From contig JAWMAR010000424.1 of the NCBI GenBank assembly GCA_036785375.1, positions 186,001 through 250,000 on the forward strand: a stretch of 64,000 bases of DNA. The letters run 5' to 3'. Below the pieces are notes generated by a model. It did no database searches. It was not told the origin of the DNA and worked only from the letters and a program-made list of their open reading frames with translations. Source of the stretch: Leucoraja ocellata (taxonomy: Eukaryota). The position numbers and the translations under genes were made by a program. Numbering within the stretch: the stretch's first letter is position 1; the number at the start of each line of letters is the position of its first letter. This document shows positions 1-64,000 of the stretch, in pieces.

Positions 1-119
1 AGGCCCTTTGGCCCACTATGTCCGTGATAGACATGGTTCTGACATGAATTCTGTGAATCATATGTACAATAATATTTGCTTGGTTCCATTTCTAAGTTCT
101 TTCCTTTGTGTTAATTCAG

Positions 120-229
120 CATCAACTCCAACGGGAATACAAGTGGAAGCAAAAGACAGCAAAGCAGAAAATGATTTTAAATCACAGAATCAGGAAGAGA
201 AAGGGGAAAAAGAATCGGAAAATGACTGA
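120..229 (+). CDS. Probable terminal coding exon (acidic/lysine-rich cytoplasmic tail) of an upstream gene, possibly a B7-H6-like paralogue
   Basis: Pyrimidine tract plus TTCAG acceptor ending at 119. Phase-1 entry reads (A)STPTGIQVEAKDSKAENDFKSQNQEEKGEKESEND*. Phase matches the donor of the last exon seen in the downstream gene (58655). AATAAA at 1921. Confidence 0.5.
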
Positions 230-338
230 GAAAAAAGAAGAAAATAATTGACAGCTTTAAACAAAGCTTCAGACAAAGGCAAAGACACTATAGGAACAAA
301 TGGTGTAAATTATAACATGGGGTTGCCAGCACGGTGGA

Positions 339-1546
339 GACACAAGGAGCTGCAGATGCAGGAACATTGAGCAAAACACAAAGTGCTGGAGGAACTCAGT
401 GGGTCAGGCAGCATCCGTGAAGGGAACATCAAGGGTTCCGACTCCAAAGGTAATCAGTCCATTCTCTAGCAATGTTATAAAATTTTGAGTTTTAAGAAAT
501 CAAGTCTGCAATTTATTCCACCAGATAAAGCATAACAATAAGTTTAATTTGACACATAATTCACTTTCATATCTTCACTATTAAAAAGGTTATGGCCATT
601 TTCATACTCGGAAATATTAATCTTGTTCCCTATTGTTTTTCCATTGACTTAACACAAAAGCTGTGATCAAGGACTGTCAAAAACCCATAACTTTCTTAAA
701 AATTAAGAGAACTGAATGAAATTTTCAGTTATTATAGATTGAAGCATTCTGAAACAAATATGAAATAATCTTACTTGGATGACTTGAAATTAAAGCATAT
801 AATTAGTTAGTTACCCAATTGTAGCTAATTCCAAAATTCAATGACTAGATCTAAACATATCCATTTCTTAAGAAAAGGTTAACATTTTTAAAAAGCCTAT
901 GTATCCAAATACCATTCACACAAGAATTCACAATATAACATGATTTTTTAATCTCATTGTTATGAATTTATAGGCCAACTGGAAGGAATTTAGTGTTCAA
1001 TTCCTGTAAATCAATGGGCATTTAAATCATCTTGCGAGTGGGATTTTGAGGAACGCGCTGGTTTGGAACATTGCAGCTGCAGTGAATTGAAACCCCATAT
1101 CGGCAGGGAAAATACTGCTGGTTCGTATATTTACATAATGACACTTTTGCAACTTAAAATTTTGATTAAAGGCATCCTAAGAAGCAAGTTTATATGAAAA
1201 AATAAATGGCATACCTTGCCTTGTCCCCTACGTGAGATCTGTCCTGTTGTCGGCGTTTGAAGATTACTTTAAATTTACTCCAATTAAATGATCCAGCACT
1301 AATTTAAATAAACTTAATAAAACGGCAGTCAAAGCGATTTTTCTTTAGCAACTAAACAGCCTGACAGAGATCAATTTGAATAAGTTGCTGAAAAATCGCA
1401 TTTTAAACCCGCCCCCTCTCAAAGGCGCCAAAGTCGCGCACACGGGCAGCAACAGAACTGCAGCGCCGCTGAAGGTAAGTTTTGTAACATACCTACATTC
1501 TCTCTACAGATGCTGACTGACCAGCTGAGTTCCTCCAGCACTTTGT
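339..1546. repeat. Penelope-derived palindromic element (arms ~339-466 and 1496-1546) split by a DNA transposon
   Basis: CAAAGTGCTGGAGGAACTCAG...CAGGCAGCATC on the left is the reverse complement of GATGCTGACTGACCAGCTGAGTTCCTCCAGCACTTTG on the right. Same family as 47120-47258 and the Penelope ends at 21195. Confidence 0.6.
467..1495. mobile_element. Non-autonomous DNA transposon (~1 kb, imperfect TIRs, hAT/P-like)
   Basis: Left end TAGCAATGTTATAAAATT versus reverse-complemented right end TAGGTATGTTACAAAACT. Flanked by direct repeat CATTCTC. A second, diverged copy sits at 35745-36678. Confidence 0.75.
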
Positions 1547-2084
1547 AATTTGTATGTAAGGTGGATCATTATTAAAATGAAAAGTAATGGAGTGGAACTC
1601 AATGATGAAAGGCATTATTGTATAAAGAAATCCTGATCATATGATGATCAATTCTACGATGATAAATGAATAAGTTCTACAAATGAGACAAAGTGAATGG
1701 GTAAATCGTCCAATATTTCAACTAAAATTATATTTCAACAACATATGTATTGCACAAATTTAGAAGAAACATTTTGAATCAATCTAACAACCATACTTTT
1801 ATTTCTGTAATATAATTTTATAAAATAATTTTATTGGTACCCTCGACATATTCCTGCAGTATTAATTATGTATTGTTCCTAACACAAATAGTTTTTATTC
1901 TGTACTGCAATAGCTCAACTAATAAATGTATTCAAATAAATCTCACAATTAATCCCATAACAAATTAACCCAGTGATCTGAGATCAGTGATATTTTCTGC
2001 TTCAACTATTTATAGTTTTGTTCTGAATTGTATGACTACATTGTCGGGTTCCACAGTCTTGCCGTATTGTCTGGTTTGCCAAAA

Positions 2085-2412
2085 TAACAGAGGTGACGGC
2101 ATCGACAAGGAGGGAGGGGGCTGAGATACTGGTCTGTAGAGTCGGCCTCAGGTGCCGGATATGGGAACAGATCTGCCGGCTCCGGCCGGGCTGGAGTTCC
2201 ACAGCTCTGGCCACAGGGGGCAAAATCAACCCACTGATCGGCATGGAAGTCCCAATGAGGTCGAGATCGGCCACCTGACTCGGCCCAGGTGCCACATTTT
2301 CCAGGGAAATCCGGGGGGGGGGGGGGGATTTCAAATGCGTTCTTGTAATTTTATCCAGATTAAAGGAGGTGCCGGACCACCAGTTGCTGGAAAATCAGTG
2401 GTGAATCTGTAT
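2085..2412. mobile_element. Possible Tc1/mariner-Tigger-type transposon fragment
   Basis: GC-rich island in AT-rich DNA ending in ...GTGGTGAATCTG followed by TA. No second terminus seen. Confidence 0.3.
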
Positions 2413-2539
2413 ATAGGTTTACTATTATGTTTATTGTTGTCACCTGTACCAAAGTACAGTGAATAGTTTTGTTTTACTTGCTATCCAAACAGATCAGATA
2501 TACACAAAATGCTGGAGTAACTCATTGGGACAGGTAGCA

Positions 2540-2898
2540 TATAACATATAACCATATAATAATTACAGCACAGAAACAGGCCATCTCGGCCCTTCTAGCC
2601 TGTGCCGAACACTTATTCTCACCTAGTCCCATCTACCTGCACTCAAACCACACCCCTCCATTCCTTTCCCGCCCATATACCTATCCAATTTATTTTTAAA
2701 TTATAAAAACGAACCTGCCTCCACCACTTCCACTGGAAGCTCATTCCACACAGCTACCACTCTCTGAGGAAAGAAGTTCCCCCTCATGTTACCCCTAAAC
2801 TTCAGTCACTTAATTCTAAAATCATGTCCTCTTGTTTGAATCTTCCCTACTCTCCACGTCAACTCTGTCTATCCCTCTCATCATTTTAAAGACCTCTA
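2540..2898 (-). mobile_element. CR1 LINE 3' end (family with (TATGGTTA)n tail)
   Basis: Matches the 3' end of the element at 16210-20306. Tail reads AACCATAT repeats on +. Confidence 0.85.
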
Positions 2899-3676
2899 TT
2901 GGGACAGGTGGGGCCATTGTAGTGGGAGACTCCATTGTGAGAGGTACGGACAGGGGTTTCTGCGGTAACAGATGGGATTCGAGGATGGTGTGCTGCCTTC
3001 CTGGTGCCAGGATCCAGGATGTCACGGACAGAGTGCATAACATCCTCAAGGGCGAAGGTGAACATCCGGAAGTGGTAGTGCATGTTGGCACAAATGATGT
3101 CGGAAAGAAGAGGATGAATATTCTGCAGCGTGACTTTAGAGAGCTCGGAAAAATGCTGAAAAGCAGGACCTCCAGGGTTGTTATCTCCGGTTTGCTTCCA
3201 GTTCCTCGTGCTGGCGAGAGCAGGAACAGGGAGATACGGGACCTGAACGTGTGGCTGAGGAACTGGTGCATGGGGCAGGGATTTAGATTCTTAGATCACT
3301 GGGATCTGTTTTGGGGTAAGGGGGAACTGTACAAAAGGGACGGATAGCATCTTAACAGGTGTGGGACCAGCATTCTGGCAGGCAGGTTTGCCACTGCTAC
3401 ACGGGTGGTTTTAAACTGAATAAGGGGGGTGGGGTGTCGAATGGGATAGTGGAGGATGGAGTTAAAGGGAAAGGGTTTCTTAAATGTATGAGCGTAGTGA
3501 CAGAGGGGTGTAAAATGAAGGTTGAAGCAATAGGTAGCAAGGTGAAAAGTACAAGTGTCAGGCCGGCAAATCCAGGGCAAAAATCAAAAAGGGCCACTTT
3601 TCTGCATAATAGTATAAGGGGTAAGAGTGTTGTAAAAACAAGCCTGAAGGCTTTGTGTCTCAATGCAAGGAGCATT
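2899..3676 (+). mobile_element. CR1 LINE fragment: ORF1 SGNH esterase and start of ORF2
   Basis: IVVGDSIVRG...VHVGTND...FLDHWD esterase motifs followed by the CLNARSI endonuclease start. Confidence 0.85.
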
Positions 3677-5595
3677 CATAGAAACATAGAAATTAGGTGC
3701 AGGAGTAGGCCATTTGGCCATTTGGCCATTTGGCCATTTGGCCCTTTGAGCCTGCACCGCCATTCAATATGATCATGGCTGATCACCCAACTCAGTATCC
3801 CGTACCTGCCTTCTCTCCATACCCCCTGATCCCCTTAGCCACAAGGGCCACATCTAACTCCCTCTTAAATTATGGATGCTTTATGGATTATTATACTGTT
3901 CATCCCAGCATATATGCAGTATAATAATACTATTAATAATACTATTAATAATACTATTAATATGGATTATTATACTGCATCTGCCAAACATTTGCCCACT
4001 CACCCAGCCTATCCAAGTCACCTTGCAGTCTCCTAGCATCCTCCTCACAGCTAACACTGCCCCCCAGCTTAGTGTCATCCGCAAACTTGGAGATATTGCC
4101 TTCAATTCCCTCATCCAGATCATTAATATATATTGTAAATAGCTGGGGTCCCAGCACTGAGCCTTGCGGTACCCCACTAGTCACTGCCCGCCATTGTGAA
4201 AATGACCCGTTTACTCCTACTCTTTGCTTCCTGTTTGCCAGCCAGTTCTCTATCCACATCAATACTGAACCCCCAATGCCTTGTCCTTTAAGCTTGTATA
4301 CAAATCTCTTATGTGGGACCTTGTCGAAAGCCTTCTGGAAGTCCAGATACACCACATCCACTGGTTCTCCCCTATCCACGCTACTAGTTACATCCTCGAA
4401 AAATTCTATAAGATTCGTCAGACATGATTTACCTTTCGTAAATCCATGCTGACTTTGTCCAATGATTTCACCACTTTCCAAATGTGCTGCTATCCCATCT
4501 TTAATAACTGACTCTAGCAGGTTTCCCCACTACCGATGTTATACTAACAGGTCTGTAATTCCCCATTTTCTCTCTCCCTCCCTCCTTAAAAAGTGGGGTT
4601 ACGTTTGCTACCTGCCAATCTTGAGGAACTACTCCAGAATCTAAAGAGTTTTGAAAGATTATTACTAATGCATCCACTATTTCTGGAGCTACTTCCTTAA
4701 GTACTCTGGGATGCAGCCTATCTGGCCCTGGGGATTTATCGGCCTTATATCCATTCAATTTACCCAACACCACTTCCCGGCTAACCTGGATTTCACTCAA
4801 TTCCTCCAACTCCTTTGACCTGCGGTCCCCTGCTATTTCCGGCAAATTATTTATGTCTTCCTTAGTGAAGACGGAACCAAAGTAGTTATTCAATTGGTCC
4901 GCCATATCCTTGTTCCCCATGATCAACTCACCTGTTTCTGACCGCAAGGGACATACATTTGTTTTAACTAATCTCTTTCTTTTCACATATCTATAAAAAC
5001 TTTTGCAGTCAGTTTTTATGTTCCCTGCCAGTTTTCTTTCATAATCTATTTTTCCTTTCCTAATTAAGCCCTTTGTCCTCCTCTGCTGGTCTTTGAATTT
5101 CTCCCAGTCCTCCGGTATGCTGCTTTTTCTGGCTAATTTGTACGCATCATCCTTCGCCTTGATAATATCCCTGATTTCCCTTGTTATCCATGGATGTACT
5201 TACTACCTTCCCTGATTTATTCTTTTGCCAAACTGGTATGAACAATTTTTGTAGTTCATCCATGCAGTCTTTAAATGTCTTCCATTGCATATCCACCGTC
5301 AACCCTTTTAGAATTAATTGCCAGTCAATCTTGGCTAATTCACGTCTCATACCCTCAAAGTTACCTTTCTTTAAGTTCTGAATTAACAATGTCACTCTCC
5401 ATCCTAATGAAGAACTCAACCATATTATGGTCACTCTTGCCCAAGGGGGCATGTACAACAAGATTGCTAACTAACCCTTCCTCATTACTTAATACCCAGT
5501 CTAAAATAGCCTGCTCTCTCGTTGGTTCCTCTACATGTTGATTTAGATAACTATCCCGCATACATTCCAAGAAATCCTCTTCCTCAGCACCCCTG
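3677..5595 (-). mobile_element. CR1 LINE (family with (TATGTTTC)n tail), 5'-truncated, with internal deletion
   Basis: ORF2 pieces [23 protein letters not shown] and KFADDTK. Tail CATAGAAACATAGAAA at 3677. Deletion with filler at ~3870-3970. Confidence 0.9.
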
Positions 5596-8500
5596 ATAAG
5601 GTGGATGAGTTGAATGTGCAGATAGCTATTAATGACTATGATATAGTTGGGATCACGGAGCCATGGCTCCAGGGTGACCAAGGCTGGGAGCTGAGCATCC
5701 AGGGATATTCAATATCCAGGAGGGATAGACAGAAAGGGAAAGGAGGTGGGGTAGCGTTGCTGGTTAGAGAGCAGATTAACGGAATAGAAAGGAAGGACAT
5801 TAGCTTTGAGGATCTGGAATCGATATGGGTAGAGCTGCGAAACACTAAGGGGCAGAAAACGTTAGTGGGAGTTGTGTACAGGCCACCTAACAGTAGTAGT
5901 GGAGTTGGGGATGGCATCAAACAGGAAATTAGAAATGCGTGCAACAAAGGTAAAACAGTTATAATGGGTGACTTCAATCTACATATAGATTGAGTGAATC
6001 AAATTGGCAAGGGTGCTGAGGAAGAGGATTTCTTGGAATGTATGCGGGATAGTTTTCTAAACCAACATGTAGAGGAACCAACGAGAGAGCAGGCTATTCT
6101 AGACTGGGTATTGAGTAGAGGAAGGGTTAGTTAGCAGTCTTGTTGTGCGTGGCCCCTTGGGCAAGAGTGACCATAATATGGTTGAGTTCTTCATTAGGAT
6201 GGAGAGTGACATCGTTAATTCAGAAACAAGGGCCCTGAACTTAAAGAAACGTAACTTTGAGTGTATGAGATGTGAATTGGCCAAGATAGACTGACGATTG
6301 ATTCTTAATGGGTTGACGGTGGATATGCAATGGAAGGCATTTAAAGACTGCATGGATGAACTACAACAAATGTTCATCCCAGTTTGGCAAAAAAATAAAT
6401 CAGGGAAGGTAGTACATCCGTGGATAACAAGGGAAATCAGGGATAGTATCAAAACAAAAGATGAAGCGTACAAATACAGGTAGGCGGCGCGACTCTCGTC
6501 AGCAGCGGCCTCTGCAGCCCGTCCGCGTTTTTATTATTTTTGTCTATGTTTTTATGTAGTTTTTGTTATTTTTTGTTGGGGTGTGTGTGTGTGTGGGGGG
6601 GGGGGGGGTGGGGTGGGAGGGAGGGGGTAACTTTTAAATCTCTCCCTGCACGGGAGACCCGACCTTTTCTTGTCGGGTCTCCGTTGTCGTTGGGGTTGCA
6701 ACGTGGAGCGGCCTCCAACAGGAGAAGACCGGGGACTCTGGTGCCGACGACTCACCTCACCGTCGCGGGGCTGGCCGAGTCCGGAGCGGGTGGAGCAGTG
6801 TTGGAGCACTGCTGCTGCTGTGGCCCGACCTCCGGAGATTCGGAGGCTGAAACTGCGGGTCTGGCGGACGGCGGCTCCGGGAGCCCGCGGGTCCCTGGAG
6901 GGAGACCGCTTTTCAGGGCTCCTGCAACGGCGACTTCTCCCGCCCGAGTTGCGGGGTTGAAGAGCTCATGGAGCGGGACCTGACATCACTGCCCCGCGTG
7001 GCTTGGAATGGCCGCGGGACTCTGCGTGCGCACGCCGCGGGCTCTAACACCAAGACCCGGTGTACGACCTCGCACCACCCGGCGTGGCTTTACTGGCCGC
7101 GGGACAATCGCCATCGCCAGCCGGGGGCTTTGACTTTGACTCTGACATTGGGGGGGGGGAGAGTGCAGTGGAGAGATAAGTTTTTTTGGCCTTCCATCAC
7201 AACGATGTGATGGATGTTTATGTAAATTATGTTGTGCCTTGGGTCTATTTGTTTTGTAATGTATGGCTGCAGAAACGGCATTTTGTTTGGACCTCAAGGG
7301 GTCCAAATGACAATTAAATTGAATCTTGAATCTTGAAATTAGCCAGAAAAAGCTGCCTACCAGAGGACTGGGAGAAATTCAGAGACCAGCAGAGGAGGAC
7401 AAAGGGCTTAATTAGGAAAGGGAAAATAAATTATGAAAGAAAACTGGCAGGGAACATAAAAACTGACTGCAAAAGCTTTTATAGATATGTGAAGAGAAAA
7501 AGATTAGTTTAAACAAATGTAGGTCCCTTGCAGTCAGAAACGGGTGAATTTATCATGGGGAACAAGGACATGGCAGACCAATTGAATAACTACTTTGGTT
7601 CTGTCTTCACTAAGGAAGACATAAATAATCTGCCGGAAATAGCAGGGGACCGGGGGTCAAATGAGATGGGGGAACTGAGTGAAATTCAGGTTAGCCGGGA
7701 AGTGCTGTTAGGTAAATTGAATGGATTAAAGGCCGATAAATCCCCAGGTCCAGATAGGCTGCATCCCAGAGTACTTAAGGAAGTAGCCCCAGAAATAGTG
7801 GATGCATTAATGATAATTTTTCAAAACTCTCTAGATCCTGGAGTAGTTCCTGAGGATTGGAGGGTAGCTAATGTAACCCCACTTTTTAAAAAGGGAGGGA
7901 GAGAGAAAAAAGGGAATTACAGGCCAGTTAGTCTAATGTCGGTAGTGGGGAAACTGCTAGAATCAGTTATTAAAGATGGGATAGCAGCACATTTGGAAAG
8001 TGGTGAAATCATTGGACAAAGTCAGCATGGATTTATGAAAGGTAAATCATGTCTGACGAATCTTATAGAATTTTTCGAGGATGTAACTAGTAGCGTGGAT
8101 AGGGGAGAACCAGTGGATGTGTTGTATCTGGACTTTCAGAAGGCATTCGACAAGGTCCCACATAAGAGATTAGTATACAAACTTAAAGCACACAGTATTG
8201 GGGGTTCAGTATTGATGTGGATAGAGAACTGGTTGGCAGACAGGAAGCAAAGAGTAGGAGTGAACGGGTCCTTTTCACAATGGCAGGCAGTGACTAGTGG
8301 GGTACCGCAAGGCTCAGTGCTGGGACCCCAGCTATTTACGATATATATTAATGATTTGGACGAGGGAATTGAATACAACATCTCCAAGTTTGCGGATGAC
8401 ACGAAGCTGGGGGGCAGTGTTAGCTGTGAGGAGGATGCTAGGAGGCTGCAAGGTGACTTGGATAGGCTGGGTGAGTGGGCAAATGCATGGCAGATGCAGT

Positions 8501-9320
8501 ATAATGTGGATAAATATGAGGTTATGCACTTTGGTGGCAAAAACAGGAAAGTAGATTATTATCTGAATGGTGGCCGATTAGGAAAGGGGAAGATGCAACG
8601 AGACCTGGGTGTCATGGTACACCAGTCATTAAAAGTAGGCATGCACGTGCAGCAGGCAGTGAAGAAGGCGAATGGTATGTTAGCATCCATAGCAAAAGGA
8701 TTTGAGTATAGGAGCAGGGAGGTTCTACTGCAGTTGTACAGGGTCTTGGTGAGACCACACCTGGAGTATTGCGTACAGTTTTGGTCTCCTAATCTGAGGA
8801 AAGACATTCTTGCCATAGAGGGAGTACAGAGAAGGTTCACCAGACTGATTCCTGGGATGTCAGGACTTTCATATGAAGAAAGACTGGATAGACTCGGTTT
8901 GTACTCGCTAGAATTTAGAAGATTGAGGGGGGATCTTATAGAAACTTACAAAATTCTTAAGGGGTTGGACAGGCTAGATGCAGGAAGATTGTTCCCGATG
9001 TTGGGGAAGTCCAGAACAAGGGGTCACAGCTTAAGGATAAAGGGGAAATCCTTTAAAACCGAGATGAGGAAAACTTTTTTCACACAGAGAGTGGTGAACC
9101 TCTGGAATTCTCTGCCGCAGAAGGTAGTTGAGGCCAGTTCATTGGCTATATTTAAGAGGGAGTTAGATGTGGCCCTTGTGGCTAAAGGGATCAGGGGGTA
9201 TGGAGAGAAGGCAAGAACAGGATACTGAGTTGGATGATCAGCCATGATCATATTGAATGGCGGTGCAGGCTCGAAGGGGCGAATGGCCTACTGCTGCACC
9301 TATTTTCTATGTTTCTATGT
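5596..9320 (+). mobile_element. CR1 LINE, 5'-truncated; endonuclease disrupted, RT ORF 7528-9228 open
   Basis: APE motifs (VYRPP, GDFN, SDH). 566-aa RT ORF with [19 protein letters not shown] and FADD. TTCTATGTTTCTATG tail. Interrupted at 6475-7335. Confidence 0.92.
6475..7335 (+). mobile_element. Non-autonomous retroposon, GC-rich, with (TGAATCT)n tail (Rex1/Babar-like 3' end)
   Basis: Splits the CR1 sequence GCGTACAAAT|TAGCCAG with a short AAAT duplication. 3' stem-loop CCATCACA..TGTGATGG then AATTAAATTGAATCTTGAATCTTGA. Confidence 0.65.
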
Positions 9321-10059
9321 TTTGCGGTTGCAGCACTTAGGCTGTGGAACAGCATCCCTCTTCCCATCAGAACTGCCCCCTTCATCGACTCTTTTAAGTC
9401 TTGACTTAAAACCTATTTTTACTCACAAGCATTTCTTGAGGTCCTCTGAGGGAGCGCTGTATGTATGTATTTAGGTATGTATTGTTGATCTATGTACCAC
9501 TGTCTGTAGCATGTTAGTACCTGCACTAATGTAAAGCACTTTGGTCAACGAGAGTTGTTTTTAAATGTGCTTTAGAAATAAAATTGACTTGACTATGTTA
9601 CCCCAAATCCTCACCTACTCGTTACACGCTTGGGGAAATTTACAGAGGGCCAATTAACCAACAATCCCGCATGTTTTTAGGATGTGGGAAGAAACTGAGC
9701 ACCCGAATAATAGCAGAGAGAACGTGCAAACTCCACACAGACTCCGCACTGTCAGGGATGATGGTGGAGGCAGATTCGACAGTGGTATTTAAATGAATTT
9801 TGGATAGCTACATGGATATGCAGGGAACGGAGAGATATGGATCACGTGTAGGCAGAGGAAATTTATTTAACAGCATCATTTTCAGCATGGACAGTGTGAG
9901 CTGAAGGGTCTGTTCCTCTGCGGTGCTGTTCTATGCTCTATGTTCTGTGTTTGTGAGTAACATTTCCCCAGTGGCACAACAGCCAGAATGCCTCGTTCCT
10001 GGCATGTGGACAATGACATGAATTGCAATCCAATCTCAATGTGAATTCTGAGATCTTAC

Positions 10060-10126
10060 GTCAGTGGAAGACAACAATGTCACATTAAAGGCTTCTTTCA
10101 GGTCATTCAGTTCCGTTGGGTTTAAG
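10060..10126 (-). CDS. Internal exon of a 2-oxoglutarate/Fe(II) dioxygenase (IPNS/DIOX_N-like) gene or gene fragment
   Basis: Acceptor TCTTCTCTTCACAG, donor GTAAGA. Reads (S)LNPTELNDLKEAFNVTLLSSTD. DLKEAFN is typical of DIOX_N domains. Phase matches exon 10530-10654. Confidence 0.75.
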
Positions 10127-10224
10127 CTGTGAAGAGAAGAATATTTACATTTGTTTATATAAAGATCCGTGCTTAAATGTTACTCAGTCATTTGTCCTGA
10201 CACTTCCACAGATGTGTTGAATAA

Positions 10225-10412
10225 ATTTACAGAAGCCAATTAAGCCACAAATCCACAAGACTTTGGGATGTGGGAGGAAACCGAGCACCAGAAGAAACCC
10301 ACGCGGTCACAGGGAGAACGTACAATCTGTGTACATACAGCACCCGCAGTCAGGATTGATCCCGGGTCTCTGGCGCTGTAAGGTAGCAGCTCTACCCACA
10401 GCACCACAGTGC
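10225..10412 (-). mobile_element. HE1-like tRNA-derived SINE
   Basis: Minus strand reads GGCACTGTGGTGCTGTGGGTAGAGCTGCTACCT...CCGGGATCAATCC (A/B-box-like head). Related copies at ~9600, 15820, 22470, 46000 and 56890. Confidence 0.65.
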
Positions 10413-10529
10413 CGTGATGTCAAACCTTACAGTTTATGCATTCAATAAATAATCTTCCTGGTATGTGCTTCATAATATTTCCTTTCAGCAATGTGGATGC
10501 AAGAAAGGGAAATCTGGGGGGAACCTTAC

Positions 10530-10654
10530 CTCTCAGTCTGAAAATCTATCCAGCCATGGCATGGAATATCTGAGTCCTTGGAACGAGCATATTGCTGTTT
10601 AATGTCCTTGGGAAGTAGAAAGAACTTCCTGCAGATGTCCATTGCTTCAAACAC
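10530..10654 (-). CDS. Internal exon of a 2-oxoglutarate/Fe(II) dioxygenase (IPNS/DIOX_N-like) gene or gene fragment
   Basis: Acceptor ...CTCCACAG, donor GTAAGG. Open frame VFEAMDICRKFFLLPKDIKQQYARSKDSDIPCHGWIDFQTE fits the FFxLPxExK...GW/Y pattern of DIOX_N. Confidence 0.75.
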
Positions 10655-10749
10655 CTGTGGAGCAATGGTCCAAGATTAAATGCACTGTACAATTGGCATA
10701 GGTACACTAAGGTTCATGTCCATTGTTCACAATTGTCAAAGGGTGAGAT

Positions 10750-13457
10750 AGATGCAATTGTGGCAGTTTAAAGCATTGCCTATGGTTTAACATCGGCTCC
10801 TAGGTTATTTACAAAATTGTTAAAACCAGTGTTGGGCCTACTCCGGGCTCAAAATCATATTGTAATGGCCTATTTGAATGATATCCTAATCATAGGCACG
10901 ACTCAGAAATCAGCTGAATTATCTGTTTCAGCTACCAAATGCATGTTTGAGAGTTTGGGGTTTCTCATCCATCCTGTTAAATCCAAATTGATCCTATCCA
11001 GAGTAATTGATTATTTGGGGTTCACCATTAATTCAACTCACATATCTGTGACTCAGCCTCCAGGCAAGAGGCCAGAGTTACTCGAAGCCTGTAGCACGCT
11101 CGTTGATGAGCAACAATCTTCTATTCGGCAGGTTGCTAGTACAATTGGCAAATTAGTGGCTGCTTTTCCAGCCGCACAGTTTGGACCTCTGCATTATCAA
11201 AATTTGCAACGTGCAAAGGAGCACGCACTCAAAAGTCATGCAGGGCATTTTAATAGACTTATGTGGTTACCAGCTGAAACCGTTGCTGAGTTACAATGGT
11301 GGATAGCAAATATTTGGCTTTGCACCGGAAAAAATGCGGATTGACAGACATTCAGTTGTTTTACAAACTGATGTTACTGCTCTAGGATGGGGAGCTACTG
11401 ATACCATCTCCAGCTGTGGTGGCAGATGGAATATGCATGAGGCATTACTTCTTCAATCACATGGTATTAACTATTTAGATTTGTTGGGTGCACTCTATGG
11501 CCTAAAAGCATATTGTACTAATATGCATGATTTGTACGTGCAGCTTCAGATTGACAATACTACAGCAGTAGCATACATTAATCACGTGGGTGGAATCAAA
11601 TCGGTATCATGTGATAAGTTGTCTAACCTTATTTGCCATTGGTGTATTACAAGAAACATCTGGATTTCAGCTATCTACCTACCAGGTAGATTTAACATGG
11701 TGGCGGACACCAGGTCACAAAAATTCAATGACAACACAGAATGGATGTTGAATCATGAAATATTCAAAGAGATTGTCACTCGGTATGGTGTACCAGACTT
11801 TGATTTGTTTACATCCAGATTGAATCACCAGTTACCAAAGTATGTTTCATGGGAACCAGACCCAGGGGCAGTAGCAGTAGATGCATTCTCGCTACACTGG
11901 GGTGGAATGTTTTTATATGCATTTCCCCCATTTTGCCTCATCAAGATCAAGCAGGACTCTGCCACAGGCATTTTGGTAGTTCCCGACTGCCCTACAAAAA
12001 CCATGGTTCTCACCAATTCTAAGATTAAAAACACAGCCTTTTATGGCTATCCCCAAAAGCAGAAGCCTGCTGTTTCATCCCATAACTGGGGAAAATCATC
12101 CACCACATGAGCGTATTAATCTGTTGGTTTGCAGATTCTGATGAGACCGTTCCTGGGGCTTGGACTATCAGGGCGTACGGTGGATGTGATTACTGCGGCC
12201 TGGAGGGATAGCACTAAAAAACAATATATTTCTCATATCAAGAAATGGAAGAAGTTCTGCTTGCAGTCCAATGTTTCATATCACATGACAAGGGTACCTG
12301 ATGTGTTGGAATTTCTTTCCACGTTATATTTTGATGAGGGACTAAGCTTCAGTGCCATCAATAGTGCCTTGTCATCCTACCTCGGGCTCCAGCAACATCT
12401 CTGTCGTTGGCCAGACTAACCCTCAAAGTGGTTATGCTCATGGCACTGGTTTTGTCATGAGCCAGAAGCTTTGACTGGACAGGATGGTTTCATCTGTAAA
12501 CAACGTAACCTTTTATGTTTATGATTTACTTAAGCAGAACAGGTCAAGGACGTCAGGGCTTAAACTTAATTTTATGGCATACCCCATAGACCTTCGCCTC
12601 AGTGTAGTCACGCACTTACAGCAGTACATCAAGGTCACCAAGAACCTCAGAGGCTCTGAATTGGCAATATTCGTCAGTTATAAAAAGCCTCAAAACAAGG
12701 TGTCAGTACTGACCATCTCAAGGTGGTTAAAACAGGTTCCGGTTTGTGCTGGAGTGGACACTGATGTGTTTAAATCTCACTCCACCAGGGCGGCTTCAAC
12801 GTCAGCAGCGGGGGCACAGGACGTCCCTCTCGACCAAATCCTCGCGGCCGCAGGATGGTCCAATGAATTGACGTTTGAGAGGTTCTATCACAAACCTCTT
12901 GCCACACCGGGGTATTTGGGCACTCGATTCTAAATTCTGTTTTATAGCTTTCCCCTGGGACAGAGGGGTCACTATTATTTTCCTTTTTTTGTTAAATAAA
13001 GCATCAACCTGGTTAAGTCTGTATTATGTTGGAATGCTTTAATTGTTATTACTCATCCTGTGCAAACCAAGGCAGTGTGTCACATGGACTCGTATACACG
13101 GCATGAAATCACAGAGCTTTGAAGTCTTCACGGAATTACTCACGTGACTCCGAAGTAAACTAGTAAGATTAATCGAGAACTTACCAGTTTGAGGTTTGAT
13201 CTTTATTTTATGAGGAGTTACATAAGCGATTACATGCTCACCGCTCCAAACCCTCATATCACAAAGGTCATCTGGTAGTTTCTAGGCTTCTAATCTTCCT
13301 ATGTTACTTCAATTACTGTTACCTGTGATTTCACACCGCTGCTTTGAAGATTGACGCGCATGTGGACTGGTGGGGTTCTTCACGTAATCACTCATCGTAA
13401 CTCCTCATAAAATAAAGATCAAACTTCAAACTGGTAAGTTCTCGTTTAATCTTACTA
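10750..13457 (+). mobile_element. DIRS1-type tyrosine-recombinase retrotransposon, 5'-truncated and frameshifted
   Basis: RT (TSAPRLFTK, YLND), RNase H (IDNTTAVAYINH), methyltransferase-like (DLFTSRLN..YAFPPF) and tyrosine recombinase (HSTRAASTS..AAGWS..FERFY). ICR/terminal inverted repeat 13161-13236 versus 13381-13457. Confidence 0.9.
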
Positions 13458-13767
13458 TTAGCATTCATAGCAAAAGGATTTGAGTATAGGAGCAGGGAGG
13501 TTCAACTGCAGTTGTCCAGGGTATTGGTGAGACCACACCTGGAGTATTGTGTACAGTTTTGGTCTCCTAATCTGAGGAAGGACATTCTTGCCATAGAGGG
13601 AGTACAGAGAAGGTTCACCAGACTGATTCCTGGGATGTCAGGACTTTCATATGAAGAAAGACTGGATAGACTCGGTTTGTACTCGCTAGAATTTAGAAGA
13701 TTGAGGGGGCATCTTATAGAAACTTGTGGCTAAAGGGATCAGGGGATATGGAGAGAAGGCAGGTACA
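13458..13767 (+). mobile_element. CR1 ORF2 C-terminal fragment
   Basis: [15 protein letters not shown]...RLGLYSLE, nearly identical to 8680-8945. Confidence 0.85.
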
Positions 13768-14214
13768 AAGGATGCCATCTCTACCACGCTGCACACAGTA
13801 ATCGCGCATCTGGAAAACAAGAACACATACGCCAGAATCCTGTACATTGACTTCAGCTCAGCGTTTAACACCATCATCCCACAGAGACTTGTGGAGAAAC
13901 TAACCCTGCTGGGCCTCAACACCACCCTGTGTCACTGGATCTTGGACTTTCTGACAGAGAGACCGCAGTCAGTCCGTGTTGGCAAGAACACTTCAGGCTC
14001 GATCACGCTGAGCACCGGCTCCCCTCAAGGCTGTGTGCTCAGCCCGCTGTTGTTCACACTGCTCACACATGACTGTGCTGCCAGATTCAGGGACAATAAA
14101 ATCATAAAATTCGCGGACGACACTACAGTGGTGGGACTCATCAGTGGAGATGACGAAACAATGTACAGGGAGGAAGTAGAACAACTGGTGGACTGGTGCG
14201 GCAAAAATAACCTA
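13768..14214 (+). mobile_element. Rex1/Babar LINE reverse transcriptase fragment
   Basis: [51 protein letters not shown]. Confidence 0.85.
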
Positions 14215-15408
14215 GAATAGATTGAGGGGGGATCTTATAGAAACTTACAAAATTCTTAAGGGGTTGGACAGGCTAGATGCAGGAAGATTGTTCCCGATGT
14301 TGGGGAAGTCCAGAACAAGGGATCACAGTTTAAAGATAAAGGGGAAATCTTTTAGGACCGAGATGAGAAAAACATTTTTCACACAGAGTGGTGTATCTTT
14401 GGAATTCTCTGCCACAGAATGTAGTTGAGGCCAGTTCATTGGCTATATTTAAGAGGGAGTTAGATGTGGCCCTTGTGGCTAAAGGGATCAGGGGATATGG
14501 AGAGAAGGCAGGTACAGGATGGATGATCAGCCATGATCATATTGAATGGTGGTGCAGGCTCGAAGGTGCAAATGGCCTACTCCTGCACCTATTTTCTATG
14601 TTTCTATGTTTCTATGATGATGTGGTAAATCGGATTAGTAAGTATGCAGATGACACTAAGATAGGTGGTGTTGTGGATAATGATTTTTAAAGTCTACAGA
14701 GAGATTTAAGCCATTTGGAAGAGTGGGCTGAAAGATGGAGTTTAATGCTGATAAATGTGAGGTGCTACATCTTGGCAGGACAACTCAAAATAGAACGTAC
14801 ATGGTAAATGGTAGCGAATTGAGGAATGCAGTTGAACAGAGGGATCTAGGAATAACTGTGCATAGTTCCCTGAAGGTGGAATCTCATGTAGATAGGGTGG
14901 TAGAGAAATCTTTTGGTGTGCTGGACTTTATAAATCAGAGCATTGAGTATAGAAGTTGGAATGGAATGTTAAAATTGTACAAGTTACAGAGAAAGGTTGA
15001 ACAAGTTAGGTCTTTATTCTTTGGAGCGCAGAAGGTTAAGGGGGGACTTGATAGAAGTCTTTAAAATGATGAGCGGGATAGACAGAGTTGACGTGGATAA
15101 ACTTTTTCCATTGAGAGTAGGGAAGATTCAAACAAGACGACATGATTTGAGAATTAAGGGACAGAAGTTTAGGGGTAACATGAGGGGGAACTTCTTTACT
15201 CAGAGAGTGGTAGCTGAGTGGAATGAACTTCCAGTGGAAATGGTGGAGGCAGGTTCGATTTTATCATTTAAAAATAAATTGGATAGGTATATGGACGGAA
15301 AAGGATTGGAGGGTTATGGTCTGAGTGCAGGTAGATGGGACTAGGTGAGAATAAGTGTTCGGCACAGACTAGAAGGGCCGAGATGGCCTGTTTCCGTGCT
15401 GTAATTGT
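14215..15408 (+). mobile_element. Two adjacent CR1 3' fragments from different families
   Basis: 14215-14616 ends in a TTCTATG tail. 14617-15408 has KYADDTK...RVVAEWN and the 3' UTR of the second family. Confidence 0.85.
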
Positions 15409-15457
15409 TTCCTTATCACATGTTCTTTATATTCTTCATCTAGCAAATCATTCAGTT

Positions 15458-15506
15458 ACTTTCACTTAGTATTGAATTGTACAAAGGTTGATCTGGCCTA
15501 GGAAGT
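15458..15506 (+). promoter_or_regulatory. Candidate promoter: IRF element (ACTTTCACTT) and ETS site (AGGAAGT); repeated at ~22108-22156
   Basis: IRF-consensus-like AAGTGAAAGT (reverse strand) and GGAAGT within 120 bp of the leader ATG. Confidence 0.45.
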
Positions 15507-15574
15507 AAAACAGTGTTTCTTACAATAACCAAACCGTTCATGGATATAAAATGGTGTAAAGGGGTGAAGCAAGG

Positions 15575-15623
15575 ATGAACATTCTGACTCTTTGCAGTGT
15601 GGTCTCATTTATTTCAGCATCAG
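15575..15623 (+). CDS. NCR3LG1: Signal-peptide exon, copy 1, of B7-H6-like gene
   Basis: MNILTLCSVVSFISAS plus G|GTGAAG phase-1 donor. Joins the IgV exon in frame (G+AT = Asp). Confidence 0.65.
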
Positions 15624-16209
15624 GTGAAGTATTACTGATCAGTTTTTCTTACCTTCTCCCTCTCTGTTACACTATACTCTGCACTCAGTTTTATTTCTCT
15701 TTTTGCACTACCTGTTAAACTCATGTTTGGTATGTTTTGTTTAGTTTAGAGATACAGGGCGGAAACATGTCCTTTGGCCCACAGAGTCCGCACCGTCCAG
15801 CGATCCCGTACATTAACACTATCCTACACACACTGTGGACAATTCTTTACACATACACCAAGCTAATGAACCTATAAACCTACACATCTTGGAGTGTGGG
15901 AGGGAAGCGAAAATCTCGCTGAAAACCCACGCAGTCACAGGGAGAATGTAGTCACACAGAAACCCACACAGTCACAGTAGTCGCGATGGAACCCGGGTCT
16001 CCGGTGCTGCAAGCGCTGTAAGGCAGCAACTCTACCGTTGCGCCACCATATGATTGTACACACCTATGTGACATGATCATCCTGGATATCATGCAAAGCA
16101 GAGCTTTGGGCTGTATCGGTACACGTTAAACCAATACTAAAACCAATGCCGTTTTCTTTAAGAGGCATTGGAGGGGAACAAGCAGGAAATGGATGGATAT
16201 AGAACATAT

Positions 16210-19200
16210 AACCATATAACCATATAACAATTACAGCACGGAAACTGGCCATCTCGACCCTTCTAGTCCGTGCCGAACACATAATCTCCCCTAGTCCCAT
16301 ATACCTGCGCTCAGACCATAACCCTCCATTCCCTTCCCATCCATATAACTATCCAATTTATTTTTAAATGATAAAAACGAACCTGCCTCCACCACCTTCA
16401 CTGGAGGCTCATTCCACACAGCTACCACTCTCTGAGTAAAGAAGTTCCCCCTCATGTTACCCCTAAACTTCAGTCCCTTAATTCTCAAGTCATGTCCCCT
16501 TATTTGAATCTTCCCTACTGTCAATGGGAAAAGCTTTTCCATGTCAATTCTGTCTATCCCTCTCATCATTTTAAAAACCTCTATCAAGTCCCCCCTTAAC
16601 CTTCTGCGCTCCAAAGAATAAAGCCCTAACTTGTTCATCCTTTCTCTGTAACTTAGTTGCTGAAACCCAGGCAACATTCTGGTAAATCTCCTCTGTACTC
16701 TCTCTATTTTGTTGACATCCTTCCTATAATTAGGCGACCAAAATTGTACACCATACTCCAGAATTGGCCTCACCAATGCCTTGTACAATTTTAACATTAC
16801 ATCCCAACTTCTATACTCAATGCTCTGATTTATAAAGGCCAGCACACCAAAAGCTTTCTTTACCACCTCATCTACATGAGATTCCACTTTCAGGGAACTG
16901 TGCACAGTTATTCCCAGATCCCTCTGTTCACCTACATTCTTCAATTCCCTACCATTTACCATGTACGTCCTATTTTGATTTGTCCTGCCAAGATGTAGCA
17001 CCTCACATTTATCAGTATTAAACTCCATCTGCCATCTTTCAGCCCACTCTTCCAACTGGCATAAATCTCTCTGTAGACTATGAAACTCTACTTCATTACC
17101 CGCAACCCTACCTATCTTAGTATCATCTGCATACTTACTAATCCAATTTACCACACCATCATCCAGATCATTGATGTACATGACAAACAACAGTGGACCC
17201 AACACAGATCCCTGTGGCACCCCACTCGTCACTGGCCTCCAACCTGACAAACAACCATCCACCATTACTCTCTGGCATCTCCCATTCAGCCACTGTTGAA
17301 TCCATCTTGCTACTCCACCATTAATACCCAACCATTGAACCTTCTTAACCAACCTTCCATGAGGAAACTTGTCAAAGGCCTTACTGAAGTCCATATACAC
17401 AACATCCACTGCTTTACCCTCATCAATTTCCCGAGTAACATCTTCAAAAAATTCAAGAAGATTAGTTAAACATGACCTTCCAGGCACAAATCCATGTTGA
17501 CTGTTCCTAATCAGACCCTGTTTATCCAGATGCTTATATATATTATCTCTAAGTATTCTTTCCGTTAATTTGCCCAATACTGACGCCAAACTACCAGGTC
17601 TATAATTGCTAGGTTTACTCTTAGACCCCTTTTTAAACAATGGAACAACATGCGCAGTACGCCAATCCTCCGGCACTATTCCCGTTTCTAATGACATTTG
17701 AAATATTTCTGCCATAGCCCCTGCTATTTCTACACTAACTTCCCTCAATGTCCTAGGGAATATCCTGTCCGGACCTGGAGACTTATCCACTTTTATATTT
17801 CTCAAAAGTGTCAGTACTTCCTCTTCTTTGATCCTCATAGTTTCCATAGCTACTCTACTTGTTTCCCTTACCTCACATAATTCAATATCCTTCTCCTTGG
17901 TGAATACCGAAGAAAAGAAACTGTTCAATATCTCCCCCATCTCTTTTGGCTCTGCAGATAGTTGGCCACTCTGACTCTCTAATGGACCAATTTTATCCCT
18001 CGTTATCCTTTTGCTATTAATATAGCGGTAGAAACCCTTCGGATTTACTTTTACCTTACTTGCCAAAGCAACCTCATACCTTCTTTTAGCTTTTCTAATT
18101 TCTGTCTTAAGATTCTTTTTACATTCTTTATACTCCTCAAGCACCTCATTTACTCCATGCTGCCTATAACTATTGTAGATCTCCCTCTTTTTCCGAACCA
18201 AGTGTCCAATTTCCCTTGAAAACCATGGCTCTTTACAATTTTTACGATTTCCTTTCAACCGAACAGGGACATAAAGATTCTGTACTCTTAAAATTTCACC
18301 TTTAAATGTACTCCATTTCTCTTCCACATCTTTCCCATAAAACAAACTGTCCCAATTTACTCCTTTTAAATTCTTTCGCATCTCTTCAAAGTTAGCCTTT
18401 CTCCAATCAAAAATCTCAACCCTAGGTCCAGTTTTGTCCCTCTCCATAATTATATTGAAACTAATGGTATTGTGATCACTGGACCTGAACTGTTCCCCAA
18501 CGCATACCTCTGCCACCTGACCCGTCTCATTTCCTAACAGGAGGTCCAGCACCGCCCCTTCTCTAGTAGGTACTTCTATGTATTGTTGCAAAAAACTATC
18601 CTGCACTCATTTTACAAAGTCCAACCCATCCAGCCCATTTACAGAATGTGTTTCCCAGTCTATGTGTGGAAAGTTGAAATCTCCCACAATCACTACCTTG
18701 TGCTTACTACTAATATCTGCAATCTCCTTACATATTTGTTCTTCCAATTCTCGCTCCCCATTTGGCGGTCTATAATACACCCCTATAAATGTTGCTACCC
18801 CTTTCCCATTTCTCAGTTCCACCCAAATAGCCTCCCTAGACGAGCCCTCTAATCTATCCTGCCAAAGCACTGCTGTAATATCTTCCCTGATAAGCAATGC
18901 AACACCTCCACCTCTTGCCCCTCCAATTCTATCACACCTGAAGCAACAAAATCCTGGAGTATTTAGTTTCCAATCACAGCCCTCCTGCAACCATGTTTCA
19001 CTGATCGCCACAACATCATACTTCCAGGTGTCAATCCAGGCTCTAAGTTCATCCACTTTTCTTACAATGCTCCTAGCATTAAAATATACACATTTAAGAA
19101 ACGCACCATCTCTTATTCTCTGATTATTTTCTTTTTCTTCTCTCTCCCCTACATTTTGTGTCAGAGCGCTACCATTCTCTGCCCCCTGCTTCACACACTG

Positions 19201-20306
19201 ATTGCTAGCTTTCCCAACTTGAGTCCCTCCCCCCAACCATACTAGTTTAAAGTCACCCCAGTAGCCTTTGCAAATCTCCCCGCCAGGATATTGGTCCCCC
19301 TTGAGTTCAAGTGCAACCCGTCCTTTCTGTACAGGTCGCACCTTCCCCAAAAGATCCAGAAACTTGAATCCATACCCACTGCACCAGTCCCTCATCCACG
19401 CATTTATCCTCCACCTCGCTCCATTTCTACTCTCACTGTCGCGTGGCACAGGCAGTAATCCTGAGATTGTTACCTTTGCAGTCCTTCTCCTTAACTCTCT
19501 ACCTAACACCCTAAATTCTTCTTTCAGGACCTCTTCTCTTTTTTTTACCTATGTCGTTGGTACCTATATGCACCAAAACCTCAGGCTCCTCTCCCTCCCA
19601 TTTCAGGATTTCTTGGACACGTTCAGACACATCCTTGACCCTGGCACCAGGGAGGCAAACTACCATCCGGGACTCCTGTCTGCGTCCACAGAATCGCCTA
19701 TCCGACCCCCTGACTATAGAGTCCCCTATTACAATTGCCCTCCCCTTCTTTTCCTTACCCTTCTGAGCAACAGGGCCGGTCTTTATGCCAGAGGCCCGGC
19801 CGCTGTCGCCGCCCCCAGGTAGGCTGTCTCCCCCACCCTTACTCAAACATGAGTACTTATTTTCAAGGTGTACAGCCACCGGGGTACTGACCAGTCCCTG
19901 CCTCTGCTCGTTGCCCTTCCTAACTGTGACCCAGTTTTCTGTCTCCCGTGGTCTTGGAGTGACCACCTCCCTGTAACTCCTTTCTATGACCTCCTCGCTC
20001 TCCCTGAGCAGACAGAGGTCATTGAGTTGCTGTTCCAGGTTCCTGACACGGTCCCTTAGGAGCCCTATCTCGACGCAACTTGCGCAGATGTGGACGTCTG
20101 GAGGGCACTCCGACTCCATGACCTCCCACATCTGACATCCAGAACAGTAAACTGCCCTGGCCTTCATTCTCCCCCTTATCCAAATACAATAAAGCCTTAC
20201 AATTACAATACAGATACAATACAAGCCAATCAGCTGCTTCCGCTGGTCCTCTTCCACCGATCAGAGGCTTCCACCAGAATCAGAATCCTTCTCTGGAAGT
20301 GAGATG
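16210..20306 (-). mobile_element. Near full-length young CR1 LINE (ORF1 zinc finger/esterase, ORF2 EN-RT) with few frameshifts
   Basis: ORF1 CSGCQMWE..CASC, GDS and GTND. 771-aa RT segment. 8-bp TSD GAACATAT (16202-16209 and 20307-20314). Empty site present in the duplicate at ~22852. Confidence 0.95.
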
Positions 20307-20456
20307 GAACATATCCAGTTTAAATCGGCATTAATTTAAGGTGGTGGGAAGGAACTGCAGATGCTGGTTAACACCGAAGAGACACAAAATGCTGGAGTAA
20401 TTCAGCGGGTCAGACAGCATCTCTGGAGAGAAGGAATGGAATCAATTTAACATAGC

Positions 20457-20842
20457 GGGAAGGGGTGATCTTATAGAGGTGTACAAAATCACGAGAGGAA
20501 TGGATCAGGTAAATGCACAGAGTCTCTTGCCCGGAGGAGAGGAACCGAGAACCAGAGGATTTAGTTTTAAGGTGAGGAGGGAAAGATTTAATAGGAACCT
20601 GAGCAGTAACTTTTTCATACAAAGGGTGGTGGGTGTATGGAACAAGCTGCCGCGGGAGGTAGTTGAAGCAGGTACTATTGCGACATTTAAGAAACATTTA
20701 GACATGTACATGGATAGGACAGGTTTAGAGGGAAATGGGCTAAACGCAGGCAGATGGGACTAGTGTTGCTGGGACATGTTTGCCGATGTGGGCAAGTTGG
20801 GCTGAAGGGCCTGTTTCCACACTGTATCACTCTATGACTCTA
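20457..20842 (+). mobile_element. Older CR1 3' fragment (duplicated at ~23000-23375)
   Basis: YKITRGMD..RTRG..FFIQRVVGVWNKLP motif and CR1 3' UTR. Confidence 0.75.
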
Positions 20843-21194
20843 TCAAGATTGGCACAGACATTGTGGGCCAAAGGGCCTGTTCCTGCATTGTCTATCATAG
20901 TTACACTTCCATACAGCACAAAAACAGGCCCGTCGGCCTGACTCATGCACACCGACCTAGATGTCCCATCTACACTAGTCGCACCTGCCCGCGTTTGGCC
21001 CATATTCCTCTAAACCTTTTCCCATCCATGTAACTGTACAAATGTCTTTTAAATTTTGTTTTGTAGTACCCGCTTCTTCTACCTCCTCTGGCAGTTTGTT
21101 CCATGCACCCACCATTCTGTGTGAAAATGTTGCTTCTCAAATTTCTATTAAATCTTACCCCTCTCACTTAAACCTCTGTTCCCTGGTTATTGAA

Positions 21195-21606
21195 GATAGA
21201 CACAAAATGCAGGAGTAACGCAACGAGACAGGCAGCATCTCTGGAGAGATGGAATGGGTGACGTTTCAGGGCAAGACCCTTCTTCAGACTGATGTCAGGG
21301 GAGAGGGAGATACATTGATAAGGAAGTGTAAGGTGTGAAAATAGGACAAAGGGAATGTAGATCAAGGACAATGTAGAATAGATCATTGTTCGCTGGTAGA
21401 AGGTAACAACAAAGCAAACAGAGAATAAAATGTAGTTGGAGATGTAAGACTGGTCCGAGAACTGGGAAGGGAGTTGGATGGAGAGAGAGGGAAAGCAAGG
21501 GCTAATTGAAGTTAGAGAAGTCAATGTTCATGCCGCTGGGGTGTAAGCTGCCCAAGCAAAATTGAGGTACTGTTCCTCCAATATGCGCTGGGCCTCACTC
21601 TGACAA
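21195..21606 (-). mobile_element. Penelope-like element 3' end (GIY-YIG C-terminus and terminal repeat with hammerhead core); duplicate at 23728-24195
   Basis: Minus-strand translation QSEAQRILEEQYL.F.LGSLHPSGMN matches the PLE endonuclease end. Contains CTGAAGA-stem-GAAACGTC. Confidence 0.75.
21256..21292 (-). ncRNA. Minimal hammerhead-ribozyme-like motif (Penelope type)
   Basis: CUGAAGA-AGGGucuugCCCU-GAAA-CGUC. Core and stem II intact, stem I only about 2 bp. Same motif at 23789-23825. Confidence 0.5.
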
Positions 21607-22224
21607 CTGACTAAGTTACAAAGAAAGGTTGAACAAGTTAGGTCTTTATTCTTTGGAGCACAGAAGGTTAAGGGGGGACGATAGAAGTCTTTAAAATGAT
21701 GAGAGGGATAGACAGAGTTGACGTGGATAAACTTTTTCCATTGAGAGTAGGGAAGATTCAAACAAGAGGACATGATTTGAGAATTAAGGGACAGAAGTTT
21801 AGGGGTAACATGAGGGGGAACTTCTTTACTCAGTGAGTGGTAGCTGTGTGGAATGAACCTCCAGTGGAAGTGGTGGAGGCAGGTTCGATTTTATCATTTA
21901 AAAATAAATTGGATAGGTATATGGACGGAAAAGGATTGGAGGGTTATGGTCTGAGTGCAGGTAGATGGGACTAGGTGAGAATAAGTGTTCGGCACAGACT
22001 AGAAGGGCCGAGATGGCCTGTTTCTGTGCTGTAATTGTTATATGGTTATAGCTTTACTTTCCTTATCACATGTTCTTTATATTCTTCATCTAGCAAATCA
22101 TTCAGTTACTTTCACTTAGTATTGAATTGTACAAAGGTTGATCTGGCCTAGGAAGTAAAACAGTGTTTCTTACAATAACCAAACCGTTCATGGATATAAA
22201 ATGGTGTAAAGAGGTGAAGCAAGG

Positions 22225-22273
22225 ATGAACATTCTGACTCTTTGCAGTGTGGTCTCATTTATTTCAGCATCAG
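22225..22273 (+). CDS. NCR3LG1: Signal-peptide exon, copy 2, of B7-H6-like gene
   Basis: Same 49-nt coding sequence and donor as 15575-15623. Confidence 0.68.
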
Positions 22274-25101
22274 GTGAAGTATTACTGATCAGTTTTTCTT
22301 ACCTTCTCCCTCTCTGTTACACTATACTCTGCACTCAGTTTCATTTCTCTTTTTGCACTACCTGTTACACTCATGTTTGGTATGTTTTGTTTAGTTTCGA
22401 GATACAGGACGGAAACATGTCCTTCGGCCCACAGAGAACGCACCGTCCAGCGATCCCGTACATTAACACTATCCTACACACACTGTGGACAATTCTTTAC
22501 ACATACACCAAGCTAATGAACCTATAAACCTGCACATCTTGGAGTGTGGGAGGGAAGCGAAAATCTCGCTGAATACCCACGCAGTCACAGGGAGAATGTA
22601 GTCACACAGAAACCCACGCAGTCACAGTAGTCGCGATGGAACCCGGGTCTCCGGTGCTGCAAGCGCTGTAAGGCAGCAACTCTACCATTGCGCCACCATA
22701 TGATTGTACACACCTAAGTGGTATGATCTTCCTGGATGTCATGCAAAGCAGAGGTTTGGGCTGTATCGGTACACGTTAAACCAATACTAAAACCAATGCC
22801 GTTTTCTTTAAGAGGCATTGGAGGGGAACAAGCAGGAAATGGATGGATATAGAACATATCCAGTTTAAATCGGCATTAATTTAAGATGGCGGGAAGGAAC
22901 TGCAGATGCTGGTTAACACCAAAGAGACGCAAAATGCTGGAGTAACTCAGCGGGTCAGACAGCATCTCTGGAGAGAAGGAATAGAATCAATCTAACATAG
23001 CGGGAAGGGGTGATCTTATAAAGGTGTACAAAATCACGAGAGGAATGGATCAGGTAAATGCACAGAGTCTCTTGCCCGGAGGAGAGGAACCATTTAGTTT
23101 TAAGGTGAGGAGGGAAAGATTTAATAGGAACCTGAGCAGTAACTTTTTCATACAAAGGGTGGTGGGTGTATGGAACAAGCTGCCGGGGGAGGTAGTTGAA
23201 GCAGGTACTATTGCGACATTTAAGAAACATTTAGACATGTACATGGATAGGACAGGTTTAGAGGGAAATGGGCTAAACGCAGGCAGGTGGGACTAGTGTT
23301 GCTGGGACATATTTGCCGATGTGGGCAAGTTGGGCTGAAGGGCCTGTTTCCACACTGTATCACTCTATGACTCCATCAAGATTGGCACAGACATTGTGGG
23401 CCAAAGGGCCTGTTCCTGCATTGTCTATCATAGTTATACTTCCATACAGCACAAAAACAGGCCCGTCGGCCTGACTCATGCACACCGACCTAGATGTCCC
23501 ATCCACACTAGTCCCACCTGCCCGCGTTTGGCCCATATTCCTCTAAACCTTTTCCCATCCATGTAACTGTACACATGTCTTTTAAATTTTGTTTTGTAGT
23601 ACCCGCTTCTTCTACCTCCTCTGGCAGTTTGTTCCATGCACCCACCATTCTGTGTGAAAAAGTTGCTTCTCAAATTTCTATTAAATCTTACCCCTCTCAC
23701 TTAAACCTCTGTTCCCTGGTTATTGAAGATAGACACAAAATGCAGGAGTAACGCAACGAGACAGGCAGCATCTCTGGAGAGATGGAATGGGTGACGTTTC
23801 AGGGCAAGACCCTTCTTCAGACTGATGTCAGGGGAGAGGGAGATACATTGATAAGGAAATTTAAGGTTTGAAAATAGGACAAATGGAATGTAGATCAAGG
23901 ACAATGTAGAATAGATCATTGTTCGCTTGTAGAAGGTAACAACAAAGCAAACAGAGAATAAAATGTAGTCGTAGATGTAAGACTGGTCCGAGAACTGGGA
24001 AGGGAGTTGGATGGAGAGAGAGGGAAAGCAAGGGCTACTTGAAGTTAGAGAAGTCAATGTTCATACCGCTGGGGTGTAAGCTGCCCAAGCGAAATATGAG
24101 GTACTGTTTCTGCAATATGCGTTGGGCCTCACTCTGATAATGGAGGCGGCCCAGGACAGAAAGGTCAGTGTGGGAATGGGAGTGGGAGATAAAGTGATTC
24201 CCCTACTCTGGGTAAAAGACACTGTGCATTCATCCTATCTATTCCCCTCAGGATCTAATACACCTTTGTAAGATCACCACTCATCGTCCTGTTCCAGCCT
24301 GCCCAACCTCTCCCTGTAGTTCAGGCCCTGCAGTCTAGGTTCGATATTTGGTTAAGGGTTGCATGGAAACATAGAAACTAGGTGCAGGAGGAGGCCATTC
24401 GGCCCATCGAGCCAGCACCGCCATTCATTGTGATCATGGCTGATCGTCCCCTATCAATAACCCGTGCCTGCCTTCTCCCCATATTCCTTGACTCCACTAG
24501 CCCTTAGAGCTCTATCTAACTCTCTCTTGAATCCATCCAATGACTTGGCCCCCACCGCCCTCCATAGTGGTGAAATAATGGTGCACTGGAGATCCTGGCT
24601 TGGATCCTGACTTCAAGATATGACAGTTTAAGAGGCTTTTGGAGGGCACATGGATATGCAGGGAATGGAGGGATCACGTGCTGGCAGAGGAGATTAGTTT
24701 AATTTGGCATCATATTCGTCACAGACACTGTGGCTGAAGGGTCTGTTCCCATGCTGTACTGTTTTATGCTCTATGTTTAATTGCTGACTGTGTGGAGTTT
24801 GCATGTTCTCCTTGTGACTGTGTGGCCTGGTTAATTGGCAACTACAAATTACCCCTCAGTGTAGGTGGGTGGCAGGAATACAGGGAGGGAGATGATGTAT
24901 GGATTGATTAATAGATTATAAGGGAGGGGGGAATACTGAGGCAGCATCCTTCCATACTGATAGCTTTCCTCTGTGCTAGCTGCCATAGACTCATGGGTTG
25001 AATGGCCTTCTACATATTGATTGATTGAAAACTGCAGCCCTTTCTCTTCTCTCCGTCTCTTGGAGCGGCACCCGGTCCAACCGAGCCCCAGGCTGTTGCA
25101 T

Positions 25102-26450
25102 GTTCATGTTCCCGTGTTCCCAGTACATTCCCGTGATCCCAGTCCGTGTTCCCATGTTCCCAGTCCATGTTCCCGTATTCCCAGTACGTTCCCGTGATCC
25201 CAGTCCATGTTCCCGTGATCCCAGTTCATGTTCCCGTGATCCCAGTCCATGTTCCCATGTTCCCAGTTCATGTTCCCATGATCCCAGTACGTGTTCCCGT
25301 GATCCCAGTCCATGTTCCCGTGATCCCAGTTCATGTTCCCGTGATCCCAGTCCATGTTCCCGTGTTCCCAGTCCATGTTTCCATGATCCCAGTCCATGTT
25401 CCCGTGTTCCCAGTCCATGTTCCCATGTTCCCAGTCCATGTTCCTGTGTTCCCAGTCCATGTTCCTGTGTTCCCAGTCCATGTTCCCGTGATCCCAGTCC
25501 ATGTTCCCATGATCCCAGTCCATGTTTCCATGTTCCCAGTATGTGTTCCCATGATCCCAGTCCATGTTCCCGTGTTCCCAGTCCATGTTCCCATGATCCC
25601 AGTTCATGTTCCCGTGATCCCAGTCCATGTTTCCGTGTTCCCAGTATGTGTTCCCATGATCCCAGTCCATGTTCCCGTGATCCCAGTCTGTGTTCCCGTG
25701 GTCCCAGTCCATGTTTCCATGTTCCCAGTATGTGTTCCCATGATCCCAGTCCATGTTCCCGTGTTCCCAGTCCATGTTCCCATGATCCCAGTTCATGTTC
25801 CCGTGATCCCAGTCCATGTTTCCGTGTTCCCAGTATGTGTTCCCATGATCCCAGTCCATGTTCCCGTGATCCCAGTCTGTGTTCCCGTGGTCCCAGTCCA
25901 TGTTTCCATGATCCCAGTCCATGTTCCCGTGTTCCCAGTCCATGTTCCCATGTTCCCAGTCCATGTTCCCGTGATCCCAGTCCATGTTCCCATGATCCCA
26001 GTCCATGTTCCCGTGTTCCCAGTCCATGTTCCCGTGATCCCAGTCCATGTTCCCATGATCCCAGTCCATGTTCCCGTGATCCCAGTCCATGTTCCCATGA
26101 TCCCAATCCATGTTCCCGTGTTCCCAGTCCTTGTTCCCGTGATCCCAGTTCATGTTTCCATGATCCCAGTCCATGTTCCTGTGTTCCCAGTCTGTGTTCC
26201 CGTGATCCCAGTCCATGTTCCTGTGTTTCCAGTCTATGTTCCCGTGATCCCAGTCCATGTTCCCGTGATCCCAGTCCATGTTCCTGTGTTCCCAGTCTGT
26301 GTTCCCGTGATCCCAGTCCATGTTCCTGTGTTCCCAGTCTGTGTTCCCGTGATCCCAGTCCATGTTCCTGTGTTCCCAGTCTATGTTCCCGTGATCCCAG
26401 TCCATGTTCCCCTGTTCCCGGGCTGTGGCATGGGTTCCCGTGTTCCCAGT
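25102..26450. repeat. 21-bp minisatellite (CCCAGTCCATGTTCCCGTGAT)n, roughly 60 units
   Basis: Direct inspection. The 7-aa periodicity in several frames explains the 430-510 aa ORFs. Confidence 0.97.
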
Positions 26451-26713
26451 CCGTTATAAGTGAGGGGGGAATATTATGGCAGCATCCCCCCATACTGACA
26501 ACTTTCCTCTGTGCTAGCTGCCTCTGCGCTAGCTCATGGGCTGAATGGCCTTCTGCATATTGATTGATTGAAAGCTGCAGCCCTTTGCCCCATCGATTCC
26601 ACGCAGCCCATCGATCACCCGTTCACAGTAGCTCTATGTCATCCAACTTTGTCATTCACTTCCTGCACACCAGGGGCCAATTAACCTACAAGCAATAAGT
26701 ATTTGCACGACAA

Positions 26714-27207
26714 GAGAGAGTACAGAGGAGATTTACTAGAATGTTGCCTGGGTTTCAACAACTAAGTTACAGAGAAAGGTTGAATAAGTTAGGTCTTTAT
26801 TCTCTGGAGCGCGGAAGGTTAAGGGGGGACTTGATAGAGGTCTTTAAAATGATGAGAGGGATAGACAAAGTGGATGTGGATCAGCTTTTCCCTTTGAGAA
26901 TAGTGAAGATTCAAACAAGAGGACATGACTTCAGAATTAAGGGACAGAAGTTTAGGGGTAACATGAGGGGGAACTTCTTTACTCAGAGAGTGGCAGCGGT
27001 GTGGAATGAGCTTCCAGTGGAAGTGGTGGAGGCAGGTTCGTTGGTATCATTTAAAAATAAATTGGATAGGCATATGGATGAGAAGGGAATGGAGGGTTAT
27101 GGTATGAGTGCAGGCAGGTGGGACTAAGGGAAAAAAAGTTGTTCGGCACGGACTTGTAGGACTGTTTCCGTGCTGTAATTGTTATATGGTTATATGGTTA
27201 TATGGTT
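26714..27207 (+). mobile_element. CR1 3' fragment with (TATGGTTA)n tail
   Basis: RMLPGFQQLSYRERL..RVAAVWNELP, tail at 27180-27207. Confidence 0.88.
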
Positions 27208-27298
27208 AAAGTACAAAATGAATTAAAGGTTGTACAGTCTATTTGTACATTTCTTATCAAAGTCCACTCTTTACTGATTGGCAAAGTTACAAATCAAG

Positions 27299-29605
27299 TG
27301 TAACATGATCTGTAATAAATGTCAGGACTTTACATTCAGATTCTGCAGTAACAATGGTAATGATAATAATGGTACTTTGGCGGTCTCAAGAACGACAACT
27401 GAGTTTACAAACAAATTTTTATTCAGAAAATCACTTCTCAGTTTACAGGCTCTCACGACACGTCTGGCCACAACGGTGGTCAGCACTGAACTAACGCGCG
27501 AAAGCAAAACCGCGCGAAAACAAGCAGCCCCTCCCGAGTCACGTGACCGCGGCTTCTGAACGCTGGGTTCGATACCTGCGTGTGCCAGTAGGCGCCGCTA
27601 CATGCCCCCCATCCCCGCTACGTACGGAAACGCACGGGTAACCGGACGGTCAGACGTGTAGTCCAAGGTCGCGGGGTGAGCGTAACATTCAGGTCTAGCA
27701 AAACAGAACCGGAGGGACGCGACAAACGCGAACGAGGAACGGGCATAACAGAGGGGACCGGTGAAACATAACTGGGGATAACAGGTGCAGAGGACGGCAA
27801 AACCGCCGGCGGATGCCCTCTACGCCGCGGAGTGGCCACAGCCACCGGGCTATCCTCATCGACGTAGGCTGGCTTAAGGCGGCTCACGGAGACAAACTTC
27901 TCCCTGCCACTCATGTCCAACGTGAACGTCGAGGTACCAGTCCTCAGCACCCTGTATGGACCTTCGTACACCCGCTGTAACGGCGAGCGGTGAACATCCC
28001 TACGAAGGAAAACATAAGCACAATCCCGTAATATAGTAGGCACATGCACCGCGGAAGACCCGCGCTCGCGAATGCCAGCTAGTACCACTGAAGCCGGGAC
28101 CTCCTGATCCCGGGGGACGGGCAGAAAATCCCCAGGTACCCGCAAAACTGAGCTGTAAACAAGCTCGGTCGAGGAGGCATTGAGCTCTTCCTTAGGCATA
28201 GTTCTGATGCCCAGGAGACCCCAAGGCAACTGGTCGACCCAATCGGGGCCGGTGAGCCAGGCTTTCAATGCCGACTTGAGGTGCCTGTGAAACTCTCAAC
28301 CAAACCGTTGGACTCCGGGTGATACGCGGTGGTCTGGTGCAGCTTCGCGCCGTACAGCTGCGCCATACCACACCACATGGAGGACGTGAACTGGGCCCCA
28401 CGATCAGTAGTGATATCGGAAAGGGACCCCTGAAACGAGCGATCCAATGCGAGATAATGGCCCGCGCGCAAGCTTCAGCGGAGGTATCCTTTAACGGTAT
28501 TGCCTCCGCCCACCTGCTAAACCTGTCCACGATAGTCAGGGACCCACCAGGTCGACATGGATGTGCAGGAACCTGCCGTCTGGAACTGCGAAATCCTGCA
28601 CGGGCGGGCGCACATGAATCTGTACCTTGGAAGTCTAGCATGGGATGCACGAACGGGCCCATGCTGCGACATGCTTCCATAACCCATGCCAGACAAACTT
28701 GGCCGTGACCAAGGCAGAGGTGACGCGAATGGACGGGTGCGCTAGGCTGTGGATAGTGTTGAAAATCCGACGCCTCCAAGCAACCGGGACAATGGGACGG
28801 GCTTTGCCCGTGGAGACATCGCAAAGGACTCGCACGCTGGTGACGCTGCAGGGCACCTTGGACAACTTAAGGCCTGACTCAGCATTGCGGTAAACCTCCA
28901 TACCAACATCTGCCTGTTGGGCAGCGGCCAGCTCCTCATAATCCACACCTAGACTTAACGCTGAAACTTCGAGTGCTGCCGGACAGGACAGCGCGTCAGC
29001 CACAACGTTCAGCTTCCCCGCCACATGCCGAATATCAGATGTGAATTCGGAAATGTAGGCGAGGTGCCTCTGCTGCCTGGCAGACCAGGGATCGGACACC
29101 TTGGTCAAAGCGAACGTGAGTGGCTTGTGGTCCTTGAATGTGGAGAACGCGCGCCCCTCTAGGAAGTTATCGGAAATGGCGGGTCGCTAGGTAGAGCGTG
29201 AGGAGTTCCCAATCGAAAGCGCTATACTTAACTTCGGGGGCTCGCAGTTGCCTGCTGAAAAATGCCAGTGGCACCCAGCGGCTACCTACTCGTTGTTCGA
29301 GGACGGCACCTACCACGACGTCGGAGGCGTCCATGGTGAGGGCCGTTTGGGCTGATGCTCTAGGGTGTTCTAACATAGTGGCATTGACCAATGCAGTGTC
29401 AGCCCCTCGAACGTCTTCTCCGCCTCCTTGGACCAGACCAGGCCCTTAGGCTTACCGGCCAGACATTGGAACAACGGCTGCATGATGGTGGCTGCTGACG
29501 GGATGAGTCGGTAGTAGAAATTAACCATCCCGATAAACTTCTGCAGGCTCTTGACAGATAGAGGCCTCGGGAAGCGACGGATAGCGTCGACCTTCTCGGG
29601 CAGTG
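27299..29605 (-). mobile_element. Gypsy/Ty3 LTR retrotransposon, 5'-truncated (RT end, RNase H, integrase, PPT, 3' LTR ~27299-27602)
   Basis: PEKVDAI..FIGMVNFY, DAS..GAVLEQ..PLAFFS, IVDRFSRWAEAIPL, TTAYHPESNG and YEGPY motifs. Purine tract GGGGATGGGGGGCA abuts an LTR starting TGTAGC and ending GTTACA. Confidence 0.88.
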
Positions 29606-29800
29606 GGTCAGGCAGCATCTCTGGAGAACATGGACAGGTGACGTTTAGGGTTGAGACCCTTCTTCAGATTGAGAGTCAAGGGAGAGGGAAACTAGAGGTA
29701 TGAAGAGGTACAGAACAGATCAGAGCCAGCACAATGGTCCATATTTGGCTGTGGAGGAGGTGATAACGATGAGATATGAACAGTATAGCAGTGGTCCACA
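29602..29800 (-). mobile_element. Penelope-type terminal repeat fragment with mutated hammerhead core
   Basis: Similar to 21195-21450. Core GAAA changed to UAAA at ~29646. Confidence 0.6.
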
Positions 29801-30129
29801 GAGACAGTTTAGAGTCACCAGTTTGGCACCATTTCCAAGTCCCAGTTGTTGTGAGTGCAGGGTTCTTGACCCGACTATGAAGGCCCGTTGTGCTGACGGT
29901 GTTGCAGGGTTGGCCTGGCCAAGCATAGCCATGGTGTCCTCCGTCACTGCTCCACCGCTATAGGCCGCATCCGGTCCACGCGCTCCGCGTCTTGGAGTGG
30001 CACCCGGTCCAACCGAGCCCTAGGCTGTTGCAGGGCCTCCAGCGGCCCACTCCCCCGTCGAGGCCATTCACTCCCTCCCGCAGCCCACATGCTCACAGGC
30101 CCTCCTATCAGGGTAGGTCATCCGGGCGG

Positions 30130-30603
30130 ATTCCCATGTTCCCGTGTCCCCGGTCCGTGGCGTGGAGTCCCGTGTTCCCGTGTTCCCGGTCCATGTTCCC
30201 AGTCCGTGGTGTAGGCTTCTGTGTTCCAGGCCCATGGTGGGTCCCCATGTTCTCAGTCCATGTTCCCGTGTTCCCATGTACCTGGTCCGTGGCGTGTGTT
30301 CCCATGTTCCCAGTCCGTGCTCCCGTGTTCCCAAGTTTCATGGTCTGTGGTGTGGGTTTACGTGTTCCCGGTCCATGGCATGTGTTCCCATGTTCCCAGT
30401 CCATGCTCACGTGTTCCCATGTTCCTGGTCCGTGGCTTGGGTTCACGTGTTCCCGGTCAATGGCGTATGTTCCCATGTTCCCGGTCCATGACGTGGGTTA
30501 ATGTGTTCCCAGTCCGTGTTCCCGGTCAATGGCGTATGTTCCCATGTTCCCGGTCCATGTCGTGTGTTCACATGTTCCCGGTCCATGATGTGGGTTCCCG
30601 TGT
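30130..30603. repeat. Degenerate tandem repeat related to the 21-bp minisatellite
   Basis: Repeated TGTTCCC(A/G)TGTTCCC(A/G)GTCC(A/G)TG cores with variable spacers, ending ~95 bp before the IgV acceptor. Confidence 0.85.
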
Positions 30604-30697
30604 GGATGTTGACAATGCTTCTCATAATTTTATATACTTTTATCAGGTCATCATTATATACGTCTTTCACAATTTATGTTTTTTATGCTTTTTTTAG

Positions 30698-31030
30698 ATA
30701 CCATTGAGCTGGAGATATTTGCAAGTCCACTGATGGTATTTGTGAATGACAATGTGACTCTGAAATGCGTGGTTACTGGGTCTGGAAACGTTGACTTAAA
30801 AACAATGGCATTCAGATGGACCCTTAATGAGAAAACAGAAGTGTTTTCCTTTCAAGGAGGAACTAAACAGCAAAATCGATCTGGTGCCAATATTTCTGAG
30901 GCTGAATTACTGAAGGGAAACGTTTCAATTCATCTTCCAAAAGTTCAGATCTCTGACGAAGGAATGTACACATGCACTGTGTTTATCTTCCCTGAAAGTG
31001 CCAGTCGCTTTTCAACAATGCACGTGTTAG
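30698..31030 (+). CDS. NCR3LG1: IgV-domain exon of B7-H6 (NCR3 ligand 1)-like protein
   Basis: TTTTTTAG acceptor, G|GTAAGA donor, 333 nt. NDNVTLKC..MAFRW..VFSF..RSGA..KGNVSIHLP..DEGMYTCTVFIFP parallels human B7-H6 NDNVTIFC..MGITW..VFEF..RPGA..SGDASLRLP..EAGEYRCEVVVTP (recalled, not aligned). Confidence 0.85.
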
Positions 31031-32195
31031 GTAAGATTAACGATAACATTCAGGAATATAATTCCAAGGAAATTTAAACTTTAGAAGTTTGAAACAAGGA
31101 TGAACAGGGATTTAGATTCTTAGACCACTGGGATCTGCTTTGGGGTAAGGGTGAATTGTACAAAAGGGGCGGGTTGCACCTTAACAGGCGGGTAACCAGA
31201 ATTCTGGCAGACAAGCGGGGGGGGGTGGGGGGGGGAAGACAAATTGGAAATACAAGGATGGAGTTAAAGGGAGAGCACAGGAAAAGTTAAGAAATACACC
31301 AGAATTAACGGGGCAGGAAGCTCACAAAGGGATAGGAGAGTATGGCCAACTGAAATAGGAATCAATGTGAAAGGTGAGGAGAGTAATTGATTAAAAGTAT
31401 TATATATGAAGTATAAGAAGTAAAGTGGACGAGCTTGAGGCTCAGTTAGAGATTGGTAGATATGGCATTGTGGGGATTACAGAGACATGGCTGCAGGAGG
31501 ATAGGGCCTGGGAACCGAATATTCACGGTCATACGTCCTATAGAAAGGACAGGCAGGTGGGCAGAAGAGGTCTGGTAGCTCTGCTGGTGAGGGATGAAAT
31601 TCAGTCCCTTGCGAGGGGTGACATAGGGACTGACGATGTAGAGTTGCTGTGGATAGAATTGAGGAATTGTAAAGATGAGAAGACATTAATGGGAGTTATC
31701 TACAGGCCCCCAAACAGTAGCCTGGATATAGGGTGCAAGTTGCAGCAGGAGATGAAATTGGCATGTAACAAAGGTAATGCCACTGTGGTTATATGAGATT
31801 TCAATATGCAGGTAGACTGGGAAAATCAGGTTGGTTCTGGACCCAAAAAAGGGAGTTTGTGGAGTGCCTCCGATATGGATTCTTAGAGCAGCTTGCACTG
31901 GAATCAACCAGAGAGAAGGCAATTCTGGATTTAGTGTTATCTAATGAAACAGATAAGGGAAATCAAGGTTAAGGAATCGCTAGGAGATAGTGACCATAAT
32001 ATGATGTTTTAATTTGCAATTTGAGAGGGAGAAGGTTGAATCAGAAATGTCAGTGTTGCAGTTGAACAAAGGGGACTATGAAGGCATAAGAGAGGAGCTG
32101 GCTAAGGTAGACTGGAGAAGGATCCTATCAGAAATGACGGTGGAACAGCAATAGCAGGAATTTCTGGGCATAATCCAGAAGATGCAGGATCATTT

Positions 32196-32807
32196 TGAAA
32201 AAGCTACTTATCTTAACTACTAAACCAGGTTCGCTTCTTAATAAACAGACACCACACAAACTGTTTGGTAGACCAGTTCAAAACTTTACTTAACATCGGC
32301 CGATGGAAGGGAGGGAGAACTCCAGTCAAGTGACCAACACAGACACTTGACTGTCCTCAGTCACCTTCCCTGAACAACAGAATTACATTGCTTTAAATAG
32401 GTTTTTTGTCCCCTTATCACATTCCACAGACATTAGTCATGGTCAGAAGTACTGGAAAAGGTTTCCACAGAATGCATCACATCCAACCTTTTTTTTACAT
32501 GGTACAAGATATACTAAAAACATTGTATATCTTCTTTGTCACTTGGTCCCTCATAAACATAGACCATCTGTTTACAAAGATGTGACTGGCTATTCCTCTT
32601 CTTCCTTTATTGCCTCCTCCCCATAAACATTGGTCATTTGATCTCTACTTCAAAGATATCTCTAGCTCCTTCACTTGGGAGACAATGTTATCTCACACAC
32701 CCCGCAACCTGAGGAAAGCCTAATTTGACACTAAATATAAGCTGTAAGCTAGCCCAGAAACCAATTTAATATCTTCTTATATTTTTAACTAAAACTCGGC
32801 TTCATCA
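32196..32807 (-). repeat. ERV 3' LTR
   Basis: Direct repeat of 37885-38496. One mismatch seen by eye (~32742). Minus-strand TATTTAAA and AGTAAA signals. Confidence 0.95.
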
Positions 32808-34679
32808 TTCCATCCTTTTATCAAAAATTTGATAACAACTACAGTCCTTCCTGAGTACATACGAAAGACCATAAGCATCTCATCAGACAAATTGATAGTA
32901 CACTAGTAGCACAATCAATTCATAGTGGACAATCGTTTCACAAGTCCCTCCAAACATTTTAAATGGCCACCAACCTCCCCCGGACGTGACACTAAGATAC
33001 TACCATAGGACAGGAAAAGGATCATAAAAATTGCTCAGCCTTTATTCGGCTTCATTTGGAATTCCCTGTGTGCTGGTGTAACTGGTTCATGCTTCTCTTG
33101 TGTGGCACTGCATTTGCAACATAACAATGCCCTGTCACAAATATACTGTTTCCTTAAAATACACCAGTGCCTTGGTTGTGGCAAAAACAGGTAAGATTTA
33201 ACTGGCCTTTGCAGACCTCTTACTGTCTGTAGTCAGGGTATCTTTGCTGCGCTTGTCATGTTTGACTTCAATCTTGTTTAAAAGGAGGTGTGTACCATCC
33301 TTTAAATGTGTGTTAGTCCGCAAGTTTGCCATTCTGAAGAAAGTTCAGTCCATGTGGGCTGGGCCACCCCAGAATAAAGGAACATCAATAGCCCATCGTC
33401 CTTGTTTCCACAAACTGTTCACAGTCAATCAAATGTATCCAGCGACGATGTTCTTACATCTTTACAGCAGTTCATGTTGTTAGCAACACTTGGTTGTTCT
33501 TTTCAATACAGTTTCAATTTCTTCTTGTCCCAGCACCCCCATCGTATAGTTTTTATGGCTCCCAGCAAAGCTCCTCCAACCTGGGAATGTAGATCTGGCA
33601 AGACATGGGTTAATTGCCGACCATACATAATTAGTTAATTGCCCAGGGCCTGTTGGTGGCTTCCCCCCACTCTCCAGGGGGTGGAAACGGCAGCTTTTCC
33701 TGCATCAATAAAAAGTTGTGAATCTTGTTCACCAGCTGAGTTTCTCCAGCACTTTTGTCTACCTTTGATCCTTCATGTTCCTTCCTAACACTTCCTTGTG
33801 AATTTATTCTTTAATCCGATTATACCCGAAGAGGCTCTCCCCACCTAAATATTCAATTCTCCAAATATGTTCTCTTCCCCAATCTACTTTATCTTCTCAC
33901 CTTTCATCCCTCATTGTGAGTTCCCCAAACCTCCTTTTTTAAGTCATAAAACAATTTTTTCATCTACCTTCATTTCTCTCACACAGCACATGCTACAGCA
34001 ACATCATTTTGTTTGCTTGAAAACAGTAATCTTGCTTCATTTACATTTTAAAAGACAACCTCTGTTATCATATCAAAACAATCTTTTCCAAAACAACTCA
34101 TTCAGAATCAGTAATCAATAATACATTTACTTTTCTCTGTAATTTTGACATTTCCAATCTCATTTAACACTTTAATCGGGATGAGTCTTTTTTAAACTTG
34201 GTTCAAAAGATTTATAATCCACCAACACATTTTATCCATTGAGTATAGCTCCGCCCCCCATTCATGCCTGTTTCTTAACTTTAAAGGACAAACTTCTTAA
34301 AGCGACACACAACTTTGCACATTGCTTCGAATTTCACACATTCCACATTCAAAAAACATTGCTTTACAAGCAGTACATATACAAAAACATTGTTTTACCA
34401 GCAGTATATACTATTTCATTTTCAAAGACATCTCTTTGTAATTTACTTTCCCTTTTTCTGACAATACTTCTGTTTACTAAAATCCTGGTTACCTAACCCT
34501 AATTGGACATTGATCCAGATCATGATTAGTCAGACTCCCCTTGACTTTTCAGTCTCCCTATCCTATCCTCATTTCTCCATTGAATTTTCCTTCATCCCCA
34601 ATTTTTTATAACATAGTTGCTTGTCAGAAAAAGGATTTACCTCCTGGGTAATTTTGTTTTGCACTCCCCATTGACTCTT

Positions 34680-35420
34680 TCCACCATCCCAGATACCTGT
34701 GGGTGGTGTACACAGTGAATTGCTGTCAGATATAAAAATGTGCACATTTTTCCTTATTATTGGTGGTTGGTAGAGCTTCACTCCACCTACTAAATAAATC
34801 TAAAATCACTACGCAATATTTATAACACTGGGCCCTTGGCATCTCAATAAAATCAATCTGTATGCATTCAAACGATCGTGATGGCATTGGCGTCACCCCT
34901 AAGGGTATCTTAAAATGGTTTGCCTGGATTATTTCATTGGCAAATTTTACATTCAGAGGCCTGCTTCAGTGCCTCTTATCAAATTTTCGGGTGCCACCAC
35001 ATTTCCTTTGTTATCCTATCATTCCCTCCTTACCAGCATGGGTAAGACGGGTAAAAATGTATCGTTATACACCAACTTGTCCAAGCGGGGTGTGCTGAAT
35101 CAATGGCACAGCCCTCTTGTTTCCATAGTTATTATTATATACAAGAGGCGTCCCTCTGTAATGTACATACCTCCCTCATGTTTGGCAGGACCGTTCTATT
35201 TGCTAGTATCTGTTTACCAGATGTCACCACGCATTTGGATGTACAGGCTGCTTGCTTGGATACACTATCAGCAACCCATTGCCTTTTGCTATAGGGTCCC
35301 CAGCACCAGTGTGTGCAGTACATTTAATAATGACCAGCTGTTCTGGTAGCATCAATGCCTTAAACAAATTACGCACAGAAAGGCATTCCCGTGCTCCCAA
35401 TCCTGGAGAGCTTTGTAAGG
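34680..35420 (-). pseudogene. ERV pol remnant (RNase H C-terminus and integrase), with stops, frameshifts and deletions
   Basis: Manual minus-strand translation: LPEQLVIIKCTAHTGAGDPIAKGN, HAGKEGM..WWHP..ECKICQ*NNPG, FECIQIDFIEMPRAQCYKYCVVILDLFSRWSEALP. Confidence 0.85.
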
Positions 35421-35744
35421 TCAGAACTTCAAGTTATAGGGATGTCACTGATGGAACTGTCCCAGGTAAAGATGCCATTGCTACTGGTAGGGCATAGGGA
35501 GGTGGACATCTCACAAGATTATCTAACTCCTCCTCATTTTCATTACCAAATAGGGTCGTCGTGCCAGACATGAAGTCTCCTCCAGAGGATTTACCAGTAC
35601 TGGGTTTATTTTTTACGAACCATCACCTGTTTCTCACCTCCTGTCTGTCTTTTAATTCTATTCTCTTGTTCCTCTGCCCACTGGCATTCTAGTTGCAATA
35701 ATTTCCATCCTTTCCTAGTGCTATCCTAGTTTCTTAACTCTATC

Positions 35745-36678
35745 AAGCAAAGTTACAAAATTGTGAGATTTAAAAAAAATCAAATCTGCAATTTATCCCA
35801 TCAGATAAAGCATAACAATAAGTTTAATTTGACACCTAATTCACTTTCATATCTCAAGTAATAAAAATATTATGGCCATTTTCATACTCGGAAATTAGCA
35901 TCTTGTTCCCTATTGATTTTCTATGGACATAACAAAAAACTGTGATCATGGACAGTCAAAAGCCCATAACCTTCTTAAAAATTAAGAGAACTGAATGAAA
36001 TTTTCAGTTATCATAGATTGAACCATTCTGACACAAATATAAAATAATCTTACTTGGATGACCTGAAATTAAAGCATATAATTAGTTAGTTACCCAATTG
36101 TAGCTAATTTCAAACTTCAATTACTAGATCTAAACATCTATCCAATTCTTAATAAATGACTAACATTTTTAAACAGCCTAAGTGTCCAAATAATATTCAC
36201 AAATAATTCACAATAAAACATGATTTTTAAATCTCATTTACATCAATTTATAGGCCAAATGGAAGGAATTTAGTGTTCAATTGCTGTAAATTAAAGTCTA
36301 TTTTAAATCGGCTTTCTAGTGGGTTCCTGTGAAGAAAAATACTGCGGGATATAAAAAGCCCAAAATGAGCTACTCGCAATAGAAAAATTTACAGGGTTCT
36401 TAAGAAGCCCCTTTTAATGTAAAAATAAAGTACATACCGGTACTTGTTTGCTTTATAAAACCCTGGGACTGCGAGAGGTCGCGGATCTAGAGAATGACCT
36501 CCAAACTACTACAACCACCATACAAGGCCATAAAAACCAATAACACCCTTTGCGACGGGGTCCCCCAGCGACTTTCCGTCAATGATTCACTAGGCTGAAC
36601 ATTTTTGACTGCAACAGCCCAGTAAAAATCGCGTTTTAAACCTGCCCCCTCTAAACAGCGCCAAAATCACGCACACGG
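35745..36678. mobile_element. Second copy of the ~1-kb DNA transposon, right end missing, inside the ERV
   Basis: Collinear with 467-1446. Similarity stops at GCACACGG, about 50 bp short of the right TIR. Confidence 0.8.
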
Positions 36679-37029
36679 CCTCGTCTTACATGCAGTATCC
36701 ATCCAACTTCGAACTCTACTCTCCTCATGCTTCTCCTCTGTTCCTGATTTCCATGTTTTAATTCCTTTCTTCCATTTCTTTCCTGTCTTCCTTTCCCATA
36801 TCAACACCTCTGCTTATTTAATTGTCTCAACATTCCATGTGCCCCCTACTGGCCAGGCTTCATCCCCCAACCGTTTGGTCAACTTGTAACTTAACATTCT
36901 AAATTTCTTATTATACTTAGGATTCAAATAACACATATATTGGACCGGTATCCAGAGCATTCCCCATAGATAGATAGAAAGAAAGAGAGAGAAAAAATAC
37001 TTCTTAATTCCGAATCGTTCCAAATATAT

Positions 37030-37635
37030 CAACCAGGCCGACCCACTAAATGAGACCCCAGTTTCTCAACTTGGCTGACTTTTTAATTCCGAATAGTTCC
37101 AAATATTCAACCAGGCCGACTCGCTACCCGAGACCCCAGTTTCTCAATTTGGCTGACTTTTTATTTAACTCTTTAATATACGACCCAAGTGTCTCAACGA
37201 AGCCGACTTGCTAACCAAGACCCCCGTTTCTCAACCTGGCAGACGTCTTAACTCTTAAAATAAGCCCCAGGTGTCTCAACGAAGCAGACCCGCGAACCGG
37301 GACCCCCGTTTCTCAACCTAGCAGACTTCTTAATTCTTTAATATACAACGCCACTTATTTCTCAATCCGACAACGCTTCGGATGTCTCAATAAGCCAGAC
37401 GCACACCTCAACCCCTGTATCTCAACCCGACAAATCACGGATATCTCAACAAGGCTGATGAGCCCTTAGTAGAGAGAGAGAAAGAAAACAAAGAGAGATA
37501 GACAGAGAGAGAAAAAGAGAAAGAGAAACCGCTCAAGTCCTTCTTAAAAATATACACAATTCCATCTTAAAAATACATACACAATTCCGTCTTAAAAATA
37601 CATACACAATTCCGTCTTAAAAATACATACACAAT
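37030..37635. repeat. Tandem repeats in the ERV 5' leader
   Basis: Repeated GACCCC(A/C)GTTTCTCAAC units (37030-37460) and three ACACAATTCC(G/A)TCTTAAAAATACAT units (37553-37635). Confidence 0.8.
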
Positions 37636-37866
37636 CCCTTCTTTAAAAAAAACCCACATAAAGCCCAACTGGTCTTACCTTTGTCTGTTGCTAAGAACCT
37701 CGGCAGGGAACCAATTCAATCTCTGATGAAGGATCACAGACGTTCCCGGGAGTTTCTAGGGAGTCGGTCTTACAAGGGGGCCGATAGAGCTCAGTTATCT
37801 CCCTTCCAATACCGGCAACCTCCGCAACCTCTTGCACAGTCAGCCGTTGATGTGGTCCCAGCGAGG

Positions 37867-37883
37867 CCTGCATAACTACGCCA
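37867..37883 (-). promoter_or_regulatory. ERV primer-binding site, tRNA-Ser-like (imperfect)
   Basis: TGGCGTAGTTATGCAGG one base from the 5' LTR, versus TGGCGTAGTCGGCAGG expected for vertebrate tRNA-Ser. Confidence 0.65.
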
Positions 37884-37884
37884 A

Positions 37885-38496
37885 TGAAAAAGCTACTTAT
37901 CTTAACTACTAAACCAGGTTCGCTTCTTAATAAACAGACACCACACAAACTGTTTGGTAGACCAGTTCAAAACTTTACTTAACATCGGCCGATGGAAGGG
38001 AGGGAGAACTCCAGTCAAGTGACCAACACAGACACTTGACTGTCCTCAGTCACCTTCCCTGAACAACAGAATTACATTGCTTTAAATAGGTTTTTTGTCC
38101 CCTTATCACATTCCACAGACATTAGTCATGGTCAGAAGTACTGGAAAAGGTTTCCACAGAATGCATCACATCCAACCTTTTTTTTACATGGTACAAGATA
38201 TACTAAAAACATTGTATATCTTCTTTGTCACTTGGTCCCTCATAAACATAGACCATCTGTTTACAAAGATGTGACTGGCTATTCCTCTTCTTCCTTTATT
38301 GCCTCCTCCCCATAAACATTGGTCATTTGATCTCTACTTCAAAGATATCTCTAGCTCCTTCACTTGGGAGACAATGTTATCTCACACACCCCGCAACCTG
38401 AGGAAAGCCTAATTTGACACTAAATATAAGGTGTAAGCTAGCCCAGAAACCAATTTAATATCTTCTTATATTTTTAACTAAAACTCGGCTTCATCA
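37885..38496 (-). repeat. ERV 5' LTR
   Basis: Adjacent to the PBS. 612 bp with TG..CA ends. Confidence 0.95.
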
Positions 38497-38949
38497 ATTT
38501 CATTCCAAAGAGGAAGATGGAGGATCATTTCATTCCAAAGAGGAAGAAAGATTCTAAGGGGAGTAAGAGGCGACCATGGCAGCAATTGAAGTTAGGGATA
38601 GAATAAAACTAAAGGAAAAGGTGTATAACATAGCAAAGAGTAGCGGGAAACCAGAGGATTGGGAAATATTCAAAGGACAACAGAAGGTAACAAAAAGGAC
38701 AATACGGGATTAAAAGATGAAGTGCGAAGGGAAGCTGGCCAAGAATATAAAGGAGAATAAAAGCTTCTTTATGTATGTTAAGAGAAAAATATTTAGTAGG
38801 TGTTTCTGTCCTCTAGTGATATAACTACCCAGAAAACACAACAGTGAATAGAACTGGTTCATTTGACTCTCCATTAATGAAGCTGGATCATTGTGTTTTA
38901 ATTCTTGTAATTTTTCATTTATTTTGTGTTTTTTAAAACAATTGTTACT

Positions 38950-39504
38950 TCACCAATTTTGAAATTTCAACTATCCAGGAGCAATAGGCAGGGATGCGCA
39001 TTAAAGCCCCTGCTATTTGCTCTTGTGATAGAGCCCCTAGCAGAAAGTATAAGAATGCATCCGAATATCCATGGTTATAATACCAAACACTCAAACAATA
39101 AAATTTCATTATATGCAGATGACGTATTATTATACATTACAAAATCGCAAATCAGCATACCAAATATATTAAGTTTAATAGAGGAATTTGGTTCCTTTTC
39201 AGGATATAGAATAAATTGGAATAAAAGCGAAATTATGACGATAAAACCTCAAGAGACGACACCTTTTAAAATTCCCCTTTAGAATTGCAACAGAAAGATT
39301 TAAATATTTGGGTATCCAAATTACAAGAAAATTTAAATCTTTATTTAATGCAAACTATATGCCTTTTCTAACTAAATTAAATGTGTTGGAAAAAACTCCC
39401 GATGTCTTTAATAGGCAGAATAAATGCTATAAAAATGATTTTTTGACCACAAATTTTGTATTTATTTCAATCAATACCAATATACCTTCCTAAAAAATTA
39501 TTTT
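38950..39504 (+). mobile_element. L1-clade LINE RT fragment (truncated duplicate of 47485-52693)
   Basis: RQGCALKPLLFALVIEPLA..ISLYADDVLLY..SGYRINWNKSE. Confidence 0.88.
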
Positions 39505-40351
39505 AAAAATGGTTCTGACTGTCATCCCTACCTGCGCCTCTCATAATTTGATATACTTCAATCAGGTTTTTCTACAACCTCTGGCATTCCAGAGAAAACA
39601 ATCCAAGTCTGTCCAAGCTCTCCCTGTAGCTAATGCCCTTGAATCCTTCCATTCTGTGAAATCTCCTCTGCACTCTCTCCAAACCTTCCAGACCCTTCCT
39701 GTAATGGGGTGAACAGAAGTGTGAAAACGCACACCTCCAGATTCATGTACAGTTTCTTCCCAGCTATTATCAGGCAGCAGAACCACCCTACCACAAGTGG
39801 AGAGTAGTCCTGAACTACTATCTACTTCATTCGTGACCTTTGGACTATCTTTAATCTGACTTTACTGGTTTTATTTTGCACTAGGGGTAATTCCCTTATC
39901 ATGCATCTGTACACTGTGAATGGTTTGATGTAATCATGTATTGTCTTTCCACTGACTGGTTAGCATGCAACCAAACTATTTTATGTACCTCTTTACATGT
40001 GACAATAAACTAAACTGACGTGAAACAGAACTGCCCACAACAGTCTAAATGCAGGTGAAACAAAGTCCCATGAAGCTGAATCATGACTTCCTGACTCTTA
40101 TATTCAAAGCCCCAACCAATGAATGCAAGCACACCATGTGCCTACTTTATCATATTAATGTCTTCAGATGCTAATGGTTCTAACATTCCTAACTCTGATG
40201 AAGAGACCCCAGCCTGAGGAAATGACCCTGTTCCATTCCCTGGCAATGTTTTGGACCTGCTTAGTGCTTCCAGTATTGTCTGCTTTTGTTTTCTATCTCC
40301 AGCACCTGCAGTCTCTTCCTCTAATATTTAAATGTACATTTTTTAATGCAG

Positions 40352-40663
40352 CTCGACCAAACGTTATATTGACACAGTCCATCACAACTGAGAAAGGTTC
40401 AGAAGTTTCTCTGACATGCAAAGCCAGTGGATTTTACCCTCGACCGATAAAGATCACCTGGGTGAAGATAACAGGAAGAAGAAATGTTTCCATGACTAAC
40501 TATACAACTCAAATCACTGCCAATGGTGATCGCACTTTCAATGCTGAGAGTGTACTGAAGATTCACCTGACATTGAAGGATAATGGTGATCAATACAGAT
40601 GCGTTGTGACACATCAAACATTACTGAATGGTCTCACAATAGAACTTTCTCTCATCGTGACAG
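40352..40663 (+). CDS. NCR3LG1: IgC1-domain exon, copy A, of B7-H6-like protein
   Basis: TTTTTTAATGCAG acceptor, G|GTGAGT donor, 312 nt, phase 1-1. LTCKASGFYPRPIKITW..YRCVVTHQTL C1-set motifs. Confidence 0.82.
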
Positions 40664-41480
40664 GTGAGTTGAACACAGTGCGAGAGTCTAGGACCAGAGG
40701 CTACAGCCTCAGAATCAAGGACGCACCTTTAGACAGATGTGGAGGAATTTCTTTAGTCAGAGGGCGGTGAATCTGTGGAATTCATTGCCACAGACGACTG
40801 TGGAGGCCAAGTCATTGGGCATTTTTAAGACAGATTGTTGGATTCTTGATTAGTACGGGTGTCGGGGTTATGGGGACAAGCTAGGAGATTGCGATTGGGT
40901 GGGAAAGATAGATCAGCCATAATTGAAAGGTGGAGTAGACTTGATGAATTAGTCTGAATTGCCTAATTCTGCTCCTATCATATGAATTTGAACTTATCTA
41001 AGCATTTGGCCCTTATCCCTCTAAACTTTTCCTATCCATGTACTGTACAAAAATCTTTTAAATGCTGTTATAGTACCAGCCCCAACTCTCTCCTCTGGCA
41101 GCTTGTTCCATTTACCCACCGCCCTCTGAATGTGACCGTTTCCCCTCAGCTTCCTATCTTTCCCCACTCACCTATGTCCCCTGGTTCTTGATTCCCCTTG
41201 GCTGGGGGGTAAAAGTCTCTGTGCATCCACCCCATCTATTCCTCTCATGATTCAATACACGTTTAATAATTAAATAATTAGAGGTGTCAGCCTTTTGTAA
41301 TGAGCGCTGATGTACATCATCCATGAATAAAGTGAGGGGTCAGATGTGAAGTGCATCAGGACCCTCAGCTCTGGAGATAACTGTTTCACTGATGGTGTCA
41401 GTGTGTGGCTCAGCGGCAAAATGGATTCAGGGCAATGAGCAGTGTTCCACAGTTGAATCACCACCGGTTCAATGCTTGTC

Positions 41481-44400
41481 CCGGGAACCGTTGGGGCGAG
41501 TGGAGGAGGGTCAGGGCTGTGAGTATTTAATTCAAGCGAGGGGCTTGCTTTCACAGAGGCCCGGGAATCGTTGGAGCGAGTGGAGGAGGGTCAGGGCTTT
41601 TACTGAAATCTGTAACGTTCCACACTCCATAGGGAGGGTTCTGGTGTAAGCCGCTGATTGGCGGAAGCAGACTAGAGGAAGCAGCTGATTGGGTGCAACC
41701 TCACGTTAGCATTTCTGCTTTCTGGTTAAAGGTACAGTGCTTTAGTAAAGGTACAGTGAGCCAAGGGTACAGTGCGCTAAAGGTACAGTGCTTTTTGTTT
41801 ATATAATTTAAGGTGCAGTTTAAAGGTCACGAGGGAGCAGCTGTTGTGAGTCAGATACCTGCTGATTTCTCCCAGCAGTTTCTATTGTATTATACTGGTA
41901 TCGGATCCAGGGTAAGGCGGGAGAATGACAGTCAGAGCAGTATACTGTTCTGGATGTCAGATGTGGGAGGTCATGGTGTCGGATGGCCCTCCAGACGTCC
42001 ACATCTGCACCAGGTGCAGAGAGATGGGGCTCCTAAGGGACCGTATTAGGATCCTGGAGCAGCAGCTCGATGACCTCTGTCTGGTCAGGGAGAGTGACGA
42101 GGTCATAGAGGGGAGTTATAGAGAGGTGGTCACTCCAAAACCACGGGAGAGAGACATGTGGGTCACACTAAGGAATGGCAAGGGGCAGAGGCAGGAACGA
42201 GTGAGTACTCCAATGTCGGTACACCTCGCAAATAAGTACTCCTGTTTGAGTACGGATGGGGGTGACAGCCTACCCGGGGGTAGTGACAGCGGACGGGCCT
42301 CCAGCACAGAGACCGGCCCTGTTGCTCCGAAAGGTAGGGACAAAAAGAGGGCAATAGTAATTGGGGACTCTATTGTTAGGGGGTCGGATAGGCGATTCTG
42401 TGGATGCAGTCGGGAGACCAGGATGGTGTTCTGCCTCCCTGGTGCCAAGGTCTCGGACGTGTCTCAACGCGTCCAAGATATTCAGAAATCAGAGGGAGAG
42501 GAGCCTGAGGTCGTGGTACATATAGGTACCAATGACATAGGTAAAAAAAAGGAAAGAGGTCCTGAAGGGAGGATTTAGGGAGTTGGGAGGAGAGTTAAGG
42601 AAAAGGGCCAAAAACGTAACAATCTCAGGATTACTGCCTGTGCCACGCGACAGTGAGAGTAGGAATGGAGCGAGGTGGAGGATAAATGCGTGGCTGAAAG
42701 ACTGGTGCAGAGGGCAGGGATTCAAGTTTCTGGATCATTGGGACTTCATTTGGGGAAGGTGGGACTTGTACAGAAAGGATGGGTTGCAATTGAACCCGAG
42801 GGGGACCAATATCTTAGCGGGGAAATTTGCAAAGGCTACTGGGGAGACTTTAAACTCGAATGGTTGGGGTGAGGACCTCAAATAGAGAAAGCTAGTAGAC
42901 AGAATGGGAGGCAGGAAGCAGAAAAGGGAAGCACTCGGACACAAGAGGAGAAAGAAGAAAAAGGAAATAAACAGAGAATAAGAGGCGGGGGGTTTCTTAA
43001 ATGTGCATATTTTAATGCTAGGAGCATTGTAAGAAAGGTGGATGAGCTTAGAGTCTGGATAGACACCTGGAAGTATGATGCTGTGGCGATCAGTGAAACG
43101 TGGTTGCAGGAGGGCTGTGATTGGAAACTAAATATTCCCGGATTTCGTTGCTTCAGGTGTGATTGAATTGGAGGGGCAAGAGGTGGAGGTGTTGCATTGC
43201 TAGTCAGGGAAGATATTACAGCAGTGCTTTGGCAGGATAGATTGGAGGGCTCATCTAGGGAGGCTATTTGGGTGGAACTGAGAAGTGGGAAAGGTGTAGC
43301 AACACTTATGGGGGTGTATTATAGACCGCCAAATGGGGATCGAGAATTGGAAGAGCAAATATGTAAGGAGATAGCAGATATTAGTAGTAAGCACAAGGTA
43401 GTGATTGTGGGAGATTTCAACTTTCCACACATAGACTGGGAAACACATTCTGTAAATGGGCTTGATGGTTGGAGTTTGTAAAATGTGTGCAGGATAGTTT
43501 TTTGCAACAATACATAGAGGTACCTACTAGAGGAGGGGCAGTGCTGGACCTCCTGTTAGGAAATGAGACGGGACAGGTGGCGGAGGTATGCGTTGGGGAG
43601 CACTTCGGGTCCAGTGATCACAATACCATTAGTTTCAATATAATTATGGAGGGTCAGAACTGGACCTAGGGTTGAGATTTTTGATTGGAGAAAGGCTAAC
43701 TTTGATTAGATGCGAAATGATTTAAAAGGAGTGAACGGACATTTTGTTTTATGGGAAGGATATAGAAGAGAAATGGACGACATTTAAAGGGGATATTTTA
43801 AGAGTACAGAATCTTTATGTTCCTGTTCGGTTGAAAGGAAACAGTAAAAATTGGAAAGAGCCCTGGTTTTCAAGGGAAATTGGACATCTTGTTCGGAAAA
43901 AGAGGGAGATCTACAATAATTATAGGCAGCATGAAGTAAATCAGGTGTTTGAGGAGTATAACGAATGTAAAAAGAATCTCAAGAAAGAAATTAGAAAAGC
44001 TGAAAGAAGATATGAGGTTGCTTTGGCAAGTAAGGTGAAAGTAAATCCAAAGGGTTGCTACAGCTATATTAATAGCAAAAGGATAACGAGGGATTAAATT
44101 GGTCCATTGGAGAGACAGAGTGGAGAGCTATCTGCAGAGGCAAAAGAGATGGGGGAGATATTGAACAATTTAATTTCTTCGGTATTCACCAAGGAGAAGG
44201 ATATTGAATTATGTGTGGTAAGGGAAACTAGTAGAGTAGCTATGGATACTATGAGTTTCAAAGTAAAAGAAGTACTGACATTTTTGAAAAATATAAAAGT
44301 GGATAAGTCTCCAGGTCCTGGCAGGATATTCCCATGAACATTAAGGGAAGTTAGTGTAGAAATAGCAGGGGCTATGACAGAAATATTTCAAATGTCATTA

Positions 44401-45880
44401 GAAAAGGGAATAGTCCCCGAGGATTGGCGTACTGCGCATGTTGTTCCATTGTTTAAAAAGGGTTCTAAGAGTAAACCTAGCAGTTATAGACCTGTTAGTT
44501 TGACTTCAGTGGTGGGCAAATGAATGGAAAAGATACTTAGAGATAATATATATAAGCATCTGGATAAACAGGGTCTGATTAGGAACAGTCAACATGGATT
44601 TGTGCCTGGAAGGTCATGTTTGACTAATCTTCTTGAATTTTTTGATGAGGTTACTAGGGAAATTGACGAGGATAAAGCAGTGGATGTTGTCTAAATGGAC
44701 TTTAGTAAGGCCTTTGACAAGGTTCCTTATGGAAGGTTGGTTAAGAAGGTTCAACTGTTGGGTATAAATGCAGGAGTAGCAAGATGGATTCAACAGTGGC
44801 TGAATGGGAGATGCCAGAAGGTAATGGTGGATGGCTGTTTGTCGGGTTGGAGGCAGGTGACTAGTGGGGTGCCTCAGGGATCTGTGTTGGGTCCTTTGTT
44901 GTTTGTCATGTACATCAATGATCTGGATGAAGGGGTGGTAAATTGGATTAGTAAGTATGCAGATGATACCAAGATAGGGGGATGTTGTGGATAATGAAGA
45001 GAATTTCCAAAGTCTACAGAGTGATTTAGGCCATTTGGAAGAATGGGCTAAAAGATGGCAGATGGAGTTTAATGCTGATAAATGTGAGGTGCTACACCTT
45101 CGCAGGACAAATCAAAATAGGACGTACATGGTAAATGGTAGGGAATTGAAGAATGCAGTTGAACAGAGGGATCTGGGAATAACCGTGCATAGTTCCTTGA
45201 AGGTGGAATCTCATATAGACAGGGTGGTAAAGAAAGCTTTTGGTATGCTAGCCTTTATAAATCAGAGCATTGAGTATAGAAGCTGGGATGTAATGTTAAA
45301 ATTGTACAAGGCATTGGTGAGACCAAATCTGGAGTATGGTGTACAATTTTGGTCGCCCAATTATAGGAAGGATGTCAACAAAATAGAGAGAGTACAGAGG
45401 GGATTTACTAGAATGTTGCCTGGGTTTCAACAACGAAGTTACAGAGAAAGGTTGAATAAGTTAGGTCTTTATTCTCTGGAGCGCAGAAGGTTAAGGGGGG
45501 ACTTGATAGAATTCTTTAAAATGATGAGAGGGATAGACAGAGTTGACGTGGACAAGCTTTTCCCTTTGAGAATAGGGAAGATTCAAACAAGTGGACATGA
45601 CTTCAGAATTAAGGGACAGAACTTTAGGGGTAACATGAGGGGGAACTTCTTTCCTCAGAGAGTGGTAGCGGTGTGGAATGAGCTTCCAGTGGAAGTGGTG
45701 GAGGCAGGTTTGTTGGTATAATTTAAAAATAAATTGGATAGGCATATGGATGAGAAGGGAATGGAGGGTTATGGTATGAGTGCAGGCAGGTGGGACTAAG
45801 GGAAAATAATTGTTCGGCACGGAATTGTAGGGCCGAGATGGCGTGTCTCCGTGCTGTAATTGTTATATGGTTATATGGTC
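41481..45880 (+). mobile_element. Full-length CR1 LINE with 5' UTR repeats, ORF1 and ORF2; multiple stops and frameshifts
   Basis: 5' UTR with two GGGAA(C/T)CGTTGG(G/A)GCGAGTGGAGGAGGGTCAGGGCT and three GGTACAGTG repeats. ORF1 from 41925, EN-RT motifs, TATGGTTA tail. Empty site at ~56790. Confidence 0.93.
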
Positions 45881-45999
45881 ATCTGGTTATGTCTAACAAG
45901 TCATGTTCTAGAAAATTAATCTAGATATATACAACTTTGCAGATTGCCATATGTCTGGAAACTTGTACATAAAGGACCACTGATCATTCCCAGAGTCTG

Positions 46000-46300
46000 G
46001 GGCAGCACAGAATTGCATCAAGTAGAGTTGCTGCCTCATGGCTCCAGAGACCGGGGTTCGATCCTGACCACGGGTGCCGTCTGTGGGGAGTTTGCCCGTG
46101 CTCCCTGTAACCACGTGGGTTTCCTCCAGGTGCTCCAGTTTCCACCAGCATCACAAGGACGTGCAGGATTGTAGGTTAATTGGCCCTCTGTAAATTGCCC
46201 CTAGTTTGTAGGGAGAAGATGAGAAAGTGGGATAACATAGAACTAGTGTGAACAGGTGATCGATGGTCAGCATGGTCTTGGTGGGCTTTAGGGTCTGATC
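46000..46300 (+). mobile_element. HE1-like tRNA-derived SINE (duplicate at ~56890-57190)
   Basis: GTAGAGTTGCTGCCTCA..GGTTCGATCC B-box head followed by the conserved body. Confidence 0.7.
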
Positions 46301-47119
46301 AATCAATTCAATCTCTCAATTCAATTCAATACAATTCATCAAATCAAGGATTATTAACACATTCCTGGCCATTTAAGTCAATCTATTGCTTCTTTTATTC
46401 AAAGACCAGAAATCAAATTACTCTTTAATTATAATCTGCATCATGGTGATGATATGTATAATCCTTGGAATCTTAAATGCTGCAGCTGTTTCACACCCGG
46501 GAAATAAACACAATATGTACCAGTTAAGTACAGAACCTAGAACAGTACAGCACAGGAGCAGGCCCTTCAGCCCACAATGTTGAACATGATGCCAAGATAA
46601 ACTCATCTTCTCTGCCTGTGTGTGGTCCATGTCCCTCCATTCCCTGCATATCCATGTGTCTATTTATAAACCTCCCAAACGCCACTATCGTTCGTATCTG
46701 CCTCCACCACACATAGCAGTGCAGTTCTCGGCATCCACTCTCTGTTTAAAAACATGCCCTGTACAACTTTACTCTTCTCACCTTAAAACTATGCTCTCCA
46801 GATTCTCACTAATACACCCTGGGTAAATATTCTGACTATACCTTATCTATTTCTCTCACAATTGTATATACTTCCATCAGTTCTCCCCTCCACTTCCGTC
46901 ATTCCAAAGAAAACAATCCAAATCTGTCCAACCTCTCAGTGTCGTTGATACCCCTAATCCAAGCAAGTGCTCTGATAAACCTCTTCTGCACCCTTTCCAA
47001 AGCCTCCACATTCTTTATGTTATGGGGTGACCAGAACTACACCAATTCCATGAAGGATTAAACCAATCTGATAAGTAGAATAAGTTAGTGATACATTCTG
47101 TGGAATATTGTACATAAAT

Positions 47120-47258
47120 CAAAGTGCTGGAGGAACTGAACGGGTCAGGCAGCATCTGTGGAAGGAATGGAGAGGTGATGTTCCCTCCACAGATGCTGCC
47201 TGACCCACTGAGTTCCTCCAGCACTTTGTGTTTTGTTCAAGATTCCAGCATCTGCAGA
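47120..47258. repeat. Penelope-derived palindrome (duplicate at ~58020-58157)
   Basis: ~43-bp arms CAAAGTGCTGGAGGAACT..GCAGCATCTGTGGA and TCCACAGATGCTGC..AGTTCCTCCAGCACTTTG. Confidence 0.8.
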
Positions 47259-48938
47259 TTCTAAAGAAACCTCTTACTCTACAGGGCAATACTAAAAGCT
47301 TCTTTAGGTATGTTAAGAGAAAAATATTTAGTAGGTATGTCTGTCCTCTAGTAATATAACTGCACAAAAAACACAACAGTGAATAGAACTGGTTCATTTG
47401 ACTCTCCATTAATGAAGTTGGATCATTGTGTTTTAATTCTTGTAATTTTTCGTTTAATTCGTGTTTTTTAAACAATTATTACTTCACCAATTTTGAAATT
47501 TCTACTATCCAGGGGCAATAGGCAGGGATGCGCATTATCACCCCTGCTATTTGCTCTTGTGATAGAGCCCCTAGCAGAAAGTATAAGAATGCATCCGAAT
47601 ATCCATGGTTATAATACCAAACACTCAAACAATAAAATTTCATTATATGCAGATGGCGTATTATTATACATTACAAAATCGCAAATCAGCATACCAAATA
47701 TATTAAATTTAATAGAGGAATTTGGTTCCTTTTCAGGATATAGAATAAATTGGAATAAAAGCGAAATTATGACGATAAAACCTCAAGAGACGACACCTTT
47801 TAAAATTCCCCTTTAGAATTGCAACAGAAACATTTAAATATTTGGGTATCCAAATTACTAGAAAATTTAAATCTTTATTTAATGCAAACTATATGCCTTT
47901 ACTAACTAAATTAAATGCGTTGGAAAAAACTCCTGATGTCTTTAATAGGCAGAATAAATGCTATAAAAATGATTTTTTGACCACAAATTTTGTATTTATT
48001 TCAATCAATACCAATATACCTTCCTAAAAAATTCTTTAAAAAACTTGACTGATATTATAAACTTCATATGGGACTATAAATCACATAGAATTCAAAGAAA
48101 ACATCTGAGTAAACCTAAAAAATTTGGCGGACTGACACTCCCCAATTTTTTGTATTACTATTGGGCAGTGAACATCAAAAATGCAATTCATTGGTTGGAT
48201 AAGTCTGCTCAACAAGTAGATTGGATAATAATGCAGAAAGAGGATTGCTCGCCTTTTAATATAGGAGCGATCCTTCTCTCCCCGATAAAACGGGAATAAT
48301 ACAATATACAAGAAGAATCCAATTATTCATAGTACAATACGAATTTGGAAACAAATAAAATTAACTCTCAAATTAAGAAATCTATCACTTCTTTCTCCAA
48401 TAGTTAATAACCCGTCACTTAAACCATCTATTATTGATAAAACATTTACCCATTGGGAAAGAACAGGAATTAAAACGCTTGGAGACATGTATGAAATGGG
48501 AAAACTTTTATCATTTCAACAACTACAACTAAAATACAACCTGAAAAGTAATCAATATTTCAAATACCTACAAATGCGAGATTACTTGAAGAAACACACA
48601 CAAGAATATCAAACCTTAACCTCAGATCTATTAGATGAAGGAATGAACAGAAAAGCGGAATCAAGTAATTTAATATCATATTTGCATAACATCATTTTAA
48701 ATATAGAAATACCATCGTCAGAGGCAATTAGAATGGACTGGGGACAAGAATTATCTATAAAAATTCCGAATGACAGATGGGAAAAATACTTGCTATATGT
48801 ACATAAATGCTTGATTAATGTAAGACATAACTTAATTCAATTTAAAATTTTAAATAGATTATATTACTCGAAAACCAAACTGAATAAAACATTTTTCCAA
48901 ATGTTTCTCCCATCTGTGATAAATGCTTATCTCAAAAT

Positions 48939-51831
48939 ATGTATGAGAATAAGAGAATAAGAGAGGGTGGGTTTCTTAAATGTGTATATTTTAATGCTAG
49001 GAGCATTGTACGAAAGGTGGATGAGCTTAGAGTCTGGATTGACACCTGGAAGTATGATGTTGTGGCGATCAGTGAAACATGGTTGCAGGAGGGCTTTGAT
49101 TTGAAACTAAATATTCCAGGATTTTGTTGCTTCAGGTGTGATAGAATTGGAGGGGCAAGAGGTGGAGGTGTTGCATTGCTTATCAGGGAAGATATTGCAG
49201 CAGTGCTTTGGCAGGATAGATTAGAGGGCTCGTCTAGGGGGGCTATTTGGGTGGAACTGAGAAATGGGAAAGGGTAGCAACACTTATAGGGGTGTATTAT
49301 AGACCACCAAATGGGGAGCGAGAATTGGAAGAGCAAATATGTAAGGAGATTGCAGATATTAGTAGTAAGCACAAGGTAGTGATTGTGGCAGATTTCAATT
49401 TTCCACACATAGACTGGGAAACACATTCTGTAAATGGGCTGGATGGGTTGGAGTTTGTAAAATGTGTGCAGGATAGTTTTTTGCAGCAATACATAGAAGT
49501 ACCTACTAGAGAAGGGGCGGTGCTGGACCTCCTGTTAGGAAATGAGACGGGTCAGGTGGCAGAGGTATGCTTTGGGGAACAGTTCGGGACCAGTGATCAC
49601 AATACCATTAGTTTCAATATAATTATGGAGAGGGGCAGAACAGGACCTAGGGTTGAGATTTTTGATTGGAGAAAGGCTAACTTTGAGGAGATGCGAAAGG
49701 ATTTAAAAGAAGTAAATTGGGACATTTTGTTTTATGGGAAAGATGTGGAAGAGAAATGGAGTACATTTAAAGGTGAAATTTTAAGAGTGCAGAAACTTTA
49801 TGTCCCTGTTCGGTTGAAAGGAAATCGTAAAAATTGTAAAGAGCCATGGCTTTCAAGGGAAATTGGACACTTGGTTCGGAAAAAGAGGGAGATCTACAAT
49901 AATTATAGGCAGAATGGATTAAATGAGGTGCTTGAGGAGTATAAAGAATGTAAAAAGAATCTTAAGAAAGAAATTAGAAAAGCTAAAAGAAGATATGAGG
50001 TTGCTTTATAAACGAAATAAAATTTCGTTCAGACTTCGGTCTNNNNNNNNNNNNNNNNNNNNNNNNNNNNNNNNNNNNNNNNNNNNNNNNNNNNNNNNNN
50101 NNNNNNNNNNNNNNNNNNNNNNNNNNNNNNNNNNNNNNNNNNNNNNNNNNNNNNNNNNNNNNNNNNNNNNNNNNNNNNNNNNNNNNNNNNNNNNNNNNNN
50201 NNNNNNNNAAATCCGAAGGGTTTCTACCGCTATATTAATAGCAAAAGGATAACGAGGGATAAAATTGGTCCATTAGAGAGTCAGAGTGGACAACTATCTG
50301 CAGAGCCAAAAGAGATGGGGGAGATATTGAACAGTTTCTTTTCTTCGGTATTCACCAAGGAGATTCACCGGGAGATTGGCGTACTGCGCATGTTGTTCCA
50401 TTGTTTAAAAAGGGGTCTAAGAGTAAACCTAGCAATTATAGACCTGTTAGTTTGACGTCAGTGGTGGGCAAATTAATGGAAAGAATACTTAGAGATAATA
50501 TATATAAGCATCTGGATAAACAGGGTCTGATTAGGAACAGTCAACATGGATTTGTGCCTGGAAGGTCATGTTTGACTAATCTTCTTGAATTTTTTGAAGA
50601 GGTTACTCGGGAAATTGATGAGGGTAAAGCAGTGGATGTTGCATATATAGACTTCAGTAAGGCCTTTGACAAGGTTCCTCATGGAAGGTTGGTTAAGAAG
50701 GTTCAATGGTTGGGTATTAATGGTGGAGTAGCAAGATGGATTCAACAGTGGCTGAATGAGAGATGCCAGAGAGTAATGGTGGATGGTTGTTTGTCAGGTT
50801 GGAGGCCAGTGACTAGTGGGGTGCCACAGGGATCTGTGTTGGGTCCACTGTTGTTTGTCATGTACATCAATGATCTGGATGATGGTGTGGTAAATTGGAT
50901 TAGTAAATATGCAGATGATACTAAGATAGGAGGGGTTGTGGATAATGAAGTAGATTTTCAAAGTCTACAGAGAGATTTATGCCAGTTGGAAGAGTGGACT
51001 GAAAGATGGCAGATGGAGTTTAATGCTGATAAGTGTGAGGTGCTACATCTTGGCAGGACAAATCAAAATAGGACGTACATGGTAAATGGTAGGGAATTGA
51101 AGAATGTAGGTGAACAGAGGGATCTGGGAATAACTGTGCACAGTTCCCTGAAAGTGGAATCTCATGTAGATAGGGTGGTAAAGAAAGCTTTTGGTGTGCT
51201 GGCCTTTATAAATTAGAGCATTGAGTATAGAAGTTGGGATGTAATGTTAAGATTGTACAAGGCATTGGTGAGGCCAATTCTGGAGTATGGTGTACAATTT
51301 TGGTTGCCTAATTATAGGAAGGATGTCAACAAAATAGAGAGAGTACAGAGGAGATTTACTAGAATGTTGCCTGGGTTTCAGCAACTAAGTTACAGAGAAA
51401 GGTTGAACAAGTTAGGGCTTTATTCTTTGGAGCGCAGAAGGTTAAGGGGGGACTTGATAGAGGTTTTTTAAATGATGAGAGGGATAGACAGAGTTGACGT
51501 TGAAAAGCTTTTCCCACTGAGAGTAGGGAAGATTCAAACAAGGGGACATGACTTGAGAATTAAGGGACTGAAGTTTAGGGGTAACATGAGGGGGAACTTC
51601 TTTACTCAGTGAGTGGTGGCTGTGTGGAATGAGCTTCCAGTGAAGGTGGTGGAGGCAGGTTCGTTTTTATCATTTAAAAATAAATTGGATAGTTATATGG
51701 ACGGGAAGGGAATGGAAGGTTATGGTCTGAGCGCAGGTATATGGGACTGGGGGAAAATATGTGTTCGGCACGGACTAGAAGGGTCGAGATGGCCTGTTTC
51801 CGTGCTGTAATTGTTATATGGTTATATGGTT
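48939..51831 (+). mobile_element. CR1 LINE, 5'-truncated, spanning an assembly gap
   Basis: EN and RT ORFs closely match 16210-20306. AAAAT duplicated at 48934-48938 and 51832-51836. Confidence 0.9.
50043..50208. other. Assembly gap (N run)
   Basis: 166 N. Confidence 1.
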
Positions 51832-52759
51832 AAAATGCTACTATAGTACACTCTTTTGTCTCTTGCATAAAACTTCATACATTTTGGAATGAAATCTTTG
51901 GAATTTTTACAAAATTATTTAAAATAAAATTGAACCCCAATACAGAACTGATTATCTTTGGATCAATGGAAGTGTAAGCTGACTTTGTTTCAAAAATGTC
52001 TCCTTAATTGTGGCTTAATAACGGCAAAAAAATTATACTTAAATTCTGGAAAAATGCACCCACACCAACGCTCAAAATGTGGATTTCAAACATGTCGGAA
52101 ATGTTACATCTTGAAGATATGAGATCAAAAATGCAATTCATGGGTTGGACAAGTCTGCTCAACAAGTAGACTGGATAATAATGCAGAAAGAGGATTGCTC
52201 TCCTTTTAAAATTCCCCTTTAGATTTGCAACAGAAAAATTAATCCTATCAGGCAAATCAGACCAATTCTTAAAGATTTGGTCTCCCTTTATCAACTTATT
52301 ACAAGCACATGGTGCAACGCAAACTTAGAAATTAACTGTTTCAGAACTGGGTGAGGGGTGGGTAAAGATACGAAGTAGGTATATCCCTTTCAATTTCTCT
52401 TTTTTCTTCTCTTTTTTTCTTCTCTATTCCTTTTCTTTCTTATTTCACCTTCTTGTTTTCTTTCGGGCTATAAGGCCTTATGAGCTCTTTTTTTCCCCTA
52501 TTTTTTCACGGATTAACAATATTACTACTTTATATAATATTCCCTTCCTCTCTATTTCTTGCTTTTCTTACTCTTCTTTTTTACTATTAAATTTAAAATA
52601 AGAAGTTGTACATGAAATGTAACATGTTATTCATGTCTTATATTATTGTACACTACTTCTAATAAAAATATTTTAAAACAAATTAAAAAAAGAATGCTCC
52701 CCTCTCTGCAACTTAACTGAACAGCGCAGCAACAAGCTATTCAGCCCACAATGTCTACT

Positions 52760-53225
52760 CAAGTGTTCAAGTTCAAGTGAGTGTTCAAGTGAGTTTATTG
52801 TCATGTGTCCCTGTATAGGACAATGAAATTCTTGCTTTGCTTAAGCACACAGAAAATTGTAGGCATTTACTACAAAACAGATAAATGTGTCCATATACCA
52901 TGATATAAATATATACATACATGAGTAAATAAACTGATAAAGTGCTAATAGCAGAAAGTGGTTATTAATAATCAGAGTTTTGTCCGAGCCAGGTTTAATA
53001 GCCTGATGGCTGTGGGGAAGTAGCTATTCCTGAACCTGGTTGTTGCAGTCTTCAGGCTCCTGTACCTTCTACCTGAAGGTAGCAGGGAGATGAGTGTGTG
53101 GCCAGGATGGTGTGGGTCTTTGATGATACTGCCAGACTTTTTGAGGGAGCGACTGCGATAAATCCCCTCGATGGAAGGAAGGTCAGAGCCGATGATGGAC
53201 TGGGCAGTGTTTACTACTTTTTGTA
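52760..53225 (-). mobile_element. Rex1/Babar LINE 3' end; related pieces at ~54290-54630, ~39715-40015 and ~55030-55325
   Basis: QKVVNTAQSIIGSDLPSIE..IIKDPHHPGH..LLPSGRRYRS..RFRNSYFP and (TTGAAC)n tail. Confidence 0.8.
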
Positions 53226-53426
53226 CTCTGAACATAATGCCAAGACCATCTCTTATCTACCTGTACTTATGTGTAGCCCATATCCCTCCATTCCCTGCAT
53301 TTCCATGTGTTTATCAGTGCAGTAGATTTAGTTTATCGTCATATCAAGGTGTGCATTTTGTTGCTTTTGTTGTGTGCTAACCAGTCAGTGGAAAGACAAT
53401 TACAATTGAGCCATCTATAGTGTACA

Positions 53427-53683
53427 ACTGGGCGAAGCAGGATCACCACGGGAGTGCGTGCAGCTGGGAAGGGGCGCGCCACAGAAACATAGAGTAAACG
53501 CGCCGCGCGTGGGGCTCGGGCCACTTTGGCTTCTACTGCGACGCCCACCCAGCTGTGTCCCATATGTGAACGAGCCTTCCAGGCCCAGATCGGGTTCACC
53601 AGTCACCTGGGGACCCACTAACAAAAACACTGAAGTCATCGTCTTCTTCGACTATGCAGGATGAACAACAAACAACAACAACA
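53427..53683 (+). mobile_element. RTE-clade LINE 3' end
   Basis: CPICERAFQAQIGFTSHLGTH* C2H2-like RTE terminus, short 3' UTR and (CAA)n tail. Confidence 0.75.
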
Positions 53684-53784
53684 GATACATGATCAGAGAA
53701 TAACGTTCAGTGGAAGAGAAGGCCAGTGAAGTCCAATCAAAGCTAGTCCATGGCTCACCAAAGAGGTAGATGGTATTTCAGCAC

Positions 53785-54282
53785 TTTGAGGAAGGACATT
53801 CTTGCTATTGAAGGAGTGCAGCGTAGGTTTACGAGGTTAATTCCCGGGATGGCGGGACTGTCATATGCTGAGAGAATGGAGCAGGTGGGCTTGTACACTC
53901 TGGAGTTTAGAATGATGAGAGGATATCTCATTGAAACATATAAGATTGTTAAGGGCTTGGACACACTAGAGGCAGGAAACATGTTCCCGATGTTGGGGGA
54001 GTCCAAAACCAGGGGCCACAGTTTAAAAATAAGGAGTAAGCCATTTAGAATGGAGACGAGGAATCACTTTTTCTCACAGAGAGTGGTGAGTCTCTGGATG
54101 CTTTCAAGAGAGAGCTAGATAGGGCTCTTAAAAATAGCGGAGTCAAGGGATATGTGGAGAAGGCAGGAACAGGGTACTGATTGGGGATGATCAGCCATGA
54201 TCACATTGAATGGCGGTGCTAGCTTGAAGGGTCAAATGGCCTACTCCTGCACCTGTTGTCTTTTGTCTATTGTCTATTGTTA
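53785..54282 (+). mobile_element. CR1 3' fragment with (CTATTGT)n tail
   Basis: [28 protein letters not shown]. Confidence 0.85.
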
Positions 54283-55661
54283 TCTAGTTGGTGATAGGAT
54301 GGTTCCGTTGCCTAATAACAGCTGGGAAGAAACTGTCCCTGAATCTGGAGGTGTGCATTTTCACACTTCTATATCCTTTGTCTGATGGGAGAGGGGAGAA
54401 GAGGGAGTGGCCAGGATGCGACTCATCCTTGATTATGTTGCTGGCCTTGCCGAGGCAGCATGAGGTATAAATGGAGTCAATGGAAGGGAGGTTGGTTTGT
54501 GTGATGGTCTGAGTTGTGTCCACAATTCACTGCAATATCGTGTGGTCTTGGTTGCAGCTGTTCCCAAACAAGGCGATAAAATGCTTCCCACAGTGTATCT
54601 GTAGAATTTGGTGGGAGTTGTAGGGGATGTTTTGGATGTGCCTATCAAAAGGTCTCCTAAATGTCACTATTGTATCTGCCTCCACCACCACCCCTGTTAT
54701 AGTGCATTCCAGGCATCCACCACCCTCTGTGTAAAAAAACTTGCCCCACACATCTCCTTTAAACTTTGCTCCTCTAACCTTAAAGCAGCAGCTTCTAGTA
54801 TTTGATATTTTCATCCTGGGAAAATGGTTCTGACTGTCATCCCTACCTGCGCCTCTCATAATTTGATATACTTCAATCAGGTCTTTCTACAACCTCTGGC
54901 ATTCCAGAGAAAACAATCCAAGTCTGTCCAAGCTCTCCCTGTAGCTAATGCCCTCGAATCCATCCATTCTGGGAAATCTCCTCTGCACTCTCTCCAAACC
55001 TTCCAGACCCTTTCTGTAATGGGGTGAACAGAAGTGTGAAAACGCACACCTCCAGATTCATGGACAGTTTCTTCCCAGCTATTATCAGGCAGCAGAACCA
55101 CCCTACCACAAGTGGAGAGTAGTCCTGAACTACTATCTACTTCATTCGTGACCTTTGGACTATCTTTAATCTGACTTTACTGGCTTTATTTTGCACTAGG
55201 CGTAATTATCATGCATCTGTACACTGTGAATGGTTTGATGTAATCATGTATTGTCTTTCCACTGACTGGTTAGCATGCAACCAAAGTATTTTATGTACCT
55301 CTTTACATGTGACAATAAACTAAACTGACGTGAAACAGAACTGCCCACAACAGTCTAAATGCAGGTGAAACAAAGTCCCATGAAACTGAATCATGACTTC
55401 CTGACTCTTATATTCAAAGCCCCAACCAATGAATGCAAGCACACCATGTGCCTACTTTATCATATTAATGTCTTCAGATGCTAATGGTTCTAACATTCCT
55501 AACTCCGATGAAGAGACCCCAGCCTGAGGAAATGACCCTGTTCCATTCCCTGGCAATGTTTTGGACCTGCTTAGTGCTTCCAGTATTGTCTGCTTTTGTT
55601 TTCTATCTCCAGCACCTGCAGTCTCTTCCTTTAATATTTAAATGTACATTTTTTAATGCAG

Positions 55662-55973
55662 CTCGACCAAACGTTATATTGACACAGTCCATCACAACTG
55701 AGAAAGGTTCAGAAGTTTCTCTGACATGCAAAGCCAGTGGATTTTACCCTCGACCGATAAAGATCACCTGGGTGAAGATAACAGGAAGAAGAAATGTTTC
55801 CATGACTAACTATACAACTCAAATCACTGCCAATGGTGATCGCACTTTCAATGCTGAGAGTGAACTGAAGATTCACCCGACATTGAAGGATAATGGTGAT
55901 CAATACAGATGCGTTGTGACACATCAAACATTACCGAATGGTCTCACAATAGAACCTTCTCTCATCGTGCCAG
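55662..55973 (+). CDS. NCR3LG1: IgC1-domain exon, copy B, of B7-H6-like protein
   Basis: Same splice sites and 312-nt length as copy A. Five substitutions. Confidence 0.85.
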
Positions 55974-58239
55974 GTGAGTTGAACACAGTGCGAGAGTCTA
56001 GGACCAGAGGCTACAGCCTCAGAATCAAGGACGCACCTTTAGACAGATGTGGAGGAATTTCTTTAGTCAGAGGGCGGTGAATCTTTGGAATTCATTGCCA
56101 CAGACGGCTGTGGAGGCCAAGTCATTGGACATTTTTAAGGCAGATTGTTGGATTCTTGATTAGTACGGGTGTCGGGGTTATGGGGACAAGCTAGGAGATT
56201 GCGATTGGGTGGGAAAGATAGATCAGCCATAATTGAAAGGTGGAGTAGACTTGATGAATTAGTCTGAATTGCCTAATTCTGCTCCTATCATATGAATTTG
56301 AACTTATCTAAGCATTTGGCCCTTATCCCTCTAAACTTTTCTTATCCATGTACTATACAAAAATATTTTAAATGCTGTTATAGTACCAGCCCTAACTCCC
56401 TCCTCTGGCAGCTTGTTCCATTTACCCACCGCCCTCTGAATGTGACCGTTTCCCCTCAGCTTCCTATCTTTCCCCACTCACCTATGTCCCCTGGTTCTTG
56501 ATTCCCCTTGGCTGGGGGGTAAAAGTCTCTGTGCATCCACCCCATCTATTCCTCTCATGATTCAATACACATTTAATAATTAAATAATTAGAGGTGTTAG
56601 CCTTTTGTAATGAGCGCTGATGTACATCATCCATGAATAAAGTGAGGGGTCAGATGTGAAGTGCATCAGGACCCTCAGCTCTGGAGATAACTGTTTCACT
56701 GATGGAGTCAGTGTGTGGCTCAGCGGCAAAATGGATTCAGGGCAATGAGCAGTGTTCCACAGTTGAATCACCACCGGTTCAATGTTTGTCTGGTTATGTC
56801 TAACAAGTCAGGTTCTAGAAAATTAATCTAGATATATACAACTTTGCAGATTGCCATATATCTAGGACCACTGATCATTCCCAGAGTCTGGGGCAGCACA
56901 GAATTGCATCAAGTAGAGTTGCTGCCTCATGGCTCCAGAGACCGAGGTTCGATCCTGACCACGGGTGCCGTCTGTGTGGAGTTTGCCCGTGCTCCCTGTG
57001 ACCACGTGGGTTTCCTCCGGGTGCTCCAGTTTCCACCAGCATCACAAGGACGTGCAGGATTGTAGATTAATTGGCCCTCTGTAAATTGCCCCTAGTTTAT
57101 CGGGAGAAGATGAGAAAGTGGGATAACATAGAACTAGTGTGAACAGGTGATCGATGGTCAGCATGGTCTTGGTGGGCTTTAGGGTCTGATCAATCAATTC
57201 AATCTCTCAATTCAATTCAATACAATTCATCAAATCAAGGATTATTAACACATTCCTGGCCATTTAAGTCAATCTATTGCTTCTTTTATTCAAAGACCAG
57301 AAATCAAATTACTCTTTAATTATAATCTGCATCATGGTGATGATATGTACAATCCTTGGAATCTTAAATGCTGCAGCTGTTTCACACCCGGGAAATAAAC
57401 ACAATATGTACCAGTTAAGTACAGAACCTAGAACAGTACAGCACAGGAGCAGGCCCTTTGGCCCACAATGTTGAACATGATGCCAAGATAAACTCATCTT
57501 CTCTGCCTGTGTGTGGTCCATGTCCCTCCATTCCCTGCATATCCATGTGTCTATTTATAAACCTCCCAAACGCCACTATCGTTTGTATCTGCCTCCACCA
57601 CACATAGCAGTGCGTTCTCGGCATCCACTCTCTGTTTAAAAACATGCCCTGTACATCTTGTTTAAACTTTACTCTTCTCACCTTAAAACTATGCTGTCCA
57701 GATTCTCACTAATACACCCTGGGAAAAAATTCTGACTGCACCTTATCTATTTCCCTCACAATTGTATATACTTCCATCAGTTCTCCCCTCCACTTCCGTC
57801 ATTCCAAAGAAAACAATCCAAATCTATCCAACCTCTCAGTGTAGCTGATCCCCCTAATCCAAGCAAGCGCTCTGATAAACCTCTTCTGCACCCTTTCCAA
57901 AGCCTCCACATTATTTCTGTTATGGGGTGACCAGAACTACACCAATTCCATGAGGGATTAAACCAATCTGATAAGTAGAATAAGTTAGTGATACATTCTG
58001 TGGAATATTGTACATAAATCAAAGCGCTGAAGGAACTGAACGGGTCAGGCAGCATCTGTGGAAGGAATGGAGAGGTGATGTTCCCTCCACAGATGCTGCC
58101 TGACCCACTGAGTCCTCCAGCACTTTGTGTTTTGTTCAAGATTCCAACATCTGCAGATTCTAGTGTCTCTGATGAATGTTGTAAATGGCCTAGTATATTT
58201 ATTATTCACTTTTTCATAGATCTATGCCTGTTTTAACAG

Positions 58240-58341
58240 AACGTGGAAAAACTGGACTGATTATTGGAGGCATCTGTGGCATCGGCATATTTCTCTGTGT
58301 TGTGTGGATAGCATTTTATATCTGGAAGAAGAAATTTAAAG
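58240..58341 (+). CDS. NCR3LG1: Transmembrane exon of B7-H6-like protein
   Basis: TTTTAACAG acceptor, G|GTAAAC donor, 102 nt, phase 1-1. (E)RGKTGLIIGGICGIGIFLCVVWIAFYIWKKKFK: hydrophobic span plus basic stop-transfer. Confidence 0.85.
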
Positions 58342-58577
58342 GTAAACGCTTTTCCATCTTATAGCAATCAACAAAAAAAGTGAAAATTCTGACTGTCTAC
58401 CCTATCTATGTCTCTCATCATTTTATTTACTTCCATCAGATCTCCCCTCAACCTCTGGCATTCCAGAGAAAGATATATTTTCCAGAAAGCTGGAATTGAT
58501 CTGTGTATTTTTATACTTTTTAAACTGGCACCTGGTCAGCTTGTTTCCCGGCTAATTGTCTTGTTTATGTTGTTCAG

Positions 58578-58655
58578 GACAGGTAAATACAACGGACGTT
58601 GAAGACCCAAACCGTACACCACTTATCGCCAAGACGGGCTCACAAACTGCACGAG
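58578..58655 (+). CDS. NCR3LG1: Cytoplasmic exon of B7-H6-like protein
   Basis: TGTTGTTCAG acceptor, G|GTAATT donor, 78 nt, phase 1-1. (G)QVNTTDVEDPNRTPLIAKTGSQTAR. Confidence 0.7.
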
Positions 58656-58823
58656 GTAATTGATTATGGTGATTAATTATATCGAATACAAGATTCCTAT
58701 TCTTCCCACGACACACACAATTAGATGAACTTTTAAACCAAGTTTAGAAACATTAGCACAAAACCACGGGTGCTGTCTGTATGGAGTTTGCACGTTCTCT
58801 CTGTGACTGTGCGGGTTTTCTCC

Positions 58824-58986
58824 NNNNNNNNNNNNNNNNNNNNNNNNNNNNNNNNNNNNNNNNNNNNNNNNNNNNNNNNNNNNNNNNNNNNNNNNNNNNN
58901 NNNNNNNNNNNNNNNNNNNNNNNNNNNNNNNNNNNNNNNNNNNNNNNNNNNNNNNNNNNNNNNNNNNNNNNNNNNNNNNNNNNNNN
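58824..58986. other. Assembly gap (N run)
   Basis: 163 N. Confidence 1.
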
Positions 58987-61019
58987 NGCCTGCCGTCCGG
59001 CTGCCGTCCGGCTGCATTTCTTCCTTTGATTTATTGCCACGCCCAATCCAGACGCTCAATCTCCGAGATATTTCCCTTTTCGGTAGAGATTTCGCTTTTC
59101 TTTCTAAGTATCCGCTCCTCATTTCATTTCGTCGTGTTGAAGTACATGTTTTTAATCAAATCCTTCTCCCCCACCCACCCCCAAGTATTTCAAAAATAAA
59201 CAGGCTTCTCCATTTACATGTCAGCTTCCAACACACTTCGAAACAAAGTTGCAAGAGAGGAACACTGAACTTTTCACTGCTGCAGCAGGCAGGGGAGGGC
59301 TGCAATCTTACATTTGGGAACGGGCTCAGTTCCAATGGAGGAGACGGGTGCATGGTGGAATGTTGGGTTGGGGGATCACACCATTGGGGGAGCAGACCCA
59401 ACGGGTCTGCACTTGGTCTAGTTATATATTAAAACTGTGTGGCTGCCGCCTGCCGTCCGGCGTCCGGCTGCCTTTCTGCCTTTTGATTCGTTGACGGCTG
59501 CTCCTTCCTATCAGCTTCCAACACACTTCAAAACAAAGTTGCAAGACAGGAACACTCTGAACGTTTCACTGCTGCAGCAGGCAGGGTAGGTGCAATTGGA
59601 ATTTTTTTTAAATCCACTGCTGAGGGAAGCAGGGGAGTGCTGGAATCTTACATTTGTGGATGGCTTCAGTTCCATTGGAGGAGGCGGGTGCATGGTGGAA
59701 TATTGGGTTGGGAAATCACACCATTGGGGGAGCAGACCCAACGGGTCTGCACTTGGTCTAGTTAATATATAAAACTCAAATCCATCCGTCCGCCTGCAGT
59801 ACGGATCCCTTCCTGCCTTTTGATTCGTTGACGGCTGCTCCTTCCTATCAGCTTCCAACACACTTCGAAACAAAGTTGCAAGACAGGAACACTGAACTTT
59901 TCACTGCTGCAGCAGGCAGGGGAGGTGCAATTGAGGGAGGCAGGGGAGCGCTGGAAACTTACATTTGGCAACGGCTTCAGTTCCATTGGAGGAGACGGGT
60001 GCATGGTGGAATATTGGGTTGGGGGAATCACACCATTGGGGGAGCAGACCCAGAGGGTATATAAAACTCAAACCCATCCGTCCACCTGCAGTACGGATCC
60101 CTTCCTGCCTTTCGATTCGTTCCCGCCATGCAATGTCACAATGCCCGATGCTCGCGGACGTCCAATCGGAATGGATCCATTTGCATGTACGGCTTCCGGC
60201 CGCGTTTCTTCCTTTGATGCTCCGCAACTCCGAAACCGGACGCAGAATCGCCGACGTCTTTTCCATTTCGGTAGAGATTTCGCTTTTCTTTCTAAGTATC
60301 CGCTCCTCATTACATTTCGTCGTGTTTAAGTACACGTTTTTAATCAAATCCTTCACCCCCCCCCCCCCCCCACCACAATATTTCAAAAAGAAACCGGCTT
60401 CTCACCCATAGAAGCAGCACCAGCCCATGGTGAATGTTCCATCGTGTGATGTCACAATGCCCAATGTTCACATATGTCCAATCGGAATGGATTCATTTAC
60501 ATATGCCTTTGCAGGAGCCCAGCCCCTGGTGAACGTTCCATCGGGTGATGTCATAATGCCCAATGCTCAAATACATTGTTGCCATAGAGAACGCTCAGCG
60601 ATTATTCAAATTCTTCACTAACTGTCATTCTGATTTTGCTTGTGAAGTGAAAAGTCCTGAATTCAATTTGTCTGATGCAGGAAGATTGTTCCAGATGTTG
60701 GGAAAGTCCAGGACAAGCGGGACACAGTTTAAGGATAAAGGGGAAATCCTTTAGTACTGAGATGAGGAAAACATTTTTCACACAGATAGTGGTGAGTCTC
60801 TGGAACTCTCTGCCACAGAAGGTAGTTTAGGCCAGTTCATTGGCTATATTTAAGAGGGAGTTAGATGTGGCCCTTGTGGCTAAAGGGATCAGGGGGTATG
60901 GAGAGAAGGCAGGAACAGGATACTAAGTTGGATGATCAGCCATGATCATATTGAATGGCGGTGCAGGCTCGAAGGGCCGAATGGCCTACTCCTGCACTTA
61001 ATTTCTATGTTTCTATGTA

Positions 61020-61666
61020 TCCCTCTCCTCACCCCTCTCCCTCTGCCACACATCTCTCTCCCCCACCCCCCTTCCCTCTCTACCACCACCCCCTTCCCTC
61101 TCTACCACCACCCTCTTCCCCCTACCCCTCTGTCCCTCTTTCACCACTCCCCCTACCCATCCCTACCCACTCATCCACTTCTACCCCCTTACCCCACGCC
61201 TCTCCCACCATCTCTCTTCCCCTCCCTTCCCCTCTCTCCCCCACACCTTCCCCTACCCCTCTGTCCCTCATCCACCACTCCCCCGTCCCTCTTCTACCAC
61301 TCCCGCTACCCCTCTACCCCTTCCTCCCTCCCCACTCTTCCACTTCTCTCCCACTCTCTCCTCCCCCTCTCCTCACCCCTCTCCCATCCCTCTCTATCCC
61401 ACCCCCTTCCCTCTCTCCCCCCACACCCTTCCCCTATCCCTCTGTCCCTCTTCCATCACTCCCGCTACCCCTCTCCTCCTCCAACCCCACTCTTTCCCCT
61501 CTTTCCCCCCACCCCTCTCCCCATCCCTCCCTCCTCCCCTCCCTCCCCATCCCCCCTCCCCCCTCCCCCAAAGCTCTCTCCCAATCCCTCACCCCCTACC
61601 CCGCTCTCCTTTCCCTCCCAAATCTATCCCGTTTCCTCCTCCTCCCTCCCCTCTTCTCACCCCCCC
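61020..61666. repeat. C/T-rich low-complexity tract (related tract 63128-63555)
   Basis: Almost purely pyrimidine with repeated CCCCTACCCCTCTGTCCCTCTT units. Confidence 0.9.
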
Positions 61667-61754
61667 GCAAACGCCGTTCGCAAACGCCGTTGGGGAAACA
61701 GATGTCACAATGCCCAATGCTCAAAGGCATTGTTGCCATACAGAGAAGGTTCAG

Positions 61755-62247
61755 CAATGGAGAGAGTACAGCGGAGATTTACTAGAATGTTGCCAGGGTT
61801 TCATCAACTAAGTTACAGAGAAAGGTTGAACAAGTTAGGGCTTTATTCTTTGGAGCGCAGAAGGTTAAGGGGGGACTTGATAGAGGTCTTTAAAATGATG
61901 AGAGGGATAGACAGAGTTGACGTGGATAAGCTTTTCCCACTGAGAGGAGGGAAGATTCAAACAAGAGGACATGACTTGAGAATTAAGGGACAGAAGTTTG
62001 GGGGTAACATGAGGGGGAACTTCTTTACTCAGAGAGTGGTAGCTGTGTGGAATGAGCTTCCAGTGAAGGTGGTGGAGGCAGGTTCGTTTTTATCATTTAA
62101 AAATAAATTGGATAGTTATACGGACGGGAAAGGAATGGAAGGTTATGGTCTGAGCGCAGGTATATGGGACTAGGGGAGAATACGTGTTCGGCACGGACTA
62201 GAAGGGTCGAGATGGCCTGTTTCCGTGCTGTAATTGTTATATGGTTA
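61755..62247 (+). mobile_element. CR1 3' fragment within the Helitron array; other CR1 pieces at 60674-61017, 62248-62361 and 62616-63130
   Basis: ERVQRRFTRMLPGF..RVVAVWNELP and 3' UTR/tail. Confidence 0.88.
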
Positions 62248-64000
62248 AGGTTCACCAGACTGATTCCTGGGATGTCAGGACTTTCATATGAAGAAAGACT
62301 GGATAGACTCGGCTTGTACTCGCTAGATTTTAGAAGATTGAGGGAGGATCTTATAGAAACTCCTGATTACATTTTGTCGTATTAATGTAGACATTTTTAA
62401 TCAAATCCTTCTCCCCCCCTCCCTCCCAATATTAAAAAAAAAAACTGGCATCTCACCCATAGAATCAGCCCCTGGTGAACGTTCCATCGTGTGATGTCAC
62501 AATGCCCAATGTTTACATATGTCCAATCGGAATGGAATCATTTACATATGCCTTTGCAGGAGCACCAGCACCCGCTGAACGTTCCATTGTGTGATGTCAC
62601 AATGTCCAATGGTCAAAGACATTCTTGTCATAGAGGGAGTACAGAGAAGGTTCACCAGACTTATTCCTGGGATGTCAGGACTTCCATATGAAGAAAGACA
62701 AGATAGACTCGGCTTGTACTCGCTAGAATTTAGAAGATTGAGGGCAGATCTTATAGAAACGTACAAAATTCTTAAGGGGTTGGACAGGCTAGATGCAGGA
62801 AGATTGTTCCAGATGTTGGGGAAGTCCAGAACAAGGGGTCACAGTTTAAAGATAAGGTGGAAATCCTTTAGGACAGAGATGAGTAAAACATGTTTCACAC
62901 AGAGAGTGGTGAATCTCTGGAATTCTCCGCCACAGAAGGTAGTTGAGGCCAGTTCATTGGCTAGATTTAAGAGGGAGTTAGATGTGGCCCTTGTGGCTAA
63001 AGGGATCAGGGGGTATGGAGAGAAGGCAGGTACAGGTTACTGAGTTGGATGATCAGCCATGATCATATTGAATGGTGGTGCAGGCTCAAAGGGCCGAATG
63101 GCCTACTACTGCACTTAATTTCTATGTTTCCCTCTCCTCACCCCTCTCCCTCTCCCTCTCCCACCCATCCCTCTCTCCACCCACCCCCTTCCTCCTACCC
63201 CTCTGTCCCTCTTCCATCACTCCCCCTACCCCTCTCCTCCTCCCTCCCCACTCTTCCATGTCTCCCCCTGCCCCCTCCACTCTCCCTCCCCACTCTTTCC
63301 CCTCTCCCCCCACCCCTCTCCCACTCCCTCCCTCCTCACCTCCCTCCACATCCCCCCCTCCCCCACATCTCTCTTCCCATCCCCATCTCTCACCCCCTAC
63401 CCCGCTCTCCTTTCCCTCCCAAATCTGTCCCGTTTCCTCCTCCTCCTCTCCCCACCCGCCCCTCTTCTTACCCCCCCCCCCACCTGTGAGTTTGGGCGGT
63501 GGTTAATATGAGTGCACCCCCTCCCCCCCCACCCCCCCACCCCCCCCCCCCCCCGCAAACGCTGTTGGGGAAACAGACCCAACGGGTCTGCACTTGGTCT
63601 AGTTAATATATAAAACTCAAACCCATCCGTCCGCCTGCAGTACGGATCCCTTCCTGCCTTTCGATTCGTTCCCGCCGTGCGATGTCACAATGCCCGATGC
63701 TCGCGGACGTCCAATCGGAATGGATCCATTTGCATGTACGGCTTCCGGCCGCGTTTCTTCCTTTGATGCTCCGCAACTCCGAAACCGGACGCAGAATCGC
63801 CGACGTCTTTTCCATTTCGGTAGAGATTTCGCTTTTCTTTCTAAGTATCCGCTCCTCATTACATTTCGTCGTGTTTAAGTACACGTTTTTAATCAAATCC
63901 TTCACCCCCCCCCCCCCCACCACAATATTTCAAAAAGAAACCGGCTTCTCACCCATAGAAGCAGCACCAGCCCATGGTGAATGTTCCATCGTGTGATGTC

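Follow-up and report, generated by a model that had tools for sequence, protein, structure and literature searches.

A skate gene of the B7-H6 (NCR3LG1) family with leader and C1 exons present twice in the genome assembly

Introduction

Does a ligand gene of a skate carry a young duplication of its immunoglobulin exons, or has a genome assembly placed two alleles one behind the other? Members of the B7-H6 (NCR3LG1) family are ligands of natural killer (NK) cells. The locus considered here lies in a stretch of 64,000 nucleotides from Leucoraja ocellata (contig JAWMAR010000424.1, positions 186,001 to 250,000), the whole of which we call the window. An earlier note on this DNA described it as a hidden B7-H6-like gene that offered a snapshot of exon shuffling. 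Duplicated exons in B7 genes, like B7-H6 families with several copies, are already known in kind, and the case is not a new class. A C1 duplication that is real and expressed would be a very young domain gain in an NK-ligand family, open to study within a population ahead of any sorting by selection. Should the doubling be an error of the assembly, it would teach only that the locus is heterozygous for large insertions. We found no publication on this gene or on exon duplication in cartilaginous-fish B7-H6, in a search that most subscription papers lay outside.

Gene structure

This B7-H6-family gene of a skate has the order leader-V-C1-transmembrane (TM)-tail and a predicted protein of 293 amino acids. 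Its exons in the window are:

15575..15623, plus strand: leader exon L1; ATG start, 16 codons plus 1 nt, GT donor
22225..22273, plus strand: leader exon L2; same sequence as L1, without a usable in-frame acceptor
30698..31030, plus strand: IgV exon V; phase 1-1, present once
40352..40663, plus strand: IgC1 exon C1a; phase 1-1, intact splice sites
55662..55973, plus strand: IgC1 exon C1b; phase 1-1, 1 of 103 amino acids differs from little skate
58240..58341, plus strand: transmembrane exon TM; phase 1-1, nearest to skate paralog P0011
58578..58655, plus strand: first cytoplasmic (tail) exon; spliced from a GT donor (58656) or read through into a stop at 58661-58663

A GT stands at the 3' end of all seven exons and an AG before all five internal ones, and every junction is in phase 1. 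Any combination of leader and C1 exon leaves the frame open over 293 amino acids, and V joined to both C1a and C1b also gives an open frame, of 397 amino acids. Pfam scores are above the cut-off throughout (V-set 42 bits; C1-set 53 bits for C1a and 56 for C1b). Because of these scores, and because a little-skate protein of 293 amino acids matches, the exons are not a product of chance. Thus, the seven exons with canonical splice sites in phase 1 that had been proposed from the letters stand up to sequence, Pfam and little-skate comparison. The product has the parts of a type I membrane glycoprotein: a leader, an IgV and an IgC1-type domain, and one TM segment. No further tail exon was found as far as position 64000, no second TM exon of the ray or shark type was found among 389 acceptor candidates (58240 begins the sole convincing one), and no neighbouring gene was identifiable within the window.

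The gene was not hidden, since its ortholog is already annotated in the little skate under another name (XP_055505900.1, RefSeq "CD276 antigen-like", 293 amino acids). The two proteins are nearly the same, with equal length and layout and with identical leader (16 of 16 residues of the L1 peptide) and tail. C1b agrees at 102 of 103 residues (97-99% for C1), TM at 30 of 33 and V at 101 of 110 (92%), so that V differs more than C1 (9/110 versus 1/103, Fisher p = 0.019). The little-skate model differs from the window in having one leader and one C1.

The earlier note had argued that symmetric exons allow both duplicates to be used without a frameshift. This is correct for C1 and fails for the leader, whose exons are asymmetric 49-nt coding exons beginning at the ATG; joining L1 to L2 breaks the frame. 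There are 24 AG sites in the 300 nt upstream of L2, 11 of them in frame with L1. Nine of these lead into stops, and the other two have a pyrimidine fraction of 0.20-0.25.

Duplicated blocks

The leader and C1 exons are indeed each present twice in the assembly, as had been noted, and each pair lies inside a larger doubled block. The blocks, their junctions and one intronic repeat are:

14981..21606, no strand given: leader block copy 1; some 2.5 kb and, at about 16205-20300, a 4.1-kb LINE specific to this copy
21613..24140, no strand given: leader block copy 2; gap-free junction at 21607-21612, where a short motif is repeated
32196..38496, minus strand: LTR element inside the V-C1 intron, carrying retrovirus-like remnants; 612-bp LTRs with 1 site different
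38758..47263, no strand given: C1 block copy 1 (unit 1); has at about 41479-45881 a 4.4-kb LINE specific to this copy
47264..47292, no strand given: C1 block junction; 29-nt filler, no N
47293..58162, no strand given: C1 block copy 2 (unit 2); ends 77 nt upstream of the TM exon

The leader block copies differ at 58 of 2503 columns (2.3%) and the C1 block copies at 86 of 4073 (2.1%). Unit 1 is without 6.8 kb that unit 2 has at 48043-54821. A decayed LINE reading frame continues into this segment in unit 2, and the continuation is gone from unit 1; we therefore prefer a loss from unit 1 to an insertion into unit 2. We also weighed a third duplication of exon scale for the pair 32196-32807 and 37885-38496, and dropped it because these are the LTRs of the intronic element.

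Real or false duplication

We favor a mechanism of two young tandem duplications within the gene, one of the leader block and one of the C1 block. These would be real but probably polymorphic or restricted to a lineage. We give a rough probability of 0.5 to a young, real and drifting duplication that would yield a V-C1-C1-TM product. The doubling is present in the assembly, and we infer its presence in the animal because the junctions contain no N (the N runs in the window are at 50043-50208 and 58824-58987), because the filler bases are not a plain overlap, and because differences cluster there. In the C1 block, 17 differences fall in the first 300 columns by the junction (p = 3e-4), and in the leader block 14 fall in the last 300 columns (p = 0.011), both intervals having been picked post hoc. 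Clusters of this kind are described for replication-based rearrangements (PMC8366565). No template for the C1-junction filler, at 11 nt or more, and none for the leader junction, at 10 nt or more, was found elsewhere within the window. The clusters are also compatible with poorly polished contig ends.

The alternative that we take most seriously, and consider somewhat improbable, is that the assembler placed two divergent haplotypes in tandem at two sites of large indels. The true gene would then have a single leader and a single C1, with two alleles, one of which has the C1a changes. Both blocks are alike in divergence and each has copy-specific indels of several kilobases, the kind of site at which assemblers leave haplotypes uncollapsed. 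The orthologs in little skate, stingray and devil ray have one C1, and the two N runs indicate that the assembly still has gaps. Wrong gap filling sometimes joins the copies of a false duplication with no gap between them, and false exon gains on a single scaffold are documented (PMC9516828). However, the filler bases match neither the true left nor the true right flank exactly, and long repeats elsewhere in the window were assembled through.

We compared four read runs from other samples, whose species may differ from that of the window, and did not take contig depth as copy number. In three of the four, one unbroken contig covers the diagnostic C1 sites at full depth, with the C1b letter at 40553 and 40568, and all four bridge the empty LINE site 41478-45882. 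Because three runs show a single C1b-like contig, the duplication is not fixed across related samples. Units 1 and 2 do not behave like a clade. Over the same intervals they differ by 1.1-1.9%, and unit 1 differs from the other samples by 0.75-1.8%; a mutual distance equal to that between samples is alike to that of alleles or species. As two haplotypes would, the units also agree with different samples of one organism: X1 has the letters of unit 1 at 40660 and 38804, X5 those of unit 2 at 46459 and 38804. Among the 40 rows listed, all four runs differ from unit 1 at three single-copy sites (41396, 46838 and 47054), and at these unit 2 agrees with the runs. Nevertheless, a real polymorphic duplication that recombined with single-copy chromosomes would likewise end up as a mosaic of alleles. 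None of the 28 contigs listed bridges 47263-47293, which proves nothing, because the flanks are high-copy repeats and 575,344 further pieces lie outside that list. Joints from 38759 to 47294 were considered as a single-copy allele and rejected; with sides of 22-26 letters and high depth, they read as other LINE copies.

Probable exchange of the TM and tail exons

In an earlier and separate event, the TM and tail exons would have been swapped between this gene's lineage and a second paralog. Over TM and tail, the window is identical to skate paralog P0011 at 42 of 59 positions (71%), versus 39% over V-C1. The V-C1 region groups with P0002, P0003, P0008, P0012 and P0020 (52-57% identity, support 99), whereas TM and tail group with P0011, which is of another subclade than these relatives. 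The V-C1 tree rejects a grouping of the window with P0011 (p-AU 0.0002), and the TM tree joins the two with support 99. In a topology test bearing on the direction of the exchange, with 43 TM alignment columns and groups named after the trees were seen, the window with ray relatives was rejected (p-AU 0.012), and the window with all five subclade-A proteins (0.127) or with subclade B (0.56) was not rejected. We consider it fairly probable, judging from these alignments, that TM and tail were exchanged with the second skate paralog before the doubling. An exon shuffle is better supported here than at C1 or the leader, and the mismatch suggests that paralogs in this family trade their signalling ends. 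P0011 is a predicted model and might itself be misjoined.

We regard as unlikely the full combination, a mosaic gene with ectodomain and TM/tail from different ancient paralogs that also has a real, segregating C1 duplication spliced into a taller protein. Skate genes of the B7-H6 family would then be undergoing remodelling one exon at a time, and the gene would let one ask, in a natural setting and in the oldest jawed vertebrates, whether ligand height and tail swapping tune NKp30 signalling.

Fate of the extra exons

Default splicing should yield V-C1-C1-TM, a protein one Ig domain taller, perhaps alongside V-C1-TM, because the extra C1 exon retains its splice sites and frame. The leader copy can serve only as a redundant alternative first exon for the same protein. 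The earlier note's picture of exon shuffling caught in progress is not supported; the extra C1 is without sign of constraint, and a false duplication of haplotypes is a live alternative. C1a and C1b differ at five sites, all five non-synonymous (neutral expectation 0.71 each, p = 0.18), which agrees with neutrality, though the sites are too few to decide. C1b has the little-skate letter at four of the five. Changes at 40553, 40568 and 40646 are private to C1a, the upstream copy, and one of them costs a proline present in 91 of 103 other V-C1 units, where leucine occurs in 0 of 103. These substitutions suggest that the extra copy is drifting rather than preserved, although its decay is slight (53 versus 56 bits) and may be meaningless.

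That the duplications have been recruited, giving an expressed V-C1-C1-TM ligand and a second promoter kept by selection, is in our view quite unlikely. Such a ligand would hold its V domain at a changed distance from the membrane at the NK-cell contact. C1a is open, has both cysteines, and has splice regions equal to those of C1b save one base 31 nt upstream. Among 108 relatives scored, three have V-C-C-TM ectodomains (lungfish, coelacanth and one other), and thorny skate has a V-C1-V-C1 paralog. However, the absence of synonymous differences and the loss of the conserved proline give no sign of purifying selection on C1a, the two leader exons specify one and the same peptide and cannot be spliced to each other, and related samples have the single C1b-like contig. 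In 4Ig B7-H3 (CD276), intragenic tandem duplication of Ig exons likewise occurred in a B7-family gene (PMC3172298 and PMC9979440), and the product was functionally distinct (PMC3172298). There, the V-C pair is doubled, widespread in mammals and shown to be expressed, whereas in the skate gene only C1 and the leader are doubled, and the duplication is recent and putative.

NKp30 contact surface

The V domain is presumably the receptor-binding end, carried on a C1 stalk, which would make the protein a putative ligand. Of 11 NKp30-contact residues, in the FG loop (Thr127-Pro128-Leu129-Lys130) and the BC and C'C'' loops, three are identical to human B7-H6; the equivalent of Pro128 is kept, and Thr127 and Lys130 are not. 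Other shark and skate paralogs are among the 52 of 103 relatives that retain the T-P-x-K/R motif, which this one does not have. The proposal of an NK ligand draws on family membership and meets an altered contact loop in this paralog. NKp30 binding is unproven, because cartilaginous fish have several paralogs. Nurse shark NCR3 genes are given in PMC12227049, and a skate receptor and the altered loop may have co-evolved.

Family assignment

The locus is one of several B7-H6-family paralogs of a skate, and the B7-H6-like assignment of the earlier note is supported by profile and fold, with a tree that points the same way. A profile of seven cartilaginous-fish proteins only gave human B7-H6 150-151 bits, versus 113 for B7-H3 (two repeats), 74-76 for TAPBPR and 48-57 for SIRP (SIRPalpha 57). 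With the single ortholog as query, B7-H6 scored 95-97 bits and each B7-H3 unit 56. Foldseek, queried with a model of the little-skate ortholog (pLDDT 85), returned B7-H6 chains at every rank from 1 to 7. In a quick tree built from 105 V-C1 units, without 21 isoform rows and without B7-H3, SIRP or tapasin outgroups, the window falls into a clade of 29 rows (support 92), the named ones all being from cartilaginous fish. Next to it stands a clade of 48 rows that includes named tetrapod NCR3LG1 (87), and the deep forks of the tree are weak.

Membership in another V-C1 family is very improbable and already largely refuted, since B7-H6 comes first by a wide margin in profile and fold searches. In its favor are the RefSeq name of the ortholog, the highest total score with the single ortholog as query (4Ig B7-H3, 112 bits), and the clustering of human NCR3LG1 near TAPBP/TAPBPL among IgSF proteins in PMC13262535, which also calls CD276 highly conserved. 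But the B7-H3 total sums two 56-bit repeats, versus 97 bits for B7-H6, and structural alignment gives B7-H3 26-27% identity, less than B7-H6. A tapasin-type N-terminal domain is absent from the 293 amino acids, V following the leader directly. Against SIRP, the orthologs have a single C1, and the second one in the window is a recent copy, nearly identical to the first. The label "CD276 antigen-like" of XP_055505900.1 is, on these comparisons, wrong; the protein is better called B7-H6-like, and the database name is corrected accordingly.

Human B7-H6 (PDB 3pv6, 4zso, 6yjp), the best sequence, profile and fold match, shares the V-C1 ectodomain. It differs in having about 30% identity and a Gag-like tail (PMC11476788), of which the window shows none; unlike it, the skate gene belongs to a multi-paralog family. 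The cartilaginous-fish NCR3LG1-like proteins compared were P0004 and the six paralogs named above. Many NCR3LG1-like relatives carry a long tail, in which C1-like domains often follow the TM segment; none were found in the window. Relatives named NCR3LG1 come from wallaby, antechinus and kiwi, and those named NCR3LG1-like from turtles, rays and a shark.

The gene and its family

The exons and the two doubled blocks described in the earlier note are present, and their coordinates, splice ends and open frame were checked in the sequence.

Exons and doubled blocks of the gene
15575-15623, +, leader exon L1, first coding exon
22225-22273, +, leader exon L2, first coding exon, identical to L1
30698-31030, +, V exon, phase 1, AG and GT ends, Pfam V-set 42.1 bits
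40352-40663, +, upstream C1 exon (C1a), phase 1, AG and GT ends, Pfam C1-set 53.4 bits
55662-55973, +, downstream C1 exon (C1b), phase 1, AG and GT ends, Pfam C1-set 56.1 bits
58240-58341, +, TM exon, phase 1, AG and GT ends
58578-58655, +, tail exon, GT at 58656, or read-through to a stop at 58661-58663
14981-21606 and 21613-24140, leader block copies, 58 differences in 2503 columns (2.3%)
38758-47263 (unit 1, with C1a) and 47293-58162 (unit 2, with C1b), C1 block copies, 86 differences in 4073 columns (2.1%)

The V, C1a, C1b and TM exons all have lengths divisible by three, and the V-set and C1-set scores all exceed the Pfam cut-off. Leader, V, C1, TM and tail form an open frame of 293 residues whichever copies are chosen; a V-C1a-C1b variant has 397. 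What may be the final coding exon of a gene upstream (120-228, +; acceptor-like site, 36 charged residues, stop) had no significant match among the proteins searched.

The gene is a member of the known B7-H6 (NCR3LG1) family, with an annotated ortholog. Of 126 candidates in a V-exon search, one was singled out: XP_055505900.1 of little skate (293 aa, annotated 'CD276 antigen-like'). The gene is therefore not hidden, contrary to the earlier note. The leader and tail of this ortholog are identical to those of the window, which marks the window as skate DNA; the ortholog has a single leader and a single C1, whereas the window has two of each. The ortholog is in turn closest to stingray and devil-ray proteins labelled NCR3LG1-like. 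The B7-H6-like identity proposed earlier was supported, as B7-H6 ranks ahead of B7-H3 (compared per repeat), SIRPalpha and TAPBPR in structure-sequence, profile and fold searches. Against solved structures, the ortholog scored 95-97 bits with human B7-H6, 55 with SIRPalpha, 51 with TAPBPR and 56 per repeat with B7-H3, or 112 summed over two repeats, and this sum is probably the origin of the RefSeq CD276-like name. A profile of seven cartilaginous-fish proteins gave 151 bits for B7-H6, 113 for B7-H3, 76 for TAPBPR and 57 for SIRPalpha, and B7-H6 chains took Foldseek ranks 1-7 with a predicted model of the ortholog (pLDDT 85).

Among the best 150 matches in an exhaustive search are NCR3LG1 of wallaby and antechinus, along with many proteins from sharks, rays, skates and chimaeras (20 named); kiwi and turtle proteins are also named among B7-H6-family relatives. 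A quick tree built without outgroups from 105 V-C1 units places the window gene in a 29-row clade of at least three subclades, the named members of which are cartilaginous fish without exception. Flajnik and colleagues reportedly described B7-H6 in 2012 as multi-copy in some cold-blooded vertebrates and co-evolving with NKp30. Many relatives (in the range P0004-P0153) have between one and six C1-like domains after the predicted TM, on the cytoplasmic side, and one B7-H6-like relative (P0117) includes a tachylectin domain.

The doubled exons and their possible consequences

The earlier note held that both duplicates could be used without frameshift. This stands for C1, where phase 1 is intact, but not for the leaders, which are first coding exons with no usable in-frame acceptor ahead of L2. 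The 300 nt upstream of L2 contain 24 AG sites. Eleven share the frame of L1, and of these nine run into stops and two lack a pyrimidine tract. L1 and L2 are not symmetric. The leader duplication would supply at most a second promoter, with the protein unchanged, so the phase argument fails here. The copies differ by a single base in the 165 nt upstream of the ATG.

The splice regions of C1a and C1b show a single base difference. Given this near-identity and the symmetric phase, default splicing should include both C1 exons if the duplication is real. The exons have five differences, all non-synonymous, and little skate shares the C1b state at four. One of the changes in C1a removes a proline that 91 of the 103 other V-C1 units have; in none of the 103 is leucine found there. 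Since five of five non-synonymous differences are compatible with neutrality (p=0.18), the copies appear to show no sign of constraint and equally no proof of decay. Unit 1 has a 4.4-kb presumed LINE of its own and no longer has 6.8 kb that survives in unit 2; element classes in these blocks were assigned from motifs. An N run within a LINE copy, preceded by 35 non-LINE bases (50008-50208 together), suggests an unresolved nested insertion.

The V-C-C-TM layout already exists in the wider family and is not new there; it occurs in 3 of 108 scored relatives (lungfish, coelacanth and one other). Thorny skate has a V-C1-V-C1 paralog. The tandem V-C duplication of B7-H3 is the textbook precedent (PMC3172298, PMC9979440).

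Duplication or assembly artefact

We lean towards a real doubling (probability about 0.62), with a substantial chance of assembly error. A real doubling that is drifting has about even odds; one under selection is improbable, and the sequence appears to carry no mark of selection. The alternative, which we consider less probable, is that the assembler joined two haplotypes in tandem.

Contigs from four of 24 listed runs (X1, X3, X5 and X6; three organisms, whose species may differ from the window's) were compared with 38400-47420; such contigs show presence only and cannot show absence. X1, X3 and X6 each gave a single unbroken contig over most or all of the C1 exon (608, 608 and 534 letters), and these match C1b at 40553 and 40568, at full depth. 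The match extends to 40646 in X1 and X3; the C1a letter is found at 40660 in X1 and, judging from difference counts, at 40625 in all three. The LINE site of unit 1 is empty and bridged in all four runs. Within the intervals covered by X1, X5, X3 and X6, unit 1 departs from these runs at 14/1864, 36/2086, 19/1644 and 30/1684 positions, respectively, and from unit 2 at 29, 39, 25 and 18 positions in the same intervals. Letters in common link unit 1 to X1 (at 40660 and 38804) and unit 2 to X5 (at 46459 and 38804). Because the inter-unit differences resemble those to the runs, with letters common to different runs, the units look like two allelic lineages.

This likeness fits haplotype joining, which is known to create false exon gains (PMC9516828), but also fits a real duplication that formed between homologs or that later recombined with single-copy chromosomes. 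In favour of a real doubling, both junctions are free of N and contain filler bases. Differences cluster beside both, as in replication-based rearrangements (PMC8366565), although such clusters are also expected at poorly polished contig ends. A single X5 contig matches the C1 exon as far as 40531, after which come 45 unlike letters, hinting that this sample has an allele interrupted within the exon.

A probable exchange of TM and tail exons

Of the two signs of exon exchange, the mosaic of TM and tail is firmer than the doubling. Identity in V-C1 between the window gene and subclade A (five shark and ray proteins) is 52-57%, compared with 34-40% for subclade B. For the TM and tail, by contrast, identity with subclade A is 21-37%, whereas P0011, a subclade B skate protein, matches at 42/59 residues (71%), against 39% for V-C1. 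In the within-subclade pairs compared, TM identity is always the lower (V-C1/TM 91/64, 85/67, 72/41 and 69/50); the little-skate ortholog and P0011 show the reverse (40/77). The V-C1 data reject a grouping with P0011 (p-AU 0.0002), and the TM tree joins the two with support 99. Given these discordant groupings, two skate paralogs have quite likely traded TM and tail exons, before little skate diverged from the window's species, barring a misjoin in the P0011 model.

The window gene lacks the TM-exon start common to subclade A sharks and rays, and no subclade A-type TM exon was found remaining across the window, which suggests that this gene was the recipient; the tests leave direction unsettled. 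Since P0011 extends beyond the shared tail, the 58656 donor may work, or may once have worked. In bamboo shark, P0020 and P0056, which are paralogs from different subclades, share a contig and have neighbouring accessions, suggesting a tandem cluster where exon exchange could occur.

Comparison with the NKp30 contacts of human B7-H6

In the human complex, B7-H6 engages NKp30 through 11 residues; Thr127 and Pro128 supply 44% of the contacts, and Lys130 forms a salt bridge (PMC3135353). Three of the 11 (Met61, Gly83 and Pro128) are identical in the aligned window gene. The T-P-x-K/R loop, which 52 of 103 relatives retain, other shark and skate paralogs among them, is absent from it. The window protein is a putative B7-H6-type surface ligand, but other paralogs make better candidates for an NKp30 partner. 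Nurse shark NCR3 accessions appear in PMC12227049. Residues unlike little skate number 9/110 in V and 1/103 in C1b (p=0.019), a divergence that would fit a variable binding end.

Repeats around the gene

The V-C1 intron contains an LTR element (32196-38496, -) with 612-bp LTRs that differ at one site, a 4-bp target duplication, broken RNase H and integrase-like remnants, and a primer site that we take to resemble tRNA-Ser. Because near-identical LTRs enclose a decayed interior, a recent non-autonomous insertion is suggested. In the leader-V intron, a minisatellite with 63 copies of a 21-bp unit (25105-26419) and a related array of 28-bp units (30134-30600) flank a decayed, presumably Gypsy-like element (~27300-29950, -). 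Upstream of the gene, a decayed element at 10450-13450, which we assume to be DIRS-like, retains reverse transcriptase and recombinase-like remnants.

Follow-up and report, generated by a model that had tools for sequence, protein, structure and literature searches.

Human B7-H6 (NCR3LG1) consists of one IgV and one IgC domain and is bound by NKp30 through the IgV domain, as described in PMC6514059. The skate gene analysed here has the same layout of leader, V, C1, transmembrane (TM) and tail exons, which is also found in NCR3LG1-like proteins of stingray and Mobula; it differs from B7-H6 by a second C1 exon, and in none of 72 fetched V-C units of the family is the unit followed by another C domain. 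Domain gain through exon duplication is already known from B7-H3 and is also seen in B7-H6 gene models. According to PMC3172298, tandem exon duplication within the gene gave rise to the longer ectodomain of 4Ig B7-H3 (CD276); there, however, the doubling takes in V together with C and is present in many mammals, whereas in the skate C1 alone is doubled, the copies are about 2% diverged, and they are known from genome sequence. Database gene models with extra Ig domains in the B7-H6 family include V-C-V-C proteins of Amblyraja radiata (XP_032894416.1) and Fukomys (KFO18674.1), a V-V-C protein of Dendropsophus (XP_069823847.1) and a V-C-V protein of the wallaby (XP_072475728.1); none of these is V-C1-C1, and one comes from another skate. 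SIRP-alpha, in contrast, is a V-C1-C1 protein with ITIMs and with long and short isoforms, whose C1 exons are alternatively spliced as described in PMC12324903. The predicted long form of the skate protein shares this domain count, but the sequence match to SIRP-alpha is weak and neither an ITIM nor a tail tyrosine was found in the skate gene; because the skate C1 domains are recent copies with 98% identity, the resemblance is convergent. Our literature search, which missed most subscription papers, turned up no publication that deals with this skate gene or describes a V-C1-C1 form of B7-H6.

Within the window, i.e. the whole 64-kb stretch of Leucoraja ocellata DNA that was analysed, tblastn located a single V exon, two C1 exons and a single TM exon, with no further exon of these three types (Table 1), in agreement with the first-pass annotation, in which both intact C1 exons had been assigned a common V and a common TM exon. 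Judged by its sequence, the locus is a B7-H6 (NCR3LG1)-like skate gene with two near-identical intact C1 exons. Each of them is 312 nt long, lacks stop codons and is bounded by AG and GT. Five nt distinguish one from the other, and 102 of 103 amino acids encoded by C1B (99%) are identical in the L. erinacea protein XP_055505900.1. The cytoplasmic exon either uses a GT donor after position 58655 or is read through to a stop codon, the latter corresponding to the L. erinacea model; a search of 58342-64000 with the tails of five relatives detected no additional tail exons, which might be located past the window. The leader exon is doubled as well, and its upstream copy carries a private CR1.

Table 1. 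Features of the B7-H6-like skate locus (positions within the 64-kb window)
Feature	Position	Strand	Remarks
Leader (signal peptide) exon, upstream copy	15575..15623	+	Equals residues 1-16 of L. erinacea XP_055505900.1; GT donor
Leader exon, downstream copy	22225..22273	+	Identical to upstream leader copy
Single IgV exon	30698..31030	+	Pfam V-set 42.1 bits; 101/110 aa identical to L. erinacea XP_055505900.1
LTR-bounded element, V-C1A intron	32196..38496	.	612-nt direct terminal repeats, 1 difference
Copy A of duplicated unit	38758..47263	+	8506 nt
Site at which copy A lacks 6781 nt of copy B (48044-54824)	39505..39510	+	Short A-run at both ends
C1 exon A	40352..40663	+	Intact, phase 1-1; Pfam C1-set 53.4 bits; Val67, Leu72, Leu91, Leu98, Thr103
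CR1-type LINE private to copy A	41481..45883	+	4403 nt; stops and frameshifts
Junction insert	47264..47292	+	29 nt, between end of copy A and start of copy B
Copy B of duplicated unit	47293..58162	+	10870 nt including N gap
CR1-type LINE inside L1-like element, copy B	48948..51832	+	RVT_1 and endonuclease matches
C1 exon B	55662..55973	+	Intact, phase 1-1; Pfam C1-set 56.1 bits; ancestral-like
Single TM exon	58240..58341	+	Span without charged residue; matches L. erinacea XP_055505900.1
Cytoplasmic exon	58578..58663	+	No tyrosine; matches L. erinacea XP_055505900.1

The encoded protein has the organization of a type I membrane protein with a distal IgV and a proximal IgC domain (Pfam V-set and C1-set; leader, TM and tail exons match L. 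erinacea). Its L. erinacea ortholog, a V-C1-TM protein with one C1 domain, is annotated as CD276 antigen-like. In a sequence search with this ortholog, one V-C unit scored 97.3 bits against B7-H6, 56 per unit against CD276 (whose higher whole-chain score of 111.9 is the sum of two units) and 54.6 against SIRP-alpha. A profile search gave 190.8 bits for B7-H6 versus 69.2 for SIRP-alpha, with a profile that contains named NCR3LG1-like rows and therefore leans toward NCR3LG1. For a structural model of the L. erinacea protein, B7-H6 was the best fold match (Z 21.4, rmsd 2.0, 203 aligned residues; next Z 18.5), and SIRP-alpha was absent among the best 50 fold matches listed, which by itself excludes nothing. 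In a midpoint-rooted tree from which SIRP and CD276 rows had been left out, the L. erinacea protein joins the NCR3LG1-like proteins of Hemitrygon and Mobula at 99/99, and 20 of the 22 rows fall into a single clade that leaves out two V-C-C proteins; the tree holds several chondrichthyan paralogue groups. By sequence (per V-C unit), profile and modelled fold, the closest solved relative is human B7-H6, and the sequence and profile scores speak against membership in the SIRP family. The term SIRP-like, used in the first-pass annotation, hence describes the domain count only: the gene is B7-H6-like, and neither an ITIM nor a charged TM residue is encoded by the exons found. A charged TM residue is a feature of the SIRP beta type and does not occur in the span encoded by the TM exon; tyrosine, and with it any ITIM, is absent from the tail exon found and from the L. 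erinacea tail, and 12 of 12 relatives checked likewise lack an ITIM, with further tail exons beyond the window being possible.

Self-BLAST resolved the duplicated unit into three collinear blocks (38758-39509/47293-48043, 39506-41480/54821-56790 and 45869-47263/56776-58162) with 26/751, 30/1966 and 30/1362 substitutions per aligned bases, respectively, i.e. 2.1% overall; the unit start is more diverged (3.5%) than the block holding C1 (1.5%). Re-measurement placed the unit end 77 nt upstream of the TM exon, as reported before. A private full-length CR1 and a deletion of about 6.8 kb had also been noted for copy A: an element of 4403 nt and a missing segment of 6781 nt are indeed present, but the CR1 is broken by stop codons and frameshifts. 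The element is presumably a CR1 according to its tail and its RT similarity. About 2.9 kb of the 6.8-kb length difference consists of the CR1 inside copy B. The junction between the copies is contiguous, as previously described, and contains no N, but an N gap in the assembly (50043-50208) follows further on, before C1B and within the CR1 of copy B; the join across this gap is supported, because the CR1 holding it interrupts an L1-like reading frame whose halves flank the CR1. The junction shows an 8-nt microhomology at 38549 (equalled by 39 of 4887 random 8-mers), and its insert has a 10-nt inverted match to 38561-38570 (equalled by 207 of 2818 random 29-mers); both sites lie about 200 nt from the breakpoint. 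This combination of microhomology with a short templated insert suggests that the junction arose by replication template switch or end-joining. The event possibly joined two different alleles, since the unit start is more diverged than the C1 block.

Tentatively, we read the two C1 exons as a probably genuine, young tandem duplication from which default splicing would produce a V-C1-C1 protein one domain longer, and whose copy A is probably drifting rather than specialised. It is unlikely, but has to be considered, that the assembly is at fault and has placed two divergent alleles of a gene with one C1 exon behind one another as copies A and B; each allele would then make V-C1-TM. Contigs from 4 of the 22 listed sequencing runs were placed on 46858-47727, and none of those listed bridges 47263/47293, so these contigs do not confirm the junction; because high-copy repeat edges swamp the junction bin (they account for its depth of 24347 in run X2), the bridging test shows neither presence nor absence. 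Such high-copy repeats at both unit ends (bins 47119-47350) would fit a faulty assembly, as would the N gap separating the junction from C1B and the occurrence in the window of two tandem duplications whose upstream copies both carry a private CR1, a pattern that haplotype mis-assembly could give. Compared with L. erinacea, V differs at 9 of 110 sites and C1B at 1 of 103 (P=0.019), which fits divergent alleles, and this fast divergence of V suggests a polymorphic locus. The private CR1 and the deletion had been taken as arguments against collapsed haplotypes; they lose this force, as divergent alleles would differ likewise. On the other hand, the gap-free junction contains a new insert for which template matches exist nearby, V is present only once despite being the most divergent exon, and a divergence of 2.1% together with a decayed private CR1 would be high for alleles. 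Moreover, low-copy sites at 47362-47367 occur in three versions in run X2 (one each in X3 and X8), with depths, obtained by subtraction, of 39.8 for the letters of the copy A start, 29.0 for those of the copy B start and 11.4 for neither. At either end of the unit, X2 contigs are about three times as deep as the median of 12 contigs picked by hand from other loci. Contig depth is not equivalent to copy number, and we regard three versions at about threefold depth as a weak hint of real multi-copy DNA; because unit-end depth was also raised in X3 (1.9x) and X11 (1.5x), paralogous genes elsewhere could explain the extra versions. Coverage holes in X8 at the unit end and in X11 at the unit start have no bearing on the junction. 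At positions 47054, 47337, 47418, 47457 and 47478, the letters of the window are absent from every run with coverage there, which also counts against our reading.

If the duplication is real, what the gene produces depends on splicing. Among the listed runs, RNA was represented by raw reads of a more distant organism (X22) and by a metatranscriptome with a share of 0.07 (X20), and no RNA run contained the stretch at a useful share. C1A and C1B have the same acceptor and a CAG/GTGAGT donor each, and these splice sites are strong; either exon choice would keep the frame, and the 15-kb intron should impose no steric exclusion, so a one-of-two choice is not forced by the sequence. Both exons being intact and in frame, their joint inclusion would, as expected earlier, add one Ig domain to the ectodomain (V-C1-C1-TM, +104 aa), and a V-C1-C1 form is, going by the exons, likely possible. 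Probable products would be V-C1A-C1B-TM and, after some skipping, the ancestral V-C1B-TM. It is somewhat unlikely, in our estimate, that a real duplication has left copy A as a pseudo-exon that is silent or skipped in most transcripts, with the protein remaining V-C1B-TM. L. erinacea has the copy B residue at four of the five differing sites, which assigns four changes to copy A, including Pro72Leu at a site occupied by proline in 70 of 72 family domains; the exon has diverged at the rate of the flanking introns (5/312 versus 25/1654 differences, P=0.80) and shows no sign of purifying selection. Silence of copy A would also agree with the lack of a second C domain in the family units mentioned above and with the large insertions in its flanking introns. 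Yet the reading frame of copy A is still open, its tryptophan and two cysteines are in place, its donor is perfect, and its branch-point-like motif is, by eye, slightly better than that of copy B. Moreover, the family more often has the residues of copy A than the prolines of copy B at position 98 (7 versus 1 of 72) and at position 103 (17 versus 4 of 72). We consider it very improbable that C1A and C1B are subject to regulated and selected alternative use, being mutually exclusive or functionally distinct, or that the protein has a SIRP-like receptor role. All five exon differences are nonsynonymous and thus alter an amino acid, but this 5:0 ratio fits neutrality (P=0.24), and positive selection on copy A is not distinguishable from drift. 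Intronic sequence at 53327-54370 shows complementarity to 39715-40014 as well as to 55030-55324, resembling the docker-selector layout proposed for exon choice (PMC6071210); it would, however, only loop out C1A, with the double form still allowed, and among 95 control pairs taken from the window, 79 also show inverted matches of at least 104 bits. With equal or stronger matches in that many controls, this RNA structure was dropped as evidence. Alternative C1 isoforms with distinct functions, as proposed in the first-pass annotation, are not borne out by an exon that diverged at the intron rate and lost a near-invariant proline in copy A, and a SIRP-like role is opposed by the lack of an ITIM in the tail exon found and in the relatives checked.

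Under our preferred reading, a real duplication with both C1 exons included, the V domain would be unchanged; since V corresponds to the binding domain of human B7-H6, we propose by analogy that the product would act as a lengthened ligand of an NKp30-like receptor rather than as a SIRP-type signalling receptor. Such a long form would represent an architecture unseen in the 72 fetched V-C units. The idea that an additional domain changes synapse geometry has, by analogy, a mammalian precedent, as PMC2909396 describes that lengthening of a mouse NKG2D ligand reduced NK killing while binding was unchanged. If the long form is made, ligand length should matter here too, and the locus would offer a cheap test of ligand size in cartilaginous fish. 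A more far-reaching reading, which we consider quite doubtful, is that skates carry a copy-number-variable C1 array in this B7-H6-like ligand and that the protein is V-C1, V-C1-C1 or longer still, depending on the individual. One binding head presented at different heights would then constitute a natural length series of an NK ligand at the synapse, and a snapshot of a SIRP-like V-C1-C1 architecture born from a V-C1 gene. The event appears young and lineage-limited, with no sign of constraint on copy A. Upstream of the duplicated unit, the LTR-bounded element in the intron between V and C1A contains a longest stop-to-stop frame of 148 aa.

Self-comparison of the window and exon checks bore out the anatomy described in the first-pass annotation: a tandem unit, two intact C1 exons, one V and one TM exon, and a contiguous junction. 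Copies A and B align as three blocks with 26/751, 30/1966 and 30/1362 substitutions (2.1% overall), the first being more diverged than the second (P=0.002); a CR1-type LINE of 4403 nt is private to copy A, and 6781 nt of copy B are absent from copy A. The copies are joined by a 29-nt insert without N, and the TM exon starts 77 nt past the end of the duplicated unit. Both C1 exons (C1A and C1B) are 312 nt long and have an open frame, phase 1-1 and canonical ends. An N gap between the junction and C1B (50043-50208), absent from the first-pass annotation, falls within a CR1 that has broken an L1-like reading frame in two; because the frame halves flank this gap-bearing CR1, the scaffold join is supported. 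At its end the unit has a palindromic element of high copy number, directly upstream of the TM acceptor (47101-47247 and 58001-58146; hairpins predicted at -98.0 and -82.5 kcal/mol), and pairing between the elements of copies A and B could occur around C1B.

Positions of exons, duplicated units and repeats in the window
Feature	Position	Strand	Basis or remark
Leader exon, two identical 49-nt copies	15575 and 22225		match to XP_055505900.1
V exon	30698-31030		match to XP_055505900.1
C1A, C1B	40352-40663, 55662-55973
TM exon	58240-58341		match to XP_055505900.1
Tail exon	from 58578		match to XP_055505900.1
Copy A	38758-47263		self-comparison
Copy B	47293-58162		self-comparison
Second tandem duplication, doubles leader exon	14981-21606 / 21613-24140		self-comparison
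CR1 private to upstream leader copy	about 16205-20300	minus	771-aa open RT frame
RT and tyrosine-recombinase-like frames	10772-12930		RVT_1; weak Phage_integrase match, below its cut-off
21-nt minisatellite (~63 copies)	25105-26419		leader-V intron
LTR-retrotransposon-like fragment between the 21-nt and 28-nt arrays	28638-29186 (Integrase_H2C2 match)		leader-V intron
28-nt array, related to 21-nt minisatellite	30131-30603		leader-V intron
LTR-bounded element	32196-38496		V-C1A intron; terminal repeats differ at 1/612 nt

The gene is a B7-H6-like ligand and not a SIRP. Queries with the V and the C1 exon both retrieved a single protein, Leucoraja erinacea XP_055505900.1 (293 aa; 99% identity to C1B, 92% to V), which maps onto the window exon by exon from leader through V, C1 and TM to tail, suggesting that the window comes from a closely related skate. 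It is labelled CD276-like in the database, but its nearest other proteins are NCR3LG1-like proteins of stingray and Mobula, with which it groups at 99/99 in a tree of 22 rows that included neither SIRP nor CD276. In a comparison with solved structures it scored 97.3 bits to human B7-H6 (one V-C unit), 56 bits per unit to CD276 (111.9 over two units) and 54.6 to SIRP-alpha; the family-profile scores were 190.8, 144.6 (two units) and 69.2 bits, respectively. The predicted fold of the L. erinacea ortholog (pLDDT 80.4) matched B7-H6 best (Z 21.4, rmsd 2.0, 203 aligned), followed by a match at Z 18.5. The term SIRP-like used in the first-pass annotation was rejected, except as a domain count, on the weaker SIRP-alpha scores, the uncharged TM span, the lack of a tyrosine in the tail exon and the absence of an ITIM in all 12 relatives checked.

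The duplication itself is quite probably real. The earlier argument that the private CR1 and the deletion speak against collapsed haplotypes fails, since insertions and deletions would also separate divergent alleles; what stands of the earlier interpretation is that both C1 exons are open and in frame. An assembly artefact, which we consider unlikely, would fit the leader duplication, whose upstream copy likewise carries a CR1 not shared by the other, and the fast divergence of V, as expected of a polymorphic locus. Against it stand the gap-free junction and two short matches lying upstream of the other breakpoint by about 200 nt: the final 8 nt of copy A occur again at 38549, and the reverse complement of 10 insert nucleotides is found at 38561-38570. 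These matches may point to a template-switch origin, with modest support because equally good matches arise for 39 of 4887 random 8-mers and for 207 of 2818 random 29-mers. Contigs from 4 of 22 listed public sequencing runs were aligned to 46858-47727; among the matches listed for these four runs none bridged the junction, both sides of which are high-copy repeats. As a weak hint against an artefact, run X2 contains, by subtraction, three versions of the low-copy sites 47362-47367, with depths of 39.8 (copy-A-start letters), 29.0 (copy-B-start letters) and 11.4 (neither), where runs X3 and X8 show one version each. Contig depth, which is not copy number, was 74.2 at the unit start and 77.1 at the unit end in X2, or 2.9x and 3.0x the median of 12 hand-picked contigs from other loci; the relative values were 0.9 (start) and 1.9 (end) for X3, 0.95 for X8 (start only) and 1.5 for X11 (end only). 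Paralogous genes could produce the same picture of versions and depth excess. The window's letters at 47054, 47337, 47418, 47457 and 47478 were found in no run covering these sites.

All five differences between C1A and C1B are nonsynonymous (A/B: V/E67, L/P72, L/P91, L/P98, T/P103), and copy A is the derived copy, since L. erinacea carries the copy-B residue at four of the five sites. Two of the changes are CCG to CTG, which is typical of CpG decay. Our tentative preference is that the C1 exon of this B7-H6-like skate gene underwent a real, recent duplication, which would permit an extended V-C1-C1 ligand, and that copy A is free of constraint. It is rather unlikely that copy A is silent: its derived residues include Leu at Pro72, a strand end in the predicted model where 70 of the 72 C1 domains compared in the family have retained Pro, but at sites 98 and 103 its residues are commoner in the family than those of copy B (7 vs 1 and 17 vs 4; n=72), so that decay is not proven. 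Selection for the alternative C1 isoforms that the first-pass annotation had suggested is highly improbable, as the 5:0 ratio of nonsynonymous to synonymous changes is compatible with neutrality (P=0.24) and the C1 exon has diverged at the rate of the flanking intron (5/312 vs 25/1654, P=0.80).

Both C1 exons have the splice donor CAG/GTGAGT, and their acceptors differ by one base near the branch region. With an intervening intron of 14998 nt and symmetric exon phases, exclusion of either exon is not forced; inclusion of both would yield a V-C1A-C1B-TM protein of 397 aa. A docker-selector layout (53327-54370 vs 39715-40014 and 55030-55324) resembling the model of PMC6071210 and PMC9013439 was discarded as evidence because 79 of 95 control pairs contained equally strong inverted matches. 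Use of a second AG, situated 20 nt ahead of the in-frame TM acceptor (58220-58239), would cause a frameshift and loss of the TM span.

Among 153 proteins (the best 150 of 3038 matches plus three), our own cut-off of at least 75 bits for both V and C domains retained 72 V-C units in 71 proteins, none followed by a second C domain; lower-scoring V-C-C proteins are present in this set, and neither of the two included in the tree belongs to the B7-H6 clade. Extra domains in B7-H6-family gene models are arranged differently, as V-C-V-C in Amblyraja and Fukomys, V-V-C in frog and V-C-V in wallaby. In the Amblyraja radiata model XP_032894416.1, from another skate, V-C-V-C precedes the TM span and more C-like domains follow it. 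It is doubtful at best that C1 forms a copy-number-variable array yielding an NK ligand in a natural length series. Published work describes tandem exon duplication as the origin of 4Ig B7-H3 (PMC3172298), a V-C1-C1 SIRP-alpha with ITIMs and a short isoform without both C1 exons (PMC12324903), binding of NKp30 by the IgV of B7-H6 (PMC6514059), and less killing at undiminished binding with a longer mouse NKG2D ligand (PMC2909396). Titles in the reference lists of PMC10751288 and PMC3964593 concern co-evolution of B7H6 and NKp30. Our literature search, which covered few subscription papers, listed no work on this skate gene or on a V-C1-C1 B7-H6.

Compared with L. erinacea, 9/110 residues differ in V and 1/103 in C1B (P=0.019), with none in leader and tail, which hints at diversifying selection on the binding domain. 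The L. erinacea gene model ends by read-through of a GT donor after 58655 (tail exon 58578-58663). Tails of 380-1250 aa occur in several relatives among sharks and rays, and further tail exons may therefore lie beyond the window.

Elsewhere in the window, the copies of the leader duplication differ by 2.2-2.6%, and the frames at 10772-12930 presumably belong to a DIRS-type element. The LTR-bounded element contains no stop-free frame longer than 148 aa, and its nearly identical terminal repeats indicate a very recent insertion. It stops 261 nt short of the start of copy A.
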